A DNA stretch of 64,000 bases from positions 15,500,001 to 15,564,000 of the forward strand of contig NC_088858.1 in the NCBI RefSeq assembly GCF_963853765.1. Reading direction: 5' to 3'. How positions within the stretch are numbered: position 1 is the first letter of the stretch; every line of letters begins with the position of its first letter. The translations under genes and the position numbers were made by a program. Source of the DNA: Magallana gigas. Lineage: Eukaryota. The notes beneath the pieces were generated by a model. It was not told the DNA's origin and did not search any database. It saw nothing but the letters and a program-made list of their open reading frames with translations. Shown here piece by piece: positions 1 to 64,000 of the stretch.

Positions 1-704
1 TACTTAATCCTTAAGGAGGGCCATGTCTTTTAAAAGTTTTTTTTGTTTGTTTTCAGAAGTTTTTTAAATAAATGGGAAGGTGAAATTGAATTAAATTCTC
101 ATTTTTTACACAAAACAATTTTAATGATGGCGAGCAATGTAACATTGTCTGCATATTGTTTCGTTTAAAATTTACATTTAAAATGGTGTTATTAGTGAAA
201 TTACACTTTTACAAAAAATGTCATATCAATTAGTTAATTGAATAAGGGCACAGAACGTGTACATCGAGATGTTAACTTATTACTAATCAAGTTAATACAC
301 ATGAATGCATCCCTAGCATGCATCAATTATTATACTTGCAAAGTCCTGAAAACATTTATAACTACTATTTATATGAGCTGAATTTTCTTCAATCATGCGT
401 TTCAAAGTAAGCTTTATGAAATTATAAAATTGATCATCGGTATGTATAGAAAAAATGTTCATTTATACATATCTTTATATATCCCTGAGAGCGATATCGT
501 AAACGATGTTGTCAAATGAGAGGTTGTAGTGAAGTCTTTTTTTAGCAACAGCTATTTCATATTGCCACTTTACATTATCTAAAGTGCACAAGCTAATTAG
601 ATGAGGTTTTCGTTGACCATTTACACAAGTATAATAAATGACTATATATTTAATATTTGAAACACGTTCATTAAATGATATGTTGATCAATATGTACACC
701 TTAA

Positions 705-727
705 TGACGTCACTTAAGACTATAAAA
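705..727 (+). promoter_or_regulatory. Promoter of cluster gene 1: perfect CRE (TGACGTCA) plus TATA box
   Basis: TGACGTCA at 705-712 and TATAAAA at 721-727. AGGAC follows at 752, then a short exon ending at a GTAAGA donor (789). The same layout recurs upstream of the other three intact paralogs. Confidence 0.75.
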
Positions 728-749
728 GTAAAAATCTGCAGCTTGCAAA

Positions 750-788
750 CCAGGACACCTAACAGAGCCTCAGAGATCCAAGATACCG
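750..788 (+). other. Non-coding exon 1 of cluster gene 1 (start approximate)
   Basis: Begins about 30 nt after the TATA box and ends ...GATACCG|GTAAGA. The acceptor TTCTTTCAG at 1534 lies 2 nt before the ATG. Homologous motif GAGCCTCAGAGATCCA at 765-780. Confidence 0.7.
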
Positions 789-1536
789 GTAAGAAATCTT
801 GTCATATCTGCGTCTTGCATATAAATGTATTTATGATTCTAATATATAAGGTTTCTTTAGCAAAAGATAGAATATAGAATCTGTTTAATAAGAAAATAAC
901 TAAAATCATTTTCATTTTCGAAATTGTTGGAATCAAGAATTATAGTTTTAGGAAACTCTGCTTTGCAAGATTTGCATTTATTATTACGTCAGTGATTAAG
1001 TGATTTTCCTTTAGGAAAATAGTTAGGTTCTTTTCAAATGGAAAATTACATAAATTGTAAATTCTATAAAAAAGTTGGCTTAAAGGGTAACCATTACACG
1101 ACATTAAATCTTGAAAACAATGTCTTTTTTGTAATCACAATTTCCCAAAATGTAATTATTTCTTAAATAATAACAAAATGTTCTAATATAGTATGTATTT
1201 TTCAACTGGTAAATGGTTTTGTTCTGCAAAGTAAATATTCCAACTATCATATTAGAATAATGATACAGAGCAAGCTTCAGTTATCATAGAAGCTCGTTAT
1301 TAGCTAATAATGAACTCCATCACGATTTTTATTTTGCCATCTTACAAAAAGGTGACCATGGTGAAATTTAATTTTGTGTTTAGCGAATAATTGTCTTAAA
1401 ATATAATGAAAATCAACATCAACGTTCAATTCAAAAGTTCATGAAAAAATCCCCCGTACATTTATTTCTAATAAATTTCAATCTTCGTTATGATATTGCA
1501 TATACTTATTTCTATTGGGTATCTGTTCTTTCAGCA

Positions 1537-2400
1537 ATGTTTCGCGCAACTGTTCTCCTCTGCATTCTGGCCTATGCCTTCTGTGACTACGACAAAAAAC
1601 TTCCATACAGTGCAAACTATTACAGTCCAGGGAGTCTTTTCTCTAGGGGAGGATTTGGTGGAGGAAACATAGGATTCGGCAATTTAAGGGGAGGTAATCT
1701 CGGATTTGGCAATGTTGGTGGACTCAGAATAGGAGCACCTTCTTTTGGTGGAGTCAACTTTGGTGGATTTGGAGGTCAAAGTTTCAGATCCTTCTTTTCT
1801 AGTCCCGGAGGTGCTGCTGCATCAAGTGCTGCTGCTTCTGATGGCCCGTTTGGTGGATCTGCAGCATCTTCATCCGCAGCATCTGGTGGATTGAGAGGTC
1901 CGCAATTCTTTGGTGGTAACGTTGGCAATACTGGATTTCAAAGCTTCAGGTTCTTTGGTCCCGGTGGTAGCGTAGCTACTGGTAGTGCTGCCGCCAGTGA
2001 CGATGGCTCGGCTGCTGCTTCGTCTGCTGCGGCGGGTAATGGAGCTGCCGCGGCCTCAGCAGCTGCAGCATCTCCATCACTTGGATTTCCTGGCCTAACG
2101 TCATTCCCAGGCAATGTCTACCCCTATCCTGGAAGTTTCCCTACCTATCCCGGAAGTTTCTCTTCCTATCCAGGAAGTCTCTACTCATATCCTGGAAACG
2201 CGTACTCCTTTCCAGGTCAATCCTTTTATCCTGGAAGTTTAAACACCTTTCCTGGTAGTGTGTTACCCGGGTCCATTAATCGTCCTTTACACAGATCAAA
2301 GGTAAGAAACAAATCAAACCAAACTTTGATGAGTTGAATTTGCAAGAAAATGCAAATTGACTTTTTATCACATATGCAACACTTTTTACAGGTTTATTGA
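1537..2400 (+). CDS. Secreted Gly/Ala/Ser-rich silk-like structural protein, cluster gene 1 (257 aa; coding exons 1537-2301 and 2392-2400)
   Basis: ATG at 1537 follows an acceptor. Signal peptide MFRATVLLCILAYAFC then DYDKK. GGF/GGNxG repeats, AAASSAAAS blocks and 7-aa PGSxxxY repeats. Donor AAG|GTAAGA at 2302 and acceptor TTTTTACAG at 2391 give GTT TAT TGA, so the C-terminus is RSKVY*. Confidence 0.9.
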
Positions 2401-2484
2401 AAATGATTCGTTTGAAATTGCCCGACTCCTGGCTGCCCGAAAGACAAGGATCCTGTTCATGTTGTGTTATTATTGAATTTGTTG

Positions 2485-2490
2485 AATAAA
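2485..2490 (+). terminator. Polyadenylation signal of gene 1
   Basis: AATAAA 85 nt after the stop, preceded by a TG-rich stretch. Equivalent signals lie at 18003, 34051, 35482 and 42249 in the paralogs. Confidence 0.6.
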
Positions 2491-2870
2491 TGTTAAGCAT
2501 CCACGAAAAAGCAGATTTGAGTTTTTGTTTTAAGGTGTTAATGGAACATACGACATACATTTTCACTATTAACACTCTAAACCATTCCTCTACGCTGTTG
2601 GGTAAAAATATTGGGAAAGAAAATTATATATAATCAAATTGTTCTGAACATTGTTAACAATTGAAGCAATCCTTGAATTCGCAAAAATTGTACATCATGT
2701 AAATAATTGCTCAATTCTATATCAGGATCAATATAAAAAAAAATGTTGTATATTTGCACATATTAGTGCTTCCATTATACACATGTCTAAAAAGTTGCCA
2801 ATTTTTGTCCTATTTTTTGTAATCGCAAAATGCATTTCAAACATTTAAGGCCAATAACAATCAATTTATC

Positions 2871-3270
2871 TATGCTGTCTCAGTCCCAGACTGGTGTTGC
2901 AGCCAGTAACAAATAACCTCGAAACCATTGTAGTTCATCATAAACTTTTAATAGTAATGGCTTCACAAAAGGTAAATAACTGAAAAATGAATAAACAAAC
3001 AATAAGTTCCCACTTAACCCGAATTTTCTCTGATAATTTACGATACCCGGCAAACAACACACATTTAAAGCAAATCTAAATATTTCATTGCATAACAATA
3101 GAGTTAAACAAACACTTACATCGCTGTGGCACCTCACTGGTGTTCAAAACAAACAAAAACACAGCCCTCACTCGCACATGCCATGGCCATGCTGAGTTGC
3201 AGAGTCCCTGACGTAATAAACAAAACCGTCCAGGTTGGAATACGGATTTCCGAAAAAGCGTGACAGCACA
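2871..3270 (-). repeat. 3' LTR of the BEL/Pao element (400 bp)
   Basis: Direct repeat of 10046-10446, with one substitution and one A-run indel seen by eye. Adjacent to the PPT. Confidence 0.93.
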
Positions 3271-3280
3271 CTCCCCGCCT
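3271..3280 (-). other. Polypurine tract
   Basis: AGGCGGGGAG on the minus strand immediately before the TG start of the 3' LTR. Confidence 0.85.
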
Positions 3281-3287
3281 GACTAAA

Positions 3288-4268
3288 TTAGTCACTATCC
3301 AATTTCGGTGAGTAAAGGACGACCACCTCAGCCACTGGTCTTAAATATTCAACTTGGCGTCCTCGTCGGATGACCTTTACTCTTATTTTCCGAACCTTTG
3401 CATCTTCACTTAAGATTGCCTCTTCTACTAAACCAGTTGGCCAATCGGATCTCTTCATATCTTTTTCTTTTACCAGTACAACATCACCTTTATGAAGATT
3501 CTCTTTCTGTGTCTTCCACTTCCTTCTGGCTTGAAGACTCTGTAAAAACTCATCTTTCCATCTCTTCCAAAACCTTTCTGCCAACACTTGCACATGCTTC
3601 CAGCCCGCCCTGAACATGTCCCGAATGTCTAGGTTTTGAAGAGGTGGTATATCATCTCCTTCTTTCTGTGTTAATAATAAATTCGGAGAAAGAATAGTTG
3701 GATTTTCTGGGTCGGAGGATACCGGAACTATTGGGCGAGAGTTGATAATCATGCAAACTTCTGCCATAAAGGTTGTCAATACTTCATGCGTCAACTCCTT
3801 TCCAGAATTTTCAAGTAGCAGAGCGTCAATGATCTTTCTAGCCACACCTATCATGCGCTCCCAGACGCCTCCAAAATGCGATGAATGAGGTGGATTAAAA
3901 ATCCATGTACTACCTTCGCTCAGAAGGAACTTCTGAATAGTGGGATCTTCTACATTCACAGCATCTGTCTTTGTATCTGTTGATCCAACAAAATTGATTC
4001 CCCTGTCAGATCTATACTCCAGTACTTTTCCTCGAATGGAAACGAATCTACGCACGGCGTTTATGAAAGAGGAAGTTGACATCTGTTCCACCACTTCGAT
4101 ATGTACTGCACGGACTGTGAGGCATGTGAACAGGATAGCCCACCTTTTACTGTTCGCATGTCCACCGCGTGTTCTTCTACTGACAACATTCCAATGGCCA
4201 AATGTATCGACTCCTACATAGGTAAAAGGTGGCACCGGCTTTAGGCGACAAGCAGGAAGATCAGCCAT
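3288..4268 (-). pseudogene. Integrase core segment of pol
   Basis: MADLP..PFTYVGVDTFG..VHIEVV..SDRG.NFVG..PPHSSHFGGVWERMIG. In frame with the upstream segment but separated by a TAG at 4278-4280. Confidence 0.9.
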
Positions 4269-4277
4269 GATTTGTGT

Positions 4278-6556
4278 CTACAGCTTTCCTCTAAGTTTTG
4301 CACAAGTGACACAGTGATGTAAAATAGAGGATACCAATCTTTTGGCACCTATTATCCAGTACCCGGCATTGCGCAATGCTCCTGCAGTAATGTGTCGACC
4401 TTGATGATGTACCTTTTCGTGGTGATGTCTAACCAGCAAGACTGCAATGTGTGAACTCTTAGGAACAATGATTGGATTTTGCACGTTTCTTTCAAACTTT
4501 GCTCTCTTCAGCCTTCCTCCTACTCTAAGTACTCCTTCTTCATCAATGTAAGGATTAAGTGATGACAACGTACTGTCTTTGGGTATTGCGTTGCCACTTG
4601 TCAAACTTCTGATCTCTTTCTCAAAGAAACTCTTTTGGGCTATCTTTAGAATTAGCTGCTCCGTAGCTCTGAATTCCTTCACAGTTGTAGGACTAATATG
4701 AGATGTCTTCTTCACTGCCGCTTCTCTAAGCCGAGTCACACCATACACAAGCCTTTCCCAAGATGAAAACTTGGAGAACCTTTTCTCCCAGGTTGAAAAG
4801 CTAGGGAAGGAACCAGCTGTTTCTATTATTTTCCTCGTCGTAATCATAGGTCTGACTTCCGCGTCTTCATCTGGATTTACCATTTGATAGCTTTCATTTA
4901 TATCATGATCTGGAGAAGAAGCATGAAAGGAAGGTTTCCACCATTTACTATCTGCTAGATTCTTTGCTTGCACTCCTCTTGTTCCCACATCTGCTGGATT
5001 TTGCTCCGAGGGAATGTAGTTCCATTGAGCTGGCTGTGAAACACGCAATATCCTTTCTACCCTGTTACTTACATACGTGTAAAACCTTCTTGTCCTGTTG
5101 CTTAAATATCCTAAGACAACCTTGCTATCAGAGTAGAAGTATGTAGCGTCAACTGGACTGTCTAACTGCCTTGTTACAGCGGTAGCAATTTCAGATGCTA
5201 AAACAGCGGAACAAAGTTCTAATCTAGGTACGGTATGCCCATGTCTGGGTGAGAGTTTGGATTTACCAAATACAAAACCAAACTCATATTCGTCATCTGT
5301 CCTGAAAACCTTCAGATATGCCACTGCTGCCACGGCTTGCTCTGACGCATCTGAGTATACATGGAGCTCTGTCCTAATGGCCTCATTGAACGGAATAGAA
5401 GTGAACATCCTTGGAATCTTGAGTAAGGATAGATCACTTGCACTATTCTTCCATTCTGTCCATCGTCTCTCAATTTCTACAGGTAAGGGTTCATCCCAGT
5501 CACAAGACAATTCCATCAGCTCTCTAAAAATCATGCGACCCAGGAGAATAAATGGAGCAACAAACCCAAAAGGGTCAAAAATGCTGTGGAGAGTAGACAA
5601 GACACCTCTTTTAGTAAATGGCTTCTCTTCAAACTTCACTTGAAATGCAAATGAATCCGTTTGCAAGCTCCATTGTAGTCCTAAACTTCTTGAAAGTGGA
5701 ACATCATCCATGACACTTAAGTCCATATTTTCCAGATCTGATGCTCTCTCCTCTGGTGGGAATGCATTGACAACATCCTTGTTGTTGGAAACGACCTTAT
5801 GAAGGCGCAAATTTCCACCAGTCAATAGAGCAGCTTTTGTCTTTTTCATTATTTCAACAGCTTTCTCGGGTGATGTTGTCGAAAGCAGACCATCGTCCAC
5901 ATAAAAGTTCTTGTTAACGAAGTTTACTACCTCTTCACTTGTTGTAGGATTTACACTAACTGCCTTTCTCAGACCATATGTGGCAATTGCTGGAGATGGT
6001 GAATTTCCAAAACATGTTCACACATTCTGTATTCGACAAGTTCTTTGTCTGGGTCATTATCACGATGCCATAAAAACCTCAAGTAATTCCTATCCTCTTC
6101 TGCCACAATAAATCCAAAAAACATCTGCTCAATGTCTGCAACTACACCAATCACATCTTTCCGGAAACGAAGTAGCACTCCTACAAGGCTATTCGTTAAG
6201 TCAGGTCCACAAAGCAAGACATCATTCAATGAGGTATTCTCAAACTTTGCTGATGAATCAAAGACAACCCTCAACTTTGACGGTTTCTTTGGGTGATACA
6301 CCCCGAATATTGGCAAATACCAGCATTCCTCATTGGGCTGCAAGGGTGGCGCCAATTCTGCATGCTTCTCTAATATTCCTTGCATGTAGATATGAAAGTG
6401 CTCTTGTTTGCAAGGATTCTTTGCCAGAGTTTTGTTCAAAATCCTAGCTCGTTTCAATGCCATTACTCTGTTATCTGGTAACCTATCTCTTGGCGTTCTA
6501 AATGGCAGTGGAGAAACCCAGCTTCCTTCCTCATTCCGTTTACAGTGTATTTCCAT
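4278..6556 (-). pseudogene. RT / RNase H / integrase zinc-finger segment of pol
   Basis: WYLPIFGVYHPKKPSKLRVVFDSSA, DIEQMF, then a one-base deletion near 6010 (HVF-GNSPSP restored by adding one T). Followed by FYVDD, DASEQA, PRLELC and HH..HHQG..C..C. Confidence 0.9.
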
Positions 6557-6694
6557 AATCTTTAAGAACTCTCTATCCTCTATTGATAAACCCGGTTTAT
6601 CATCATCAGCTGTGCGTTCGAACAGTAAGGTACCAAAATCATTTGGTTTGCTGTAGCCCAGTCCGTAACCTTCACTGTATGTAAAACTGCTTGG

Positions 6695-9339
6695 TCAAGG
6701 AGGCATAATAGAGGTTCTTCCCGCCTTAACCATGTGTGTCTTCTTAACACAAATATCATCTGGAACATGAACTTTATCTAAACAAGCATCTCCAATCAGG
6801 GCCCAGCCTAACGGAAGCTTCTGAGCATAGGGTGAGCTCTTTCCAACTCTTTGATCTATGACATGATGTGCTTCCACCAGATCACGTCCCAGCAGTAGTA
6901 ATATAGGTGCATCATTCAAAGGCGGAATCTCGGACGCAATATCTGCTAGGTGAGGGTAGTGAAGCGCAATTTCTGGGGTTCCTATTTCATCTCGATTACA
7001 AGGTATGCTGTCGCATTCAGTGACAACAGGTAAGTTCAGTGTTTGTGTTGAATCCCATGATTCAATGACTAGTCCATGAGCCTGTCTACCGCATGTTGGT
7101 ACAGTGCCGGAACATGAAGAAATTGTGTAACATTTTGGTTCAGAGTAAATTCTCAACATGTCAAAGAACTCACTGCGAGCAAGGGACCTGTTACTCTGAT
7201 CGTCAACAAGTGCATAAATCAAAATGGCATTCTCCTTTTCTCCTTGTCTGTACACTCGTACAAGCAACATTTTGGCACATGATTTACCAACAAATTGTTT
7301 CCCGCAAATTTGTAAACAACAGGCTGAAACTGATGAAACACTATTTGTTGTTATACTGTCTATGACACGTTGCTCCCCGCCATGCTCTTTGTATGGGTGA
7401 TCAGATTTGACATCAGTGGGGTGAAGTGCACTACAGTGTTCAGTATTATCACAAATGTCACATCTTAAATTCACTTTACAGTCCCTAGCCATGTGTTTTG
7501 AATTACAGCACCGAAAACAAATTCCTTCTTCCTTTAACAATCGTTTACGGTCTGCTAGCTTCTTGGATCTAAACACACGGCAATCCTGTAGTGAATGAGG
7601 TGTCTTACTGTTCAAGTGAATCAAACAAACCTGAGAGAGTTCCTTGCCCTGCTTTGACACAAATTCAGTCTTGTTTGTTCTCACTGACACACGCTCTCTG
7701 TTTCTGCTACCACTAAAGGGAATAGAAGTCACATGTTCTTTACTCTTTGGCTTGGACTGGACATCATACTGGAATCCTGGGTCATTGCGTATACGACTCA
7801 TTTCTTGGAGAAACTGAACTAAGAAAGTAAAGGGAGGATATGACACATTGTTTTTCTTTTTATAGTTTGAAGCTTGAGTTGTCCATTTGTCCTGCAAGTT
7901 GTAAGGAAGTTTGTTAATTATAGGTATGATTCCTGATGAAGAGTCAAAGTAGGAGAGAAGAGTTGAATATTTTGGGTTCTCTTTGGCTGCCTCAATCTCA
8001 GCTAGTATGTCTGCTAATTCATACATTCGTTTGTTTTCCTTTATTGTTAGTCGAGGAAATTGTTCCAGTTTGGTTTTCAAGGCTAATTCCACAAGCTCGG
8101 GTGAACCATATCGTTCTTCTAATCTCTCCCATATACGTTTCAAGGCTCTATCTGGGTATGCAGCATTTGCGGCTCTTATACTTAAAGCAAACTTAGTAGA
8201 TTCCGGTCCAAGGTACTTTGCTAGTAAATCGACTTCTTCAAATGGCGTTACTCCAAGTTCTTCTGCAATACTTTTGAAACTTGTTTTCCATGTAACAAAA
8301 ACTTCAGGCCGATCAGTAAATTTAGTGAACCTGGAAAATAGTAATTCCTTCTTCAATAGGAATTTGGTGAGGTCCCTAACAACATTGTCACCACCAGTCT
8401 GTTTCACTTCAAAGGGAGCTGCATTTGGGTTCAATGAGCTTTTATGTGTATCTTGGTATACTGGAAGTGGTCGAATGTCTCTTATTTCTGGTCTTTTGAC
8501 ACTGGTTTCCTCATCTTCAGGACAGCTTTCATATACATACTTTGCCGTCAGTTGACTCCTGTCGACTGGTTCCTGCAGCAGTGATGGCTCTGGGGAGACA
8601 TGCCTACTTCCCATTTCTGTTTCCTCAAGTGCTCTTACTTCTGCTGCGGCAATTGCAAACTTTCGCTCTTGTTCTAGCAGTAGCATTTCAGCATCTAGCT
8701 CTTCTTTCTGTCGAGTCTGTTCTGCCTTATGCTTTGCTTCCTTTTCCTCCAAGGATGCCTTCTGTTTTCTCAACATCAGCTCTCTTGCTTCGTATTGTAG
8801 ACGGGCTCGTTGCGCTTCAACTTCCATCTTCTTTTTCGCTAGGAAACTCCCATTTGTAGAAGGCTCTCCAACCTCTGATCTAGTGAGTAGACCTGAACGA
8901 CTTGAACCTCTCTGTGATAGTCGTTCAGTTGCTTCAATTCTTGCCTCTCTGATACTTCTGCTTAACTCCTTCATAATGTCTCTACATTTGATTTGTAGAA
9001 CTTCTTGTACTCTTAATTCTGAAATACTGTCCTCTGTGTTTGTCCTATCAAGGAAAGCTAAGAAGTCCTCAGATTCATGTGCATGTTTGTTTTCAATTCT
9101 TGAAGCTCTTTATCCAATGTTCTCAGAGATTTAAAATCTAATTGTGTTTTATATTCATCAAGTTTCACAGCCATATCTTCAATATCAGACCAAATTGTAT
9201 CACATTTATAGAAATATTTCTTAACGGTTTCTTCATATAACACTTGACCCTTTTCTGTCTTTCTCTTTACTCTACCCCTACTTTCAAGTTCATCATGTTC
9301 ATCATGTTCAACACTGACTTCTTTTTCTGCATCAGCCAT
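6695..9339 (-). pseudogene. Gag-protease segment
   Basis: Probable start MADAEKE..RKTEKG..Y at 9339 with at least two frameshifts around 9090-8990. The ORF 8974-6695 has CCHC-type knuckles (CFRCCNSKHMARDC) and the protease motif ALVDDQSNRS. An in-frame TGA at 6695-6697 interrupts the frame that continues into RT. Confidence 0.88.
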
Positions 9340-10045
9340 TTTGTTTCAATGTTGCACACACTATATATACACTGTACACATGATATTCAAGATATTTGTT
9401 GATATATATATGTATATAATGCAATCTTAATAAGCAAATATATACACCAAAAAATCTGTTTCAAAATGCTGCGTACAATAGCAAAAGATTAGATGCTGCA
9501 CACAATAGCAAAAAATAGGTGTGCCATATGACAGTGAACACAAATACGACAATCTCTAAATACACGTGAAGATAAATACCAAGTGTTACTGTTACTCGTA
9601 GAAGAAAAACTCAAACCATGCAAGCACACTAAATGGCAAATGCCTAGACAATGAATATCAACCCTTATTAAAAAATATAGATGATAACTGATAATTTCAC
9701 TGTTCAATGTTCAACAGTTCATGTGTAATAACACTATCACTATAAGTTCATACGCTATATATGTGTATGTACAAATTAACACTCAAATGCACCGGTAAAT
9801 TCAGGCACTGCAAGTCAACATTTACATACAAACACTAGTCAATAGTTCATGTTATTACACCACGGAATGTATCGCGGAATGCACAACGGAATGTTCTACG
9901 GACAGTGTCCAACACTATAGACGGAAAGGACTGCACGCCCCCAGGTAGGCAGGTAGGTATGGTCTGCATGCCATCGTCCAAAGGTGTAGTAAGGGTAGGC
10001 CCAGCCTCAGCAAGAAGGATCCAATCCAACAAACGATTTATTTAC

Positions 10046-10446
10046 TATGCTGTCTCAGTCCCAGACTGGTGTTGCAGCCAGTAACAAATAACCTCGAAAC
10101 CATTGTAGTTCATCATAAACTTTTAATAGTAATGGCTTCACAAAAGGTAAATAACTGAAAAATGAATAAACAAACAATAAGTTCCCACTTAACCCGAATT
10201 TTCTCTGATAATTTACGATACCCGGCAAACAACACACATTTAAAGCAAATCTAAATATTTCATTGCATAACAATAGAGTTAAACAAACACTTACATCGCT
10301 GTGGCACCTCACTGGTGTTCAAAACAAACAAAAAACACAGACCTCACTCGCACATGCCATGGCCATGCTGAGTTGCAGAGTCCCTGACGTAATAAACAAA
10401 ACCGTCCAGGTTGGAATACGGATTTCCGAAAAAGCGTGACAGCACA
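10046..10446 (-). repeat. 5' LTR of the BEL/Pao element (401 bp)
   Basis: Near-identical to 2871-3270 and followed by the TSD TTATC. Confidence 0.93.
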
Positions 10447-13400
10447 TTATCTCTGAGTCAGAACTTTTGAATAAGAAAATCAGCTTATACACAAAGAACC
10501 CTTAACACTAAAATCATCTTATAAAAATTTGAGGTACCCAATGTACGTTTTGAAATAGAATAAGAGATACATAACTTAAAAAAAGTTTGTCAAGCAACTT
10601 TTCAAACATTTCAAATAATACAATACGTATGACGTAAAACTGCAATCATGGATTTTCATACATAATCAATAATATATTGTGCGTCATAAAAGCTGTAACA
10701 AGTTGCTAGAAAACCTAACTTTCATACATTAGATTTTCTTTATATATGTACTATATTATATCCAAAAATCTGTTATATATTCAGTAACATACTTATGAAA
10801 CCTACCGAGTACAAGACACATTATAATAAAAGTCAAATTTGGCTCAAACAAATCAAACCATCAAAAGTTTTTAAGAAAGATTTGTTCTATCATTCAAAAG
10901 CTAAGAGATAAATTCTGCAAGATATTTATGGAAATATCAAACGTCTTTTATAATAGCGTTGAAGAAATTATTTTGTTATATAATTTTTAGTCTAGTTTAT
11001 TTGCTCTCATTTTAATGAAGTTGCGTTAGAAATTACGCCATTAAAAAAATTAGGAGGCTGGATGGCCAACAGACTTACCGACAAATGTACCAAAAATGTT
11101 CAGATATGAATTTTTAAGCTATTTACTTTAATATAGTAAATTCATAATCCATTTACTTAAACCTTTGAAATCTGGGTATTTTCCTATATTTTTATATGGA
11201 TCTCTTCTTTTAAATGATATCAATACACTCTAAAAATGACAATGACCATCATACTCTCTTAAACTGGACAATATTATGCTTTGTGTTTGAATGTAAAATC
11301 TTAAGTGCAGCTTTGGACAAACTATTTAAGTCATTATTCACTAATTTATAGATAAAGTTTTGGGTGGAATTATTGTGTCTGTTCAAATTAAAAAATGTCT
11401 GATCTATATGTATATGGAACAATAAAAAGATTGAACATTTTCCTCAACTAATTATGCAACGTGTATGAAATATTGAATTTTATGAAATATTATGGTTGTT
11501 CCTTATCTTTATATGACTACAGGAACATTGGTAACATCGAAACGTTTTTTAAAAGATCTGATTGAAGTTTTACGAAGTTCTGATTTATATTCTGAAGTGT
11601 AATCCATATCCAGGAAATTATCACTCTTATCACAGCATCAACTACATCATTACGGGATATGAGAACTTATTTTAGGACTAGTATGGCAACTTTCGATTTA
11701 GATTAAAGAAAACAAATGCATTTCTACCTACTGAACGGCTACTGGTGATATACTGGACTGGTGTAGATAATTGGGATATAATAATTACAAACGCACAGAA
11801 ACACAATATGAGAACAACGACTGCTTTCTCCGATTTTATGGTTATTTATAAGCTGTCAGTAGAAAATAAATAGAAGAGAATATCTGATAGAATTGAAAGT
11901 TACAGACCCAAATACACGAACAAATTATGTGAAAAAAGCTTATTGCAACAATTCTAAATTCATAATCTAAAATAAGTATGAAGTGTCTGATTAACGTCGT
12001 TATTTCTTTCGGCAATATAAAACAATCCAAAAGCTCTGAGCGAAATTCAACCAAATCGAAAGTGTTTGTGATATTAAGCAAAGGTCAAGATTCCGGGTCG
12101 CCACCAGAGGTCAAGGTCAATGCATGATTGTAAACTATTTGAAAGCCAAGTTGAAATCAGTCACCCCGACAACAAGACAAATAAATGTGCTTGTTTTATA
12201 TAGAAAATACATAATAGTAGGTGATCACTTAGAAGTTTTGCTAAATGTAATTAATGTTTTTTAAAAATGAGATGGAAAAACACTAGAAATTTACAATTGT
12301 GACCATAATCGACTTAAGAAGAAAACCCATCAAAATACAGTTCATATAAAACATGAGAAGTGTTCACATAACAAATCATCAATAGCTCTGTTCCTTGCTT
12401 GTAACTTGACAAATGTTTCAAAAAGTATTGAATCATTAGAGTATTATAAAATATTTTAAAAATTCATGCTGCTCAATGAAAGAATTTAGTAATAGTTAGA
12501 TCATATTAAATAAAATTTCCGCGATTAAGAAGGGGGCGGAGAAAGCAAAGCGACCGGGCCCCTTCTTCATCGTGTAAAGTTTACTTTATATAATCTAACT
12601 TACTAAGAACATAACCCACTTTTTCATTCGCTGATTAAAAGTTCTGCACCAATCAAATATCATCTCTCTTTTGTTTTTGGCTCTGTATGCTGTCAATCGA
12701 AATGTGACGTTTCTGTGAGCTTAGAAAAAGTCTTAATGATTAAAAACATCACTTAATAGAATATTTAGCGACTGCGAATTGGATGAAAAAGTGGGTTATG
12801 ATCTAAACTTTTAAATTTAATAGGAAGAAAGTAATTTCTGATATACCCTCCTTCTTTAATTGCAGTATTTCATACTAGAAAACAGTTTGAATATTTGTTA
12901 ATATGTCTCATAGATGTAATATTTGCAATGCCTTCTGATAAGAGTATTTATCGATCAAAAATCAAAAATGAACTTTGTAATTTCTTATCTCAAAATATTG
13001 AAAAAGATATATTTCTTCAAAAGATCTTAATTACTGCATAAAATGATATTTTTGTATGAAGTTAATACTAAAACAGATAACAAAGATCTATTCTTATATT
13101 TTAATGGTAATTTCTTAAACTAATATTAATTCAGATAGATGGTATTTTCTTCCAAACATTATAATGGAAAAAAATGATCTCTGGAAACTCGATTCAAATG
13201 CTTATAAATAATGCCCTTGTTTGTGTAAACCAATCATATGTAACTTGGTTTTTTTGTGGTTTCCTTTTGCGGAAACAGACAAAAATAAAAAGTACGTACT
13301 GCATTATGCAATACCAACGCTTACACAAGGCGTGGCGATCAGAGTGGGATAATTAAAAACACTAAACAAAAGAGATGAATTTTAATTTAATCCATTGGAA

Positions 13401-14366
13401 GTGAAAAGAAATTGAGAAATTTGAGTTCACGAAAATTAGTGACTCTGGGATTGAAATAAAAAAAAAGCCAGCCAAGAAAGACGACTTACATTCAATCTTT
13501 CCCATGATTTATTGATCAAACGTTAGTTACGTAGCTTAATTTATTTTCGCCACGGCCTTTGAACCATCATTTCAAACAACCAGTAATATAATGTCCTTTT
13601 AGGACGACATAAGAACAGTTAACCTGGTATCAATCAATACATTTTTATTAGTGTAAACTGATTTGGAAATGAATGCCTTTATTTTTACAGTTTTCAATCG
13701 TTTGAGCATAGCTTTTTGTAAAATATGAGTACATAACGGTGTGCATTATTAAAAGCATGCATAAATCATAATGTGTTAGATTGAAATAATACGGTATTGA
13801 TTGATTTTTGATGTCGTCGTAAAAATATATGCCATTACGTGAACAGATTGAAAAAAAAAGTTATGATTATTTGTTTGCTCAAATGACGAAATTTATTGAC
13901 ACAACGACATCAAAAAATCATTTACATTCCATTATCGACAAAATCAATTATTTTATCAAACAAATCGGTAAAAACTGAAGATTACGAAGTAAATTAGTTA
14001 CAACAATAACAACTGTTTTCTGATACCGGTTGAAACTGGTAATTGTATATTGTTTTGAGATGATTGGAAATGTAATCCATGAAAAATTACTTTTGTGCCT
14101 TTAACAATATACCCAAATTTTGTTCAATAGTTGGTAAACATGGAGTTTTAATTATATGTGTATGAACAATATTTAAAACCAATAACATAGAAATCAATGT
14201 TTTGTAACTTCGTATGTGAATTACATGTATTTTCATTCGCAGTGATTTGGTTTTTTGCAATTAGAGGCCAATAAAAATCACAGACGTTGATGGAAAATAC
14301 AGTAAAATTATTGAAAAAAAAACCAAACTTTCACATGTTCATATATGCAAAGAAAACAAATCGGTA

Positions 14367-14627
14367 CAGTAAAAATATGATGTTCCATTTTAGGGTGCCA
14401 TTTTAGGCCTTTATAGAATTAAGTAAGATTATAAGCGTCCATCATCGATTTATAAGTGAGAAATTTAAAAGATCTTACAATTAATTTGCAAAAGGAATAG
14501 AGCTCAGGTCATGCTTTTGTTTGCAAATTACGTACTGAATAGAAAAAAACCCTAAGATTTAAAACAAAGGACTGTTTATGATTTGGACCTAAAATGGCCA
14601 CCTAAAATGAACATCATTATTTTACTG
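14367..14627. mobile_element. MITE-like element with ~45-bp imperfect TIRs (CAGT...ACTG)
   Basis: CAGTAAAAATATGATGTTCCATTTTAGGGTGCCATTTTAGG at the left end is the approximate reverse complement of CCTAAAATGGCCACCTAAAATGAACATCATTATTTTACTG at the right end. Confidence 0.6.
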
Positions 14628-14657
14628 GAATTATTTGTTTATATATATATAAAACGA

Positions 14658-14752
14658 AGTGCATGCTTGAACAAACACAATATTTTAATCAGAGATGTAT
14701 CTAGCCCAGGCTAATAAGTGACAAAAAAATTTTCCTTGTTCAAGCATGCACT
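14658..14752. repeat. 95-bp hairpin with perfect 17-bp arms (mini-MITE-like)
   Basis: AGTGCATGCTTGAACAA (14658-14674) and TTGTTCAAGCATGCACT (14736-14752). Confidence 0.7.
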
Positions 14753-16758
14753 CTATATTTCCCATTCATAAAAAGATAACAAAAATGTCAATTTTTGACC
14801 TTTTTTGATTGAATTATAGAATTAGCGTCACCTCTGACGTCATATACTGCAAGTGAGTGCAAATCAATCAATTAAATAGGTTAAAAATATATTTTACATC
14901 AAATCTTCTAAAATATAACATAAACAATATAACATAACATTTTTTGTACCAGAAACACTTTAAAAAATTGCAAATTATTGGAGCCAAATTTAACTCATAT
15001 CATATGCAGTTCAAAGAAGAAGTTTTGGTCGATTCTCCTGTCTCTCTTCAAATAAAATATCTTTAACAGACTAAATCTTCAGTTTTCAAACTATTCACAT
15101 CAGATAATACATTTGTAGTATAATAATATCCTTAAAGTAAATCCACCCTCCTGTGACGTCATACATTTTACATAAACCATGAATTCATTAAAATTCTTGC
15201 AAGTAGATTTGTAATTTCTATGTTATCATAGGTGCACATCAAAAACTCAAATTATTGTTTACTTGGAGATATTTAATAAGCTTTTTTCATCCTAATATTC
15301 GACATAATTCAATAATGACAAAGGGAAATAACTCTTTTCTACTTTTCTCCAAGTGTTATATCTAAATGCTATAATTTTTCTTATGTAAACAATTTTTTCT
15401 TTTTTTTAAAATTTATTTTAGTTTTCTAGCAAAGTAAGCAATAAAATTTAAATAGACAAACAAGTATCCATCCACTTATATTTAATTTTTAAACAAAAAA
15501 AGTGTGATTTTCAGATGATAATTTCAGCTTTTGGTTTTTATTACCTTAAATCTTAAATAGTATGGATACATATATATTTTATTCATTTTTTGATAAAATT
15601 CAAGTCCAATAAGTTAAAAAAAAGTTAAGTTTTTAACTTTGAACCCATTATTTTATAGGTACGGAGTTACCTTAAGGCTATGAATTGGTGTTAACTATTA
15701 AAAAATACATGTATATTGCCCTGCATGGTGTTGATTTAATTAAATTGATGTATAACGTGAATTCCTAAAGGGGTCTAATTTTGCATTGTTCTTTTCATAT
15801 GTATCCCTAAAAAAGAAAAAAATATATTAATGAAAGTGATAAGCAGTATGGTCAAGGAATATGACAAAAAATATGGTCAAAATACAACAACAACAATAGC
15901 AAAACTGAGAAAAAGGAAAATATATTTGTTTGAAATCTTACGAAAGATTTTCTTTAAGTAAGTCGTGAATTTTTAATGTGTAATAATCACTTTAAAAAAC
16001 GAGTTTGAAAAATTTTCTGACATTAATTTTGTTTCTGAATTGTCACTTAATTTGTATTTGCTAATATGTTTATCATTCATAGCTAATAGGCATATAAAAC
16101 AATTCGTTAACTTTGTTATATACATTTTGTACATATGTAGATGTTTTGGTAACTTTTTCAACACAAACGGAGTAAGCCAATAATATAAAACATAATGTAT
16201 AGTTTGCAAGTTTAAAGGTCTATATACATGTATACTATTAACATGCAATATACTCGCATAAGATACAACTGACATAGAATAAAATTGTGATATTTTATAA
16301 TTTGTCTTATAAAACTGATAATTTTTAGTTTCCATTAGCAAGCACTACTTTCAAAAACTACAGAATTTGAGATTGATTGAACAACTATTTTTAAGATATT
16401 GAATCTTTCAAGGTAAACAAAACAGAAAACTTGATATTTCGCAAACATTTTAAAATGTATAACTTATCAAAAGAAATGAAACAATAAATACTAAAAATAA
16501 AACTATAATAGTTTTTAATAACTTACAGCTCTAAAGAATAGATTCAATCCGTTTTTCTATAAAAGTATTTGAAAACCATCATATTTTTTCTTCATAACGT
16601 TTCTTCATAACATTTCGAGAAAATAGTTTTAAACAGTTACTAAAAAATTAATGACGTTCGATGAAAATCTAGAACACAAATATAATGCGCATTCAAATTT
16701 AATATTTTTGATGAATAATTAAAAACACGTTTCATTATAAAATGATGTTGGTGAAGGG

Positions 16759-16781
16759 TTACGTCACAGAAGTATATAAAA
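16759..16781 (+). promoter_or_regulatory. Promoter of cluster gene 2: TTACGTCA plus TATA box
   Basis: TTACGTCA at 16759-16766 and TATAAAA at 16775-16781, the same 8-nt spacing as gene 1. Exon 1 ends ...GATACAG|GTAAGA (donor 16843). Confidence 0.75.
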
Positions 16782-16996
16782 GGAGGAACTTCCAGTCCAC
16801 TAGTCAGGACATCATTCAGGGCCTCAGGGATTCAAGATACAGGTAAGATATAAACAACCATTGCAGCGCAATGTTCCTTATTGAAAAGATACGCTATTTC
16901 TATACATAGCTCTAAATCCATTAATGACTGCTCTTATCAAATATATGACGATATATGATGATGAAGTTATATTTCCTAAGTATTTGTATTGCAGTC

Positions 16997-17916
16997 ATGA
17001 TCCGCGCATGTGTTTTCCTTAGCATTTTGGCATTTGCCGTATCTGATTACGATAAGAAATACCATTATGGCACCAACATCTACCGTCCAGGAGGGTTTGG
17101 TAGAGGAAATCTTGGATTAAGTGGTCTTGGCGGGGGAAATCTTGGATTAAGTGGTCTTGGCGGAGGAAATCTTGGATTTAATGGTATTGGCGGAGGAAAT
17201 CTTGGATTTAATGGTATTGGCGGAGGACAATTTGGCTTAAGTGGTCTTGGCGGAGGAAATCTTGGATTAGGTAGTCTTGGCGGAGGAAATCTTGGATTAG
17301 GTAGTCTTGGCGGAGGAAATCTTGGATTAGGTAGTCTTGGCGGAGGAAATCTTGGATTAAGTGGTCTTGGCGGAGGGAATCTTGGCTTAAGTGGTCTTGG
17401 CGGAGGAAATCTTGGATTAAGTGGTCTTGGCGGAGGAAACCTTGGGTTTAGTGGTAACTTTGGTGGACTCCAAGTGGCAAGACGTTCATCTTTTGGGCCA
17501 GGAAGTGCAGCCTCGGCAAGTGCTGCTTCTTCTGGTGGATCTGCTGCTGCTTCAGCTGCTGCATCATCTTCATCCTTAGGTGGCTCAATATTCCCAGGAA
17601 GGGTTAACTCTTTTCCCCAACCGTACAGATTCCCTCAACAATATGGCTTTCCTGGCGGACAATATTACTTTCCTGGCGTACAATATGGATTAACCGGACA
17701 AGATGGCTTTTCTGGACAATATGGCTTCCCCGGACAAATCGGCTTTCCTGGACCGTTCAACTTTCCTGGTCAACAATCCCAGTACGGGATCAGTCCTCTC
17801 CCAAAGAGAAAGGTAAGAACAATGAAATCAATTTTTATTAAAACCTTTGTGTAAAAATTCGGACACATCAACATTTATTTGATATATATTTCATTCTTTT
17901 ATTACAGGTTTACTAA
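16997..17916 (+). CDS. Secreted Gly-rich silk-like protein, cluster gene 2 (274 aa; coding exons 16997-17812 and 17908-17916)
   Basis: Acceptor TTGCAG at 16994 and ATG at 16997. Signal peptide [16 protein letters not shown] then DYDKK. Twelve 10-aa [10 protein letters not shown]-type repeats, one Ala/Ser module and FPGQYG repeats. Donor at 17813 and acceptor at 17907 give GTT TAC TAA, so the C-terminus is KRKVY*. Confidence 0.9.
17099..17458 (+). repeat. 30-bp coding minisatellite, 12 units
   Basis: Consensus GGCGGAGGAAATCTTGGATTAAGTGGTCTT encoding [10 protein letters not shown] and variants. Confidence 0.9.
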
Positions 17917-18333
17917 AGAATATTCGGACAAGCACCCACTAGAAAATGGATCACTGGATACACAATGTTATTGTTGATTTCGGTTACTTGTTGGGGTTTT
18001 TCAATAAATATTATATGAGCATTCTTCATGGTCGATCTCGTGTTTTGATTTTACCTCATTTGTGTAAATTCCTTTTCTGCTTTTAAGCAAGCACTTTTAA
18101 ATGGTCTCGACTACACAGACATTTCTCTCTACTCTTTTTTGTATTGATGTTCAATAGGATTTTTATAACATGCGCGACTTTAAAACCAGTATTGGTGAAC
18201 ATTAAGCGTGGCCAGTAAAACATTTACTTAAACCGACGTGACTAAAAAATAAAAACTTACGTGAATAAAGCGAAAAATGCAAGATTAAGACAAAAGCGAA
18301 CATTTATTGTTGTAAGCATATAAATATAGAGGT

Positions 18334-19140
18334 AACTAGATACGACCTCGTTACGAGTAACGAGAAGGTCCTCCGTCCGATTTTAAAAAAAAATTAATTT
18401 AAATGATATCATGAAATATCGATACAATTTCAAAATTAACACCCCCTCCCCCGAAATTTTAAGATAATAAATAAAAATTCCCAATCACGTCAAACATGGG
18501 CCTGACGATGACTTCTTCAAACAGATATTGTAGCGATCAACAACTTTGATTCTATAATGCAAAACAAAATATTTATTGTTTCGACGTTATTCGTAATTGA
18601 TTTTACGAGTTTCTTGGTCCCTAAATAAAGAGGCCAGCCCCCTTTTCTTCATTTTGTTGGATAGAACTTTTGATTCTCTACTACTTTTGTTCTATATGTC
18701 TTAACAAAATATCAACCAATAAAAAGATGCTGATCAAATCGTATGAAAATTTTAATTCAAAATCTGTACCCCATTTACGTGGCTAAGGGAGCTCCAAGGA
18801 ATAGCGCCACTGGTGCAAAACAACTATATAGTGCACAACTTCAAACCATGGTCTACCTATCCTGAAAATTTCAAAGTCATATCTCTAATAGTTTCTGAGA
18901 TCAGCTCTGCACAAAACTGGTCGTAAAAAAATAAAAAATCTACCGTAAATCCGGACCGGAAGTGAGGACGAAAAAAAATTTCAAAAACATATAAAATTCA
19001 GATAATGTCCCATCATCTGTGAAAAAATTGTCGACATCAGTTAATTGTTGTTTTTGAGACATCGCGTGCACAAAATTTGGAAAAAAAAATAAACACTACG
19101 AAAAGAATATCGTCTTCCGTTGGAAACGGAGGACCTGAAT
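18334..19140 (+). mobile_element. Helentron/HINE-like non-autonomous element
   Basis: Starts AACTAGATACG. An 11-bp subterminal inverted repeat AGGTCCTCCGT (18366-18376) / ACGGAGGACCT (19126-19136) is present, plus a short 3' hairpin CCGTT-GGAAACGG. Confidence 0.55.
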
Positions 19141-19444
19141 AAACAAACGCAATTGAGTAATAAAGATAATCAAAGTACTTAGGTACTGAGGGGAGTTGGT
19201 TTTATCGATTATCATTTATTTTAAAATAAACTTATTTTGCATGGCAATTAGTTTCTAGTCTGTATTTGAATTACGCACTTGTTTATTATATGAATTTTTA
19301 GACTTTTCCGACAAGAATTTCGAGAAACCCCATATGAATCAAGTTGTGTAATATTTAAAGATAGATTTCAAATTAAACTATATATTAGTAATCGAAACAA
19401 TTCTAAAAATCGTATGGTTCCAAGCACTATTGATATCGAACTCT

Positions 19445-19517
19445 AGTCTCGTTTAACTAGACCTCTCTGCTTGTCGGAGAATTACGGAGACAGCCGAGCG
19501 TCTGGTTGAACGAGACT
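19445..19517. repeat. 73-bp mini inverted-repeat element
   Basis: AGTCTCGTTTAACTAGAC / GTCTGGTTGAACGAGACT, 18-bp arms with 2 mismatches. Confidence 0.6.
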
Positions 19518-19554
19518 TTATTATATATATATTTATTAAAATTATAAAGTTCTT

Positions 19555-19705
19555 TTTTCGTGAATGTTGCAGGATAACCTCCTCGGTCTCGAAATGTTGC
19601 TTGAAATGTTGCTTGAAATATAAAAGCCTCGGCTAACGCCTCGGCTTTTATATTTCAAAACAATATTTCTCGACCTCGGAGGTTATTCTGCAACATTCAC
19701 GAAAA
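19555..19705. repeat. ~150-bp palindromic element
   Basis: Outer arms TTTTCGTGAATGTTGCAGGATAACCTCC / GGAGGTTATTCTGCAACATTCACGAAAA and inner arms TTGAAATATAAAAGCC / GGCTTTTATATTTCAA. Confidence 0.7.
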
Positions 19706-20880
19706 CTCGTACTTTATTTCTTAAATAAAATGCAAATAACCCCAGAACTTTGCTGACAAACAAAATAGAATCATTGCTAAATTTCATGTCTCATAAACAG
19801 TATGCTTAATAAGTGAACCGTTCTTTTTTAACACAATTTTTTTATTTAACGATTAAAATCACATATGAAATAATTTAACAATTGTAAACTAATAACATCA
19901 ATATTTATCGCCTAATTTGGTTGTTCTACACATGTCTTTAATGTTTCGTTGTGCATTCTCGTAAGATAGGAACTACAATTTTCAATATAGTTATAAACTT
20001 TAGCCAAAGTAAATTGTTATATATTTTACAATTATAGACTTCATTTTAGGTCAATATGTTGTTAGATGGACTCATGTCAAGTGATATCGACCGAAGACAC
20101 AGAAAGTAATATCGACCGAGCTTGCTATTAATTGACGTCGATATCACTTAACATGGGTTATTTAACCACATATCGACCGTAAAATGAAATCCAAAATAGT
20201 TATATTATATAATAACTCGCAGCACAGTAATGGTTGTCATGAAATTCTTTGATAGACCAAAAACTTTGAAAAATCTAAATTTTGACGTAAAAATAATCTA
20301 CAGTTTTTTAAAATACTTTGATAAATCATCAACTAGCAATTTAAGATATCTATTTTTTTATAATGACCACTAGCATATTACAACATTTTCAGTGCTATCA
20401 TTTATTTAGAAAATCCTGCAAATTGAATAAATAAAAGCGAAAGGCCGATCTCGCTTCACAGTTAAATAAGACGTCATCTGCCTCTTGATGACGCACTATT
20501 TGAACAGATAGCAGGGTATAAATAACAGTTTTAAAACAAAGAAAAATTATTTTGTTCCACCGTCGATTCCTTCCCTAGTAGGACAATTATTTCTATGTAG
20601 ACGACTTTCTTTACCAAAGAGGAATAAAAAAAATTTAAAAATGCCAAAACGGAAACACTTTTTATTTGGAAAAAATTGAGTTTCATACGTTCGTCATAGT
20701 TTTACTTTCAACTTTTCAAGCGGGCTTTGAAACAAAAGCCGCCACGATTTTTCAATCTCGGCTATGACAAACTACTGTGTATGCAGCAAGTGGGCATGCC
20801 ACTTAAAATTGTAAATTTGCATAGATTATTTTCTAAGTTGATGGTCCCTCGTCGCGAATCATTGCCAATATATCCTTTAC

Positions 20881-20884
<4 letters not shown>

Positions 20885-20920
<36 letters not shown>
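20885..20920. repeat. (AG)n microsatellite
   Basis: Uninterrupted AG run of about 18 units. Confidence 0.95.
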
Positions 20921-20923
<3 letters not shown>

Positions 20924-23520
20924 CAATCTTAAGATGTACATTTGACCATACCTTGGCTACTGACATTACCCATTGTCGGTGTTCCATTTTAGGATTTTCA
21001 TGATTTTGAGAAGTTCCCTTTTTTGGCAAGATTTTTTTTTAGACGAGGTTGCCCCTACCCCCACCCACACACACACTTTCAAAAACGATGGTACGTGCCT
21101 TTTTGAAAGTCAAATTATTCAATTGGCGTAATTTGGTATAATATGACACAGCATAAATTGCTAAATGTACGTCATTTACTTTTCCACCTTCTAAAACTTT
21201 ACGTTACCATGCAAAAGAGCAGTACCGGAGTGACAGTGAAGGGGTTTACTATTTTATTTATCATTTCTAGAAACTTTTATCGTTATATGTCTAGAATTGT
21301 ATAATTCAATCATTTACTTGGCATTCAGTTTTATTGCTCATAAGCTGATTAATTTTATGTACCTGAAGAACAAACACCTTAAAAAAGAGAAAGAAATGAT
21401 AATGATTTATTATTCAACACAAATTAAAATAAGAAAGGATGCATTGTGGTAACTAAATGAATAGTACAGGTGTACTTTATTCTTGTTCTTCTTCAAAATA
21501 TGCAGAATTAAAGAATTTGCTAGCCGACTTGGATCGTCTTTTTTTGCTTTAACAGCAATCTACAAAAAATAGAATATCATATATTACTATTCTCTTGTAC
21601 AATGTTTCCGCAATATCCTAGTAGTGGATATTGCATTACATAAACTGTTAAGGATATATACATATATTTGGGTGAATCGTGTGCAAAACTGAGAGAAAAT
21701 CTTCATATTTACTATCAGAAAACTGTGCATACTAAATGAGCATTCTTAATTTTAAGTCAGTTCCTAATAATTAGCAAAAGTATCAGGGAATAAATTTTCA
21801 AGATGATATCAAATATAATCAAGTAGATGAAACTAAATTTTATGCATGTGCAAGAAAATTAGAAAGCAGCACGACTTTAAAAGAAGACATAATTTCAAAG
21901 AACATATTACGATTGGTCAGGTAACATTGTGTGTGTATATATTGGAAAACATTTAGAACATTTAGAAAATAACATATATTCCATCAAGGGAAATGATCTT
22001 GGCATTGGTCATAATTATCAAAGTTTTGATTACATATTATCGCTGAATGAATGAAATCTTGCTTACACCTTGATTTGTGCTGAGTAATGGTATATTGCTG
22101 ATTCTGAATTATGTGAGTTAATGTCTCTGGTGTGATCCATAACTTGTCTCGTCTGAAATGCATGTCACCATGCAAAGTCCCTGGGTCCTGTAAATAAACT
22201 CCACTATACTGTTACTTCAAGATAACATCGAATTCTATATTGTGTTTTGGTTGAAAGGCATTTCTGCAAAATCAAGATATTGTACAATAATATTTAACCA
22301 TGATCACACCAAATGCCATGCCACTTTATTAAAATGTTTATGAAGAGGTACATTGAGAAATGCGCAAACTCAAATTTATACTAACCTATTGAAAAAAATA
22401 ATTTTTTTTACTGCCACACACAAAATATGATATAAACATATTTTTCTTGATTTTTTCTACCAGGTATTCAAAATGTGAAAATTCATTAAGGGAATTGACA
22501 GCTTTATAGTAGCAAAACATTATTTTTAATTTTTATGACTTAAATGAAATGAATCTAAGCATTAAATTTATCATAAATATATTATGCGCATTTCTATCGA
22601 ACACAGCAACCAAAAAATACAGTTAGAAAGATAGCCATATATTCTGTTTTCAAATGTTAACATATATCAATTTAATTTTTACTGTCCAGTGTGTTTAACA
22701 AATCATTCTTTAGATACACGAATAAATCTGATGCTGACTCTTTAAAACCGTCAGAGTTGTAATTACAATTATCCAATGTTTCTATAGTATATAAATAAAC
22801 GCTAAGTCTAGATAACATACATGTACAAATTTATCCATACATATTTTCATGAACCTATTGCTTCATCCCCGATTCAAATTTTTCTAAATATTTTTTTTTG
22901 CTTTTAACAACCTGTTAATGTATCTTTAAATCACCATATCCGGTTATTTCATAAAAAGGGTGAACAATTAACTTTTTACATAGATGCATACTGAGTATAT
23001 TGTTTTAAAAATTTTGTTCAGAAGAAAATGTTTATCAAGTTTATAACGGGGACTTCACACAGTAATGTTAATAAAAAATAAGCACGCAAGCAAAATATTA
23101 CATAAACAAGAGTTTAAATAACTTTATTCTGACATCTGTAAATTATCTATATACATTTACTTTACCTTTCCATGCAATTTAAAGAAATATGCATAAAAAT
23201 TCAACTTTTTCGTGATTCAAACCCCATCTAAAATGTAAGACACGGTTTAAATCCATTCTGACTGCGTTACCTCGACTAATCTAGACATGAACTACAGAAG
23301 GTATTAATGATTTTTTCCAAAAGTCAGATTTATTAGGAATATGCCTCTTTGATACAAAAATCGGAAATGGCAGTTTTCATGAAATTGTTTTACTCTAAAC
23401 GTTAAGTTTAAATTAATTTTGTTTCAAAGAAGCAGTTTTTCACAATGATGAGGATTCTTTTAAAAATAGCGTGAAATCTGGCACAATCATAAATCGGTTA
23501 TGGATATCTCTAAAATCCTC

Positions 23521-23523
<3 letters not shown>

Positions 23524-23570
<47 letters not shown>
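23524..23570. repeat. (TA)n microsatellite
   Basis: Uninterrupted TA run. Confidence 0.95.
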
Positions 23571-23573
<3 letters not shown>

Positions 23574-23589
23574 GTTCCAGTAAATGTTT

Positions 23590-24035
23590 TACCAAACATT
23601 TCTCTTTACTCCTTACTAAAATTCTTACAGTAGTGAAGGAGAAACTTCAAGAGTACTGCACAATAATATACCTCAGAAGTGGTGTGATACTAAAAAACTC
23701 TAAAGAATTATTAGAAACCTTGAGGTCAAAAAATCTTACAAAAATCAATAGCATCAAAACGTACTATTTTTCAACGCTTTATACAACCATTCCCCATGAA
23801 AAATTAAAATCTAGGCTTTTTGATATCACAGACAGTTGTTTCTTCAATAAAAATGGAAGTCAAGTCGTAAAAATGCTTACCTTGTCATTTGAAATCCAAT
23901 AATTTGTTAAAAGCCATTCTGATTGCACACAAAAGTACTTTGAAGTTGACATTAAAAAGATGCTTGAGTTTCTGATAGACATCATCTATATAGTTTTTGG
24001 AAATCAGGTCTTCCAACAATATGTTGGATTCCCAA
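23590..24035 (+). mobile_element. Degenerate Penelope-like retroelement RT fragment
   Basis: LLLTKILTVVKEKLQEYC..LKNSKELL..SIKTYYFSTLYTTIPHEKLKSRL and MLEFLIDIIYIVFGNQVFQQYVGFP resemble PLE reverse transcriptase motifs (DFSTLYTTIPH; FQQxxGIPMG). The frame is broken by a stop and the fragment is truncated. Confidence 0.7.
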
Positions 24036-27000
24036 AAGTCAGTACAAACTTTCCAATTAAAATTCTATACTGCTTTACATACAACAAAGCATCCAAAAAA
24101 ATTCACATCCAATTCTGTAACTTTGATATATCCATCTTATCTCGGAAAACTAGCATAGTAACTGCAACACCCACTTTAAAAACCATTTTACAGAGGTAAA
24201 CCTAGAATTCTTGCAAATATGTGATTTTTGACATTGTGTTCGGAATAACTTTAGTAAGTATTGGGATCGGTATTTATTTAGTAATTTGTTTCGTCGCAAT
24301 TCTGGTTCAATTTCATTTGTTAATTATGTTTGTTTCACAATTGCTTCATAAAATTAAAACCTATATCAAATCCATATAAATGTACATATATAAACCTCGG
24401 ATTTTATAAGTTCGAAAAACATACTTTTTAAGATTTGCAATTTCAACGAATTCCTTTTTAAATTATAATTGTTTGATAATTGTTTTATGATACTAAAACG
24501 TATAATTTATCCATGCACAGAATATTAACAATTCTCAATTTATATAAATAAAGATAATACGTTTCTGAAAAAAAAATATGTAAATGTTAAGATCTTACAT
24601 TGGTTTCTTGTTTTTAAACAGATTTAAATCTGGGAACTTTTTAAATCCATCAAAGGATTCATGTTTATTGGTGTTTTGAGCCATCATTTTTGGATACGGG
24701 GCCGAATAGCAACATAAAAAATGTCTTGTCCCACATTGCAAATTTTAACAAAATATGAAATAAAAACATATTAATTTTATTATAAAAAGATAATTGCTAT
24801 AAACATTGGCTCCTATATTTGATAAATTTTACTGCGTTGGGAAAATATTTAACGTATATCTTTTACAAAATGTAATTCAAATTCACAAGAGTATGCAAAC
24901 AATAGGAAATGAAGCTATGCATATTATCGTTTACCATTATTTATGTTAGTTTAGTTTTCAAAATGTTATAATTGACAAGTTTGTCACTCATTCTAATGAA
25001 CTTTCCTTCTTTTTACAGTAGCTGAACACATCCATAATAATATTTTTGATTTATAACAGTATTAACGGTATTCCTAAAATTAATATCTAAAATTGGTTGA
25101 CTGATATAATTCCTAAATAAATTCATATAAATTAATAAAGAATATTAGGAGAAAGGGTAAAATAAAATGATTTATTTGGTTAAGATAATTACTGGTTAAT
25201 ATTTTACTTATATTGAAGCTGAACGTAATTTGAAATGCTTACATCTAATATTGATTTATCAAACTTATTATGCTAGTTGATTTATAGGGATAATTTTGTT
25301 TATTTTTTATTTAAAATTTTTTTTTTATCATACCCCTTTTAATAAATTTGGATCAGCTCAAATATAAAAATTTCTTGAATATATTTAATTCTTTATGAAA
25401 GTGAAATTTCGATTACAATTTATCTAAGAGTGTTTGTCGAATTTTTCATATTAAAGATCAACAATAGCATTTAAAATTTAAAAATAGTATTGTAATAAAA
25501 ATTGAATTTTCCTGACTAGTGTTATCAGTATATGTATGTAGTGTTATACGTTAGTATGCAATTATTAACAACAAATGTATGCCTTTAGATAAATTGCTAT
25601 ATCCATTTTTTTGCGGTTTTATTTAACCCTTCTCCCCCCCCCCCCCCCCAAAAAAAAAAGAAAAATAAAGATATTGATTATTCCGAGACTTATATTGTCA
25701 TTATATTGTAAAATCACATATCAAAAGAAACATTTCATTAATTTATCTAATAATGTATTAGTCTGTCGAACCACCTGTTCCAAGCTTTAGTTTTAAATGC
25801 GAAATTAGACTTGCATTGAGAAAACAATAAAACAGATGGTATCACGTTTTGTGAATGAAACGAGATTCGTAAATGTTGTTTGTAATTTTAAAAATTCTGT
25901 AAGTGTATGCAGTGTAGTAATCGTGTATTATTAAGAAATATTCGTTTGACAATTTAAAGATTAATTGGATTGTTTGCAAAAAAAAGAAAATGGCCCATCT
26001 TTGAAAAATAGTTAACGGACATGCAAATATTTTTTGATGAGTCGGCGAGAGGTGTTTGACACATGTCAGATGTAAGGCAAGAACGTTTAAAGAAGGTTGT
26101 CAAATGTTAATTATCTGTCGAAAACCTGAAAGTTTTATGGAGGTTGATGACTCTGTACTGACACAAGAATTGGGGATTACCCATTTTTACTTGGAAGGAC
26201 TCAGTTTCTTAATACAATGTTTTAACCAATGAGAGGAAATGATCAACTTCCATTACATTATATTATTAAGAATTGCTAGTTAGATATGGGTCTTTGTTCC
26301 TTTAAAAGAACAGTGTCGCCTAATATGAATATGCGACTAATAGGTCCAATGAGCCAAGTGCAGTTTAGATTAATGTTTTATATGTTTACAGTATAAATTA
26401 CAATGTTTATAATAATGCACAGTGTCCCAATAATAAACAATTACATGTACTTACTATTACTTACTGTATGTAAAATGTAAATGTATCGGAAAATGTCTGT
26501 ATGAAAGAAAGATTAAAAGTTGCAATGCGGGATTGATTTTTAAAAAGGGTAAAAAAAGAAAATGAAAACGCGGGACTTTGTAAAAACAATATTTTGCTTA
26601 AAAAAGACATAATGACACTTACATGTTTTAATTTTATAAAATGTGTGATTATTGATATATTGACACACAATATACTTCCACGAGAACACTCAAATTCAAC
26701 TCGTTTAAAGTGCAGTTAAATAAATTTAAGGTATATGGATTAAGTTTAATAATTTTAAGCATTAAAGTATAAGTTTTAATATAAATAAAATGAAGGCAAA
26801 GTGTAAAGAGATGATTTATTAAAATTTAAATTCAAAAAGGAAAGAAAAGATATATATTTATAATTACATGTAATTACATGTGTGTACAGGTTCACTCCAA
26901 ATCTTAACTCCATCAGTTAACTTGGTTGCAGAAGTCTCTTGATCAATTTGTATTTAAAAGATTTAAAAACAAAAGTGTACATAAATTTTAATACATAAAC

Positions 27001-30000
27001 GATTTATTCGCAAAGAAACATAATGTCCTTCATTCCGAATTACGATGTAAAGAGATTTTAATTTACAACCATGTTATTTCAATAAACTGTTGACTTTGGT
27101 TAAAATGTAACTTCATAAATCTTTGCAGACATAGATCATACAAAAGCTACTCTGTTCTTGGTTTACATAATGGAAGAAGAAAGAACCACGTAAAACACAG
27201 TTTAATAAATGAAAACAAAAATCAACGATAAAGGTTTCATATCAATTTAAAGGTTATGCAGATGATTTCAAATAATTTCCCACCACTTTAAAATCATGCA
27301 TTTTAGATTCATCTATTTTTTCAGGAAGCAAGATTAAGAGATATTTCCCCATGAATCTAATCAGAAAGTCACGCAATCTTGAGCTGTTATCTTGGTTATC
27401 ATCAATCAGTCGGTGCACTTTTCTAATGACTTCCTTTAATAAAAACTAAGTATTGATTTGTTGCATTACCCTTAAAGAACTTTTATGAACGAAAGTCAAA
27501 CATCCCTAGATTTAAATAATTATGTATTACTTGGCTCCATTAAGAGTTTAACATATTCTCTTCTCTCGAACAGCTTAATTAATGATACGTCAACTTTAAA
27601 ATAAGATTCAAGTTTTACAGGAAAAGTAAGTTCCTTTGTACATGATATATCATTACATAATTTACACGATTATTTCAAGACAGCAACTAAGAATTACTTT
27701 GAAAATTTTAAGAATGTAAACCTCCCCCTAAAATTCTAGAAAAGAAATAATTCAATAGGTTTTAAAATTAGTATTTATCAGCATATTGTACACAATGAAA
27801 GATCTTGCAAATCTCCATAACTTTCATATTCTGCATTTTTTCGGGATTTTTTTTAGTCCTAACTTGCAGACACTGGTTTATTTTGTTGCACAGACTTTGA
27901 AACTTGCACTGATTAAAAGACTACCTTACCTTTGATATTTGTGTTCGTCCATCGTACTTGTGTGGTGAAATTTAAAACATGTAAGCCTCCTTTAAAAATC
28001 TACAAGGTCAATCTTTTTAAAGCGTTTTACTTGTAACGTCTATATTGGAAAGATAAATACTAAGAATGTGAAATGTATGACCGACATCCCCTGAAGCCTT
28101 ACCTATACTGGGTAAAAGGTGTTGAAAATTAAAAAAAAAATCTCTTCTTGAACCAGAAATCTAGCGGTAAAACAGGGTACTTTGGAAGGTAAACATGGAG
28201 CTTCCATCAAAATTGTAAGAAATGGAGAAACGGAAAGTTATGGGGTTTCCATCAAAATCGTGCGATCCATGCCCTCGCTAGATCAATGATTTCTGATGTA
28301 AAAATGGATTTCTATCGCTAATATAGTAAATGTTATTTAATCACTTAAATTTGTTTTCTTCCTTGTCGGTGCTTAGAAGATAAATATGAGCAAGGAAGCA
28401 TAATATACCATAAATGTGAAAGCCATGGTTCCATATTGTTATACGTTCTGGGGCTAGGGTAGGGTATTTAAAACGCGTTCAAAGATTATTCTTTTATATA
28501 ATTTTTTCTTGACATCTCGCAATGAAATGAAAGGCATTAGGATGAACTTGATTATAAAACATCTGGCATTGAGTTTCAAATGCAAAAGAAAGGAATAGGT
28601 TATGTAGTGAAAATTGCTATTAATTTTTTTCTACTATCCTGTTTAAAAAAAAACTTGGTGAGGTATATATTACAATTTTGAATCTACGATGCAAGGTTGC
28701 AGAAATAAGCAAACGTGGCCCCGCAATGATCTATCCGAAGCAACTGCAGTGACGAAAGTGTCATAATAAAGAATCTATTAGTGTTTCAGTATAAAGCCTC
28801 TTTTATAATTCTAATCAGATCACTTTATTATAAATAAAATTACATGTACATTAACAAACATTTGATTATCATTATAAACTTAAAGATAAGCATTAGGGTG
28901 TAGGTTTTTTTTTTCTCTCGCAATGATCCCTAACGTATCCCCACACATCATGTATCTTTATAAGCACATTCAATTAAAGCCAGTTAAAATATGTTATATG
29001 TTATACATTATCTCCCTTATCAATACATAAATTAAATTATTAACGGTTTTCGCATAGCCCAATTTGTTGCGTACACAAAAAAGGAAAATGCAGTTGCTAA
29101 GTGATGCAGGTTATGTCATATTTTGATAATTCAAACCTCCAAAGTAGTTTCGAATGTAAATATTCAAACTACTGAGCTTATGAGAAAAGAAAAAAAAATA
29201 ATCGAAAAACTGTTTATCAAGTTAGCTGAGAATGCATTGGTTTCTATCTAATATATATTCCATTAAGCTAAGCAAGGTTAAAACAATCATTTATTCTAGT
29301 ATATATAATTATATATCATTTCGTCTAATCCCAGAGCAATTTTTTTCAAAGTGCGTAAATATCGACGATATCAACGCACTTTGAAAAAAATATTTTTTTT
29401 TCAAAGTGCATTGACTTGGTCCCGAAATTAACGCACTCTGAAAAAAATTCTTTAAAGTGTGTAATTTTTCAAATTGCGTTGTAAGAGTGCATAAATACAA
29501 TACTCTGATTTAAAACCACTACCACCTCCTTATACGGACGAAAATATTACACGCTTTATGTTTTGTCTAATAATAAATCAAAAGAACTTCGTTCCGATTT
29601 TTCCAATCTTACTCATGCAGAAAACCTCCCTCCAAAGCGGTATCAAACGAAAAATCACCTGAGATATTGAAATTTAACAAGCTATTATTGTTTGAAGGTC
29701 GCGGAATTTGATTGGCCTTTGACGATATTTTTCAACTACAAGCGTTTCAGCAGATTTAACAAGATCCCTTCTTCTTTCTCCTACAGTTCAGTGCATTAGA
29801 TCAAATCGTTAGTGGTCGAAGACTCGAATCAAGACAGTGTGACAAAGGTTTAATTTTATAAAATGATCCAGAAAAACAAGCATTTTTAATATCGACACAT
29901 ACGGATTATTTTTAGTTAATATTGGAAGTGATCATATATGATATTTCGACGAGTTTAAACTTTTATTTTCTTTTTAATCTTGTTTAAAAAGAAATTAATT

Positions 30001-31987
30001 GCGACTAATTTATGTCATTCAAAATGACACTTTGTAATTAACCGTCACTTAATTAGTGGTTACGATGACAGGTTTCAGTAGGACATTATTCATAATCGTC
30101 CAGACGTTTCTACTCAGTTTCAAACCCAATCAGTCATAAATTATCATGATCATCACCTTCTCTAAAACATTGGTTAATGGTTTTTTAAACTTAGCTTATT
30201 CATGTAAATTTAAAAAATTTTAGTCGAGCGAAAAAGATATAAACACTAAATGAAGGCATTATTATATAATTAATAAAAAAGGTATTCAACAAATGTTAAA
30301 ACCAATAAATTGGAGAATCTGAAAAATACCATAGAAATCAATTTATAAAAAAGTTGTTCATAAATGTTTTTAAAAAATATTAGCTCGATGCATTTAAACG
30401 TATCTACACTTCCTAACTTACGCTCGCATTTGTAAAATATCTTGTTATGTATACCCCATGTACAATGGATATGGTTTGAGAGAAACAATAAAATTACCAT
30501 TCATTGATAATAATATAAAATGAACACATTAAAAAGAATCCACACATGATAAAAACCAATGATATAAAACAAAATACGCCTTTTTAAAATGAAGTCATGT
30601 TTTAAAGATATGTATTATGTTGATTTTTATTTTAAAAAAGATTATATATCTTAACATTAAAACTTAATAATAATATTTGAAAGAATATGTAGTTTCATAA
30701 TAAATTAAAAAGTGGTGACTTTTTTTTTTAATTTTGAGATTCCCCCATTCTTTCAATTCCACAGGAGTTTCTTTGATCCTATACGTTCAAAACGTGCACA
30801 TTTATGTGTCCATCTCTACGAGCGTTCGTCGATACAATTTTTTGTTATGTTCTAATTTGATTTACCCTCAATGCTTCGATAAGAAAATCTTTTTTAAAAT
30901 CGTATGTAATAACGAGCGAGAGTTTACTAGTTTTATAATAAGACATATACGAATTTGTAAAATATTTTGATAGCAAAACTATTGATAATGTCCCTAATTT
31001 TTTAGTTTGTTTTTAATTGACATTAAGAATCGCAAATTGGAATTGTGATTAAAGTGGTCCATAACACCCCCAACAACACTAAATCCACTAAACTGTTTGA
31101 TTCCTGACATCATTAAAGATCTTCAATCTTAATTAAGTAGAAAATTTTTTTAAAATTTGCTCTTTCGATTCACACTATTCATTTATTTAAAAGGATCTTA
31201 AATATGTTTAATGTTTAATAAACAAATTAAAAGCGAATATTTTTGTATTTAACAAAATTTCAAAATTTTAATGTTTATTTTAATTTCATGTTACAGTTTT
31301 GGGACAAGGTAAACTGTTTTTAAATGAGCTGTAAAACATTAAGTGAAACAATAATTTCCCCTTCCTCATTTAACACCGTTTAAGAAGAACTTTCAAGAAA
31401 GAACAAATCCATAACCAAATTATATAGCAATATTTTCCCCCTAATGCGTAGTTGAAAAGAACTGTCAAAAACAAAAGGATAACTTACCCTCTAATTTGTT
31501 CAGGACAAACTTTCTATCGTATTCTGTTTTTTTAACATAACGAATAAGTATTTTCTAGATCTGAACCATTTAAAAAATATTGTATGTGTGTCAACAGTTT
31601 TTTATAAGGACAGTTAGGTTAAAGGTGACTATAAACTTTTTGTAATCTCACAATTCTGCGCTTTGTTTCCATAAATATATTAGTAACAACCAATGAATAT
31701 TAATTCAATTATCAAACAAACAAGATAACTGTGCTCTGAATTTGATGACTAAGAGGAAGTGGAATTATAATGTGGTTGAGGAGGAGCATGGTCCAATATA
31801 ACGGGAATATGATTTATATAACTATATCAAAAATAGATTATACAAGATTAAAAAAAGAAAAGTCATTACCTTTCATGAAATAATCATCATGATCAAAACG
31901 TATGATTAGTTTGTCTCAAATTTGCATCATAATCACGTTCCACTGTTTTATTTTTAAGAATTAGTTTGTTTTCATGCTTTACATTGA

Positions 31988-32015
31988 TGACGTATGTTTT
32001 TGAAAATATATAAAA
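31988..32015 (+). promoter_or_regulatory. Promoter of cluster gene 3: TGACGT plus TATA box
   Basis: TGACGTAT at 31988-31995, TATAAAA at 32009-32015, AGGAC at 32039. Exon 1 donor CAG|GTAAGA at 32078. Confidence 0.72.
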
Positions 32016-32788
32016 GGGATACGGTTAAACAAAACAGTAGGACTTTTAGTTTAAGAGCCTCCAGATCCACACAGCAGGTAAGAAAGAAATACACCTCTCG
32101 TTTACATTTCGCAGCTTCTAAATCGGATTTTTTTTAAACTGTATTAGTCTCCCTAAGAAGAAAAGTTCTGTGCTTATGCTTTCTTTATTTTCTATACTTA
32201 ATAATAGTTTAAAGCTTAACAAATAATATCGAACAATATAGAGAAGATCTGATGGTTATATTAAATTGTTGACCACCCAGCTACCATAAACGGGGCTAAG
32301 TAAATTAAGAAACGCCAAAACTTCAAATTCAATAGTCGATTGCTCATATTCCTATTTTTTCTGTCGAACAATAGTTCAAATGAAGCCATTCGTTTAATTA
32401 CATTATAAGTATATTTAAACTACTTTTCAATAAAAAAAATCAATAATAATAGACTCATATATATCTGATAAATCATTGTAGATGATTAAATGTAAGTTCA
32501 GATATTATTTATTGTCAACGATTTTTTTTATAAACCCAAGTAGTAAGGAAAATAGCGGCTTTTTAGTACTTAGTAGAATGAATTTAACGGTATCTATGTT
32601 AAATACTTTTATCTCATGAAATGTGCACCTAAATACGGTTCCAACAATATGCTTTAAGAATAGTTGAATGATGTATTACCGAGAAAGCACTATCACAAGC
32701 CCTATCCTAAATTACAACATTGAATAAAAATTGGCAAAATATACACATCTTTTTTTTAGACCCAACTATTTGTCTTCCATTTGTAGTC

Positions 32789-33956
32789 ATGATCAAGCAA
32801 ATCTTCCTCCTCTGCTCCTTGGCCAGTGTTTTTGCCGATTCTGAAAAATACGGTGGTTGCAATGGCTACGGATGTGCCGTTGGTGTAAACCAGTACGGCC
32901 CAGGGGGTGCATCCAGTACCTTCTTTTCCTCTGGAGGAATTGGCGGACAGCAAGTATTGGGTGGACTTGAACATCAATTGCTCGGTGGATCTTTAGGAGG
33001 TCTAGGACCCATTGCTGCCGGTCCAGGTGGCGCTGCTGCTTCAAGTGCCGCTGCTTCCAGTGGGCGCTTTGGAGGCTCTGCTGCATCATCAGCAGCAGCT
33101 AGTGGAGCACCAGGTTTAAACTTTGCAGGACCCGTTGGTTTTGGAAACAATGGTTTCAATGGTTTCAATAGCTTTGACGATGGCAACTTTGGCTTGAATA
33201 ATTTTGGATTGAATTCCGCCGGGCCCGGGGCTGCTGCCTCATCAAGTGCCGCTGCTGCCGGTGGACCTTTTGGTGGAGCTGCTTCCTCCTCAGCCGCTGC
33301 ATCAGGTGCTCCTGGTTTCGGTAACAACGTCGGTTTCCCAGGTCTTCAAGGATTCCAAGGTGGTTTCCAAGGATTCCAAGGTGGCCTTCAAGGATTTCAA
33401 GGTGGTCTCCAAGGATTCCAAGGTGGTCTTCAAGGATTCCAAGGTGGCCTTCAAGGATTTCAAGGCGGTCTCCAAGGATTCCAAGGTGGTTTCCAGGGAG
33501 TACAAGGGTTCCAGGGATTCCCAGGCGTCCCATCCTTTGGATTTCCAGGGAGTGCTGCAGCCGGAGCCGCGGCTTCTAGTGACGACGGATCAGCCTCCGC
33601 ATCCTCTGCTGCCTCTACTGGTGCCCAAGCCTCCGTTTCTGGTTCAAATTTCCCAGGTATTGGACGACCTTATCCATTCCCCGGAAGTGTACTTCCTACC
33701 TATCCCGTTGTACCGCAAGTTTACCCAGGAGTCCCCACTTACCCACTTCCAGGCGTATCCACTTACCCAGTCCCAGGGGCGCCCGTAACATCTTATCCAT
33801 TTCCCTCGCGTAGACCATTCAGACCGATTGGAAGGGTATGTATCTTATTTATACGGCATCTTCATGTCTTACTCTAAGCAGAATCTTTATTTTTCAATTC
33901 TATTAAGCATTCAAATGTAAACAAACTTTTTTTTTCTATTTCAGAAGGTATATTGA
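32789..33956 (+). CDS. Secreted Gly/Ala/Gln-rich silk-like protein, cluster gene 3 (352 aa; coding exons 32789-33835 and 33945-33956)
   Basis: Acceptor TTGTAG at 32786. Signal peptide MIKQIFLLCSLASVFA then DSEKYGGCNGYGC. Three Ala/Ser modules, GGLQGFQ heptads and a PGVPTYP region. Donor at 33836 and acceptor at 33944 give AAG GTA TAT TGA (RKVY*). Confidence 0.9.
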
Positions 33957-34593
33957 GAAAATTTGTCCAGAAATACTCAATCCAGGAATACTTTGATACC
34001 ATCTCATATTGTTGTTGTTGTGTATCTGTTTTAAAGCAATCAAATTATTAAATAAATAATACTTGAATTGTTGTGCTTTGTATCATCACCATTTAATGCT
34101 AAACAAAAGGTTTATTGTGGTTTAAACGTTTTTCGTTTAGCATCAATTCCTTATTAATCCAGTTAACGCGAAATCTTATGTTCAAAGATGTAACAATTTT
34201 TATGAATAGGACCATTGTCCTCGAACATTCATATCATCTAAATTGTGCAATTACCTATTTTCTGAAATATTGATTCCTCACAGTGTATGAAAAGGGTTTG
34301 GTTGTTGGAACGCAGTAAACGTTGGATATAAAATGCGCATTTGCCAGTCATGAAACAAGGGGTACTAATCTAAATTATTGTGAAGGTAGACGCCTGAATG
34401 AAAACTAATTTTGATGGGACCTTTACTATTTCCAGCCATTCACAGTCAGTTTTGTGAATTTCACGTATTTTTCAAAGTAATTTCATTCAAATAATTGACA
34501 ATTCTCATATGGCTCGTCGTAGTGACACCAGAAAATCTATTCAAGCAAAACGAGATTACGCTTTTTTTAAAACCAAAACCTTAAGACAGCATG

Positions 34594-35405
34594 AGGACCC
34601 GTTGGTTTTGGAAACAATGGTTTCAATAGCTTTGACGATGGCAGCTTTGGCTTGAATAATTTTGGATTCAATTCCGGTGGAGCTGCTTCTGCAGCCTCTA
34701 GCGCTGCCGCCGCCGGTGGACCTTTTGGTGGAGCTGCTTCCTCCTCAGCCGCTGCATCAGGTGCTCCTGGTTTTGGTTTGAATGTTGGTTTCCCAGGTCT
34801 CCTAGGATTCCAAGGTGGTCTCCAAGGATTCCAAGGTGGTCTCCAAGGATTCCAAGGTGGTCTCCAAGGATTCCAAAGTGGTCTCCAAGGATTCCTAGGT
34901 GGTTTCCAAGGAGTACAAGGTGGTTTCCAAGGAGTACAAGGGTTCCAGGGATTCCCAGGCGTCCCATCCTTTGGATTTCCTGGAGGTGCTGCAGCCGGAG
35001 CCGCGGCTTCTAGTGACGACGGATCAGCCTCCGCCTCCTCTGCTGCTTCTACTGGCGCCCAAGCCTCCGTTTCAAGTTCAAAATTTCCAGGAGTCCCCAC
35101 TTACCCAATTCCAGGCGTGCCCACTTATCCACTTCCAGGCGTACCCACCTACCCAGTTCCAGGCGTACCCACTTACCCAGTTCCAGGCGTGCCCACTTAC
35201 CCACGTCGTGGCGTACCTAGTTACCCACTTCCAGGCGTACCTTTACCCCCTTTTTCAGGTCAACCACGTAGACCATTTGGAAAGGTATGTATCACTCAAT
35301 TTTCGAACAACAATTGCAAATGTAACTCTTAGCTACATCTTTATTTTGCAGCCATGCAATTAAAGGTTTAACATTTTCCTTTTTCTCTTTCAGAGGGTAT
35401 ATTGA
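34594..35405 (+). pseudogene. 5'-truncated paralog (cluster gene 4): 3' two-thirds of exon 2, intron, last exon and polyA signal
   Basis: Starts abruptly at AGGACCCGTTGG, mid exon 2, with an in-frame TGA at the junction and no promoter, exon 1 or signal peptide. Open for 230 codons to a donor at 35285. Acceptor at 35393 gives AGG GTA TAT TGA (KRVY*). AATAAA at 35482. Confidence 0.85.
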
Positions 35406-36375
35406 GAAGTTGAGAATAAACCAATCCAGAAATACACTGATCACCATTTGCAATATTGTTGTTGTGTGTCTGTTATTAAGCAATAAAAAAAAATAACAAT
35501 TTCTACTAGACTTTTTGTTGCTTGTTGATACATTGTTTAAATGCTTTTAATTTACTGACAATACGGCTTACTGTGGTTTTATCAGTTTTTTTCTGTTTTG
35601 CGGTAAAGTGTGATGATTTTATTTGTTCAGCCGTAGTTGAGGCGATCAACGAAATTAAATTTTCAGTAATAAATCGAATTCACATCAATTTTAATGAATT
35701 TTGTAAGACAATTTTAAACAAAGCTTCGTATAATTAAAACTGAGCATTGTACATTATACAAGACGATTAAATGCTTATGGTGTATGAAAAGGAATTTATT
35801 ACTGGAAAACAGCGAATTTTACAATGTATATTAAATGTGTACTGTGGCATGGAGCGCAAATACTCTTTACTGTAAAAGAGGACGCTCGTTTAATACGGCA
35901 AGTTTATAATCCTTTGCATTTTCGGTCAACTATAGGCCGATCAATTTGGAGTATTTTTGTAGAAGTTTCTTCACACTTCTAGCATGTTAAAATAATCTCA
36001 CTCTATAACAGAGATACACTAAATCTGAAGACATCAAATATAAAACTTAATAATTTTTGTTTTTACTTTGCACGCAATGAATTATTTGGTGAAAATAACC
36101 AATGGAAGCAAACTGAAAAAATTAAAAACATAAATCTTCATTAAACACACAGAATGCTTGACTGGCATTTTGGAATGACCTTTGAATTAAAATTAAATCG
36201 ACAGTTTCTATTTAATTAGGTTGGCTCACTACAGTACACCTCTTTGAAATAGTTTCTCACAGAAATTTACATGATTCTGATGGAAATGGTTTATAAAAGT
36301 ATAGAAATCGATGGAAATTTTGGATTAAAAAATAATTTTTTCAAGCATTTAGTTCAGTCAATGTGAACAAAATCC

Positions 36376-36430
36376 CAAGGCGGGTTGAAACTCATGACCT
36401 GCGGTTTACAAGCCCGATACTTTAACCACT
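36376..36430 (-). mobile_element. tRNA-derived SINE head fragment
   Basis: Minus strand AGTGGTTAAAGTATCGGGCTTGTAAACCGCAGGTCATGAGTTTCAACCCGCC has degenerate A-box and B-box-like segments but no complete cloverleaf. Confidence 0.45.
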
Positions 36431-36870
36431 ATTTATATAATGTATTTCTACTCTTATGTTTTTCCTATAAAATGATCATACAAGAATTATAATATTGCGG
36501 AATCGTCAAGAAAACGGCCACACAGTGTTGTCTCATTGAATATGACATGTCCAGTATAATTGATTTTTGGATTGAGGTGAAATAGTCGTAAAGTACCCAG
36601 ATAAAGTCTTTGGTTAAGAAGTAAATTACCCCCAAAAAATTATCATAATCATAAAAATTATTGATATACTGTCTTGAAACATTTTAAGATATGATTTGTG
36701 TAGCTTAATAAAAATAGCTGAAATTGAAACCCCTCGAAAACCATGTCAACCGACGCAATGCAGAGGTTGACAATGGTTTTCGAGAGGTGTCAATTTCAAA
36801 TGTTTCTGAAATGACTTGAATTCTACGGAGAACTGTACGCGCATAATGTACGCGCATGTAACAATTCGTT

Positions 36871-37240
36871 TTATTATACTTTCATGTTAAATACTGAAAT
36901 CTGATTGTTGTAGACGCAGTTGGTAATCCGTTCTATTACCCTTAGCGTTAGCAACACACTTGACAACGGGTAACACAACCCAAATTGTTACATGCGCGTA
37001 AATTATGCGCGTACGGTTAACAGTAGAATTCACTTCATTTCTATATAAAAACAGTAAAATTTTCTTTAAAATTAAGACATTCAGTATAATAAAATGAATA
37101 GTGCCTGTTTGGGAGGGTAACTGTTGAAATTGACACCCCTCGAAAACCACTGTCAACCTCAGCATCGCGTCGGTTGATAATGGTTGTCTTGGGGTGTCAA
37201 TTTCAACAGTTACCCTCCCAAACAGGCACTATTTATATAA
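36871..37240 (+). mobile_element. Non-autonomous interspersed repeat with a ~80-bp subterminal hairpin; family unassigned
   Basis: A second, truncated copy lies at 59565-59857 with long near-identity (AAATACTGAAATCTGATT..AGACGCAGTTGGTAATCCGTTCTATTACCC). An inverted copy of the hairpin lies at 36720-36800. Confidence 0.7.
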
Positions 37241-38769
37241 TGGTACCCGTTGCCAAGTATGTTGCAAAGGCTGAGGGTGACAGAACAGATTATTAACGAG
37301 ACTGGGGGTGGCTGCCATTTTAAAGTGCTTTTATCTGTATACAAAAAAGATTTTAACTTCAATGTTCTATAACTCTTACATCGTACTGAAAATTTCTTTT
37401 GAAAGAAATGGATATGATGGTATTAAAGCATTATTTAAAGAGTCAATTGATGGTAAACAAAGGGTTATAAAATGCAAAAAATAATTTCAGCTGTTTTTCA
37501 GCATTTTCTAACCTTTTAAAGGGAGGTAACTTTTAAAACTCTATATATTTTGTAATATTTTCCTTTTATTTCTTTTTTTTTTTTTATTTCACTATCGATT
37601 TTTTTAAATGCTCAATCTTTATTGCACATGCATTGATTATTATTATGTTAAAATTTGGAAATAATCTTGTGGCTACTTTTTATTGTTTTACATATTTGGA
37701 TTTGTATGACATATATATTTTTGGTAAAATTGTGATATTTTTCTTTTTAACAAATAATGGTTAGTTTTTCTGTGTTAATTTTTTGTGATGTTATTGCTAT
37801 GTTTTTTGCCTTTATTTATATTTCTTATATTTTTCATAATTTTTTTTTACATAATGTGCAGTTTTTCTTCAGTTGCAATAAATGATAAAATAACGATGAT
37901 TGTGATGTGGTCTTTTATATTAAAATGTAAACTAAGATTATATGAAACATGTTTGCACATTTGGTGAATCTTGGAGACATTTTTGGACCCCCAGCCTCCT
38001 TAACTGCGTTCAGATTTCAGCTTTCAACATGAAAGAATAATAATAACCAATGTTTAGTAAAGAAAAAAATCTATATACATGTATTTTACATTTCAAATTT
38101 TAGTATCTGCCTATAAATTTATATACATCTCTTCTTTAAAAGGAGATCAATCCAGTTTAATAAAGGACACGGTCATGGTTTTAATCAGATACGACGTACA
38201 TGACATGACAAAGGCATTACAGCTTGCACTAACGAATAAATAAGTAGAAAAATAAAATTAATACACGGGTTGATGTAATAAAAAAGAAGTAATGTTCTTA
38301 ATGAGAACAATTACTTTATCCTAGCTTTTTTCAATGAAAACAGTTTCGAAACAGACGTAGGCTCTCTTTCAAATTAATCTTTAAGAAAATTTCATAAATC
38401 ATCCATGAGTAAAAGAATACATGAATTTATCAAAATCTGATTGAAAAGAACCATGGGGTAGAGTATATACGAGGAATGTTCCAAAAGTAATAACACGTAG
38501 CTGTTTTCACCCACATTTATTAATGGAATTTATCTCTAAGGATAAATTCATTGATACAAGGAACAGCAACCTTATCTTAAGTCGTGATCCTAATAAGGAT
38601 CAAGTTAGTGTTAGCTTAACCATCGGGTTTGGTGTTTACAATTAATATCGGGTTCGTGCTCAAAGCTTGGAAATATGTGGTCAACCAACTGCTTCAAGGG
38701 TCTACCTAACTTAGCCATTAACCCGCTTTGAGCAAAGCGCTATTTATCTACTATTTGGTCCATCGATTA

Positions 38770-39281
38770 TTTATTTACTCAATCCATCGATTGTCAATTA
38801 TGATTGATAGATTGATTGATTATGAATTGTTTGATTCAATAATTATATTGCTAATGTCATTGATTTATATTGATTGTCTAAACAGTTTGATTGATTGATT
38901 ATTTATAAATTGATTGATTGAACAATTATATTGTCAATGTGATGATTCATAATCATTGATTGAACAATTGATTGTTGATGTGATGATTGATTGATTGATT
39001 AATTGTAAAGCCATATACCTGCTCACCAATTTGGTGGCAGGTCGGTTGAATGGCATGTCAAACGTTGAATTATTCGATCGTTTCCATTTGCATTGTATAA
39101 ATATCTATCTGTATTGTATAAATTTCTATCTGTATTCTATAATTTTCCATTTGTATTGTATAAATATTCAGTTCAATTGTATGATTTTTCTATTTGTATT
39201 CTATAATATACCATTTGTATTCTATAATTTTCCATTTGTATTCTTTAATTTTACATTTGTATTCTACAATTTTACATTTGT
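38770..39281. repeat. Degenerate (GATT)-rich tract followed by a ~21-bp minisatellite
   Basis: TTGA/GATT repeats at about 38770-39000. About ten TTTCCATTTGTATTCTATAAT-like units at about 39080-39281. Confidence 0.7.
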
Positions 39282-40418
39282 TTAAATATATAGACTTGCT
39301 ACTGACCAGGAACATTTGTTATAAATGATGAAGTGTCATTGTATAAAAAAATTCTTGGAACTTCCCTTGTGTATCGATTTCAATTATATCTTTTTGACAG
39401 GTATGTGTATTCCATTTTTCAAAACTAACGGAAACAATAACCTGGTACAGACTTTGGCTGCTGGTCATTATTGCTGTACGAAAAAAATGGTCTAACAGGC
39501 CGTAAGGCTACATTTCGTCATATACACAAGAAACTCTACAAATTACAGCGTTATATTTTGTTAAATTTTGGACTGTATAGCGGAATTTCTAAACACATTC
39601 TATGAAAAAAGTCAGAACAAAAGAATCAAAGGACATTTATCAACAAATATCCTTACTTTGCATACCTCTAAAATGTTTTGAAACACCCGTATAAAACTGT
39701 ATGGTTTATTTTACCTTTATAAATTGGGAATCTCTATTTGTATGTGATTTAAATATTTTTTATATTCCGAGGACGGTTAACATGCTTAAAAAACTCTCTG
39801 AGGCAAGCAAAGTGTCAACATCAGAACTGTAACTCCCAGACTTGTCAACCCGAATTTTTTCGAGGAGCTTCCGCCCTGCACTTAATATTTGTTTTATTCA
39901 AATAAACAATAAAAACATGTTAAAGACAATCAGTCTACTGTATTCTTATTTTATTTTTAGAAAAAATGTCAGTAATTTCTAGACCTGATTCAGCCGAAAA
40001 TACAATGTGCGTCGACAGTTTTCTGTTAGGACATTCCGGTTAAAGGTGACTATAAAACATTCTGTAAGCCGAAAATCCACCGTTTCTTCCTATAGAACTA
40101 AAAATATACTCTTCACAACCAATAAATATCAACTCACTTATAAAATTACCAAGAATATTCGGTCTGTATATGATTAGTAGAAGGAAGTGTAATTATAATT
40201 ATGTGGTTGAGGAGGAACAGAGTCCATTAAGACTTGAATTTCACATAAATAACCATATTAAAAATAGATTATACGCGATTAAAACAGAAACGTAATCACT
40301 TTTATTTGTAAAATGATCATGATTAAAAAATGCATGACCAGTTTGTCTTTAATTTGTATGCAATCACATACCTCTGTTTTAATGATAAAGATAAGTTTAT
40401 TTTTATGCTAGATAATGA

Positions 40419-40445
40419 TGACGTTGTTTTTGAAAATATATAAAA
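40419..40445 (+). promoter_or_regulatory. Promoter of cluster gene 5: TGACGT plus TATA box
   Basis: TGACGT at 40419-40424, TATAAAA at 40439-40445, AGGAC at 40469. Exon 1 donor CAG|GTAAGA at 40510. Homology to the gene 3 promoter extends about 400 bp upstream. Confidence 0.72.
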
Positions 40446-41028
40446 GGGAAAAGGTGAAACAAAATAGTAGGACTTGTAGTTTAAGCGCCTCCAGATCCAC
40501 ACACAACAGGTAAGAAAGATCTACATCTAATCGTTTGTACATTGATGAAGCCGACCACCGAGCAATTATACTTTTCTCCGTAAATAAAAACCAACTTGCC
40601 CCTCTCCTTTTTAAAAAAATAATTGAGTTTGTTTACCTATACAAAATGTTTCTACTTCAGATATTTGCATGAATATATACCTTTTTAAATTAAAACCATT
40701 TCAAATCATTTGAAATGAATACAGGTACTTTCGATTGTACATAAGGGATCATCTGATTTTGTCACTAGGTTTATCCTACAACACTGGCTAATTTTATGTT
40801 AAAAAGTATGATAAAAAATACCTCTGTTTTAAACAACCCTCTCCTTTGAATGTATCGCTAAAACAGTGTCCTAATTATGCTTTAAAAGAATTGTTAGCAT
40901 TTTCAAAAAATCTAACCTGGGAAATATAATCACAAAAATTTTTTTTAATATCGTCTAAACAAGAAAATAATAATGCAACATTAGACAAACATGTTTAAAA
41001 AACCCATCTTTTTTCTCTACTTGTAGTC

Positions 41029-42154
41029 ATGATCAAACAAATCATCCTTCTGTGTTCCGTGGCCAGTGTATTTGCCGATACTGAAAAATATGGTGGCTGC
41101 AATGGCTATGGATGTGCCGTTGGTGTAAACCAGTACGGCCCAGGGGGTGCATCCAGTACCTTCTTTTCCTCTGGAGGAATTGGCGGACAGCAAGTATTGG
41201 GTGGACTTGAACATCAATTGCTCGGTGGATCTTTAGGAGGTCTAGGACCCATTGCTGCCGGTCCAGGTGGCGCTGCTGCTTCAAGTGCCGCTGCTTCCAG
41301 TGGGCGCTTTGGAGGCTCTGCTGCATCATCAGCAGCAGCTAGTGGAGCACCAGGTTTAAACTTTGCAGGACCCGTTGGTTTTGGAAACAATGGTTTCAAT
41401 GGTTTCAATAGCTTTGACGATGGCAACTTTGGCTTGAATAATTTTGGATTGAATTCCGCCGGGCCCGGGGCTGCTGCCTCATCAAGTGCCGCTGCTGCCG
41501 GTGGACCTTTTGGTGGAGCTGCTTCCTCCTCAGCCGCTGCATCAGGTGCTCCTGGTTTCGGTAACAACGTCGGTTTCCCAGGTCTCCAAGGATTCCAAGG
41601 TGGTTTCCAAGGATTCCAAGGTGGTCTCCAAGGATTCCAAGGTGGCCTTCAAGGATTTCAAGGCGGTCTCCAAGGATTCCAAGGTGGTTTCCAGGGAGTA
41701 CAAGGGTTCCAGGGATTCCCAGGCGTCCCATCCTTTGGATTTCCAGGGAGTGCTGCAGCCGGAGCCGCGGCTTCTAGTGACGACGGATCAGCCTCCGCAT
41801 CCTCTGCTGCCTCTACTGGTGCCCAAGCCTCCGTTTCTGGTTCAAATTTCCCAGGTATTGGACGACCTTATCCATTCCCCGGAAGTGTACTTCCTACCTA
41901 TCCCGTTGTACCGCAAATTTATCCAGGAGTCCCCACTTACCCACTTCCAGGCGTATCCACTTACCCAGTCCCAGGGGCGCCCGTAACATCTTATCCATTT
42001 CCCTCGCATAGACCATTCAGACCGATTGGAAGGGTATGTATCTTATTTATACAGCATCTGCATGTCTTACTCTAAGCAGAATCTTTATTTATCAATTCTA
42101 TTAAGCATTCAAATGTCAACGAAATTTTTTTTTCTATTTCAGAAGGTATATTGA
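41029..42154 (+). CDS. Secreted Gly/Ala/Gln-rich silk-like protein, cluster gene 5 (338 aa; coding exons 41029-42033 and 42143-42154)
   Basis: Signal peptide MIKQIILLCSVASVFA. The body is nearly identical to gene 3 but has two fewer heptads. Donor at 42034 and acceptor at 42142 give AAG GTA TAT TGA (RKVY*). AATAAA at 42249. Confidence 0.9.
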
Positions 42155-43648
42155 GAAAATTTGTCCAGAAATACTCAATCCAGGAATACTTTGATACCCT
42201 CTCATATTGTTGTTGTTGTGTATCTGTTTTAAAGCAATCAAATTATTAAATAAATAATACTTGAATTGTTGTGCTTTGTATCATCACCATTTAATACAAA
42301 ACTAAAGGTTTATTGTGGTAAACGTTTTTCTTTTAGCATCAATTCCTTATTAATCCAGTTAACGCGAAATCTTATGTTCAAAGATGTAACAATTTTTATG
42401 AATAGGACCATTGTCCTCGAACATTCATATCATCTAACTTGCGCAATAACCTATTTTCTGAAATATTGACTCCTCACAGTGTATGAAAAGGGTATGGTTG
42501 TTGGAACGCAGTAAACGTTGGATATAAAATGCGCATTTGCCAGTCATGAAACAAGGAGTACTAATCTAATTTAATCTGAAGGTAGACGCCTGAATGAAAA
42601 CTAATTTTGATGGGATCTTCACTATTTCCAGCCATTCACAGTCAATTTTGTGAATTTCTCGTATTTTTCAGAGTAATTTCATTCAAAAAATTGACAATTC
42701 TCATATGGATCGTCGTAGTGACACCAGAAAATCTATTCAAGCAAAACGAGATTACGCTTTTTTAAAACCAAAACCTAAAGACAGCATGTCTAATGATATA
42801 TTTTTATATAATGTACATAGTCTGCACACAATTATTGCAATTACCAAATGAAAGGAAACAGAGAATTATACTTTCAGCCTGAACTGAATTGCTGAACTAT
42901 CTGATTAAACTAAAATGTCTAAAAACTCAAGTTTGCAACTCAATGAAACATTTAGATCGCTAGACATAAAAAAACAAGAATAGAATAATTTAATAATATA
43001 AACAACTCAAAACGCAAGTATATAAACACATTTACTTTTCAAAACTTCAATTCAATATTTAAACTTTTTATAAGCAGTAACGACTATAGAAGTATGCATT
43101 ACGAAATATCAATTCTTGTTCAGCGAAAAGCCGTCGAAGCATTTGAAGCATTACGACGTTTTTTGTTCTATCTTAACCCTTTAAAAACGTCAAAATTGCA
43201 TATAACCTCTATTTTGATTTTACCTTATACATTCTAACATGAAACTAAACTTTATAGGACTTGAGAATATGGTGGATAAGTATTTAAGCTTCCGTTTCTT
43301 TAACAAAGAATCTTGCAATTTACGGTACAGTAGAATTCTCTCTTTTTTAAATAATAAACCTGTTTTCCTAACAAAACAATTTTTATGGAATTATGATTAA
43401 AAATATCAAAGCAAATGTAAAAAAAAATTCAAAAATGTAGTGATGAAACATTAATTAGTATTCCTAGGCTTACTTATAACTACAGACTCTGAGAAAATTT
43501 GTAGCTTAGACATATTAATACCTTGTGCTAAGCCTAACCCTTTTCTAACGTATTACTAAGCGTAATATTACAGCTGTACGTAAGCAAAATGAAGATATCG
43601 ATTACATTGATGGTAAGACAGTATCATAACAAAGTTAATCCATTGTCA

Positions 43649-46600
43649 TTACGTCATCAAAGCACGTATTGTAAAAAATCTTGTTTTCGTTGTAGTTGGT
43701 GTCGACTTTGTTGTTGTTAATTGTGGTTTAGTGGTTGTTGGTTGTGTCGTGATAGTAGTTGTTGGTGTGGTAGTGGTAGTTGTTGGTGACGTAGTGGTAG
43801 TAGGTGGTGTAGTAGTGGTAGTTGGTGGTGCAGTAGTGGTAGTTGGTGGTGCAGTAGTGGTAGTTGGTGGTGCAGTACTTGTTGTTGGTGATTGTTTGGT
43901 GGTTGGATTGGTAGTAGTTGGTGGTGTTGTAGTTGTACTTGGTGTTACTGTGGTTGTAGTTGGTGGTATTGTAGTTGTACTTGGTGTTACTGTGGTTGTA
44001 GTTGGTAGAGTCGTCGACGCCGTAGGACCTAACGAAAATATTTTTTTTAACAAAATAAAAGGTTTTAGTGCCTTGCAACGGCAAAGTGTCTAATGTATTG
44101 CATTTGTACTTTTTATATTTCTTCTGACAAAGTTTAACGTCAACATGAACATCACAAGTTGTTCTTGAGATAAAAGCACGATTATAGACGTATTTCTTAT
44201 ATTTCATAAATATCAGGGTATTTTTTTTGCTTAATATCAATCTAATGAGAAACGTTCTGTAAAATGTAAATTTGAACGTGACTGGACAAAAGACGCAAGG
44301 CATGCGATATTTCATTTGCGGCTTTGATCGACTAAAAATATAGTCAGAAATTAACTATATCTGATTGTAAATACTTTGACAAATTGCGATGGTAATTTTA
44401 AAGAACGCTTTGTTACGATGTCAATTTATAAACAATATCTCTCGTGAATCTTAATCCATGATCATTTATTCCCGCACGTAGTCTTACTTATCATAGAAAA
44501 ATGAATGAATAAAATTCCGTTGAACAAAATACAGAGAGAGCTGACATAGATTATTCAAAAGCTTCTTTTTATGGCAAAAGTTACATGTTTTTAGGAATGA
44601 TATATGTTACACAACAATCATAGGGAGTGATAATATTTTTTAGAAATCGTTAATTCAAAATAAACTTAATAATTTCATTGAATTTATGCTTTGTTATCGT
44701 AGTTACACTTCAAGAAAAAATTTATCTCTGGTAAGAAAAACATTTTTGATTTGTGAAAGACATATTTCAGCCCGGAACGTCCAACGAATTGCTATCATCC
44801 CTCATAAAATTTTTATAAAAGCTTTGAAATGATATATTTCCATATCGCACAGTCCATTATTTGACATTGATTACATTTTTAGGGCTTACAATTGCAAATA
44901 TTTACCATGACAAGGGTGAGTATTACATGGTAAGTATTCATAAATCTGTCCTTGGCAATCAGATCCTCCAAACAATGGAACAGGGTTCGTTCAAGATCGT
45001 AGCCTAAAAGCGTGTCCGCCTCCACAAGACTTAGTACAAGAATATGTTGTCCACGAACTCCATCCTCCTACAATGCGATTAGGAAAGTATTACATTGAAA
45101 AAATTGCTTAAGATGTCAACAATTATTTATGTATGTGCTAGGAGTAACATTGTGAGTTATCATTGGTGTAACAACATAATTAATTGCAGATTTTTTAACT
45201 ACAACTCTATAGGACGGCCTCTTAAATACAAACCATGCACTGCTATTATACATGGTTTTGCTTCATCTCCTCTAACAGGACAGGCATGGGAAGAAATGCA
45301 ATTTCTGAGTCTTGTTTGAGAACCAATGCCAGAAGTAGACGAGCAATGACTCCAAGATGTCCATGATGCCCAACCTTTGAAGTTACTTGTTGTTGNNNNN
45401 NNNNNNNNNNNNNNNNNNNNNNNNNNNNNNNNNNNNNNNNNNNNNNNNNNNNNNNNNNNNNNNNNNNNNNNNNNNNNNNNNNNNNNNNNNNNNNNNNNNN
45501 NNNNNNNNNNNNNNNNNNNNNNNNNNTCACAAAGCGCTTATGTTTTGCAGTTAGNNNNNNNNNNNNNNNNNNNNNNNNNNNNNNNNNNNNNNNNNNNNNN
45601 NNNNNNNNNNNNNNNNNNNNNNNNNNNNNNNNNNNNNNNNNNNNNNNNNNNNNNNNNNNNNNNNNNNNNNNNNNNNNNNNNNNNNNNNNNNNNNNCAGAA
45701 CAAAACAAGACATTGTATATATTACAAATAATATTTACTATGGCAAGGATGAGTATTGCATGATACGAATTCTATAGGATGTCCTCTGCATTGGGATCCC
45801 CCAAACACAGGGTTCGTACAAGATCGTAATCTCAGAGCTTGTCCGCCACCACAAGACGTGCTACAAGAATAGGTGGTCCAGGAACTCCATCCTCCTAGAG
45901 TTATAAATTGTTACACAACATTTAAGTCGTCGACAATTACATTAAGTATGTGTTAAGTTAACCATTGAATACTGTGAAGTGTACATGTAACGAAAAAAAC
46001 TCTTGTTGTTTTAACTTTAGAATTAATTATTCAAGACAAACCGTGTACTGCCGTCACACATATTTTTAATTCATCTCCGCCAACAGGACAGGCAGAAAAA
46101 GAGTGACAATTCCTGTGTCTTGTCTGAACGCCATAACCAGAGGTTGTAGAGCATTGACTCCAAGATCCCCATGGGGCCCAACCGTAAAAGGTACTGAATC
46201 TTGCGTAACTGGCTGTTCGAATTAACAAGCAGATTTTCCGTTCATAAGTCGCAAGTAAACAAGTTACACTTCGTTTAAATATCTGTTATAATACGATTCC
46301 AAAGTGTGTCATTTTGCGGATTTGAATGTTTTGTGATATTTCTGCATGTAACACAACCCTTTATGATTAATAATGTTGATACAAATTATCTTGTTTTAAG
46401 TAAGNNNNNNNNNNNNNNNNNNNNNNNNNNNNNNNNNNNNNNNNNNNNNNNNNNNNNNNNNNNNNNNNNNNNNNNNNNNNNNNNNNNNNNNNNNNNNNNN
46501 NNNNNNNNNNNNNNNNNNNNNNNNNNNNNNNNNNNNNNNNNNNNNNNNNNNNNNNTACTTACTTAAAACAAGATAAATGTGGTGGCAAACACATTTTTAT

Positions 46601-47711
46601 ACGAGGCTACAGCTATGTATTTTTGAATAAATCGGGACCTCTCGATAGCTCTTCCAACAAACAGATATATATCTAACAAAAATTTCCAAAAAATAAACTT
46701 TTTTGTTATTTTCGTGAAAAATTACAGTTTCAGACAAAATAAAGAATTAAAAAAAGACGTTGCATAAAAAAAATGATCATGATAAGTTTATGCAGGGTCT
46801 TAAGGTTATAAGTTGACTTAATCAACATACAACTGGGTTTAGGTTTACTGGATTTAATAAAGATTGCGAAAATCGAATTAACGATGAATTTCATATAAGG
46901 GCATTATATCATTGAAGAAAATGCAGTTAGATAATTTAAAAGATAAGACAAAACATTTTTGAACAACAATCTTCATCATGCTTGAATGTATTTTCATTTA
47001 TTGATAATAATTGTAAAACAAACAATGTCTTCCAAAATAGCAGGTTTTTAAATGTCTAAGGAGTTGTGCGGGTTGAGATTGCGTCAGCTTCATGTAACTT
47101 TTCAAATTGATTTCTATGAATATTTTATACCAAGACCATAGGCAGTTAACTACTGTATAAAGGGAAATATTTGTCCCGTTTTATTTTTGCCCCTTTCGCC
47201 CTCGTCGTAATTTGGACGAATTTTGATGTCTCAAATTATTCTCAAACACAACTCTGTCTGGGCGAATTCTAAAAGGGGCGAAACTATTTGCAAGTGTCTG
47301 AAATTACAAGGGGTGAATATAACCCTGTATACAGTGTATTATCTACCCGTTAAAATAGTTCGAGTCACTATAAATAATTTTTTTATTATAGTAATACGTA
47401 AATGCACACCGGGCAATACAATGTTCCATGCAATGCTGTTTACACGCACTTGCTATAAAGACAAAGAGCTGTGAAATTATCCCGTTCTTTTTTGAGAGTG
47501 AATAGAATAGTAAAAATCTATTTTAAATAATCTCTTTGGAAAGCTAATTGTAAAATTGCCACGAATAGATGAAAAGGATATCATTAAATCATTATTTTTC
47601 ACATTCAGGAATAGTTTTAATACACACACTAAGAAAGTCTTACCAGAGCAGATTACAGGAAAAAATCCAAAAAGAAGAGCTAGACCCCAGTAAACTGCAT
47701 ATTTTGTTCAT
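43649..47711 (-). pseudogene. Secreted thrombospondin type-1 repeat protein with a Thr/Pro-rich mucin-like tail; disabled in this sequence
   Basis: Phase-1 exons: signal peptide 47711-47644 (one extra A), TSP1 46212-46042, 45894-45739, (gap)-45234, 45067-44906 (TGA at 44991-44993 replacing the Cys of RSCTNP), and a Thr-rich exon from 44028 to TAA at 43649. WxxWxxC..C and RxRxC motifs and AG/GT boundaries are present. Confidence 0.8.
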
Positions 47712-48399
47712 GAATTATATTAAACTAAATTGAATCTCAACTTACTCCAGTTTAAATAAGATTCTTATCTATAAGGTTCAGCTTAGGTCGGGATGTTGAA
47801 TAACAGTTCTCACGTGTAGTTATAAAAGTTCTCTGTGTCACTAAAGGTCAATAAGGATAATTATCAATTTTCTTGAATTTATTTCAGCGAAGAGGATAGA
47901 GCGTAATCAGTCTTAAATATTCACTTTGAAGTACTGAAGTTTTTATTCCAGGTATTTGGAATTTGCTATAATCAATATCAACTCTTTTGAAGGTCATTTT
48001 TGGCAAATTAAGATTGATTTAAAATTCATACTTAAAGTAATTGTTTAACTTTATCTAGAATATATTGATATGGAAAAGAAAAAAAATGGAATTTGTAAAA
48101 CAAACATATGTTTTTACATGTTTATAAATGACACCCTTTTTTTAAAATAATTNNNNNNNNNNNNNNNNNNNNNNNNNNNNNNNNNNNNNNNNNNNNNNNN
48201 NNNNNNNNNNNNNNNNNNNNNNNNNNNNNNNNNNNNNNNNNNNNNNNNNNNNNNNNNNNNNNNNNNNNNNNNNNNNNNNNNNNNNNNNNNNNNNNNNNNN
48301 NNNNNNNNNNNNNNNNNNNNNNNNNNNNNNNNNNNNNNNNNNNNNNNNNNNNNNNNNNNNNNNNNNNNNNNNNNNNNNNNNNNNNNNNNNNNNNNNNNN
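45396..48399. other. Region containing four assembly gaps
   Basis: N runs at 45396-45526, 45555-45695, 46405-46555 and 48153-48399. Confidence 0.99.
47151..47336. mobile_element. MITE in intron 1 of the TSP1 gene
   Basis: TACTGTATAAAGGG at the left end and CCCTGTATACAGTG at the right end are imperfect TIRs. The CTG/CAG ends suggest Tc1/mariner-type. Confidence 0.55.
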
Positions 48400-48614
48400 T
48401 ACAAAATTGCGTATCAGTTAGTCCCATGACGTTCCGACCGATTAACCGGTTATTCGTATCAGAAATTATTTACTTGAACATATTTTCAAAATTTTATTCT
48501 CATAGAACTTTATTTTTTACGTGGAAGAAGACCCAAAGGCTTCAAAAGCAATATTCAATTAAACCAAATTAAAAGAGACGGCTTAACATCATACACACAA
48601 AACTTAGACATAAT

Positions 48615-48790
48615 TGTATCTTAAACTTCGACCTCTTCAGAAAAATATTATTGAAAGCCCTATTTGCCAATGTGGATTACCAGAAGATTCTTATCATTTG
48701 TTTTTTGGTTGTAAAAATTATGCCAATGCACGAAATAAATTGTTTTCAAACCTTTTGAGCTTAAATCAAATTAACATTATTAAGGAGGCT
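48615..48790 (+). mobile_element. 3' fragment of a non-LTR retrotransposon ORF2 (CR1/L2-like C-terminal Cys/His knuckle)
   Basis: NIIESPICQCGLPEDSYHLFFGCKNYANARNKLF fits the C-x-CG..E..H..F.C..Y...R pattern at LINE ORF2 C-termini. Confidence 0.6.
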
Positions 48791-50102
48791 TGGGGTCAAA
48801 ATATAATATAATATAAAACCATCAGATTTATTTTAAAATTTTATATGCAATTTCTGAAGCTATCAGCTACTATTTGATAAAGATAAATTTCATATATTTT
48901 GATATAAAATTTTATCATTTTTCATTATCTTTATATGGAGCTCCTCTTTTAAAGGAGATCAATATTGTCTAAAATGGCAGCCACCCCCCAGCCCATTTAA
49001 TTGTCATTTACTTTTGTGGGGAGATGAATCTCTGAGTGTCAATTTTAACCAACATATTTTTTAGCTGTTCAAAGATTTATCAGAGATTGTGGCAGATTCT
49101 TGTAATTTTAATCTTACTGCCTAGACCAAATTCAAACAGAACTGTTTTTAAATACATGTACGCTTGTTCAATAACTTAACTATTTTAGTAATATCCATTT
49201 TTATATACTTTCCATTCTAAACTAATATACAGTTGTAAATTGTTATAACTGGTAAGAACCTCGTAAGTTTAAGAACTTGTATTCGAACCATTTGCATGTG
49301 TTTATATAATTAAATATGTTCAAACCAGACCCAAAGTACGTTAATTTGTTAATATGATCATGTTTAATGAGATCAAAATGTGAAAAAACATTGTAGTAAT
49401 TCACATGTAATGAATGAACATGCATTAAATATCACGGACAAATGCTTTTTATTTATATAGTGATATTGCATTGTCACTATCATCATATTAATTAGTCCTT
49501 CCGTTTCAGTTTTTGTTCAAGAATATCTTAATGATCTATAACGACTGATGATAATCGGCTTCGAAGTTTGTTAACAATGATGCCTGTCGTAGAAAATATC
49601 CTTTCAGATGGCAATTGTGTACATGTATCCCTTGGATTAATAAATAATCTCAAGCTAGACCCGCGAAATTTGGAAACAGCACTTAATTTCACGACCAACA
49701 TTTAAGATGATCAATGTTTTGCATTTCATTTTATTTAAATATTTCGACACTTCACTTTTCGGTTCGTTCAGCTTGTCCTGAAACGCTGTTAGAAGTCCAC
49801 AGATTGATTAGCTTTACATTTTTAAGAGAGGGGTTATTCTTCGTTGATGATCTAGAGACCCGCGCGTTTAATCAAATAAATGGAAAATTATCCAGCAGAA
49901 ACGGGAATGTAATTGTAAAACTGCCAGTACATATTCAATACTCCTTTCACACGTAAAGGTATTGTGTGGTCTATACAATAAAGACTTGTAAGATTTCGAG
50001 AATGAAACATCCACATAAAGGCAACTACTTTCCCATCAAAACGGCAATAGATAGAATATTTATAGTACAAAATAGCGATTTCATAATCATTCATGCATGA
50101 TT

Positions 50103-50140
50103 AAACAAGAGGCCGATGGGGCCACATCGCTCACCTGAGC
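50103..50140 (+). mobile_element. 5' end of a HINE-like element
   Basis: AAACAAGAGGCC..GGCCACATCGCTCACCTGAG. GCTCACCTGAG resembles the subterminal repeat of the element at 55829. The 3' limit is not defined. Confidence 0.4.
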
Positions 50141-62085: not shown

Positions 62086-64000
62086 AACTGGACACCTCTT
62101 TCAAGCTTTTAATTTAATAGTGCTTGATAATGAAAACAAAATAAATCTATTCAGGTCAGCACAGGAACCGTATATAATGTTAAAATTGAAAGAAAATCAA
62201 ACAACTATAAACAAATTAAAGTGAAATAAAACCTCACAAAACCATTACCAAAATCAAAAGGATCACAGCCTTTTCTGAAATCAATCAAAACTAGTACCGG
62301 TAAAAACATGTACATGAACAGGGGCTAGTGTTGTCACGATGATTGAATTTCAATCAATGATCAGTTGAAAAGGTTGTCGATTTATCATAATCGATTTTAG
62401 ATTTTATAATCAATTATACTCAGTCTGGGTTTATTACATTAATATTATACCTATCATTTTGTTTTCTAATCTGTATTGAATGAAATGAAAACTGTTGTGA
62501 GCTGGGGGTTTTCTTCAATCTCAAAAGATGTGTAACATTCTACCCAATAAAAATACAGCAAAAGTCTTATAAGCTTTTAAAAGGAAGTGAAAATAGCACT
62601 TATATATTTTAGATTATACATAGCATAAAATTTAGTGCCCCATATTATTGAATTTAATATAATTTGTTACCGATTCGATTATTGACCGATCATCAGTTGG
62701 CAAGAGACAACCAATTCTGCTGATTAATTGATCACGATTCTTAACCTATTTAACAACACTAACAGAAGTTTTAGGCTTGTTTTTCAATAAAAACATATAA
62801 ATTATCTATTCTGATACTTTTTAAATTCTTGAGAAAAACCTATTTTTTAGATTAGTTTAAAACAAATCAATGTACGAAAAAATGCAAAAACAAAACCAAA
62901 GCCAGATAACAAGATATCCAAAGCCTGATTGTAAATCACTAAACTCTCTCTTAATAATTATTTTTTGTGTATAATTAATCCAACCATTTTCCTACCTTGC
63001 TGCGCCACCGCAAGCTTTTCCCATCACAACCATAGTCATATACATGAAGTATCTCTTCCCCAACCACAATGTCTCTCTTAGCAAACAATCATAGGTATTC
63101 CCTTACATTAAACACTCTGAGTTTATGGTGGAGTTTGCATCGTCCTTGCCATCATTTACAAACTGGCAGATACATGTATGGTTGTTCACTCCTGACAGCA
63201 TCAATACTACAGTGTACATAAAAAGAAATCAAACCTTAAATAAGAAGCATATAATTACTGGTATTTTTGCTTGACTTCATTAGAATTGTTTATAGTTATT
63301 TCTAGAAACATTACTGCCATACATAAATGTTAAAATATTACATTTAGCTGCAGGTCTGTATTTCCTGGTTTGAAAAAAAAATTTGGATAAATGTTGCTTC
63401 AATTTTTTTTTTCACATCAGGAGCTACATACTTCCAGCTTCATGTAAATATGTATAAATCGTATTACCAAACTTCTTTTCCATTATATTTATAGATAAAT
63501 ATTTTGCTTTCTGTGCTTGTCTTCAATCTCTCCTCCCCATCCTGTCCTTTTAATGTTTCTCTTGCAGGAGAAAATCTCCACTGACATGACTGGTTGTGCT
63601 AATAAGTCCAAAACCTACATTAAAACCACAAGCACCTGTGTGAAAGCATTGTTTATATGCAAAGAAATTTTTTGGATTCATAAACATCTACATTAAGCCC
63701 CATTCACAATTGGCGTACGAGCACTTTACAACTCTTTGCAATCAGAATGTTTTAGATTCGCACGAGCTCTCTCATATATTGCATGAGGTCTCGCATTTGT
63801 TGCATGCGTTTTAGTGCTTGCATCAAGTCTCCTTAAAAATTGTGGACATGCACACTATTCAGACGCAACTGAATGCGATCCAAATCATCGCAGTGCAATG
63901 CACGAACAATATATAGTACGAACATTTTACAACATTTTGTATACTCGCAAGAGTGCAGGTGCATGATTTTTAAAGGTCATAAGATGAATCGCTGCTGTAG

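What the first reader, a model, noticed from the sequence alone, without database searches (positions are those of the whole stretch)
705..42254. Tandem family of secreted silk-like Gly/Ala/Ser proteins with one shared gene blueprint
Four intact genes and one fragment, all on the plus strand across 42 kb. Seen in sequence: the intact copies share a CRE-like site, a TATA box, a non-coding exon 1, an ATG exactly 2 nt after the acceptor and a 16-aa signal peptide followed by D-x-D/E-K. All five share Gly/Phe-rich linkers, Ala/Ser blocks, a Pro/Tyr/Gly region and a basic tail. Established knowledge: mollusc shell-matrix and periostracum proteins such as shematrins, Shelk2 and MSI60 are secreted Gly- or Ala-rich repeat proteins. 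The motifs here ([29 protein letters not shown]) are not the GGY or long poly-Ala motifs I associate with those families. Inference: a co-regulated, possibly undescribed family of biomaterial (shell, ligament or cement) fibre proteins.
Basis: partly seen in the sequence, partly recalled or inferred. Interest (0 to 1): 0.85.

Follow-up and report, generated by a model that had tools for sequence, protein, structure and literature searches.

The report
Oyster tandem silk-like secreted protein genes
A 42-kb stretch of the Pacific oyster genome holds four working genes and one broken copy of an oyster-only family of secreted, silk-like Gly/Ala/Ser-rich proteins built on one conserved three-exon plan; at least one is strongly transcribed, they are probably building blocks of shell or another secreted material, and public annotation has them misnamed and wrongly fused.

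Summary
Four intact genes (A, B, C, E) and one 5'-truncated copy (D) lie on the + strand between 705 and 42254. All intact copies share one plan:
- an ACGT-core (CRE-like) site 6-20 nt before a TATA box, then a roughly 40-nt non-coding exon 1;
- an ATG 2 nt after the acceptor and a 16-aa signal peptide;
- one large exon, a phase-0 intron, and a last exon that adds only (K/R)VY before the stop.

Stranded poly(A) RNA reads confirm both introns and the start site of gene C. Exon depth is 500-850 against about 0 in introns.

The window is Crassostrea (Magallana) gigas. A profile search of 1.84 billion proteins found relatives only in C. gigas, in Saccostrea ('spidroin-2-like', 'shematrin-like protein 2') and on two metagenome contigs. 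The promoter motif and exon plan are kept in these relatives, and dN/dS is 0.16-0.35.

There is no Pfam domain, and the AlphaFold2 model is disordered. The family fails the tested marks of shematrin, spidroin, elastin and MSI60. I could not compare it with Shelk2.

I read it as an uncharacterised oyster family of silk-like structural proteins. Tissue, material and co-regulation remain untested. The scan has reported other secreted repeat-protein clusters in this genome, but not this family.

The parts
705..728 (+). Gene A promoter: TGACGTCA (705-712) and TATAAAAG (721-728)
750..788 (+). Gene A non-coding exon 1. The 5' end is estimated from the TATA position; the donor GT is at 789
   Evidence: modelled by homology to gene C, no RNA laid on A
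1535..2301 (+). Gene A exon 2 (ATG at 1537; 255 codons; signal peptide MFRATVLLCILAYAFC, then DYDKK)
2392..2505 (+). Gene A last exon: VY, stop, 3' UTR; AATAAA at 2485
16759..16842 (+). Gene B promoter (TTACGTCA, TATATAAAAG) and non-coding exon 1 ending at 16842
16995..17812 (+). Gene B exon 2 (ATG at 16997; 272 codons). Contains 11.8 copies of a 30-nt repeat (17103-17455) encoding [10 protein letters not shown]
17908..18025 (+). Gene B last exon: VY, stop, 3' UTR; AATAAA at 18003
31988..32077 (+). Gene C promoter (TGACGT, TATATAAAAG) and non-coding exon 1; RNA 5' ends at 32049-32054, exon ends at 32077
32787..33835 (+). Gene C exon 2 (ATG at 32789; 349 codons). Nine copies of a 21-nt repeat (33341-33525) encoding GGLQGFQ. 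From about 32870 onward it is nearly identical to gene E
33945..34075 (+). Gene C last exon: KVY, stop, 3' UTR. Read depth collapses after about 34036; AATAAA at 34051
34593..35284 (+). Fragment D: 3' two-thirds of the large exon of an older gene (230 codons), with no promoter, signal peptide or ATG. Nearly silent in run X22
35394..35500 (+). Fragment D last exon: RVY, stop, 3' UTR
   Evidence: this splice is seen in run X21 on a D-like allele
40419..40509 (+). Gene E promoter (TGACGT, TATATAAAAG) and non-coding exon 1
41027..42033 (+). Gene E exon 2 (ATG at 41029; 335 codons; 7 copies of the 21-nt GGLQGFQ repeat)
42143..42270 (+). Gene E last exon: KVY, stop, 3' UTR; AATAAA at 42249

Best explanation
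This is a tandem array of an oyster-restricted (Crassostrea plus Saccostrea) gene family. It encodes secreted, intrinsically disordered, silk-like structural proteins of 23-32 kDa, about 50% Gly+Ala+Ser plus Phe and Pro.

Shown here:
- One conserved three-exon plan: a TATA promoter with an ATGACGT-type bZIP/CRE site, a non-coding exon 1, an ATG directly behind the acceptor, and a final micro-exon adding ..VY.
- A signal-peptide-like N-terminus.
- Abundant, correctly spliced, strand-specific poly(A) mRNA of gene C. E-type bases appear in 31-57% of reads at a C/E-diagnostic site.
- Purifying selection, and rapid turnover of the internal repeats.

Inferred:
- The proteins are exported by secretory epithelium, most likely the shell-forming mantle, into an extracellular material, most likely the organic framework of the shell or periostracum.
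- The short Ala/Ser blocks supply beta-sheet-prone segments, and the Gly/Phe/Leu/Gln repeats supply amorphous spacers.
- The Pro/Tyr region and the invariant terminal Tyr supply sites for tyrosinase-type oxidative cross-linking.
- The basic tail and the single conserved DDG spot supply contacts with acidic matrix or mineral.
For: - Gene plan and promoter.
- RNA: strand-specific depth of 545-852 in the exons against 0-0.7 in intron 1 from a 1% sample of run X22; GT..AG junction reads for both introns; 5' ends 35-45 nt after the TATA box.
- Signal-peptide heuristics, composition and pI (A and B 9.7-9.9; C and E 6.9-8.0).
- Disorder: mean pLDDT 43, with only the signal helix confident. No Pfam domain.
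- The family is real beyond composition: z = 7-19.
- Distribution: the profile search of 1.84e9 representatives gave 12 hits, the real ones being C. gigas, Saccostrea and two metagenome contigs.
- The same plan in Saccostrea cucullata and S. echinata and on an ENA contig: ATG 0-3 nt after the acceptor, a phase-0 intron, a last exon V(xx)Y, and ATGACGT(C) followed by TATA.
- dN/dS is 0.35 between the two Saccostrea orthologues, 0.23 for D against E, and 0.16 for C against E.
- Literature: bivalve silk-like, repetitive low-complexity secreted proteins are shell framework components (PMC4660305, PMC4944945). Shematrins and KRMPs end in basic residues plus Tyr (PMC3896809).
Against: - No tissue, developmental stage or protein-level evidence was obtainable. 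Run names are coded, and no paper in the library mentions these accessions.
- Published C. gigas shell proteomes were reported to lack silk-like proteins (as cited in PMC5379566 and PMC4660305). However, gene E gives tryptic peptides of 4, 73 and 242 residues, so it would escape standard proteomics, and the old gene models were chimeric.
- Transcription of A and B was not tested. The Logan contigs that match them are genomic.
- Beta-sheet formation, cross-linking and mineral binding are inferred from composition only.
Confidence: 0.55

Rival explanations
1. The proteins are secreted structural proteins of a different material from the shell: the hinge ligament, or the larval or adult cement.
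For: The composition (Gly/Ala/Ser/Pro/Tyr, basic, disordered) would also suit elastic or adhesive materials. NCBI's automatic name for one model was 'elastin'. The PGVPTYP-type 8-residue repeats in D recall Tyr/Pro adhesive motifs (my own knowledge). Expression differs strongly between runs.
Against: No evidence separates this reading from the shell reading. Oyster ligament proteins are usually described as Met/Gly-rich (my own knowledge), and this family has essentially no Met outside the signal peptide. The closest annotated relatives carry shell-matrix-type names, and those names are automatic.
Confidence: 0.2
2. These genes are simply copies of shelk2, the silk-like mantle-edge gene of the Pacific oyster described by Takahashi et al. 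2012 (Gene 499:130), so the family is already described.
For: As I recall its abstract, that paper reports several gene copies, a spider-silk-like Ala-rich protein and the motifs GSAn(S) and GXNAn(S). Gene A contains GGSAASSSAAS and GNGAAAAS. The second gene in the Saccostrea locus L002 contains GSAAAS... and GRNAAAAS and ends KKVY on the same exon plan, so Shelk2 may belong to the same wider family.
Against: Shelk2 is described as mostly poly-Ala motifs. Here Ala is only 5-14% and the longest Ala run is 4, and most of each protein is Gly/Phe/Leu/Gln repeats and a Pro/Tyr region. The Shelk2 sequence and paper are not held, so no alignment was possible.
Confidence: 0.15
3. The proteins are Gly-rich secreted immune or antimicrobial effectors rather than structural proteins.
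For: A and B are basic (pI 9.7-9.9) and Gly-rich. A C. virginica paper mentions 'spidroin' genes in connection with Vibrio resistance and lists them beside ctenidin-like genes (PMC12040131).
Against: They are much larger (23-32 kDa) than known Gly-rich antimicrobial peptides (my own knowledge). C and E are near neutral. The Ala/Ser blocks, the Pro/Tyr region and the expanding repeats fit matrix proteins. Nothing here links this particular family to immunity.
Confidence: 0.05

Closest known systems
Shematrins and KRMPs of pearl oysters (Pinctada)
   Same: Secreted, Gly-rich, repetitive low-complexity proteins in rapidly evolving tandem families. The C-terminus is a few basic residues ending in Tyr (RKKKY, RRKKY and similar; PMC3896809), against KRKVY, GRKVY, RSKVY and GKRVY here. 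A Saccostrea relative is auto-named 'shematrin-like protein 2'.
   Different: There are no GnY repeats. Tyr is only 3-5% and confined to a Pro/Tyr region. Ala/Ser blocks are present, and a Val sits between the basic residues and the terminal Tyr. No Pinctada protein was hit by the exhaustive profile search.
Shelk2 (Crassostrea gigas; Takahashi et al. 2012)
   Same: Same species, multi-copy, silk-like Ala-containing secreted protein. Motifs of the GSAn(S) type occur here in short form.
   Different: Ala runs here are at most 4 residues, and Gly/Phe/Leu/Gln repeats and a Pro/Tyr domain dominate. The sequences could not be compared because neither the paper nor the sequence is held.
MSI60 and other silk-fibroin-like nacre framework proteins
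   Same: Alternating Ala-rich and Gly-rich blocks in a secreted framework-type protein.
   Different: MSI60 has long poly-Ala and poly-Gly blocks and is much larger (my own knowledge). No sequence relationship was detected. Oysters make foliated calcite, not nacre.
Spider spidroins and vertebrate elastin (the names given by automatic annotation)
   Same: Only the composition (Gly/Ala/Ser/Pro) and the repetitive, disordered character.
   Different: No spidroin terminal domain and no other Pfam domain was found. No Lys/Ala cross-link domains were seen in the translated sequences. The size is ten times smaller than a spidroin. These names are misnomers.
Silk-like structural proteins (SLSPs) as defined by McDougall, Woodcroft & Degnan 2016 (PMC4944945)
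   Same: Signal peptide plus a Gly-rich repetitive low-complexity body; lineage-specific; presumably expressed where an external structure is made.
   Different: SLSP is a descriptive class, not a homologous family. Belonging to it says little about the material or the mechanism.

Membership tests
Shematrin | Gly-Tyr-rich GnY repeats followed by a hydrophobic residue (PMC3896809) | tested here: not met
   Tyr is 3-5% of the mature protein. The repeats are [10 protein letters not shown] (B) and GGLQGFQ (C, D, E), with no GGY arrays.
Shematrin | C-terminal signature RKKKY, RRKKY, RRRKY or PRKKY | tested here: inconclusive
   The tails are HRSK-VY, PKRK-VY, IGR-KVY and FGK-RVY: basic residues and a terminal Tyr are present, but a Val intervenes and the exact motif is absent.
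Shematrin | Detectable sequence homology to Pinctada shematrins | tested here: not met
   The profile search of 1.84e9 representatives returned no Pinctada protein. Only NCBI's automatic name of a Saccostrea relative points to shematrin.
Shelk2 | Primary structure mostly poly-Ala motifs GXNAn(S) and GSAn(S) (abstract of Takahashi 2012, from memory) | tested here: not met
   The longest Ala run is 4 and Ala is 5-14%. A/S blocks make up only about 10-15% of each protein.
Shelk2 | Sequence similarity to the Shelk2 protein; mantle-edge expression induced on shell repair | not testable with these tools
   The sequence and the paper are not held, and the runs carry no tissue labels.
Spidroin | Conserved non-repetitive N- and C-terminal spidroin domains | tested here: not met
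   No Pfam family at E <= 1 for any intact member.
Elastin | Alternating hydrophobic VPGVG-type and Lys/Ala cross-linking domains | tested here: not met
   There are 7-11 K+R per protein, placed at the two ends, and no KAAK-type motif was seen in the sequences. No Pfam hit.
Silk-like structural proteins (descriptive class, PMC4944945) | Signal peptide plus a Gly-rich repetitive low-complexity region | tested here: met
   16-aa signal-like N-terminus; Gly 21-33%; tandem peptide repeats; predicted disorder.
Shell matrix protein (operational definition) | Protein identified in the shell by proteomics, or the gene expressed in mantle epithelium | not testable with these tools
   No accession of this family was found in the papers or supplements searched. 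Tryptic peptides of C and E are 73-248 residues long, so absence from published lists is uninformative.

The most novel reading that the evidence does not exclude
These genes, together with sister clusters in the same genome that also end in a tiny Tyr-terminal exon, may be the 'missing silk' of the oyster shell. On this reading they are an abundant framework component that tryptic proteomics and chimeric gene models have hidden. The 'basic residues plus terminal Tyr on its own micro-exon' module would then be an ancient shared cassette that links them to the shematrin/KRMP-type proteins of pearl oysters. That would mean one exon-plan superfamily whose repetitive middle is freely replaced.
Probability: 0.2. 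Interest if true: 0.7.

Novelty: new member of a known kind. Interest (0 to 1): 0.45.

Why it matters
[quoted passage not shown] This window holds a strongly transcribed, conserved, oyster-specific family of exactly that kind of protein.

Two facts would have hidden it. It has almost no tryptic sites, and its public gene models are fused or truncated. Correct models make the question directly testable by non-tryptic proteomics and in situ hybridisation.

The conserved promoter motif and the ..VY micro-exon are concrete handles on how mantle secretome genes are regulated and how their products are finished or cross-linked. The C/D rearrangement, with an intact allele still expressed in other animals, shows how such families turn over.

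Tried and rejected
- Pfam on all five proteins gave nothing. The only line was a sub-threshold Cornifin match on D.
The exhaustive profile search was the informative one.
- Hits to fish 'proline-rich protein 7' and to P0013 and P0017-P0019 are compositional matches (the GGLQGFQ-like repeat or Ala/Ser runs). I rejected them as relatives.
- AlphaFold2 gave no fold (pLDDT 43), so I made no fold search.
- Literature searches for shelk2, spidroin-2, K1R654, LOC105324963 and the XP accessions found no characterisation of these genes. McDougall 2013 (PMC3627088) is not held. Supplements of two C. gigas shell-proteome papers were absent or had no match.
- The Logan contigs matching A and B are genomic, not cDNA, so they give no expression evidence.
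- A strict CRE/TATA/GTAAG regex missed the Saccostrea promoters. Aligning the two Saccostrea upstream regions found them.
- No exon-joined protein was sent to any search tool. Searches used the large exon by reference. Joined sequences were used only inside one script for length, mass and pI.
- The N-masked stretches (45396-48399) were left untouched.
Full report
WHAT IS THERE

Six-frame ORF listing and direct reading show five related coding stretches on the + strand:
- A: 1537-2301
- B: 16997-17812
- C: 32789-33835
- D: 34595-35284
- E: 41029-42033

A tblastn of all five against the whole window finds no further copy.

Each intact gene has the same layout.
- An ACGT-core site (A TGACGTCA, B TTACGTCA, C and E TGACGT) lies 6-20 nt before a TATA box.
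- A short non-coding exon follows, ending ..CAG|GTAAGA or ..CCG|GTAAGA.
- The intron is 150-750 nt long.
- The acceptor AG is followed by two bases and then the ATG.
- One large exon carries all but the last two or three codons.
- A GT donor in phase 0 and a roughly 90-110-nt intron follow.
- The last exon reads VY-stop (A, B) or KVY-stop (C, E), followed by a 3' UTR with AATAAA.

D has the same 3' end (RVY-stop). It begins abruptly at 34593/4 with no ATG, signal peptide or promoter.

The promoter pattern ACGT-N6-20-TATAWAAR occurs six times in the 64 kb against 1.27 expected, and no shuffle reaches six. Four of the six are these promoters.

IS IT MORE THAN COMPOSITION?

Local alignment scores of the mature parts, with signal peptides removed, exceed 200 composition-preserving shuffles. 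The z-scores are 19 (A-B), 12.6 (A-E) and 7.3 (B-E).

The multiple alignment shows a fixed order of modules:
- the signal peptide;
- an acidic start, D-[YST]-[DE];
- in C and E only, a YGGCNGYGC motif, the only two cysteines in the protein;
- paired Ala/Ser blocks of the type GGAAASSAAAS..GPFGGSAASSAAASG;
- a variable Gly-rich repeat region;
- a second A/S block with an almost invariant SDDGS-type spot;
- a Pro/Tyr region;
- a basic tail.

The variable region is made of young DNA repeats:
- 11.8 copies of 30 nt in B (peptide [10 protein letters not shown]);
- 9, 8 and 7 copies of 21 nt in C, D and E (GGLQGFQ);
- 6.5 copies of 24 nt in D (PGVPTYPx).

TRANSCRIPTION

RNA runs of the same organism hold 74-82% of the sampled words of the C exon. 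I laid two stranded poly(A) raw-read runs and two RNA contig sets on 31900-35600.
- Reads are almost all in one orientation (first mate on the - strand), which means RNA of the + strand.
- Depth is 545-852 in exon 2 in run X22 from a roughly 1% sample of the run, against 0-0.7 in intron 1.
- The junction 32077|32787 (GT..AG) is seen in 7 + 35 reads. A further 38 + 146 reads have overhangs that spell the end of C's own exon 1.
- The junction 33835|33945 is seen in 55 + 313 reads and in two RNA contigs.
- RNA 5' ends lie at 32049-32054, 35-45 nt after the TATA box.

At a C/E-diagnostic base (33724), 31-57% of reads carry the E letter. This is consistent with E also being expressed. The Logan contigs that match A and B are genomic.

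FRAGMENT D AND THE ORIGIN OF C

C and E are 97-100% identical from about 32850 to 34593. That span covers the rest of exon 2, intron 2, exon 3 and about 530 nt of 3' flank. Their promoters and first introns are only 50-76% identical, apart from about 92% over the TATA box and exon 1.

The identity block stops exactly where D starts, and D's first base corresponds to E position 41367. D itself is an old relative of E, with dS 0.35.

So an E-derived segment was copied into an older gene. That gene's 3' part survives as D. This agrees with the separate first-stage note s1-392515.

The read-laying adds population evidence:
- In run X22, D is nearly silent (depth 1-3).
- In run X21, D-like reads reach depth 33-84 over the D exon. 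All carry fixed differences from the window. They splice the D-type last intron (13 reads).
- At D's left edge, 25 of those reads continue into sequence that encodes ..GAPGFSFGGPVG.., the sequence of the Logan protein P0001 and of XP_019921347.1.

An intact, expressed version of the older gene therefore still exists in other oysters.

WHOSE GENOME, AND WHO ELSE HAS THE FAMILY

Cluster look-up ties the near-identical Logan hits to three Crassostrea/Magallana gigas records:
- XP_019921347.1, 'PREDICTED: elastin', is a chimera of the start of B and gene C.
- XP_011422548.1, 'uncharacterized LOC105324963', is the N-terminal half of E.
- K1R654, 570 aa, is an ab initio fusion of A, the translated promoter and exon 1 of B, C/E and D.

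A profile of seven members, searched with HMMER against 1.84 billion representatives, gave only 12 hits at E <= 0.001. The credible hits are:
- C. gigas;
- Saccostrea cucullata and S. echinata 'spidroin-2-like' (P0004, P0005);
- S. cucullata 'shematrin-like protein 2' (P0016);
- an ENA metagenome contig (P0002, P0003);
- a JGI metagenome contig (P0014).

No Pinctada, Mytilus, scallop or non-bivalve protein appeared.

The Saccostrea loci keep the plan:
- ATG 0-3 nt after the acceptor;
- a phase-0 donor after K/R residues;
- last exons VNIY, VPVY, VY and VY.

P0016 is in fact two tandem genes fused by the annotator. Its middle is the translated non-coding exon 1 of the second gene.

The promoters of the two Saccostrea orthologues align with ATGACGTC, 12 nt, TATAAATA, and an exon 1 ending ..GATCC..CAACAG|GT. 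The ENA contig has TGACGT, a TATA-like box, an exon 1 resembling that of C and E, and ATG 2 nt after the acceptor.

dN/dS is 0.35 between the Saccostrea orthologues and 0.16-0.35 between the window paralogues.

The family is therefore conserved, constrained and, as far as sequence search can see, confined to true oysters.

WHAT THE PROTEINS ARE LIKE

Properties of the mature chains:
- Mass is 23.5 kDa (A), 24.7 kDa (B), 31.9 kDa (C) and 30.5 kDa (E).
- Gly+Ala+Ser make up 48-51%.
- Phe is 7-10% and Pro 5-9%.
- pI is 9.7-9.9 for A and B, and 6.9-8.0 for C and E.
- Each has only 3-7 acidic and 7-11 basic residues.
- The longest Ala run is 4.

Pfam finds nothing. AlphaFold2 with the family alignment gives mean pLDDT 43, and only the signal helix is confident.

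An in-silico tryptic digest gives peptides of 4, 73 and 242 residues for E. For C, only 2% of residues fall in peptides of 7-35 aa.

HOW IT PROBABLY WORKS

Shown: these are secretory-type precursors made from abundant mRNA, under purifying selection, with a conserved promoter element and a conserved terminal micro-exon.

Inferred from established knowledge of bivalve repetitive low-complexity matrix proteins (PMC4660305, PMC4944945, PMC3896809): they are structural components of a secreted material, most probably the organic framework of shell or periostracum made by the mantle.
- The Ala/Ser blocks are short beta-sheet-prone segments.
- The Gly-rich repeats are flexible spacers whose length is tuned by repeat gain and loss.
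- The Pro/Tyr region and the terminal Tyr are cross-linking sites.
- The basic tail and the DDG spot are contact points for acidic matrix or mineral.

None of these biochemical steps was tested.

COMPARISON WITH KNOWN FAMILIES

Shematrins and KRMPs are the nearest in design: secreted, Gly-rich, tandem, with a basic end closing on Tyr. Their GnY repeats and exact RKKKY-type signature are absent here, and no sequence homology was detected. I do not file the family as shematrin.

Shelk2 of the same species is the likeliest already-named relative. This remains the main open point for novelty.

The names 'spidroin' and 'elastin' reflect composition only.

The family fits the descriptive class of silk-like structural proteins.

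EARLIER NOTES OF THIS SCAN

Earlier notes describe other C. gigas clusters of secreted repeat proteins. One has a three-codon Tyr-ending last exon (s1-380954) and one has a 'Tyr end' rule (s1-366431). I did not test those loci. They suggest that the terminal-Tyr micro-exon is a wider design in this genome.

VERDICT

- Observation: confirmed.
- Interpretation: partly supported.
- Kind: a new (uncharacterised, misannotated) member family of a known class.
- Interest: moderate. The main reasons are that it makes the 'no silk in oyster shell' claim testable and that the blueprint is unusually well conserved.

Noticed in passing
window 32760-35500: Gene C is a mosaic. Its promoter, intron 1 and first ~80 nt of coding sequence are its own. 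From about 32870 to 34593 it is a near-identical copy of gene E, including 530 nt of E's 3' flank. The displaced 3' part of the older gene follows as fragment D. In run X21 an intact allele (older 5' half joined directly to a D-like 3' half) is transcribed and spliced. In run X22, D is silent.
   Followed up: yes
window 3288-8974 (- strand): A BEL/Pao-type LTR retrotransposon lies between genes A and B. It has long open reading frames (759, 195, 540 and 326 aa) with Pfam Peptidase_A17 (Pao retrotransposon peptidase) and DUF5641.
   Followed up: partly
window 43649-44140 (- strand): A Thr/Pro-rich mucin-like ORF (134 aa; TTTPPTTT-type peptide repeats from 21/42-nt DNA repeats at 43729-44006). 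An ACGT...TATAAAAA motif of the same type as the silk-like gene promoters lies at 44110-44140 on the same strand, just upstream. It may be another secreted repetitive gene.
   Followed up: no
public records for this locus, and L002:10001-15473: Public gene models are wrong. K1R654 (570 aa) fuses A, translated promoter and exon 1 of B, C/E and D. XP_019921347.1 ('elastin') joins the start of B to C. S. cucullata XP_062581258.1 ('shematrin-like protein 2') fuses two tandem genes through the non-coding exon 1 of the second.
   Followed up: yes
window 17103-17455, and L006: Gene B carries 11.8 copies of its 30-nt repeat in the window. A Logan genomic contig of the same gene (96.5-98% identical) has only about two. 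This is either a large allelic length difference or repeat collapse in a short-read assembly.
   Followed up: partly
L001, L002, L003: In Saccostrea the YGGCNGYGC-type gene (like C and E) is a single gene. The DYDKK-type gene (like A and B) sits in a separate tandem group on another contig. In C. gigas both types lie within 42 kb.
   Followed up: partly
window 45396-48399: Four N-masked stretches (45396-45526, 45555-45695, 46405-46555, 48153-48399).
   Followed up: no

What the first reader, a model, noticed from the sequence alone, without database searches (positions are those of the whole stretch)
2292..42154. A hidden micro-exon gives every paralog the same basic C-terminal (K/R)VY-stop tag
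In all five copies a phase-0 intron sits 2-3 codons before the stop. The spliced ends are RSK|VY*, KRK|VY*, GR|KVY*, GK|RVY* and GR|KVY* (last-exon coding bits 2392-2400, 17908-17916, 33945-33956, 35394-35405, 42143-42154). The rest of the proteins diverge strongly, yet this motif is retained, which implies selection. The ORF track reads through the intron and misses it. Established knowledge: shematrins end in RKKKY/RRKKY/RRRKY. Inference: a basic-plus-terminal-Tyr tag used for sorting, matrix anchoring or DOPA/quinone cross-linking, which may link otherwise unrelated shell protein families.
Basis: partly seen in the sequence, partly recalled or inferred. Interest (0 to 1): 0.75.

Follow-up and report, generated by a model that had tools for sequence, protein, structure and literature searches.

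The report
Oyster silk-like proteins share a spliced VY tail
A family of at least 20 oyster genes for secreted, silk-like shell-type proteins all end in the same tiny tail (basic residues, then Val-Tyr, then stop), encoded on its own spliced mini-exon and kept by selection, probably as an end-handle for anchoring or cross-linking the proteins.

Summary
All five window genes have a canonical GT-AG, phase-0 intron of 90-109 nt, 2-3 codons before the stop, giving (K/R)VY-stop.

RNA reads show the predicted junctions for copy 3 (its near-twin copy 5 cannot be told apart) and copy 4, with almost no intron retention. Copies 1 and 2 were not tested with reads.

The feature is much wider than reported:
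- A sixth copy lies just upstream of the window.
- A second cluster 37 Mb away holds 14 examined poly-alanine silk-like genes. Thirteen end in basic|VY and one in TY. These splices are inferred from sequence.
- Two Saccostrea orthologues end in KKK|VPVY and KKK|VNIY, with the intron in the same place.

Codon use shows selection on the protein. All four Val codons, both Tyr codons and all three stops occur, while the introns and 3'UTRs are scrambled.

Lysine occurs only at the two protein ends: 2 of 67 lie in the 4,476 middle residues. I read the tail as an end-specific anchoring or Lys/Tyr cross-linking handle. This is inference, about 40%.

The link to shematrins is only a resemblance and could not be tested. 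The gene family is already annotated (spidroin-like). I found no description of the tag in four open-access text searches.

The parts
721..788 (+). c1 TATA box (721-727) and non-coding exon 1, ending at 788
   Evidence: Sequence and motif scan. The layout matches that of c3, whose exon 1-exon 2 splice is seen in RNA.
1535..2301 (+). c1 main exon (CDS from ATG 1537). Signal peptide, Gly-rich and Ala/Ser-rich low-complexity body, YPGS repeats. Ends ..HRSK.
   Evidence: No Pfam domain.
2302..2391 (+). c1 terminal intron, 90 nt, phase 0, GTAAGA..TTACAG
   Evidence: Not tested with reads.
2392..2400 (+). c1 coding part of the last exon: GTT TAT TGA = V Y stop. AATAAA at 2485-2490.
16995..17812 (+). 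c2 main exon (CDS from 16997). GGGNLGL repeats. Ends ..PKRK.
17813..17907 (+). c2 terminal intron, 95 nt, phase 0
   Evidence: Not tested with reads. The one database ORF that reads through it (P0029) comes from a genomic DNA contig.
17908..17916 (+). c2 coding part of the last exon: GTT TAC TAA = V Y stop. AATAAA at 18003-18008.
32009..32077 (+). c3 TATA box and non-coding exon 1 (ends at 32077)
   Evidence: Junction 32077/32787 has 7 reads. A further 38 reads have loose ends matching the end of exon 1.
32787..33835 (+). c3 main exon (CDS from 32789). Ends ..RPIGR.
   Evidence: Read depth 70-220 in X21.
33836..33944 (+). c3 terminal intron, 109 nt, phase 0, GTATGT..TTTCAG
   Evidence: Spliced out in 55 raw reads (19 starts) and in contigs of X1, X2 and X3. 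Intron depth is about 0.
33945..33956 (+). c3 coding part of the last exon: AAG GTA TAT TGA = K V Y stop
   Evidence: A variant with 13 nt missing just after the stop (9 reads) still encodes KVY-stop.
34593..35284 (+). c4, a 5'-truncated copy in this assembly (open frame from 34595). Ends ..RRPFGK.
   Evidence: Homology to the c3 unit stops exactly at 34593. It is transcribed. The reads carry a non-reference upstream continuation that matches protein P0052.
35285..35393 (+). c4 terminal intron, 109 nt, phase 0
   Evidence: Junction 35284/35394 has 13 reads from 10 starts.
35394..35405 (+). c4 coding part of the last exon: AGG GTA TAT TGA = R V Y stop
41027..42033 (+). c5 main exon (CDS from 41029). 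Recent duplicate of c3.
42034..42142 (+). c5 terminal intron, 109 nt, phase 0
   Evidence: Reads cannot be told from those of c3.
42143..42154 (+). c5 coding part of the last exon: AAG GTA TAT TGA = K V Y stop

Best explanation
The five genes belong to an oyster-specific family of secreted, intrinsically low-complexity silk-like proteins. NCBI names the Saccostrea orthologues 'spidroin-2-like'. The poly-Ala members are of the Shelk2 / spidroin-1-like type.

The family has a fixed three-exon plan:
1. a short non-coding exon;
2. one large exon holding the signal peptide and the whole repetitive body, ending in a basic cluster whose last codon is AAG or AGG;
3. a phase-0 intron, then a last exon whose coding part is only Val-Tyr-stop. 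In c3-c5 one more basic codon comes first. In Saccostrea it is V-x-x-Y.

Shown:
- the intron is spliced, for c3 (or c5) and c4 only; all other junctions are inferred from sequence;
- the tail is kept by purifying selection on the protein across at least nine diverged lineages and two genera;
- the stop always follows the Tyr directly.

Inferred mechanism (my commitment, about 40%): the tail, together with a short Lys/Tyr-bearing N-terminal stretch, acts like a collagen telopeptide.
- The repetitive middle is free of lysine.
- All reactive lysines, plus a terminal tyrosine, sit at the two ends.
- The basic patch docks the chain end to acidic matrix or mineral.
- The terminal Tyr, after oxidation by mantle tyrosinase or peroxidase, and the neighbouring Lys amines form end-to-end covalent links that make the secreted silk-like gel insoluble.

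The intron itself is most simply an inherited feature of the family, not a functional device.
For: Structure and splicing:
- Searches give the exact coordinates and 55 + 13 junction reads with no retention.

Breadth:
- A sixth copy upstream ends KSK|VY-TAG.
- Saccostrea echinata has KKK|VPVY and S. cucullata KKK|VNIY, with the intron in the same position and phase.
- Fourteen genes at G000:C6:52.49-52.65 Mb carry basic|VY (one TY).

Selection:
- Val codons: GTT 10, GTA 5, GTC 3, GTG 1.
- Tyr codons: TAT 11, TAC 9.
- Stops: TAA 10, TGA 6, TAG 4.
- Column information is 1.7-2.0 bits at codon positions 1-2, 0.34 bits at Val position 3, and about 0.1-0.3 bits in the 3'UTR.
- Exon ends, introns and UTRs are only about 50% identical between lineages.
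- Proteins are 25-55% identical between nine groups.

End-specific chemistry:
- 31 Lys lie in the first 35 mature residues, 34 in the last 8, and 2 in the 4,476 middle residues.
- Arg is tolerated in the middle (62 residues).
- The last residue of the main exon is K in 17 genes and R in 3, although both AAG and AGG fit the splice consensus.

Context from papers:
- Tyrosinase and peroxidase families are expanded, and partly mantle- or shell-associated, in C. gigas (PMC5379566).
- Quinone tanning and lysine cross-links have been proposed for KRMP and shematrin-type proteins (PMC4498902).
Against: - There is no direct evidence of any modification, cross-link or binding.
- The tissue of the RNA runs is unknown to me, and presence of these proteins in shell was not shown here.
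- The proteins contain many other tyrosines (6% of the middle), so a terminal Tyr is not needed for general tanning.
- The strict conservation of Val, and of the stop right after Tyr, suggests that something reads the free C-terminus specifically. Tyrosinase chemistry alone does not explain that.
- One family member has TY (L067).
- One database homologue (P0002, contig not retrievable) reads VY followed by Trp instead of a stop.
- Splicing in c1, c2 and the second cluster is inferred, not seen.
Confidence: 0.4

Rival explanations
1. The tail is a recognition motif for a protein that reads free C-termini. Candidates are a cargo or sorting receptor in the secretory pathway, a tail-specific protease or carboxypeptidase, or a PDZ-type domain in the matrix. 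On this view the tail's job is targeting or docking, not covalent chemistry.
For: - The stop follows Tyr in all 22 genes examined, and Val is nearly invariant. That is typical of motifs read together with the terminal carboxylate.
- PDZ-domain proteins are reported from bivalve shell matrices, oyster included. A PDZ shell protein of Mytilus pulled down an 'alanine and glycine-rich protein' (PMC7573561).
Against: - K at position -2 does not fit the usual PDZ ligand classes (my knowledge).
- The shell PDZ proteins described are cytoskeletal-type proteins without clear secretion.
- Saccostrea inserts two residues between V and Y, which a tight pocket would not easily accept.
- No partner has been identified.
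Confidence: 0.2
2. The basic cluster is a proteolytic processing site. A convertase-like cut would be followed by carboxypeptidase trimming, and in c3-c5 possibly by amidation at Gly. VY would then be a discarded or signalling dipeptide.
For: - Tails such as RRNK, RPRK, RSRK, KRK and GKR resemble R-x-K/R-K/R sites.
- c4 has the classical Gly-Lys-Arg, and c3/c5 have Gly-Arg-Lys.
Against: - The residue before Val is Lys in 17 of 20 genes, whereas furin-type enzymes prefer Arg (my knowledge).
- Most members lack the Gly needed for amidation.
- A discarded dipeptide would not be expected to stay V-Y across nine lineages.
Confidence: 0.15
3. The conservation is at RNA level only (acceptor context, stop-codon context, 3'-end formation). 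The two residues would have no role in the protein.
For: - The junction always rebuilds AAG|GT.
- The last exon codon is always AAG or AGG, and the base after the stop is A in 16 of 19 genes. So some splice and termination constraints do act here.
Against: - Third codon positions vary freely while positions 1-2 of both codons are fixed. All synonymous codons are used.
- Acceptor consensus does not require T at +2 or TA at +4/+5.
- In c3-c5 the VY codons are not at the junction at all, yet they are kept.
Confidence: 0.05
4. KKxx-type di-lysine ER-retrieval signal.
For: Several members end in KKVY.
Against: - These are soluble secreted proteins with only an N-terminal signal peptide, so the tail is lumenal and cannot meet COPI (my knowledge).
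- Position -3 is Arg in c4 and L072.
- Position -4 is often S, N, G or R.
Confidence: 0.02

Closest known systems
Oyster silk-like shell/mantle proteins (Shelk2; 'spidroin-1-like' and 'spidroin-2-like' of Crassostrea and Saccostrea)
   Same: - Signal peptide, Gly-rich blocks, poly-Ala / Ala-Ser blocks and Tyr/Pro-rich repeats.
- Direct sequence homology to the Saccostrea spidroin-2-like proteins (E 1e-23 to 1e-25).
- Same three-exon gene plan.
   Different: Nothing essential: this is the family itself. What is added here is the family-wide basic-VY tail on its own micro-exon and the restriction of lysine to the ends. I did not find either described, but only four text searches bearing on it were run in an open-access library.
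Shematrins and KRMPs of pearl oysters (Pinctada)
   Same: - Secreted Gly(/Tyr)-rich low-complexity mantle proteins in tandem clusters.
- They end in a short basic run and a terminal Tyr: RKKKY, RRKKY, RRRKY, PRKKY; for KRMP RKYKY, RPKKY, RRKY (PMC3896809; clusters in PMC4759782).
- One family member here (L072) even has a GGY-rich stretch before KKRSR|VY.
   Different: - Their Tyr follows the basic run directly. Here a Val always intervenes (VxxY in Saccostrea).
- No sequence match to shematrins or KRMPs appeared in any search.
- Shematrin homologues are reported absent from C. gigas (PMC4759782).
- Whether their last residues sit on a separate exon could not be checked here.
Collagen telopeptides and mussel byssal preCol termini (end-specific cross-linking of a repetitive fibre protein)
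   Same: A long repetitive body without the reactive residue, with short non-repetitive ends that carry the cross-linking residues. This is an analogy of logic only, drawn from my own knowledge.
   Different: There is no homology and the chemistry differs (lysyl oxidase; His-metal/DOPA). No cross-link has been shown for the oyster proteins.
Spider spidroins
   Same: Poly-Ala and Gly-rich composition, which explains the automatic names.
   Different: No homology. Spidroins have folded N- and C-terminal domains of about 100 residues. Here the 'terminal domain' is a 4-6 residue tail, and no Pfam domain is detected.

Membership tests
Oyster silk-like 'spidroin-like'/Shelk2-type proteins | Significant sequence similarity to named members | tested here: met
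   c3 versus the Saccostrea spidroin-2-like proteins: E 4e-25 and 5e-23. c1 versus the same: 1e-12 to 1e-14. c2 versus a poly-Ala member (L051): E 1e-4, with full-length colinearity. No Shelk2 sequence itself was compared, so 'Shelk2-type' rests on composition.
Oyster silk-like 'spidroin-like'/Shelk2-type proteins | N-terminal signal peptide, Gly-rich and poly-Ala/Ala-Ser low-complexity body, no globular domain | tested here: met
   Translations. No Pfam hit. The signal peptide was judged by eye only.
Oyster silk-like 'spidroin-like'/Shelk2-type proteins | Expression in mantle and presence in shell | not testable with these tools
   The genes are transcribed at good depth in polyA RNA, but run and tissue names are coded.
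Shematrin / KRMP | C-terminal signature RnKmY (basic run directly followed by terminal Tyr) | tested here: inconclusive
   A basic run and a terminal Tyr are present in 22 of 22 genes, but always with Val (or VxxY, TY) between them. The signature is as quoted in PMC3896809.
Shematrin / KRMP | Sequence homology to Pinctada shematrins/KRMPs; GnY repeat body (shematrin) or Lys/Trp-rich lead domain (KRMP) | tested here: not met
   No shematrin or KRMP hit in three word-based searches and one exhaustive HMMER search. The bodies are Ala/Ser/Gly-rich and Lys-free. The literature states there are no shematrin homologues in C. gigas (PMC4759782).
Shematrin / KRMP | Same exon plan (terminal residues on a separate phase-0 micro-exon) | not testable with these tools
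   No Pinctada genomic sequence could be reached. The paper most likely to describe it (PMC3627088) is not held.
Di-lysine (KKxx) ER-retrieval proteins | Cytosol-facing C-terminus of a membrane protein with Lys at -3 and at -4 or -5 | tested here: not met
   No membrane segment beyond the signal peptide. Position -3 is Arg in c4 and L072, and -4/-5 are often not Lys.

The most novel reading that the evidence does not exclude
The basic-(Val)-Tyr-COOH tail on a phase-0 terminal micro-exon may be the last recognisable trace of common ancestry between the oyster silk-like family and the pearl-oyster shematrin/KRMP families, which are currently regarded as lineage-specific inventions. On this reading it marks a general 'end-linking' module by which pteriomorph bivalves polymerise Lys-free silk-like chains through Lys-Tyr (quinone) bonds at their ends. 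This would also explain why silk-like proteins escape trypsin-based shell proteomics.
Probability: 0.15. Interest if true: 0.7.

Novelty: new variant of a known kind. Interest (0 to 1): 0.5.

Why it matters
Whether oysters use silk-like proteins in shell building is disputed. The large C. gigas shell proteome was read as lacking them, which was taken as evidence against the 'chitin-silk gel' model (quoted in PMC5379566).

This work shows a family of at least 20 such genes, probably 27 or more, that are expressed and under selection. Their lysines sit only at the extreme ends, so trypsin would give huge uncleaved bodies and a useless VY dipeptide. The proteins could therefore be present in shell but invisible to standard proteomics.

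The invariant tail gives a concrete, cheap handle for experiments: antibodies or peptides against the tail, Y-to-F, V-to-A and K-to-R variants, and a search for Lys-Tyr cross-links.

The shared exon plan gives a way to test whether fast-evolving low-complexity shell proteins of different bivalves are related after all.

Tried and rejected
- **Homologue searches.** Only two Saccostrea proteins, a few fragments and many low-complexity false hits (fish 'proline-rich protein 7', collagen-like) came back. Proteins of the window's own genome and its nearest relatives seem not to be served.
- **P0029 as evidence of retention.** P0029 reads through the c2 intron and looked like intron retention. Its contig is colinear with the genome through the promoter and the 5'UTR intron, so it is genomic DNA. 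Rejected.
- **Genome-wide pattern for K|VY micro-exons.** It gave 19 hits against 21 for the reversed control. Only c0, c1 and c2 follow long ORFs. With this intron length and donor type the tag is therefore not used by other families. The pattern missed the second cluster, whose donors are weak or whose introns are longer. That cluster was found by protein search instead.
- **Intron origin by tandem duplication of an AAG|GTATAT segment.** In L063, L065, L076 and L069 the intron itself starts GTATAT or GTATAC (= Val-Tyr), so read-through would also give K-V-Y. Four of 20, one or two steps from the usual GTATGT, is not convincing. Kept only as a note.
- **KKxx ER retrieval and amidation.** Considered and rejected or down-weighted (see rivals).
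- **Papers.** McDougall et al. 2013 (PMC3627088) and the oyster genome paper could not be read.
- **P0002.** Its contig is not on record, so its 'VYW' reading could not be checked.

Full report
**What is in the window**

Five genes lie on the + strand, all with the same plan:
- a TATA box;
- a short non-coding exon;
- an intron;
- one large exon starting two bases before the ATG and carrying the whole body of the protein;
- a short phase-0 GT-AG intron (90, 95, 109, 109 and 109 nt);
- a last exon whose coding part is 2-3 codons plus the stop, followed 10-90 nt later by AATAAA or ATTAAA.

| Copy | Length | End |
|---|---|---|
| c1 | 257 aa | RSK\|VY |
| c2 | 274 aa | KRK\|VY |
| c3 | 352 aa | GR\|KVY |
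| c4 | truncated | GK\|RVY |
| c5 | 338 aa | GR\|KVY |

The proteins have a signal peptide and a short N-terminal stretch (DYDKK.. or D(S/T)EKYGGCNGYGC..). Then come Gly-rich repeats, Ala/Ser blocks, Tyr/Pro-rich repeats and a basic tail. No Pfam domain is found.

**Is the intron spliced?**

One call of read-laying was available, and I used it on 32000-35500, which covers c3 and c4. In stranded polyA raw reads (X21):
- junction 33835/33945 is seen in 55 reads from 19 start points;
- junction 35284/35394 is seen in 13 reads from 10 start points;
- the 5'UTR intron 32077/32787 is seen in 7 reads, and 38 more reads have loose ends matching exon 1.

Contigs of three further runs from other studies carry the 33835/33945 junction. 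Bin depths imply almost no reads inside the terminal intron. No alternative acceptor reached the listing threshold; in particular the AG three bases downstream is not used.

Nine reads show a variant that lacks 13 nt just after the stop. It still encodes KVY-stop.

Reads of c5 cannot be separated from those of c3. The c1 and c2 junctions remain untested. The only database ORF that reads through the c2 intron (P0029) comes from a contig colinear with genomic DNA including the promoter, so it says nothing about retention.

**How far the feature extends**

- A sixth copy lies 8 kb before the window (G000:C6, about 15,491,742-15,492,742). It is closest to c1 and ends KSK|VY with a TAG stop.
- The only named homologues, 'spidroin-2-like' of Saccostrea echinata and S. 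cucullata, have the intron at the same place and phase. They end KKK|VPVY and KKK|VNIY.
- Searching the genome with c2 found a distant relative 37 Mb away on the same chromosome. Searching with that relative found a second cluster.
- I examined 14 of its genes, all poly-Ala silk-like proteins of 232-360 aa. Each has a main exon ending in a basic cluster at a phase-0 GT. Between 87 and 444 nt downstream lies a pyrimidine-rich acceptor followed by Val-Tyr-stop. One gene, L067, has Thr-Tyr-stop.
- More members exist at C6:52.36-52.46 Mb and 52.55 Mb.
- Splicing in this second cluster is inferred from sequence only.

**Is it more than chance or recent duplication?**

c3 and c5 are 95% identical overall, and c0 and c1 are 70% identical. 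Even so, the 20 genes fall into nine groups that are only 25-55% identical to each other, despite shared low complexity. Between lineages, the last 60 nt of the main exon, the intron and the 3'UTR align at about 50%, which is background.

Anchored on the Val codon, the columns give:

| Position | Information or usage |
|---|---|
| Val positions 1-2 | 1.7 bits each |
| Val position 3 | 0.34 bits (T 10, A 5, C 3, G 1) |
| Tyr positions 1-2 | 2.0 bits each |
| Tyr position 3 | T 11, C 9 |
| Stop | TAA 10, TGA 6, TAG 4 |
| 3'UTR from two bases after the stop | 0.0-0.3 bits (occasional 0.5-0.8) |

This is the signature of purifying selection on the amino acids and on the position of the stop. It is not the signature of a nucleotide motif or of gene conversion. 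In c3-c5 the VY codons are not even adjacent to the splice site.

Some RNA-level constraint is also visible. The last codon of the main exon is always AAG or AGG, and the base after the stop is mostly A.

A genome-wide pattern for K|VY micro-exons with 75-105 nt introns occurs at chance frequency (19 hits against 21 for the control). Only the family members follow long ORFs.

**A further regularity**

Lysine is confined to the ends of the mature proteins. Of 67 lysines in 21 proteins, 31 lie in the first 35 residues, 34 in the last 8, and 2 in the 4,476 residues between. Both exceptions are Saccostrea lysines about 11 residues from the end. Arginine occurs 62 times in the middle. The N-terminal stretch is also Tyr-rich (16%).

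Lys and Arg are therefore not interchangeable in these proteins. That points to lysine's chemistry, not to charge alone.

**Mechanism**

What is shown is a spliced, selected, strictly terminal basic-Val-Tyr tail on a Lys-free repetitive body. What I infer is that the ends work like telopeptides.
- The basic patch docks to acidic matrix or mineral.
- Tyr, after oxidation, and the Lys amines form covalent end links.

Supporting context comes from papers. Tyrosinase and peroxidase families are expanded in C. gigas and partly mantle-specific or shell-associated (PMC5379566). Quinone tanning and lysine cross-links have been proposed for Gly/Tyr-rich and Lys-rich pearl-oyster matrix proteins (PMC4498902).

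Against this reading:
- There are many internal tyrosines.
- Nothing in tyrosinase chemistry explains the invariant Val or the need for a free carboxylate. Those features fit a specific reader of C-termini better: a sorting receptor, a processing enzyme or a PDZ-type domain.
- PDZ proteins have been reported from bivalve shells, and one pulled down an Ala/Gly-rich protein (PMC7573561).

My estimates are: cross-link or anchor handle 0.4; C-terminus recognition 0.2; proteolytic processing 0.15; RNA-only constraint 0.05; di-lysine retrieval 0.02.

**Comparison with what is known**

The genes are members of the oyster silk-like family that databases call spidroin-like. The poly-Ala members match descriptions of Shelk2 and spidroin-1-like (PMC6542584, PMC4944945 reference list). 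No Shelk2 sequence was compared directly.

The tail resembles the RnKmY signature of shematrins and KRMPs (PMC3896809) but differs by the constant Val. There is no detectable sequence homology, and shematrin homologues are reported absent from C. gigas (PMC4759782). I therefore do not file these genes as shematrins. Whether the two tails share an origin depends on the Pinctada gene structures, which I could not reach.

The micro-exon is already in the NCBI models of the Saccostrea orthologues, so it is hidden only from ORF lists. I found no description of the family-wide tail, its codon-level conservation or the lysine restriction. That rests on four text searches bearing on it in an open-access library, so it is not strong evidence of novelty.

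**Identity of the genome**

The window is G000:C6:15,500,001-15,564,000 of a 564-Mb assembly in 29 contigs. Earlier notes of this scan call the genome Pacific oyster (s1-375654, unchecked). Homology to Saccostrea is consistent with the family Ostreidae.

**Verdict**

- Observation confirmed and considerably extended.
- Selection claim supported.
- Function untested.
- Shematrin link unproven.

This is a solid, moderately interesting feature of a known gene family, with clear experiments attached.

Noticed in passing
window 3288-8974, minus strand: A BEL/Pao-type LTR retrotransposon lies between c1 and c2. It has ORFs for gag-like protein, Pao peptidase (PF05380, E 2e-43), integrase zinc-binding and core domains, and DUF5641. 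The ORFs are split into several frames. It accounts for the GC-rich stretch at 4-10 kb.
   Followed up: partly
window 32760-34593 versus 41002-42788; c4 at 34593-35405: The c3 unit is a 1.8-kb, 95%-identical copy of the c5 unit, running from the end of intron 1 to 640 bp past the stop. Its right edge coincides with the point where c4 loses its 5' half. RNA reads continue upstream of 34593 into a sequence absent from the assembly, encoding ..GAPGFSFGGPVG.. The Logan protein P0052 has the same sequence. An intact c4-like gene therefore exists in other individuals or haplotypes, which indicates copy-number or structural polymorphism in the cluster.
   Followed up: partly
G000:C6:52.36-52.65 Mb (loci L062-L076): A second, larger cluster of poly-Ala silk-like genes, with at least 14 examined and about 7 more places listed. 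Most are on the minus strand. Many have weak-looking donors (GTTTGG, GTTAAC, GTACAG, GTAATC). L068 has an (AT)n microsatellite inside the terminal intron.
   Followed up: partly
L063, L065, L076, L069 (second cluster): In these genes the terminal intron itself begins GTATAT or GTATAC, i.e. Val-Tyr codons. An unspliced message would also encode ..K-V-Y followed by 1-9 more residues (..SKVYL-stop in L069). This could be coincidence with the donor consensus, or a trace of intron origin by duplication of an AAG|GTATAT segment.
   Followed up: no
protein P0002 (ENA, contig not retrievable): This is a homologue of c3 from another source, called as one ORF through the intron. It reads ..RKSK, then the intron, then ..LQ-VY-W.. 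and runs on through the 3'UTR homologue. The codon after VY there is TGG, not a stop. It may be a real stop loss or a sequence error.
   Followed up: partly
window 43649-44315, minus strand: An ORF of Thr/Pro-rich mucin-like repeats (PTTTT units, 134 aa) overlaps ORFs in other frames. Whether it is a gene or just a repeat was not examined.
   Followed up: no
   Followed up: no
L067 versus L070 (G000:C6:52.524 and 52.530 Mb): These are a head-to-head pair of 79%-identical genes. L070 ends RPKK|VY. L067 ends RHKK|TY (ACC instead of GTC, two substitutions). L067 is the only exception to Val among the 20 genes.
   Followed up: no

What the first reader, a model, noticed from the sequence alone, without database searches (positions are those of the whole stretch)
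32789..35405. Gene 3 appears to be a chimera: a copy of gene 5 invaded an ancestral gene and pushed its 3' part out as the fragment
Genes 3 and 5 differ at 11 positions in the first 81 coding nt and have diverged promoters and intron 1. From 32870 they are identical for about 475 nt and remain nearly identical through the last intron and about 640 bp of 3' flank (32870-34593 vs 41110-42788). At 34593 the flank ends (AAGACAGCATG, continuing TCTAATG after gene 5) and joins, with no evident microhomology, the middle of exon 2 of a more diverged paralog (gene 4). The simplest reading is that the 5' end of gene 3 plus gene 4 was one ancestral gene. A break would then have been repaired by copying from gene 5 with homologous entry and non-homologous exit, creating a new promoter/body combination and an orphan 3' fragment.
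Basis: partly seen in the sequence, partly recalled or inferred. Interest (0 to 1): 0.75.

Follow-up and report, generated by a model that had tools for sequence, protein, structure and literature searches.

The report
Paralog copy pasted into oyster gene
In a tandem cluster of oyster genes for secreted glycine/alanine-rich proteins, about 1.45 kb of one gene was copied into the middle of its older neighbour, making a hybrid gene and stranding the neighbour's original 3' part as a dead fragment; this is a well-preserved natural example of a known DNA-repair accident.

Summary
In this oyster chromosome, 32760-34593 matches gene 5 (41002-42788) with about 2% substitutions. The homology stops at 34593/42788. 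At 34594 a 5'-truncated paralog fragment (gene 4) begins mid-exon, in register with 33127; it is 75% identical overall and 85-87% near its start.

An independent gene-3 allele keeps non-gene-5 sequence up to 33126, with 19 differences in 32887-33126 and none in 33127-33316. It is seen in Logan contig L008, in the older-assembly protein XP_019921347.1, and as variant contigs in three runs. 33126 is the base before the point where gene 4 resumes.

So the primary event pasted gene 5's 41367-42788 into an older paralog at a clean break (33126|33127). The left join is homologous, the right join has 0-1 nt of microhomology, and no recipient base was lost. The reference haplotype later underwent an ordinary conversion (32870-33126 at least).

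Gene 4 evolved under purifying selection (omega 0.25). It now has no start codon and showed only low, unspliced coverage in the one RNA run examined. An independent haplotype carries the junction.

This fits one-sided invasion (failed SDSA) plus end joining, a known kind of event.

The parts
31497..32108 (+). Upstream block of the recipient locus ('A'). It is an old paralog of gene 5's upstream block 39918-40543.
   Evidence: 74% identity, colinear. This is the same order of divergence as gene 4 vs gene 5. The offset of about 8.4 kb fits an old tandem duplication of the whole gene unit.
32789..32869 (+). First 27 codons of gene 3 (signal peptide). This is recipient-lineage (A) sequence in all alleles seen.
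   Evidence: 11 differences from gene 5 in 81 nt. Contig L008 shares gene 3's state at 10 of these 11 sites.
32870..33126 (+). Secondary gene-conversion tract of the reference haplotype. It is identical to gene 5 here but A-type in other alleles. The right edge of the tract cannot be seen.
   Evidence: 0 differences from gene 5 in the reference. L008 has 19 differences here. XP_019921347.1 shows the same A-type residues. A variant 158-nt contig over 32998-33155 occurs in runs X1 and X15, and the same variant letters appear in X3. Run X2 has only the reference type.
33127..34593 (+). Block X, the pasted copy of gene 5 41367-42788. It holds the rest of exon 2, the last intron (33836-33944), the last exon (33945-33956, KVY-stop), the 3' UTR and about 640 nt of flank.
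   Evidence: 2 substitutions plus a 42-nt repeat indel in 33127-33718, and 3.5% divergence in 33719-34593. Intron removal 33835/33945 is seen in an RNA contig. These are the only two copies of this flank in the 564-Mb genome.
34593..34594 (+). Non-homologous exit junction: gene-5-type flank joined to the middle of exon 2 of the recipient gene.
   Evidence: Homology to gene 5 ends at 34593 and homology to 33127 onward starts at 34594. Microhomology is 0-1 nt. The junction creates an in-frame TGA (34592-34594). An RNA-run contig from a different haplotype (10 mismatches, 3 gaps) runs 29 nt across it, which is as far as a k=31 contig can go.
34594..35405 (+). Gene 4 (block Z), the orphaned original 3' part of the recipient gene. 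It holds codons homologous to 114-349 (34595-35284), an intron with GT..AG (35285-35393) and a last exon RVY-stop (35394-35405). Weak flank homology runs on to about 35837.
   Evidence: The frame is open over 230 codons despite many in-frame indels. dS is 0.36, dN 0.09 and omega 0.25 vs gene 5. There is no in-frame ATG. In RNA run X15 there is no depth at 34869-35019 and only a low-depth, unspliced contig over 35144-35481.
41029..42154 (+). Gene 5, the donor paralog ('B'), intact. CDS is 41029-42033 plus 42143-42154.
   Evidence: tblastn and translation.
41367..42788 (+). Block Y, the stretch of gene 5 that was copied. The donor's flank continues unbroken past 42788.

Best explanation
Two old tandem paralogs, A and B (B = gene 5), sat about 8.2 kb apart. 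A suffered a break in exon 2 between the bases now at 33126 and 34594. The left end invaded the homologous position of B and primed synthesis. Synthesis ran through the rest of B's exon 2, its last intron, last exon, 3' UTR and about 640 nt of flank, 1.42 kb in all, to 42788.

The new strand was B-type, only about 85% like A's other end. It was therefore not annealed back as in normal synthesis-dependent strand annealing (SDSA). It was end-joined to the untouched right end with 0-1 nt of microhomology.

The product is A(promoter to codon 113) + B(codon 114 to flank) = gene 3. It is followed at once by A's own codon-114-to-end piece, gene 4, which has no start codon and no promoter. B was left unchanged. 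Later, in the lineage of the reference haplotype, an ordinary conversion from gene 5 also overwrote 32870-33126.

Shown: the anatomy, the allele series, the past selective constraint on gene 4, and the reality of the junction. Inferred: that the lesion was a double-strand break (a replication template switch gives the same product), and that homeology caused the failure of annealing.
For: 1. The right boundary of gene-3/gene-5 identity coincides to the base with the start of gene 4.
2. In unconverted alleles, the left boundary of gene-5-like sequence coincides to the base with the point homologous to gene 4's first base. L008 has 19 differences in 32887-33126, the last at 33126, and 0 in 33127-33316. 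All 19 falling on the left has P = 3e-5.
3. That allele is not a contig artefact. XP_019921347.1, from an older C. gigas assembly, has the same A-type residues and then runs gene-5-like to KVY. The same variant letters appear in runs X1, X3 and X15, and as a separate variant contig in X1 and X15. L008 carries gene 3's own upstream sequence, and the genome has no closer locus.
4. The 5' and 3' pieces of A show matching old divergence from B. A's 5' CDS vs B has dS 0.21 and omega 0.26. Gene 4 vs B has dS 0.36 and omega 0.25. The upstream block is 74% identical. Block X vs Y has dS 0.017.
5. Gene 4 keeps an open frame, both splice signals and its stop codon through many in-frame indels. It was therefore part of a working gene until recently.
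6. The donor is intact, and its flank does not resume downstream of gene 4.
7. The junction lies in a 29-contig chromosome-scale assembly and in an RNA-run contig of a different haplotype.
8. Published mechanism: failed SDSA intermediates that are end-joined give duplications of the copied stretch, 0.1-10 kb with a median of about 1 kb, in C. elegans (PMC8654963). One-sided invasion is described by Belmaaza & Chartrand 1994 and Puchta 1998, both seen only in reference lists.
Against: - No uninterrupted A gene (5' of gene 3 running directly into gene 4) was found in any haplotype or species (metagenome scans 40, 41). The ancestral state is therefore inferred, not observed.
- Short-read contigs (k=31) cannot bridge the 34 nt shared by X and Z. 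The RNA contig crosses the junction by 29 nt, just under the tool's 31-nt bridging criterion.
- X-Y divergence is uneven: 0.4% in 33127-33718 vs 3.5% in 33719-34593, Fisher P = 3e-5. This needs an extra assumption, either later conversion or a donor allele unlike the reference gene 5.
- dS of the 5' piece (0.21) is lower than that of gene 4 (0.36), though not significantly (P = 0.07).
- Sequence alone cannot tell a double-strand break from a replication template switch.
Confidence: 0.8

Rival explanations
1. An old internal tandem duplication of 33127-34593 within gene A made gene 3 plus the gene 4 fragment. Much later, gene conversion between gene 3 and gene 5, in either direction, homogenised the first copy.
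For: The topology is that of a tandem duplication: a full gene followed by a fragment that starts at the position homologous to 33127. Conversion between genes 3 and 5 does occur, as the reference tract 32870-33126 shows.
Against: The conversion tract would have to start within 34 nt of the duplication's left edge and end within 11 nt of its right edge. A homology-bounded tract cannot run to the very last base of homology. A dead-on-arrival fragment with dS 0.36 would not be expected to keep omega 0.25, an open frame through many indels and intact splice signals.
Confidence: 0.07
2. The same copy-paste product arose not from a double-strand break but from a replication-fork template switch (FoSTeS/MMBIR type). 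The nascent strand left A at 33126, copied B by homology, and switched back to A.
For: The product is identical. The 0-1 nt microhomology at the return junction fits either route.
Against: A template switch has no reason to return to exactly the base it left (33127). For a two-ended break, the other end is that base by construction. This is an argument from parsimony only.
Confidence: 0.15
3. Assembly artefact: the junction is a false join of two haplotypes or of collapsed paralogs.
For: Genes 3 and 5 are nearly identical over 1.7 kb, which invites collapse. No DNA contig that spans the junction was among the listed rows.
Against: A contig from an independent run, of a different haplotype, joins the spliced gene 3 3' end and flank to AGGACCC... 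up to 34622. The assembly is chromosome-scale, 564 Mb in 29 contigs. There are no Ns within 10 kb. DNA contig depth is roughly double over 32755-34868 and single over both flanks and gene 4 in X1 and X2 (the tool warns that depth is only indicative). An older assembly gives the same chimeric protein.
Confidence: 0.03
4. Genes 3 and 5 are recent whole-gene duplicates, and the gene 4 fragment was inserted secondarily into gene 3's 3' flank from a third paralog.
For: Gene 4 sits inside what would be the flank.
Against: Gene 5's flank beyond 42788 does not resume anywhere in 35300-39900. The upstream regions and first 81 coding nt of genes 3 and 5 are old-diverged, not recent. Unconverted alleles are non-gene-5-like up to 33126. 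No third locus in the genome is a source for gene 4.
Confidence: 0.02

Closest known systems
One-sided invasion, or coupled homologous/non-homologous break repair (Belmaaza & Chartrand 1994; Puchta 1998; both cited from the reference lists read)
   Same: Entry is homologous and in register on one side. The exit is an illegitimate junction on the other. The donor is unchanged, and donor sequence beyond the homology (here 3' flank) is carried into the recipient.
   Different: Those cases are induced breaks in cultured or somatic cells with engineered substrates. This one is a spontaneous, inherited event between natural tandem paralogs, read from alleles. The break itself is inferred.
Tandem duplications from failed SDSA intermediates that are end-joined (C. 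elegans helq-1 and brc-1 mutants; PMC8654963)
   Same: [quoted passage not shown] The copied stretch is therefore duplicated. The size (1.4 kb) lies in the reported 0.1-10 kb range, and the junction has minimal microhomology.
   Different: There the template is the sister chromatid, so the two copies are identical. Here the template was a diverged paralog 8.2 kb away, so the 'duplication' is a chimera: X resembles the donor, not the displaced copy Z. No repair mutant is implied. Homeology itself may have blocked annealing (inference).
Ordinary ectopic (non-allelic) gene conversion between tandem paralogs
   Same: The secondary tract of the reference haplotype (32870-33126 at least) is exactly this: no length change, and both ends lie in homology.
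   Different: The primary event adds 1,467 nt and has a non-homologous end, which conversion in the strict sense does not produce.
Oyster 'spidroin-2-like' / 'elastin' automatic annotations (Saccostrea proteins P0004 and P0006; C. gigas XP_019921347.1)
   Same: Secreted, Gly/Ala/Ser-rich, with poly-Ala/Ser blocks, GFQGG repeats and a Pro/Tyr-rich tail. The N-terminus (signal peptide plus the GGCNGYGC motif) is shared across oyster genera.
   Different: There is no Pfam domain at all, and no spidroin terminal domains. The names reflect composition, not homology. The function of the family was not tested here.

Membership tests
One-sided invasion / failed-SDSA plus end-joining product | The entry side is homologous and in register between donor and recipient. 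| tested here: met
   In unconverted alleles, A-type sequence runs to 33126 and gene-5-type sequence starts at 33127 with no indel or frame change.
One-sided invasion / failed-SDSA plus end-joining product | The exit junction has no homology, or only a few nt of microhomology, and carries donor sequence that the recipient lacks at that place. | tested here: met
   Gene-5-type 3' flank is joined to mid-exon sequence at 34593|34594 with 0-1 nt of microhomology.
One-sided invasion / failed-SDSA plus end-joining product | The recipient's sequence resumes at the break, giving a duplication-like structure with the two sides of one break flanking the copied stretch. | tested here: met
   The last A-type base on the left is 33126. 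The first base of gene 4 is homologous to 33127.
One-sided invasion / failed-SDSA plus end-joining product | The donor is left intact (copied, not moved). | tested here: met
   Gene 5 is complete, and its flank continues past 42788.
One-sided invasion / failed-SDSA plus end-joining product | The event was initiated by a double-strand break. | not testable with these tools
   Sequence alone cannot separate a break from a fork template switch.
Simple tandem duplication | The two adjacent copies are each other's closest relatives. | tested here: not met
   X is about 98% identical to gene 5 (substitutions only) but only 75-87% identical to the adjacent copy Z.
Classical ectopic gene conversion (primary event) | The tract is bounded by homology on both sides, with no net insertion. 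| tested here: not met
   1,467 nt were added and the right end is non-homologous. The feature is met only for the secondary tract 32870-33126.
Unequal crossover (NAHR) chimera | The about 8.2 kb between the paralogs is duplicated or deleted, and flanks of the new copy are near-identical. | tested here: not met
   The upstream block is only 74% identical and the rest is unalignable. No gene-4-like piece lies 8.2 kb upstream.
Spidroin (true spider-silk protein family) | Conserved spidroin N- and C-terminal domains. | tested here: not met
   There is no Pfam family hit for genes 3 or 5 at E up to 1. Gene 4 has only a sub-threshold Cornifin match on its Pro-rich repeats.

The most novel reading that the evidence does not exclude
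The insertion may be young enough to still segregate in oyster populations alongside the uninterrupted ancestral gene (5' of gene 3 running straight into gene 4). There would then be three allele classes: ancestral, primary chimera, and chimera plus secondary conversion. That would make a natural, datable series of germline one-sided-invasion repair. It would also swap the C-terminal Pro/Tyr-repeat domain of a highly expressed secreted structural protein between alleles, with possible phenotypic effect. Alternatively, gene 4 may still be used as an alternative 3' end through read-through and splicing.
Probability: 0.15. Interest if true: 0.6.

Novelty: new member of a known kind. Interest (0 to 1): 0.45.

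Why it matters
Repair events that start by homology and end by end joining are well known from reporters and from cancer or mutant genomes. Inherited natural examples are rarely this legible. Here the donor, the recipient's two break sides, the copied tract and the junction are all preserved to the base. Other individuals still carry the primary product, while the reference carries a later conversion on top of it.

The locus shows a concrete route by which tandem paralogs produce a new promoter, N-terminus and C-terminus combination and a pseudogene fragment in a single step. It also suggests that a diverged template can itself push SDSA into end joining.

For annotation, gene 4 should be called a 5'-truncated pseudogene fragment. 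Gene 3 alleles differ by a conversion tract, which matters for read mapping and expression counts in this highly expressed family.

Tried and rejected
- **Protein searches for an uninterrupted ancestral gene.** I queried with gene 4's translation, whole and C-terminal part, against the word-indexed database and exhaustively against representatives. Only low-complexity and Pro-repeat matches came back, and the top hit P0008 is unrelated.
- **Exact look-ups.** P0003 and P0007 are not on record.
- **JGI metagenome scans.** A gene-4-specific 36-mer and a gene-3-specific 36-mer found nothing.
- **Locus L007 (P0002).** It comes from a more distant oyster, about 66% identical, which is too far to inform on this event.
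- **Tail of contig L008 (696-960).** I considered it as a polymorphic transposon insertion in exon 2. It matches the interior, not an end, of a dispersed repeat. A contig chimera or rearrangement is more likely, so only L008 1-695 was used, and only where XP_019921347.1 corroborates it.
- **Structure at the exit point.** A 5-bp hairpin AGACA-GCA-TGTCT straddles 42788, but folding energy is no better than shuffles (z = -0.12). It was rejected as an explanation.
- **Bacterial-type promoter and terminator scan**. It is irrelevant to a eukaryote and nothing was found.
- **Flank homology beyond the 42788-equivalent, downstream of gene 4.** Divergence is too high to see anything past about 35837, so this could not separate the models.
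- **Contig depth.** It was used only as a weak indication, as the tool advises.
Full report
**What the locus is**

The window is part of contig 6 (15,500,001-15,564,000) of a 564-Mb, 29-contig oyster assembly. Public runs that hold the stretch are labelled as oyster. An older-assembly protein that matches it is from Crassostrea gigas.

The window carries a tandem cluster of genes for secreted Gly/Ala/Ser-rich proteins with GFQGG repeats and a Pro/Tyr-rich tail:
- gene 1, about 1537-2256;
- gene 2, about 16997-17770;
- gene 3, 32789-33835 plus 33945-33956;
- the gene 4 fragment, 34595-35284 plus 35394-35405;
- gene 5, 41029-42033 plus 42143-42154.

No Pfam family matches them. Relatives in Saccostrea are automatically named 'spidroin-2-like' and the C. 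gigas model 'elastin'. These names reflect composition only.

**Check of the observation**

- Self-blast gives 32760-34593 = 41002-42788, ending exactly at 34593/42788. It also gives 34594-35523 = 33127-34078 (75.2%) and = 41367-42276 (74.8%).
- The difference map shows 11 substitutions in the first 81 coding nt. It shows none in 32870-33345, then a 42-nt repeat-number indel with two SNPs. It shows none in 33431-33718, then 31 substitutions and two small indels in 33719-34593.
- After ...GACAGCATG, gene 5 continues TCTAATG and gene 3 continues AGGACCCGTTGG.
- Upstream, 31497-32108 matches 39918-40543 at only 74%, and the rest up to the ATG is essentially unalignable.
- The flank exists in only these two copies in the genome.

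**The key new evidence: an allele series**

A protein search with gene 4 returned P0001, encoded on Logan contig L008 from another sequencing run. L008 positions 1-695 align to 32616-33316, including gene 3's own upstream sequence, and no other locus in the genome is closer.

Site by site:
- L008 shares gene 3's state at 10 of the 11 gene-3/gene-5 differences in 32797-32869.
- It then differs from the reference gene 3, which there equals gene 5, at 19 sites between 32887 and 33126.
- It shows no difference at all in 33127-33316.

The last difference, at 33126, is the base immediately before the position homologous to the first base of gene 4 (33127 corresponds to 34594). The chance that all 19 differences fall to the left is 3e-5. 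With the left-hand rate, zero differences on the right has P = 8e-7.

This allele is not an artefact of one contig:
- P0001's cluster mate is XP_019921347.1 from an older C. gigas assembly. After 69 mis-joined N-terminal residues (exons at 16997-17095 and 21902-22006), it shows the same A-type residues up to '...APGFSFG'. It then runs gene-5-like to the KVY end.
- A separate variant contig over 32998-33155 (12 mismatches) occurs in runs X1 and X15, and the same variant letters appear in X3.
- Run X2 has only the reference type.

So two gene-3 allele classes circulate. One is A-type up to 33126. The other, which includes the reference, is overwritten by gene 5 from 32870.

**Reconstruction**

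The primary product was A[... to 33126] + copy of gene 5 [41367-42788] + A[33127-equivalent onward] = gene 4.
- The left transition is in register and homologous.
- The right junction has no homology, apart from one shared G when the A-type allele is used.
- No recipient base is missing or duplicated, so the two flanks of the insert are the two sides of one clean break.
- The reference's identity to gene 5 from 32870 is a later, ordinary conversion tract.

**Was gene 4 really the 3' end of a working gene?**

Gene 4's 230 codons are open and differ from X and Y by several indels, all in frame. It keeps GT..AG and a last exon of three codons and a stop (RVY-stop, against KVY-stop in genes 3 and 5).

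| Comparison | dS | dN | omega |
|---|---|---|---|
| Gene 4 vs gene 5 | 0.36 | 0.09 | 0.25 |
| A-type 5' piece (L008) vs gene 5 | 0.21 | 0.054 | 0.26 |
| X vs Y | 0.017 | 0.004 | 0.24 |

The two old pieces have similar omega, and their dS values are not significantly different (P = 0.07).

Both pieces therefore look like parts of one old, constrained paralog of gene 5, and the pasted block is far younger. Today gene 4 has an in-frame TGA made by the junction and no in-frame ATG. In RNA run X15 it has no depth at 34869-35019 and only a low-depth, unspliced contig over 35144-35481. Gene 3 there is deep and spliced at 33835/33945.

**Is the junction real?**

- RNA-run contig 14 of X15 is spliced at the last intron and continues through the flank to 34622, 29 nt past the junction.
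- It carries 10 mismatches and 3 gaps relative to the reference, so it comes from another haplotype.
- It stops where a k=31 graph must branch, because the first 34 nt of gene 4 are identical to 33127-33160. Twenty-nine nt is as far as such a contig can reach, although it is below the tool's 31-nt bridging rule.
- The assembly is chromosome-scale, and the nearest Ns are at 45396 and beyond.
- DNA contig depth is about double over 32755-34868 and single on both sides (indicative only).

I put mis-assembly at about 3%.

**Rivals**

- *Old internal tandem duplication followed by conversion.* The tract would have to begin within 34 nt and end within 11 nt of the duplication's edges. A homology-bounded tract would have to reach the last base of homology. 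A dead fragment would have to keep omega 0.25 at dS 0.36.
- *Recent whole-gene duplicates with a secondary insertion of gene 4.* This is contradicted by the old-diverged 5' ends and upstream blocks, and by the failure of gene 5's flank to resume after gene 4.
- *Unequal crossover.* It predicts near-identical 8-kb units, which are absent.
- *Replication template switch.* It gives the same product and cannot be excluded. The exact return to the departure base is more natural for a two-ended break.

**Mechanism and known relatives**

The anatomy is that of one-sided invasion, in which homologous recombination at one end is coupled to illegitimate joining at the other. It is described by Belmaaza & Chartrand 1994 and Puchta 1998, both seen in the reference lists of PMC4888836 and PMC9299229.

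The closest worked-out model is the origin of 0.1-10 kb tandem duplications in C. elegans helq-1 and brc-1 mutants. [quoted passage not shown] Here the template was a paralog rather than the sister chromatid, so the 'duplicate' is donor-type and the displaced original is the diverged one.

I infer, without a test, that the B-type new strand could not anneal stably to A's other end. It is about 85-87% identical to that end over the first 200-300 nt. That would explain why synthesis ran on for 1.4 kb and ended in end joining.

**Loose ends**

X-Y divergence is uneven, 0.4% vs 3.5% (Fisher P = 3e-5). Even allowing for coding constraint, the 5' part of X is too clean. Either later conversions refreshed it, or the donor was a gene 5 allele unlike the reference one.

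Several X-Y differences in the flank are polymorphic. The X15 junction-bearing contig has gene 5's state at about seven of them, so the true age is younger than 3.5% suggests. Whether an uninterrupted ancestral allele still exists could not be tested with k=31 contigs.

**Verdict**

The kind of event is known, and the example is unusually clean. Interest is moderate.

Noticed in passing
window 2870-10446 (- strand): A BEL/Pao-type LTR retrotransposon lies between genes 1 and 2. Its direct terminal repeats are 2870-3270 and 10045-10446 (290 nt at 100% identity, then 125 nt at 96%). Its ORFs carry Pao retrotransposon peptidase (PF05380) and DUF5641. It looks like a very young insertion.
   Followed up: partly
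L008:696-960 (joined to window position 33316/33317): The last 265 nt of the Logan contig are an interior piece of a dispersed repeat with at least 14 copies at 95-98% identity on many chromosomes. The join to gene 3's exon is probably a contig chimera, or possibly a rearranged allele that would truncate the protein (P0001 ends ...GAPGQLDMFLLL).
   Followed up: partly
window 33366-33407 vs 41605/41606: Genes 3 and 5 differ by 42 nt, two 21-nt GFQGGLQ units, in the repeat array. XP_019921347.1 has an intermediate repeat count. Repeat number is therefore variable among copies and alleles.
   Followed up: no
window 16997-17095 and 21902-22006: The older gene model XP_019921347.1 ('elastin') fuses gene 2's signal-peptide exon and an exon at 21902-22006 onto gene 3. 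This is a mis-joined annotation spanning about 16 kb.
   Followed up: partly
window 17037-17545: Gene 2 contains an array of about 12 or more 30-nt tandem repeats (10-residue units) at 60-89% identity.
   Followed up: no
window 32151-32301 and 36389-36430: Very high summed contig depth and many loose ends appear in all DNA runs here, up to thousands-fold at 36389-36430. These are dispersed repeats flanking the gene 3 / gene 4 unit.
   Followed up: no
window 37014-37163 and 59709-59858: A 150-nt direct repeat at 91% identity lies 22.7 kb apart. It is probably a short dispersed element.
   Followed up: no
G000:C6:15492026-15492104 (about 8 kb before the window): A further weak match to the family's Ala/Ser-rich block suggests the gene cluster extends upstream of the window.
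   Followed up: no
window 42779-42791: A small perfect hairpin, AGACA-GCA-TGTCT, straddles the point where copying of gene 5's flank stopped. It is not significant against shuffles.
   Followed up: yes
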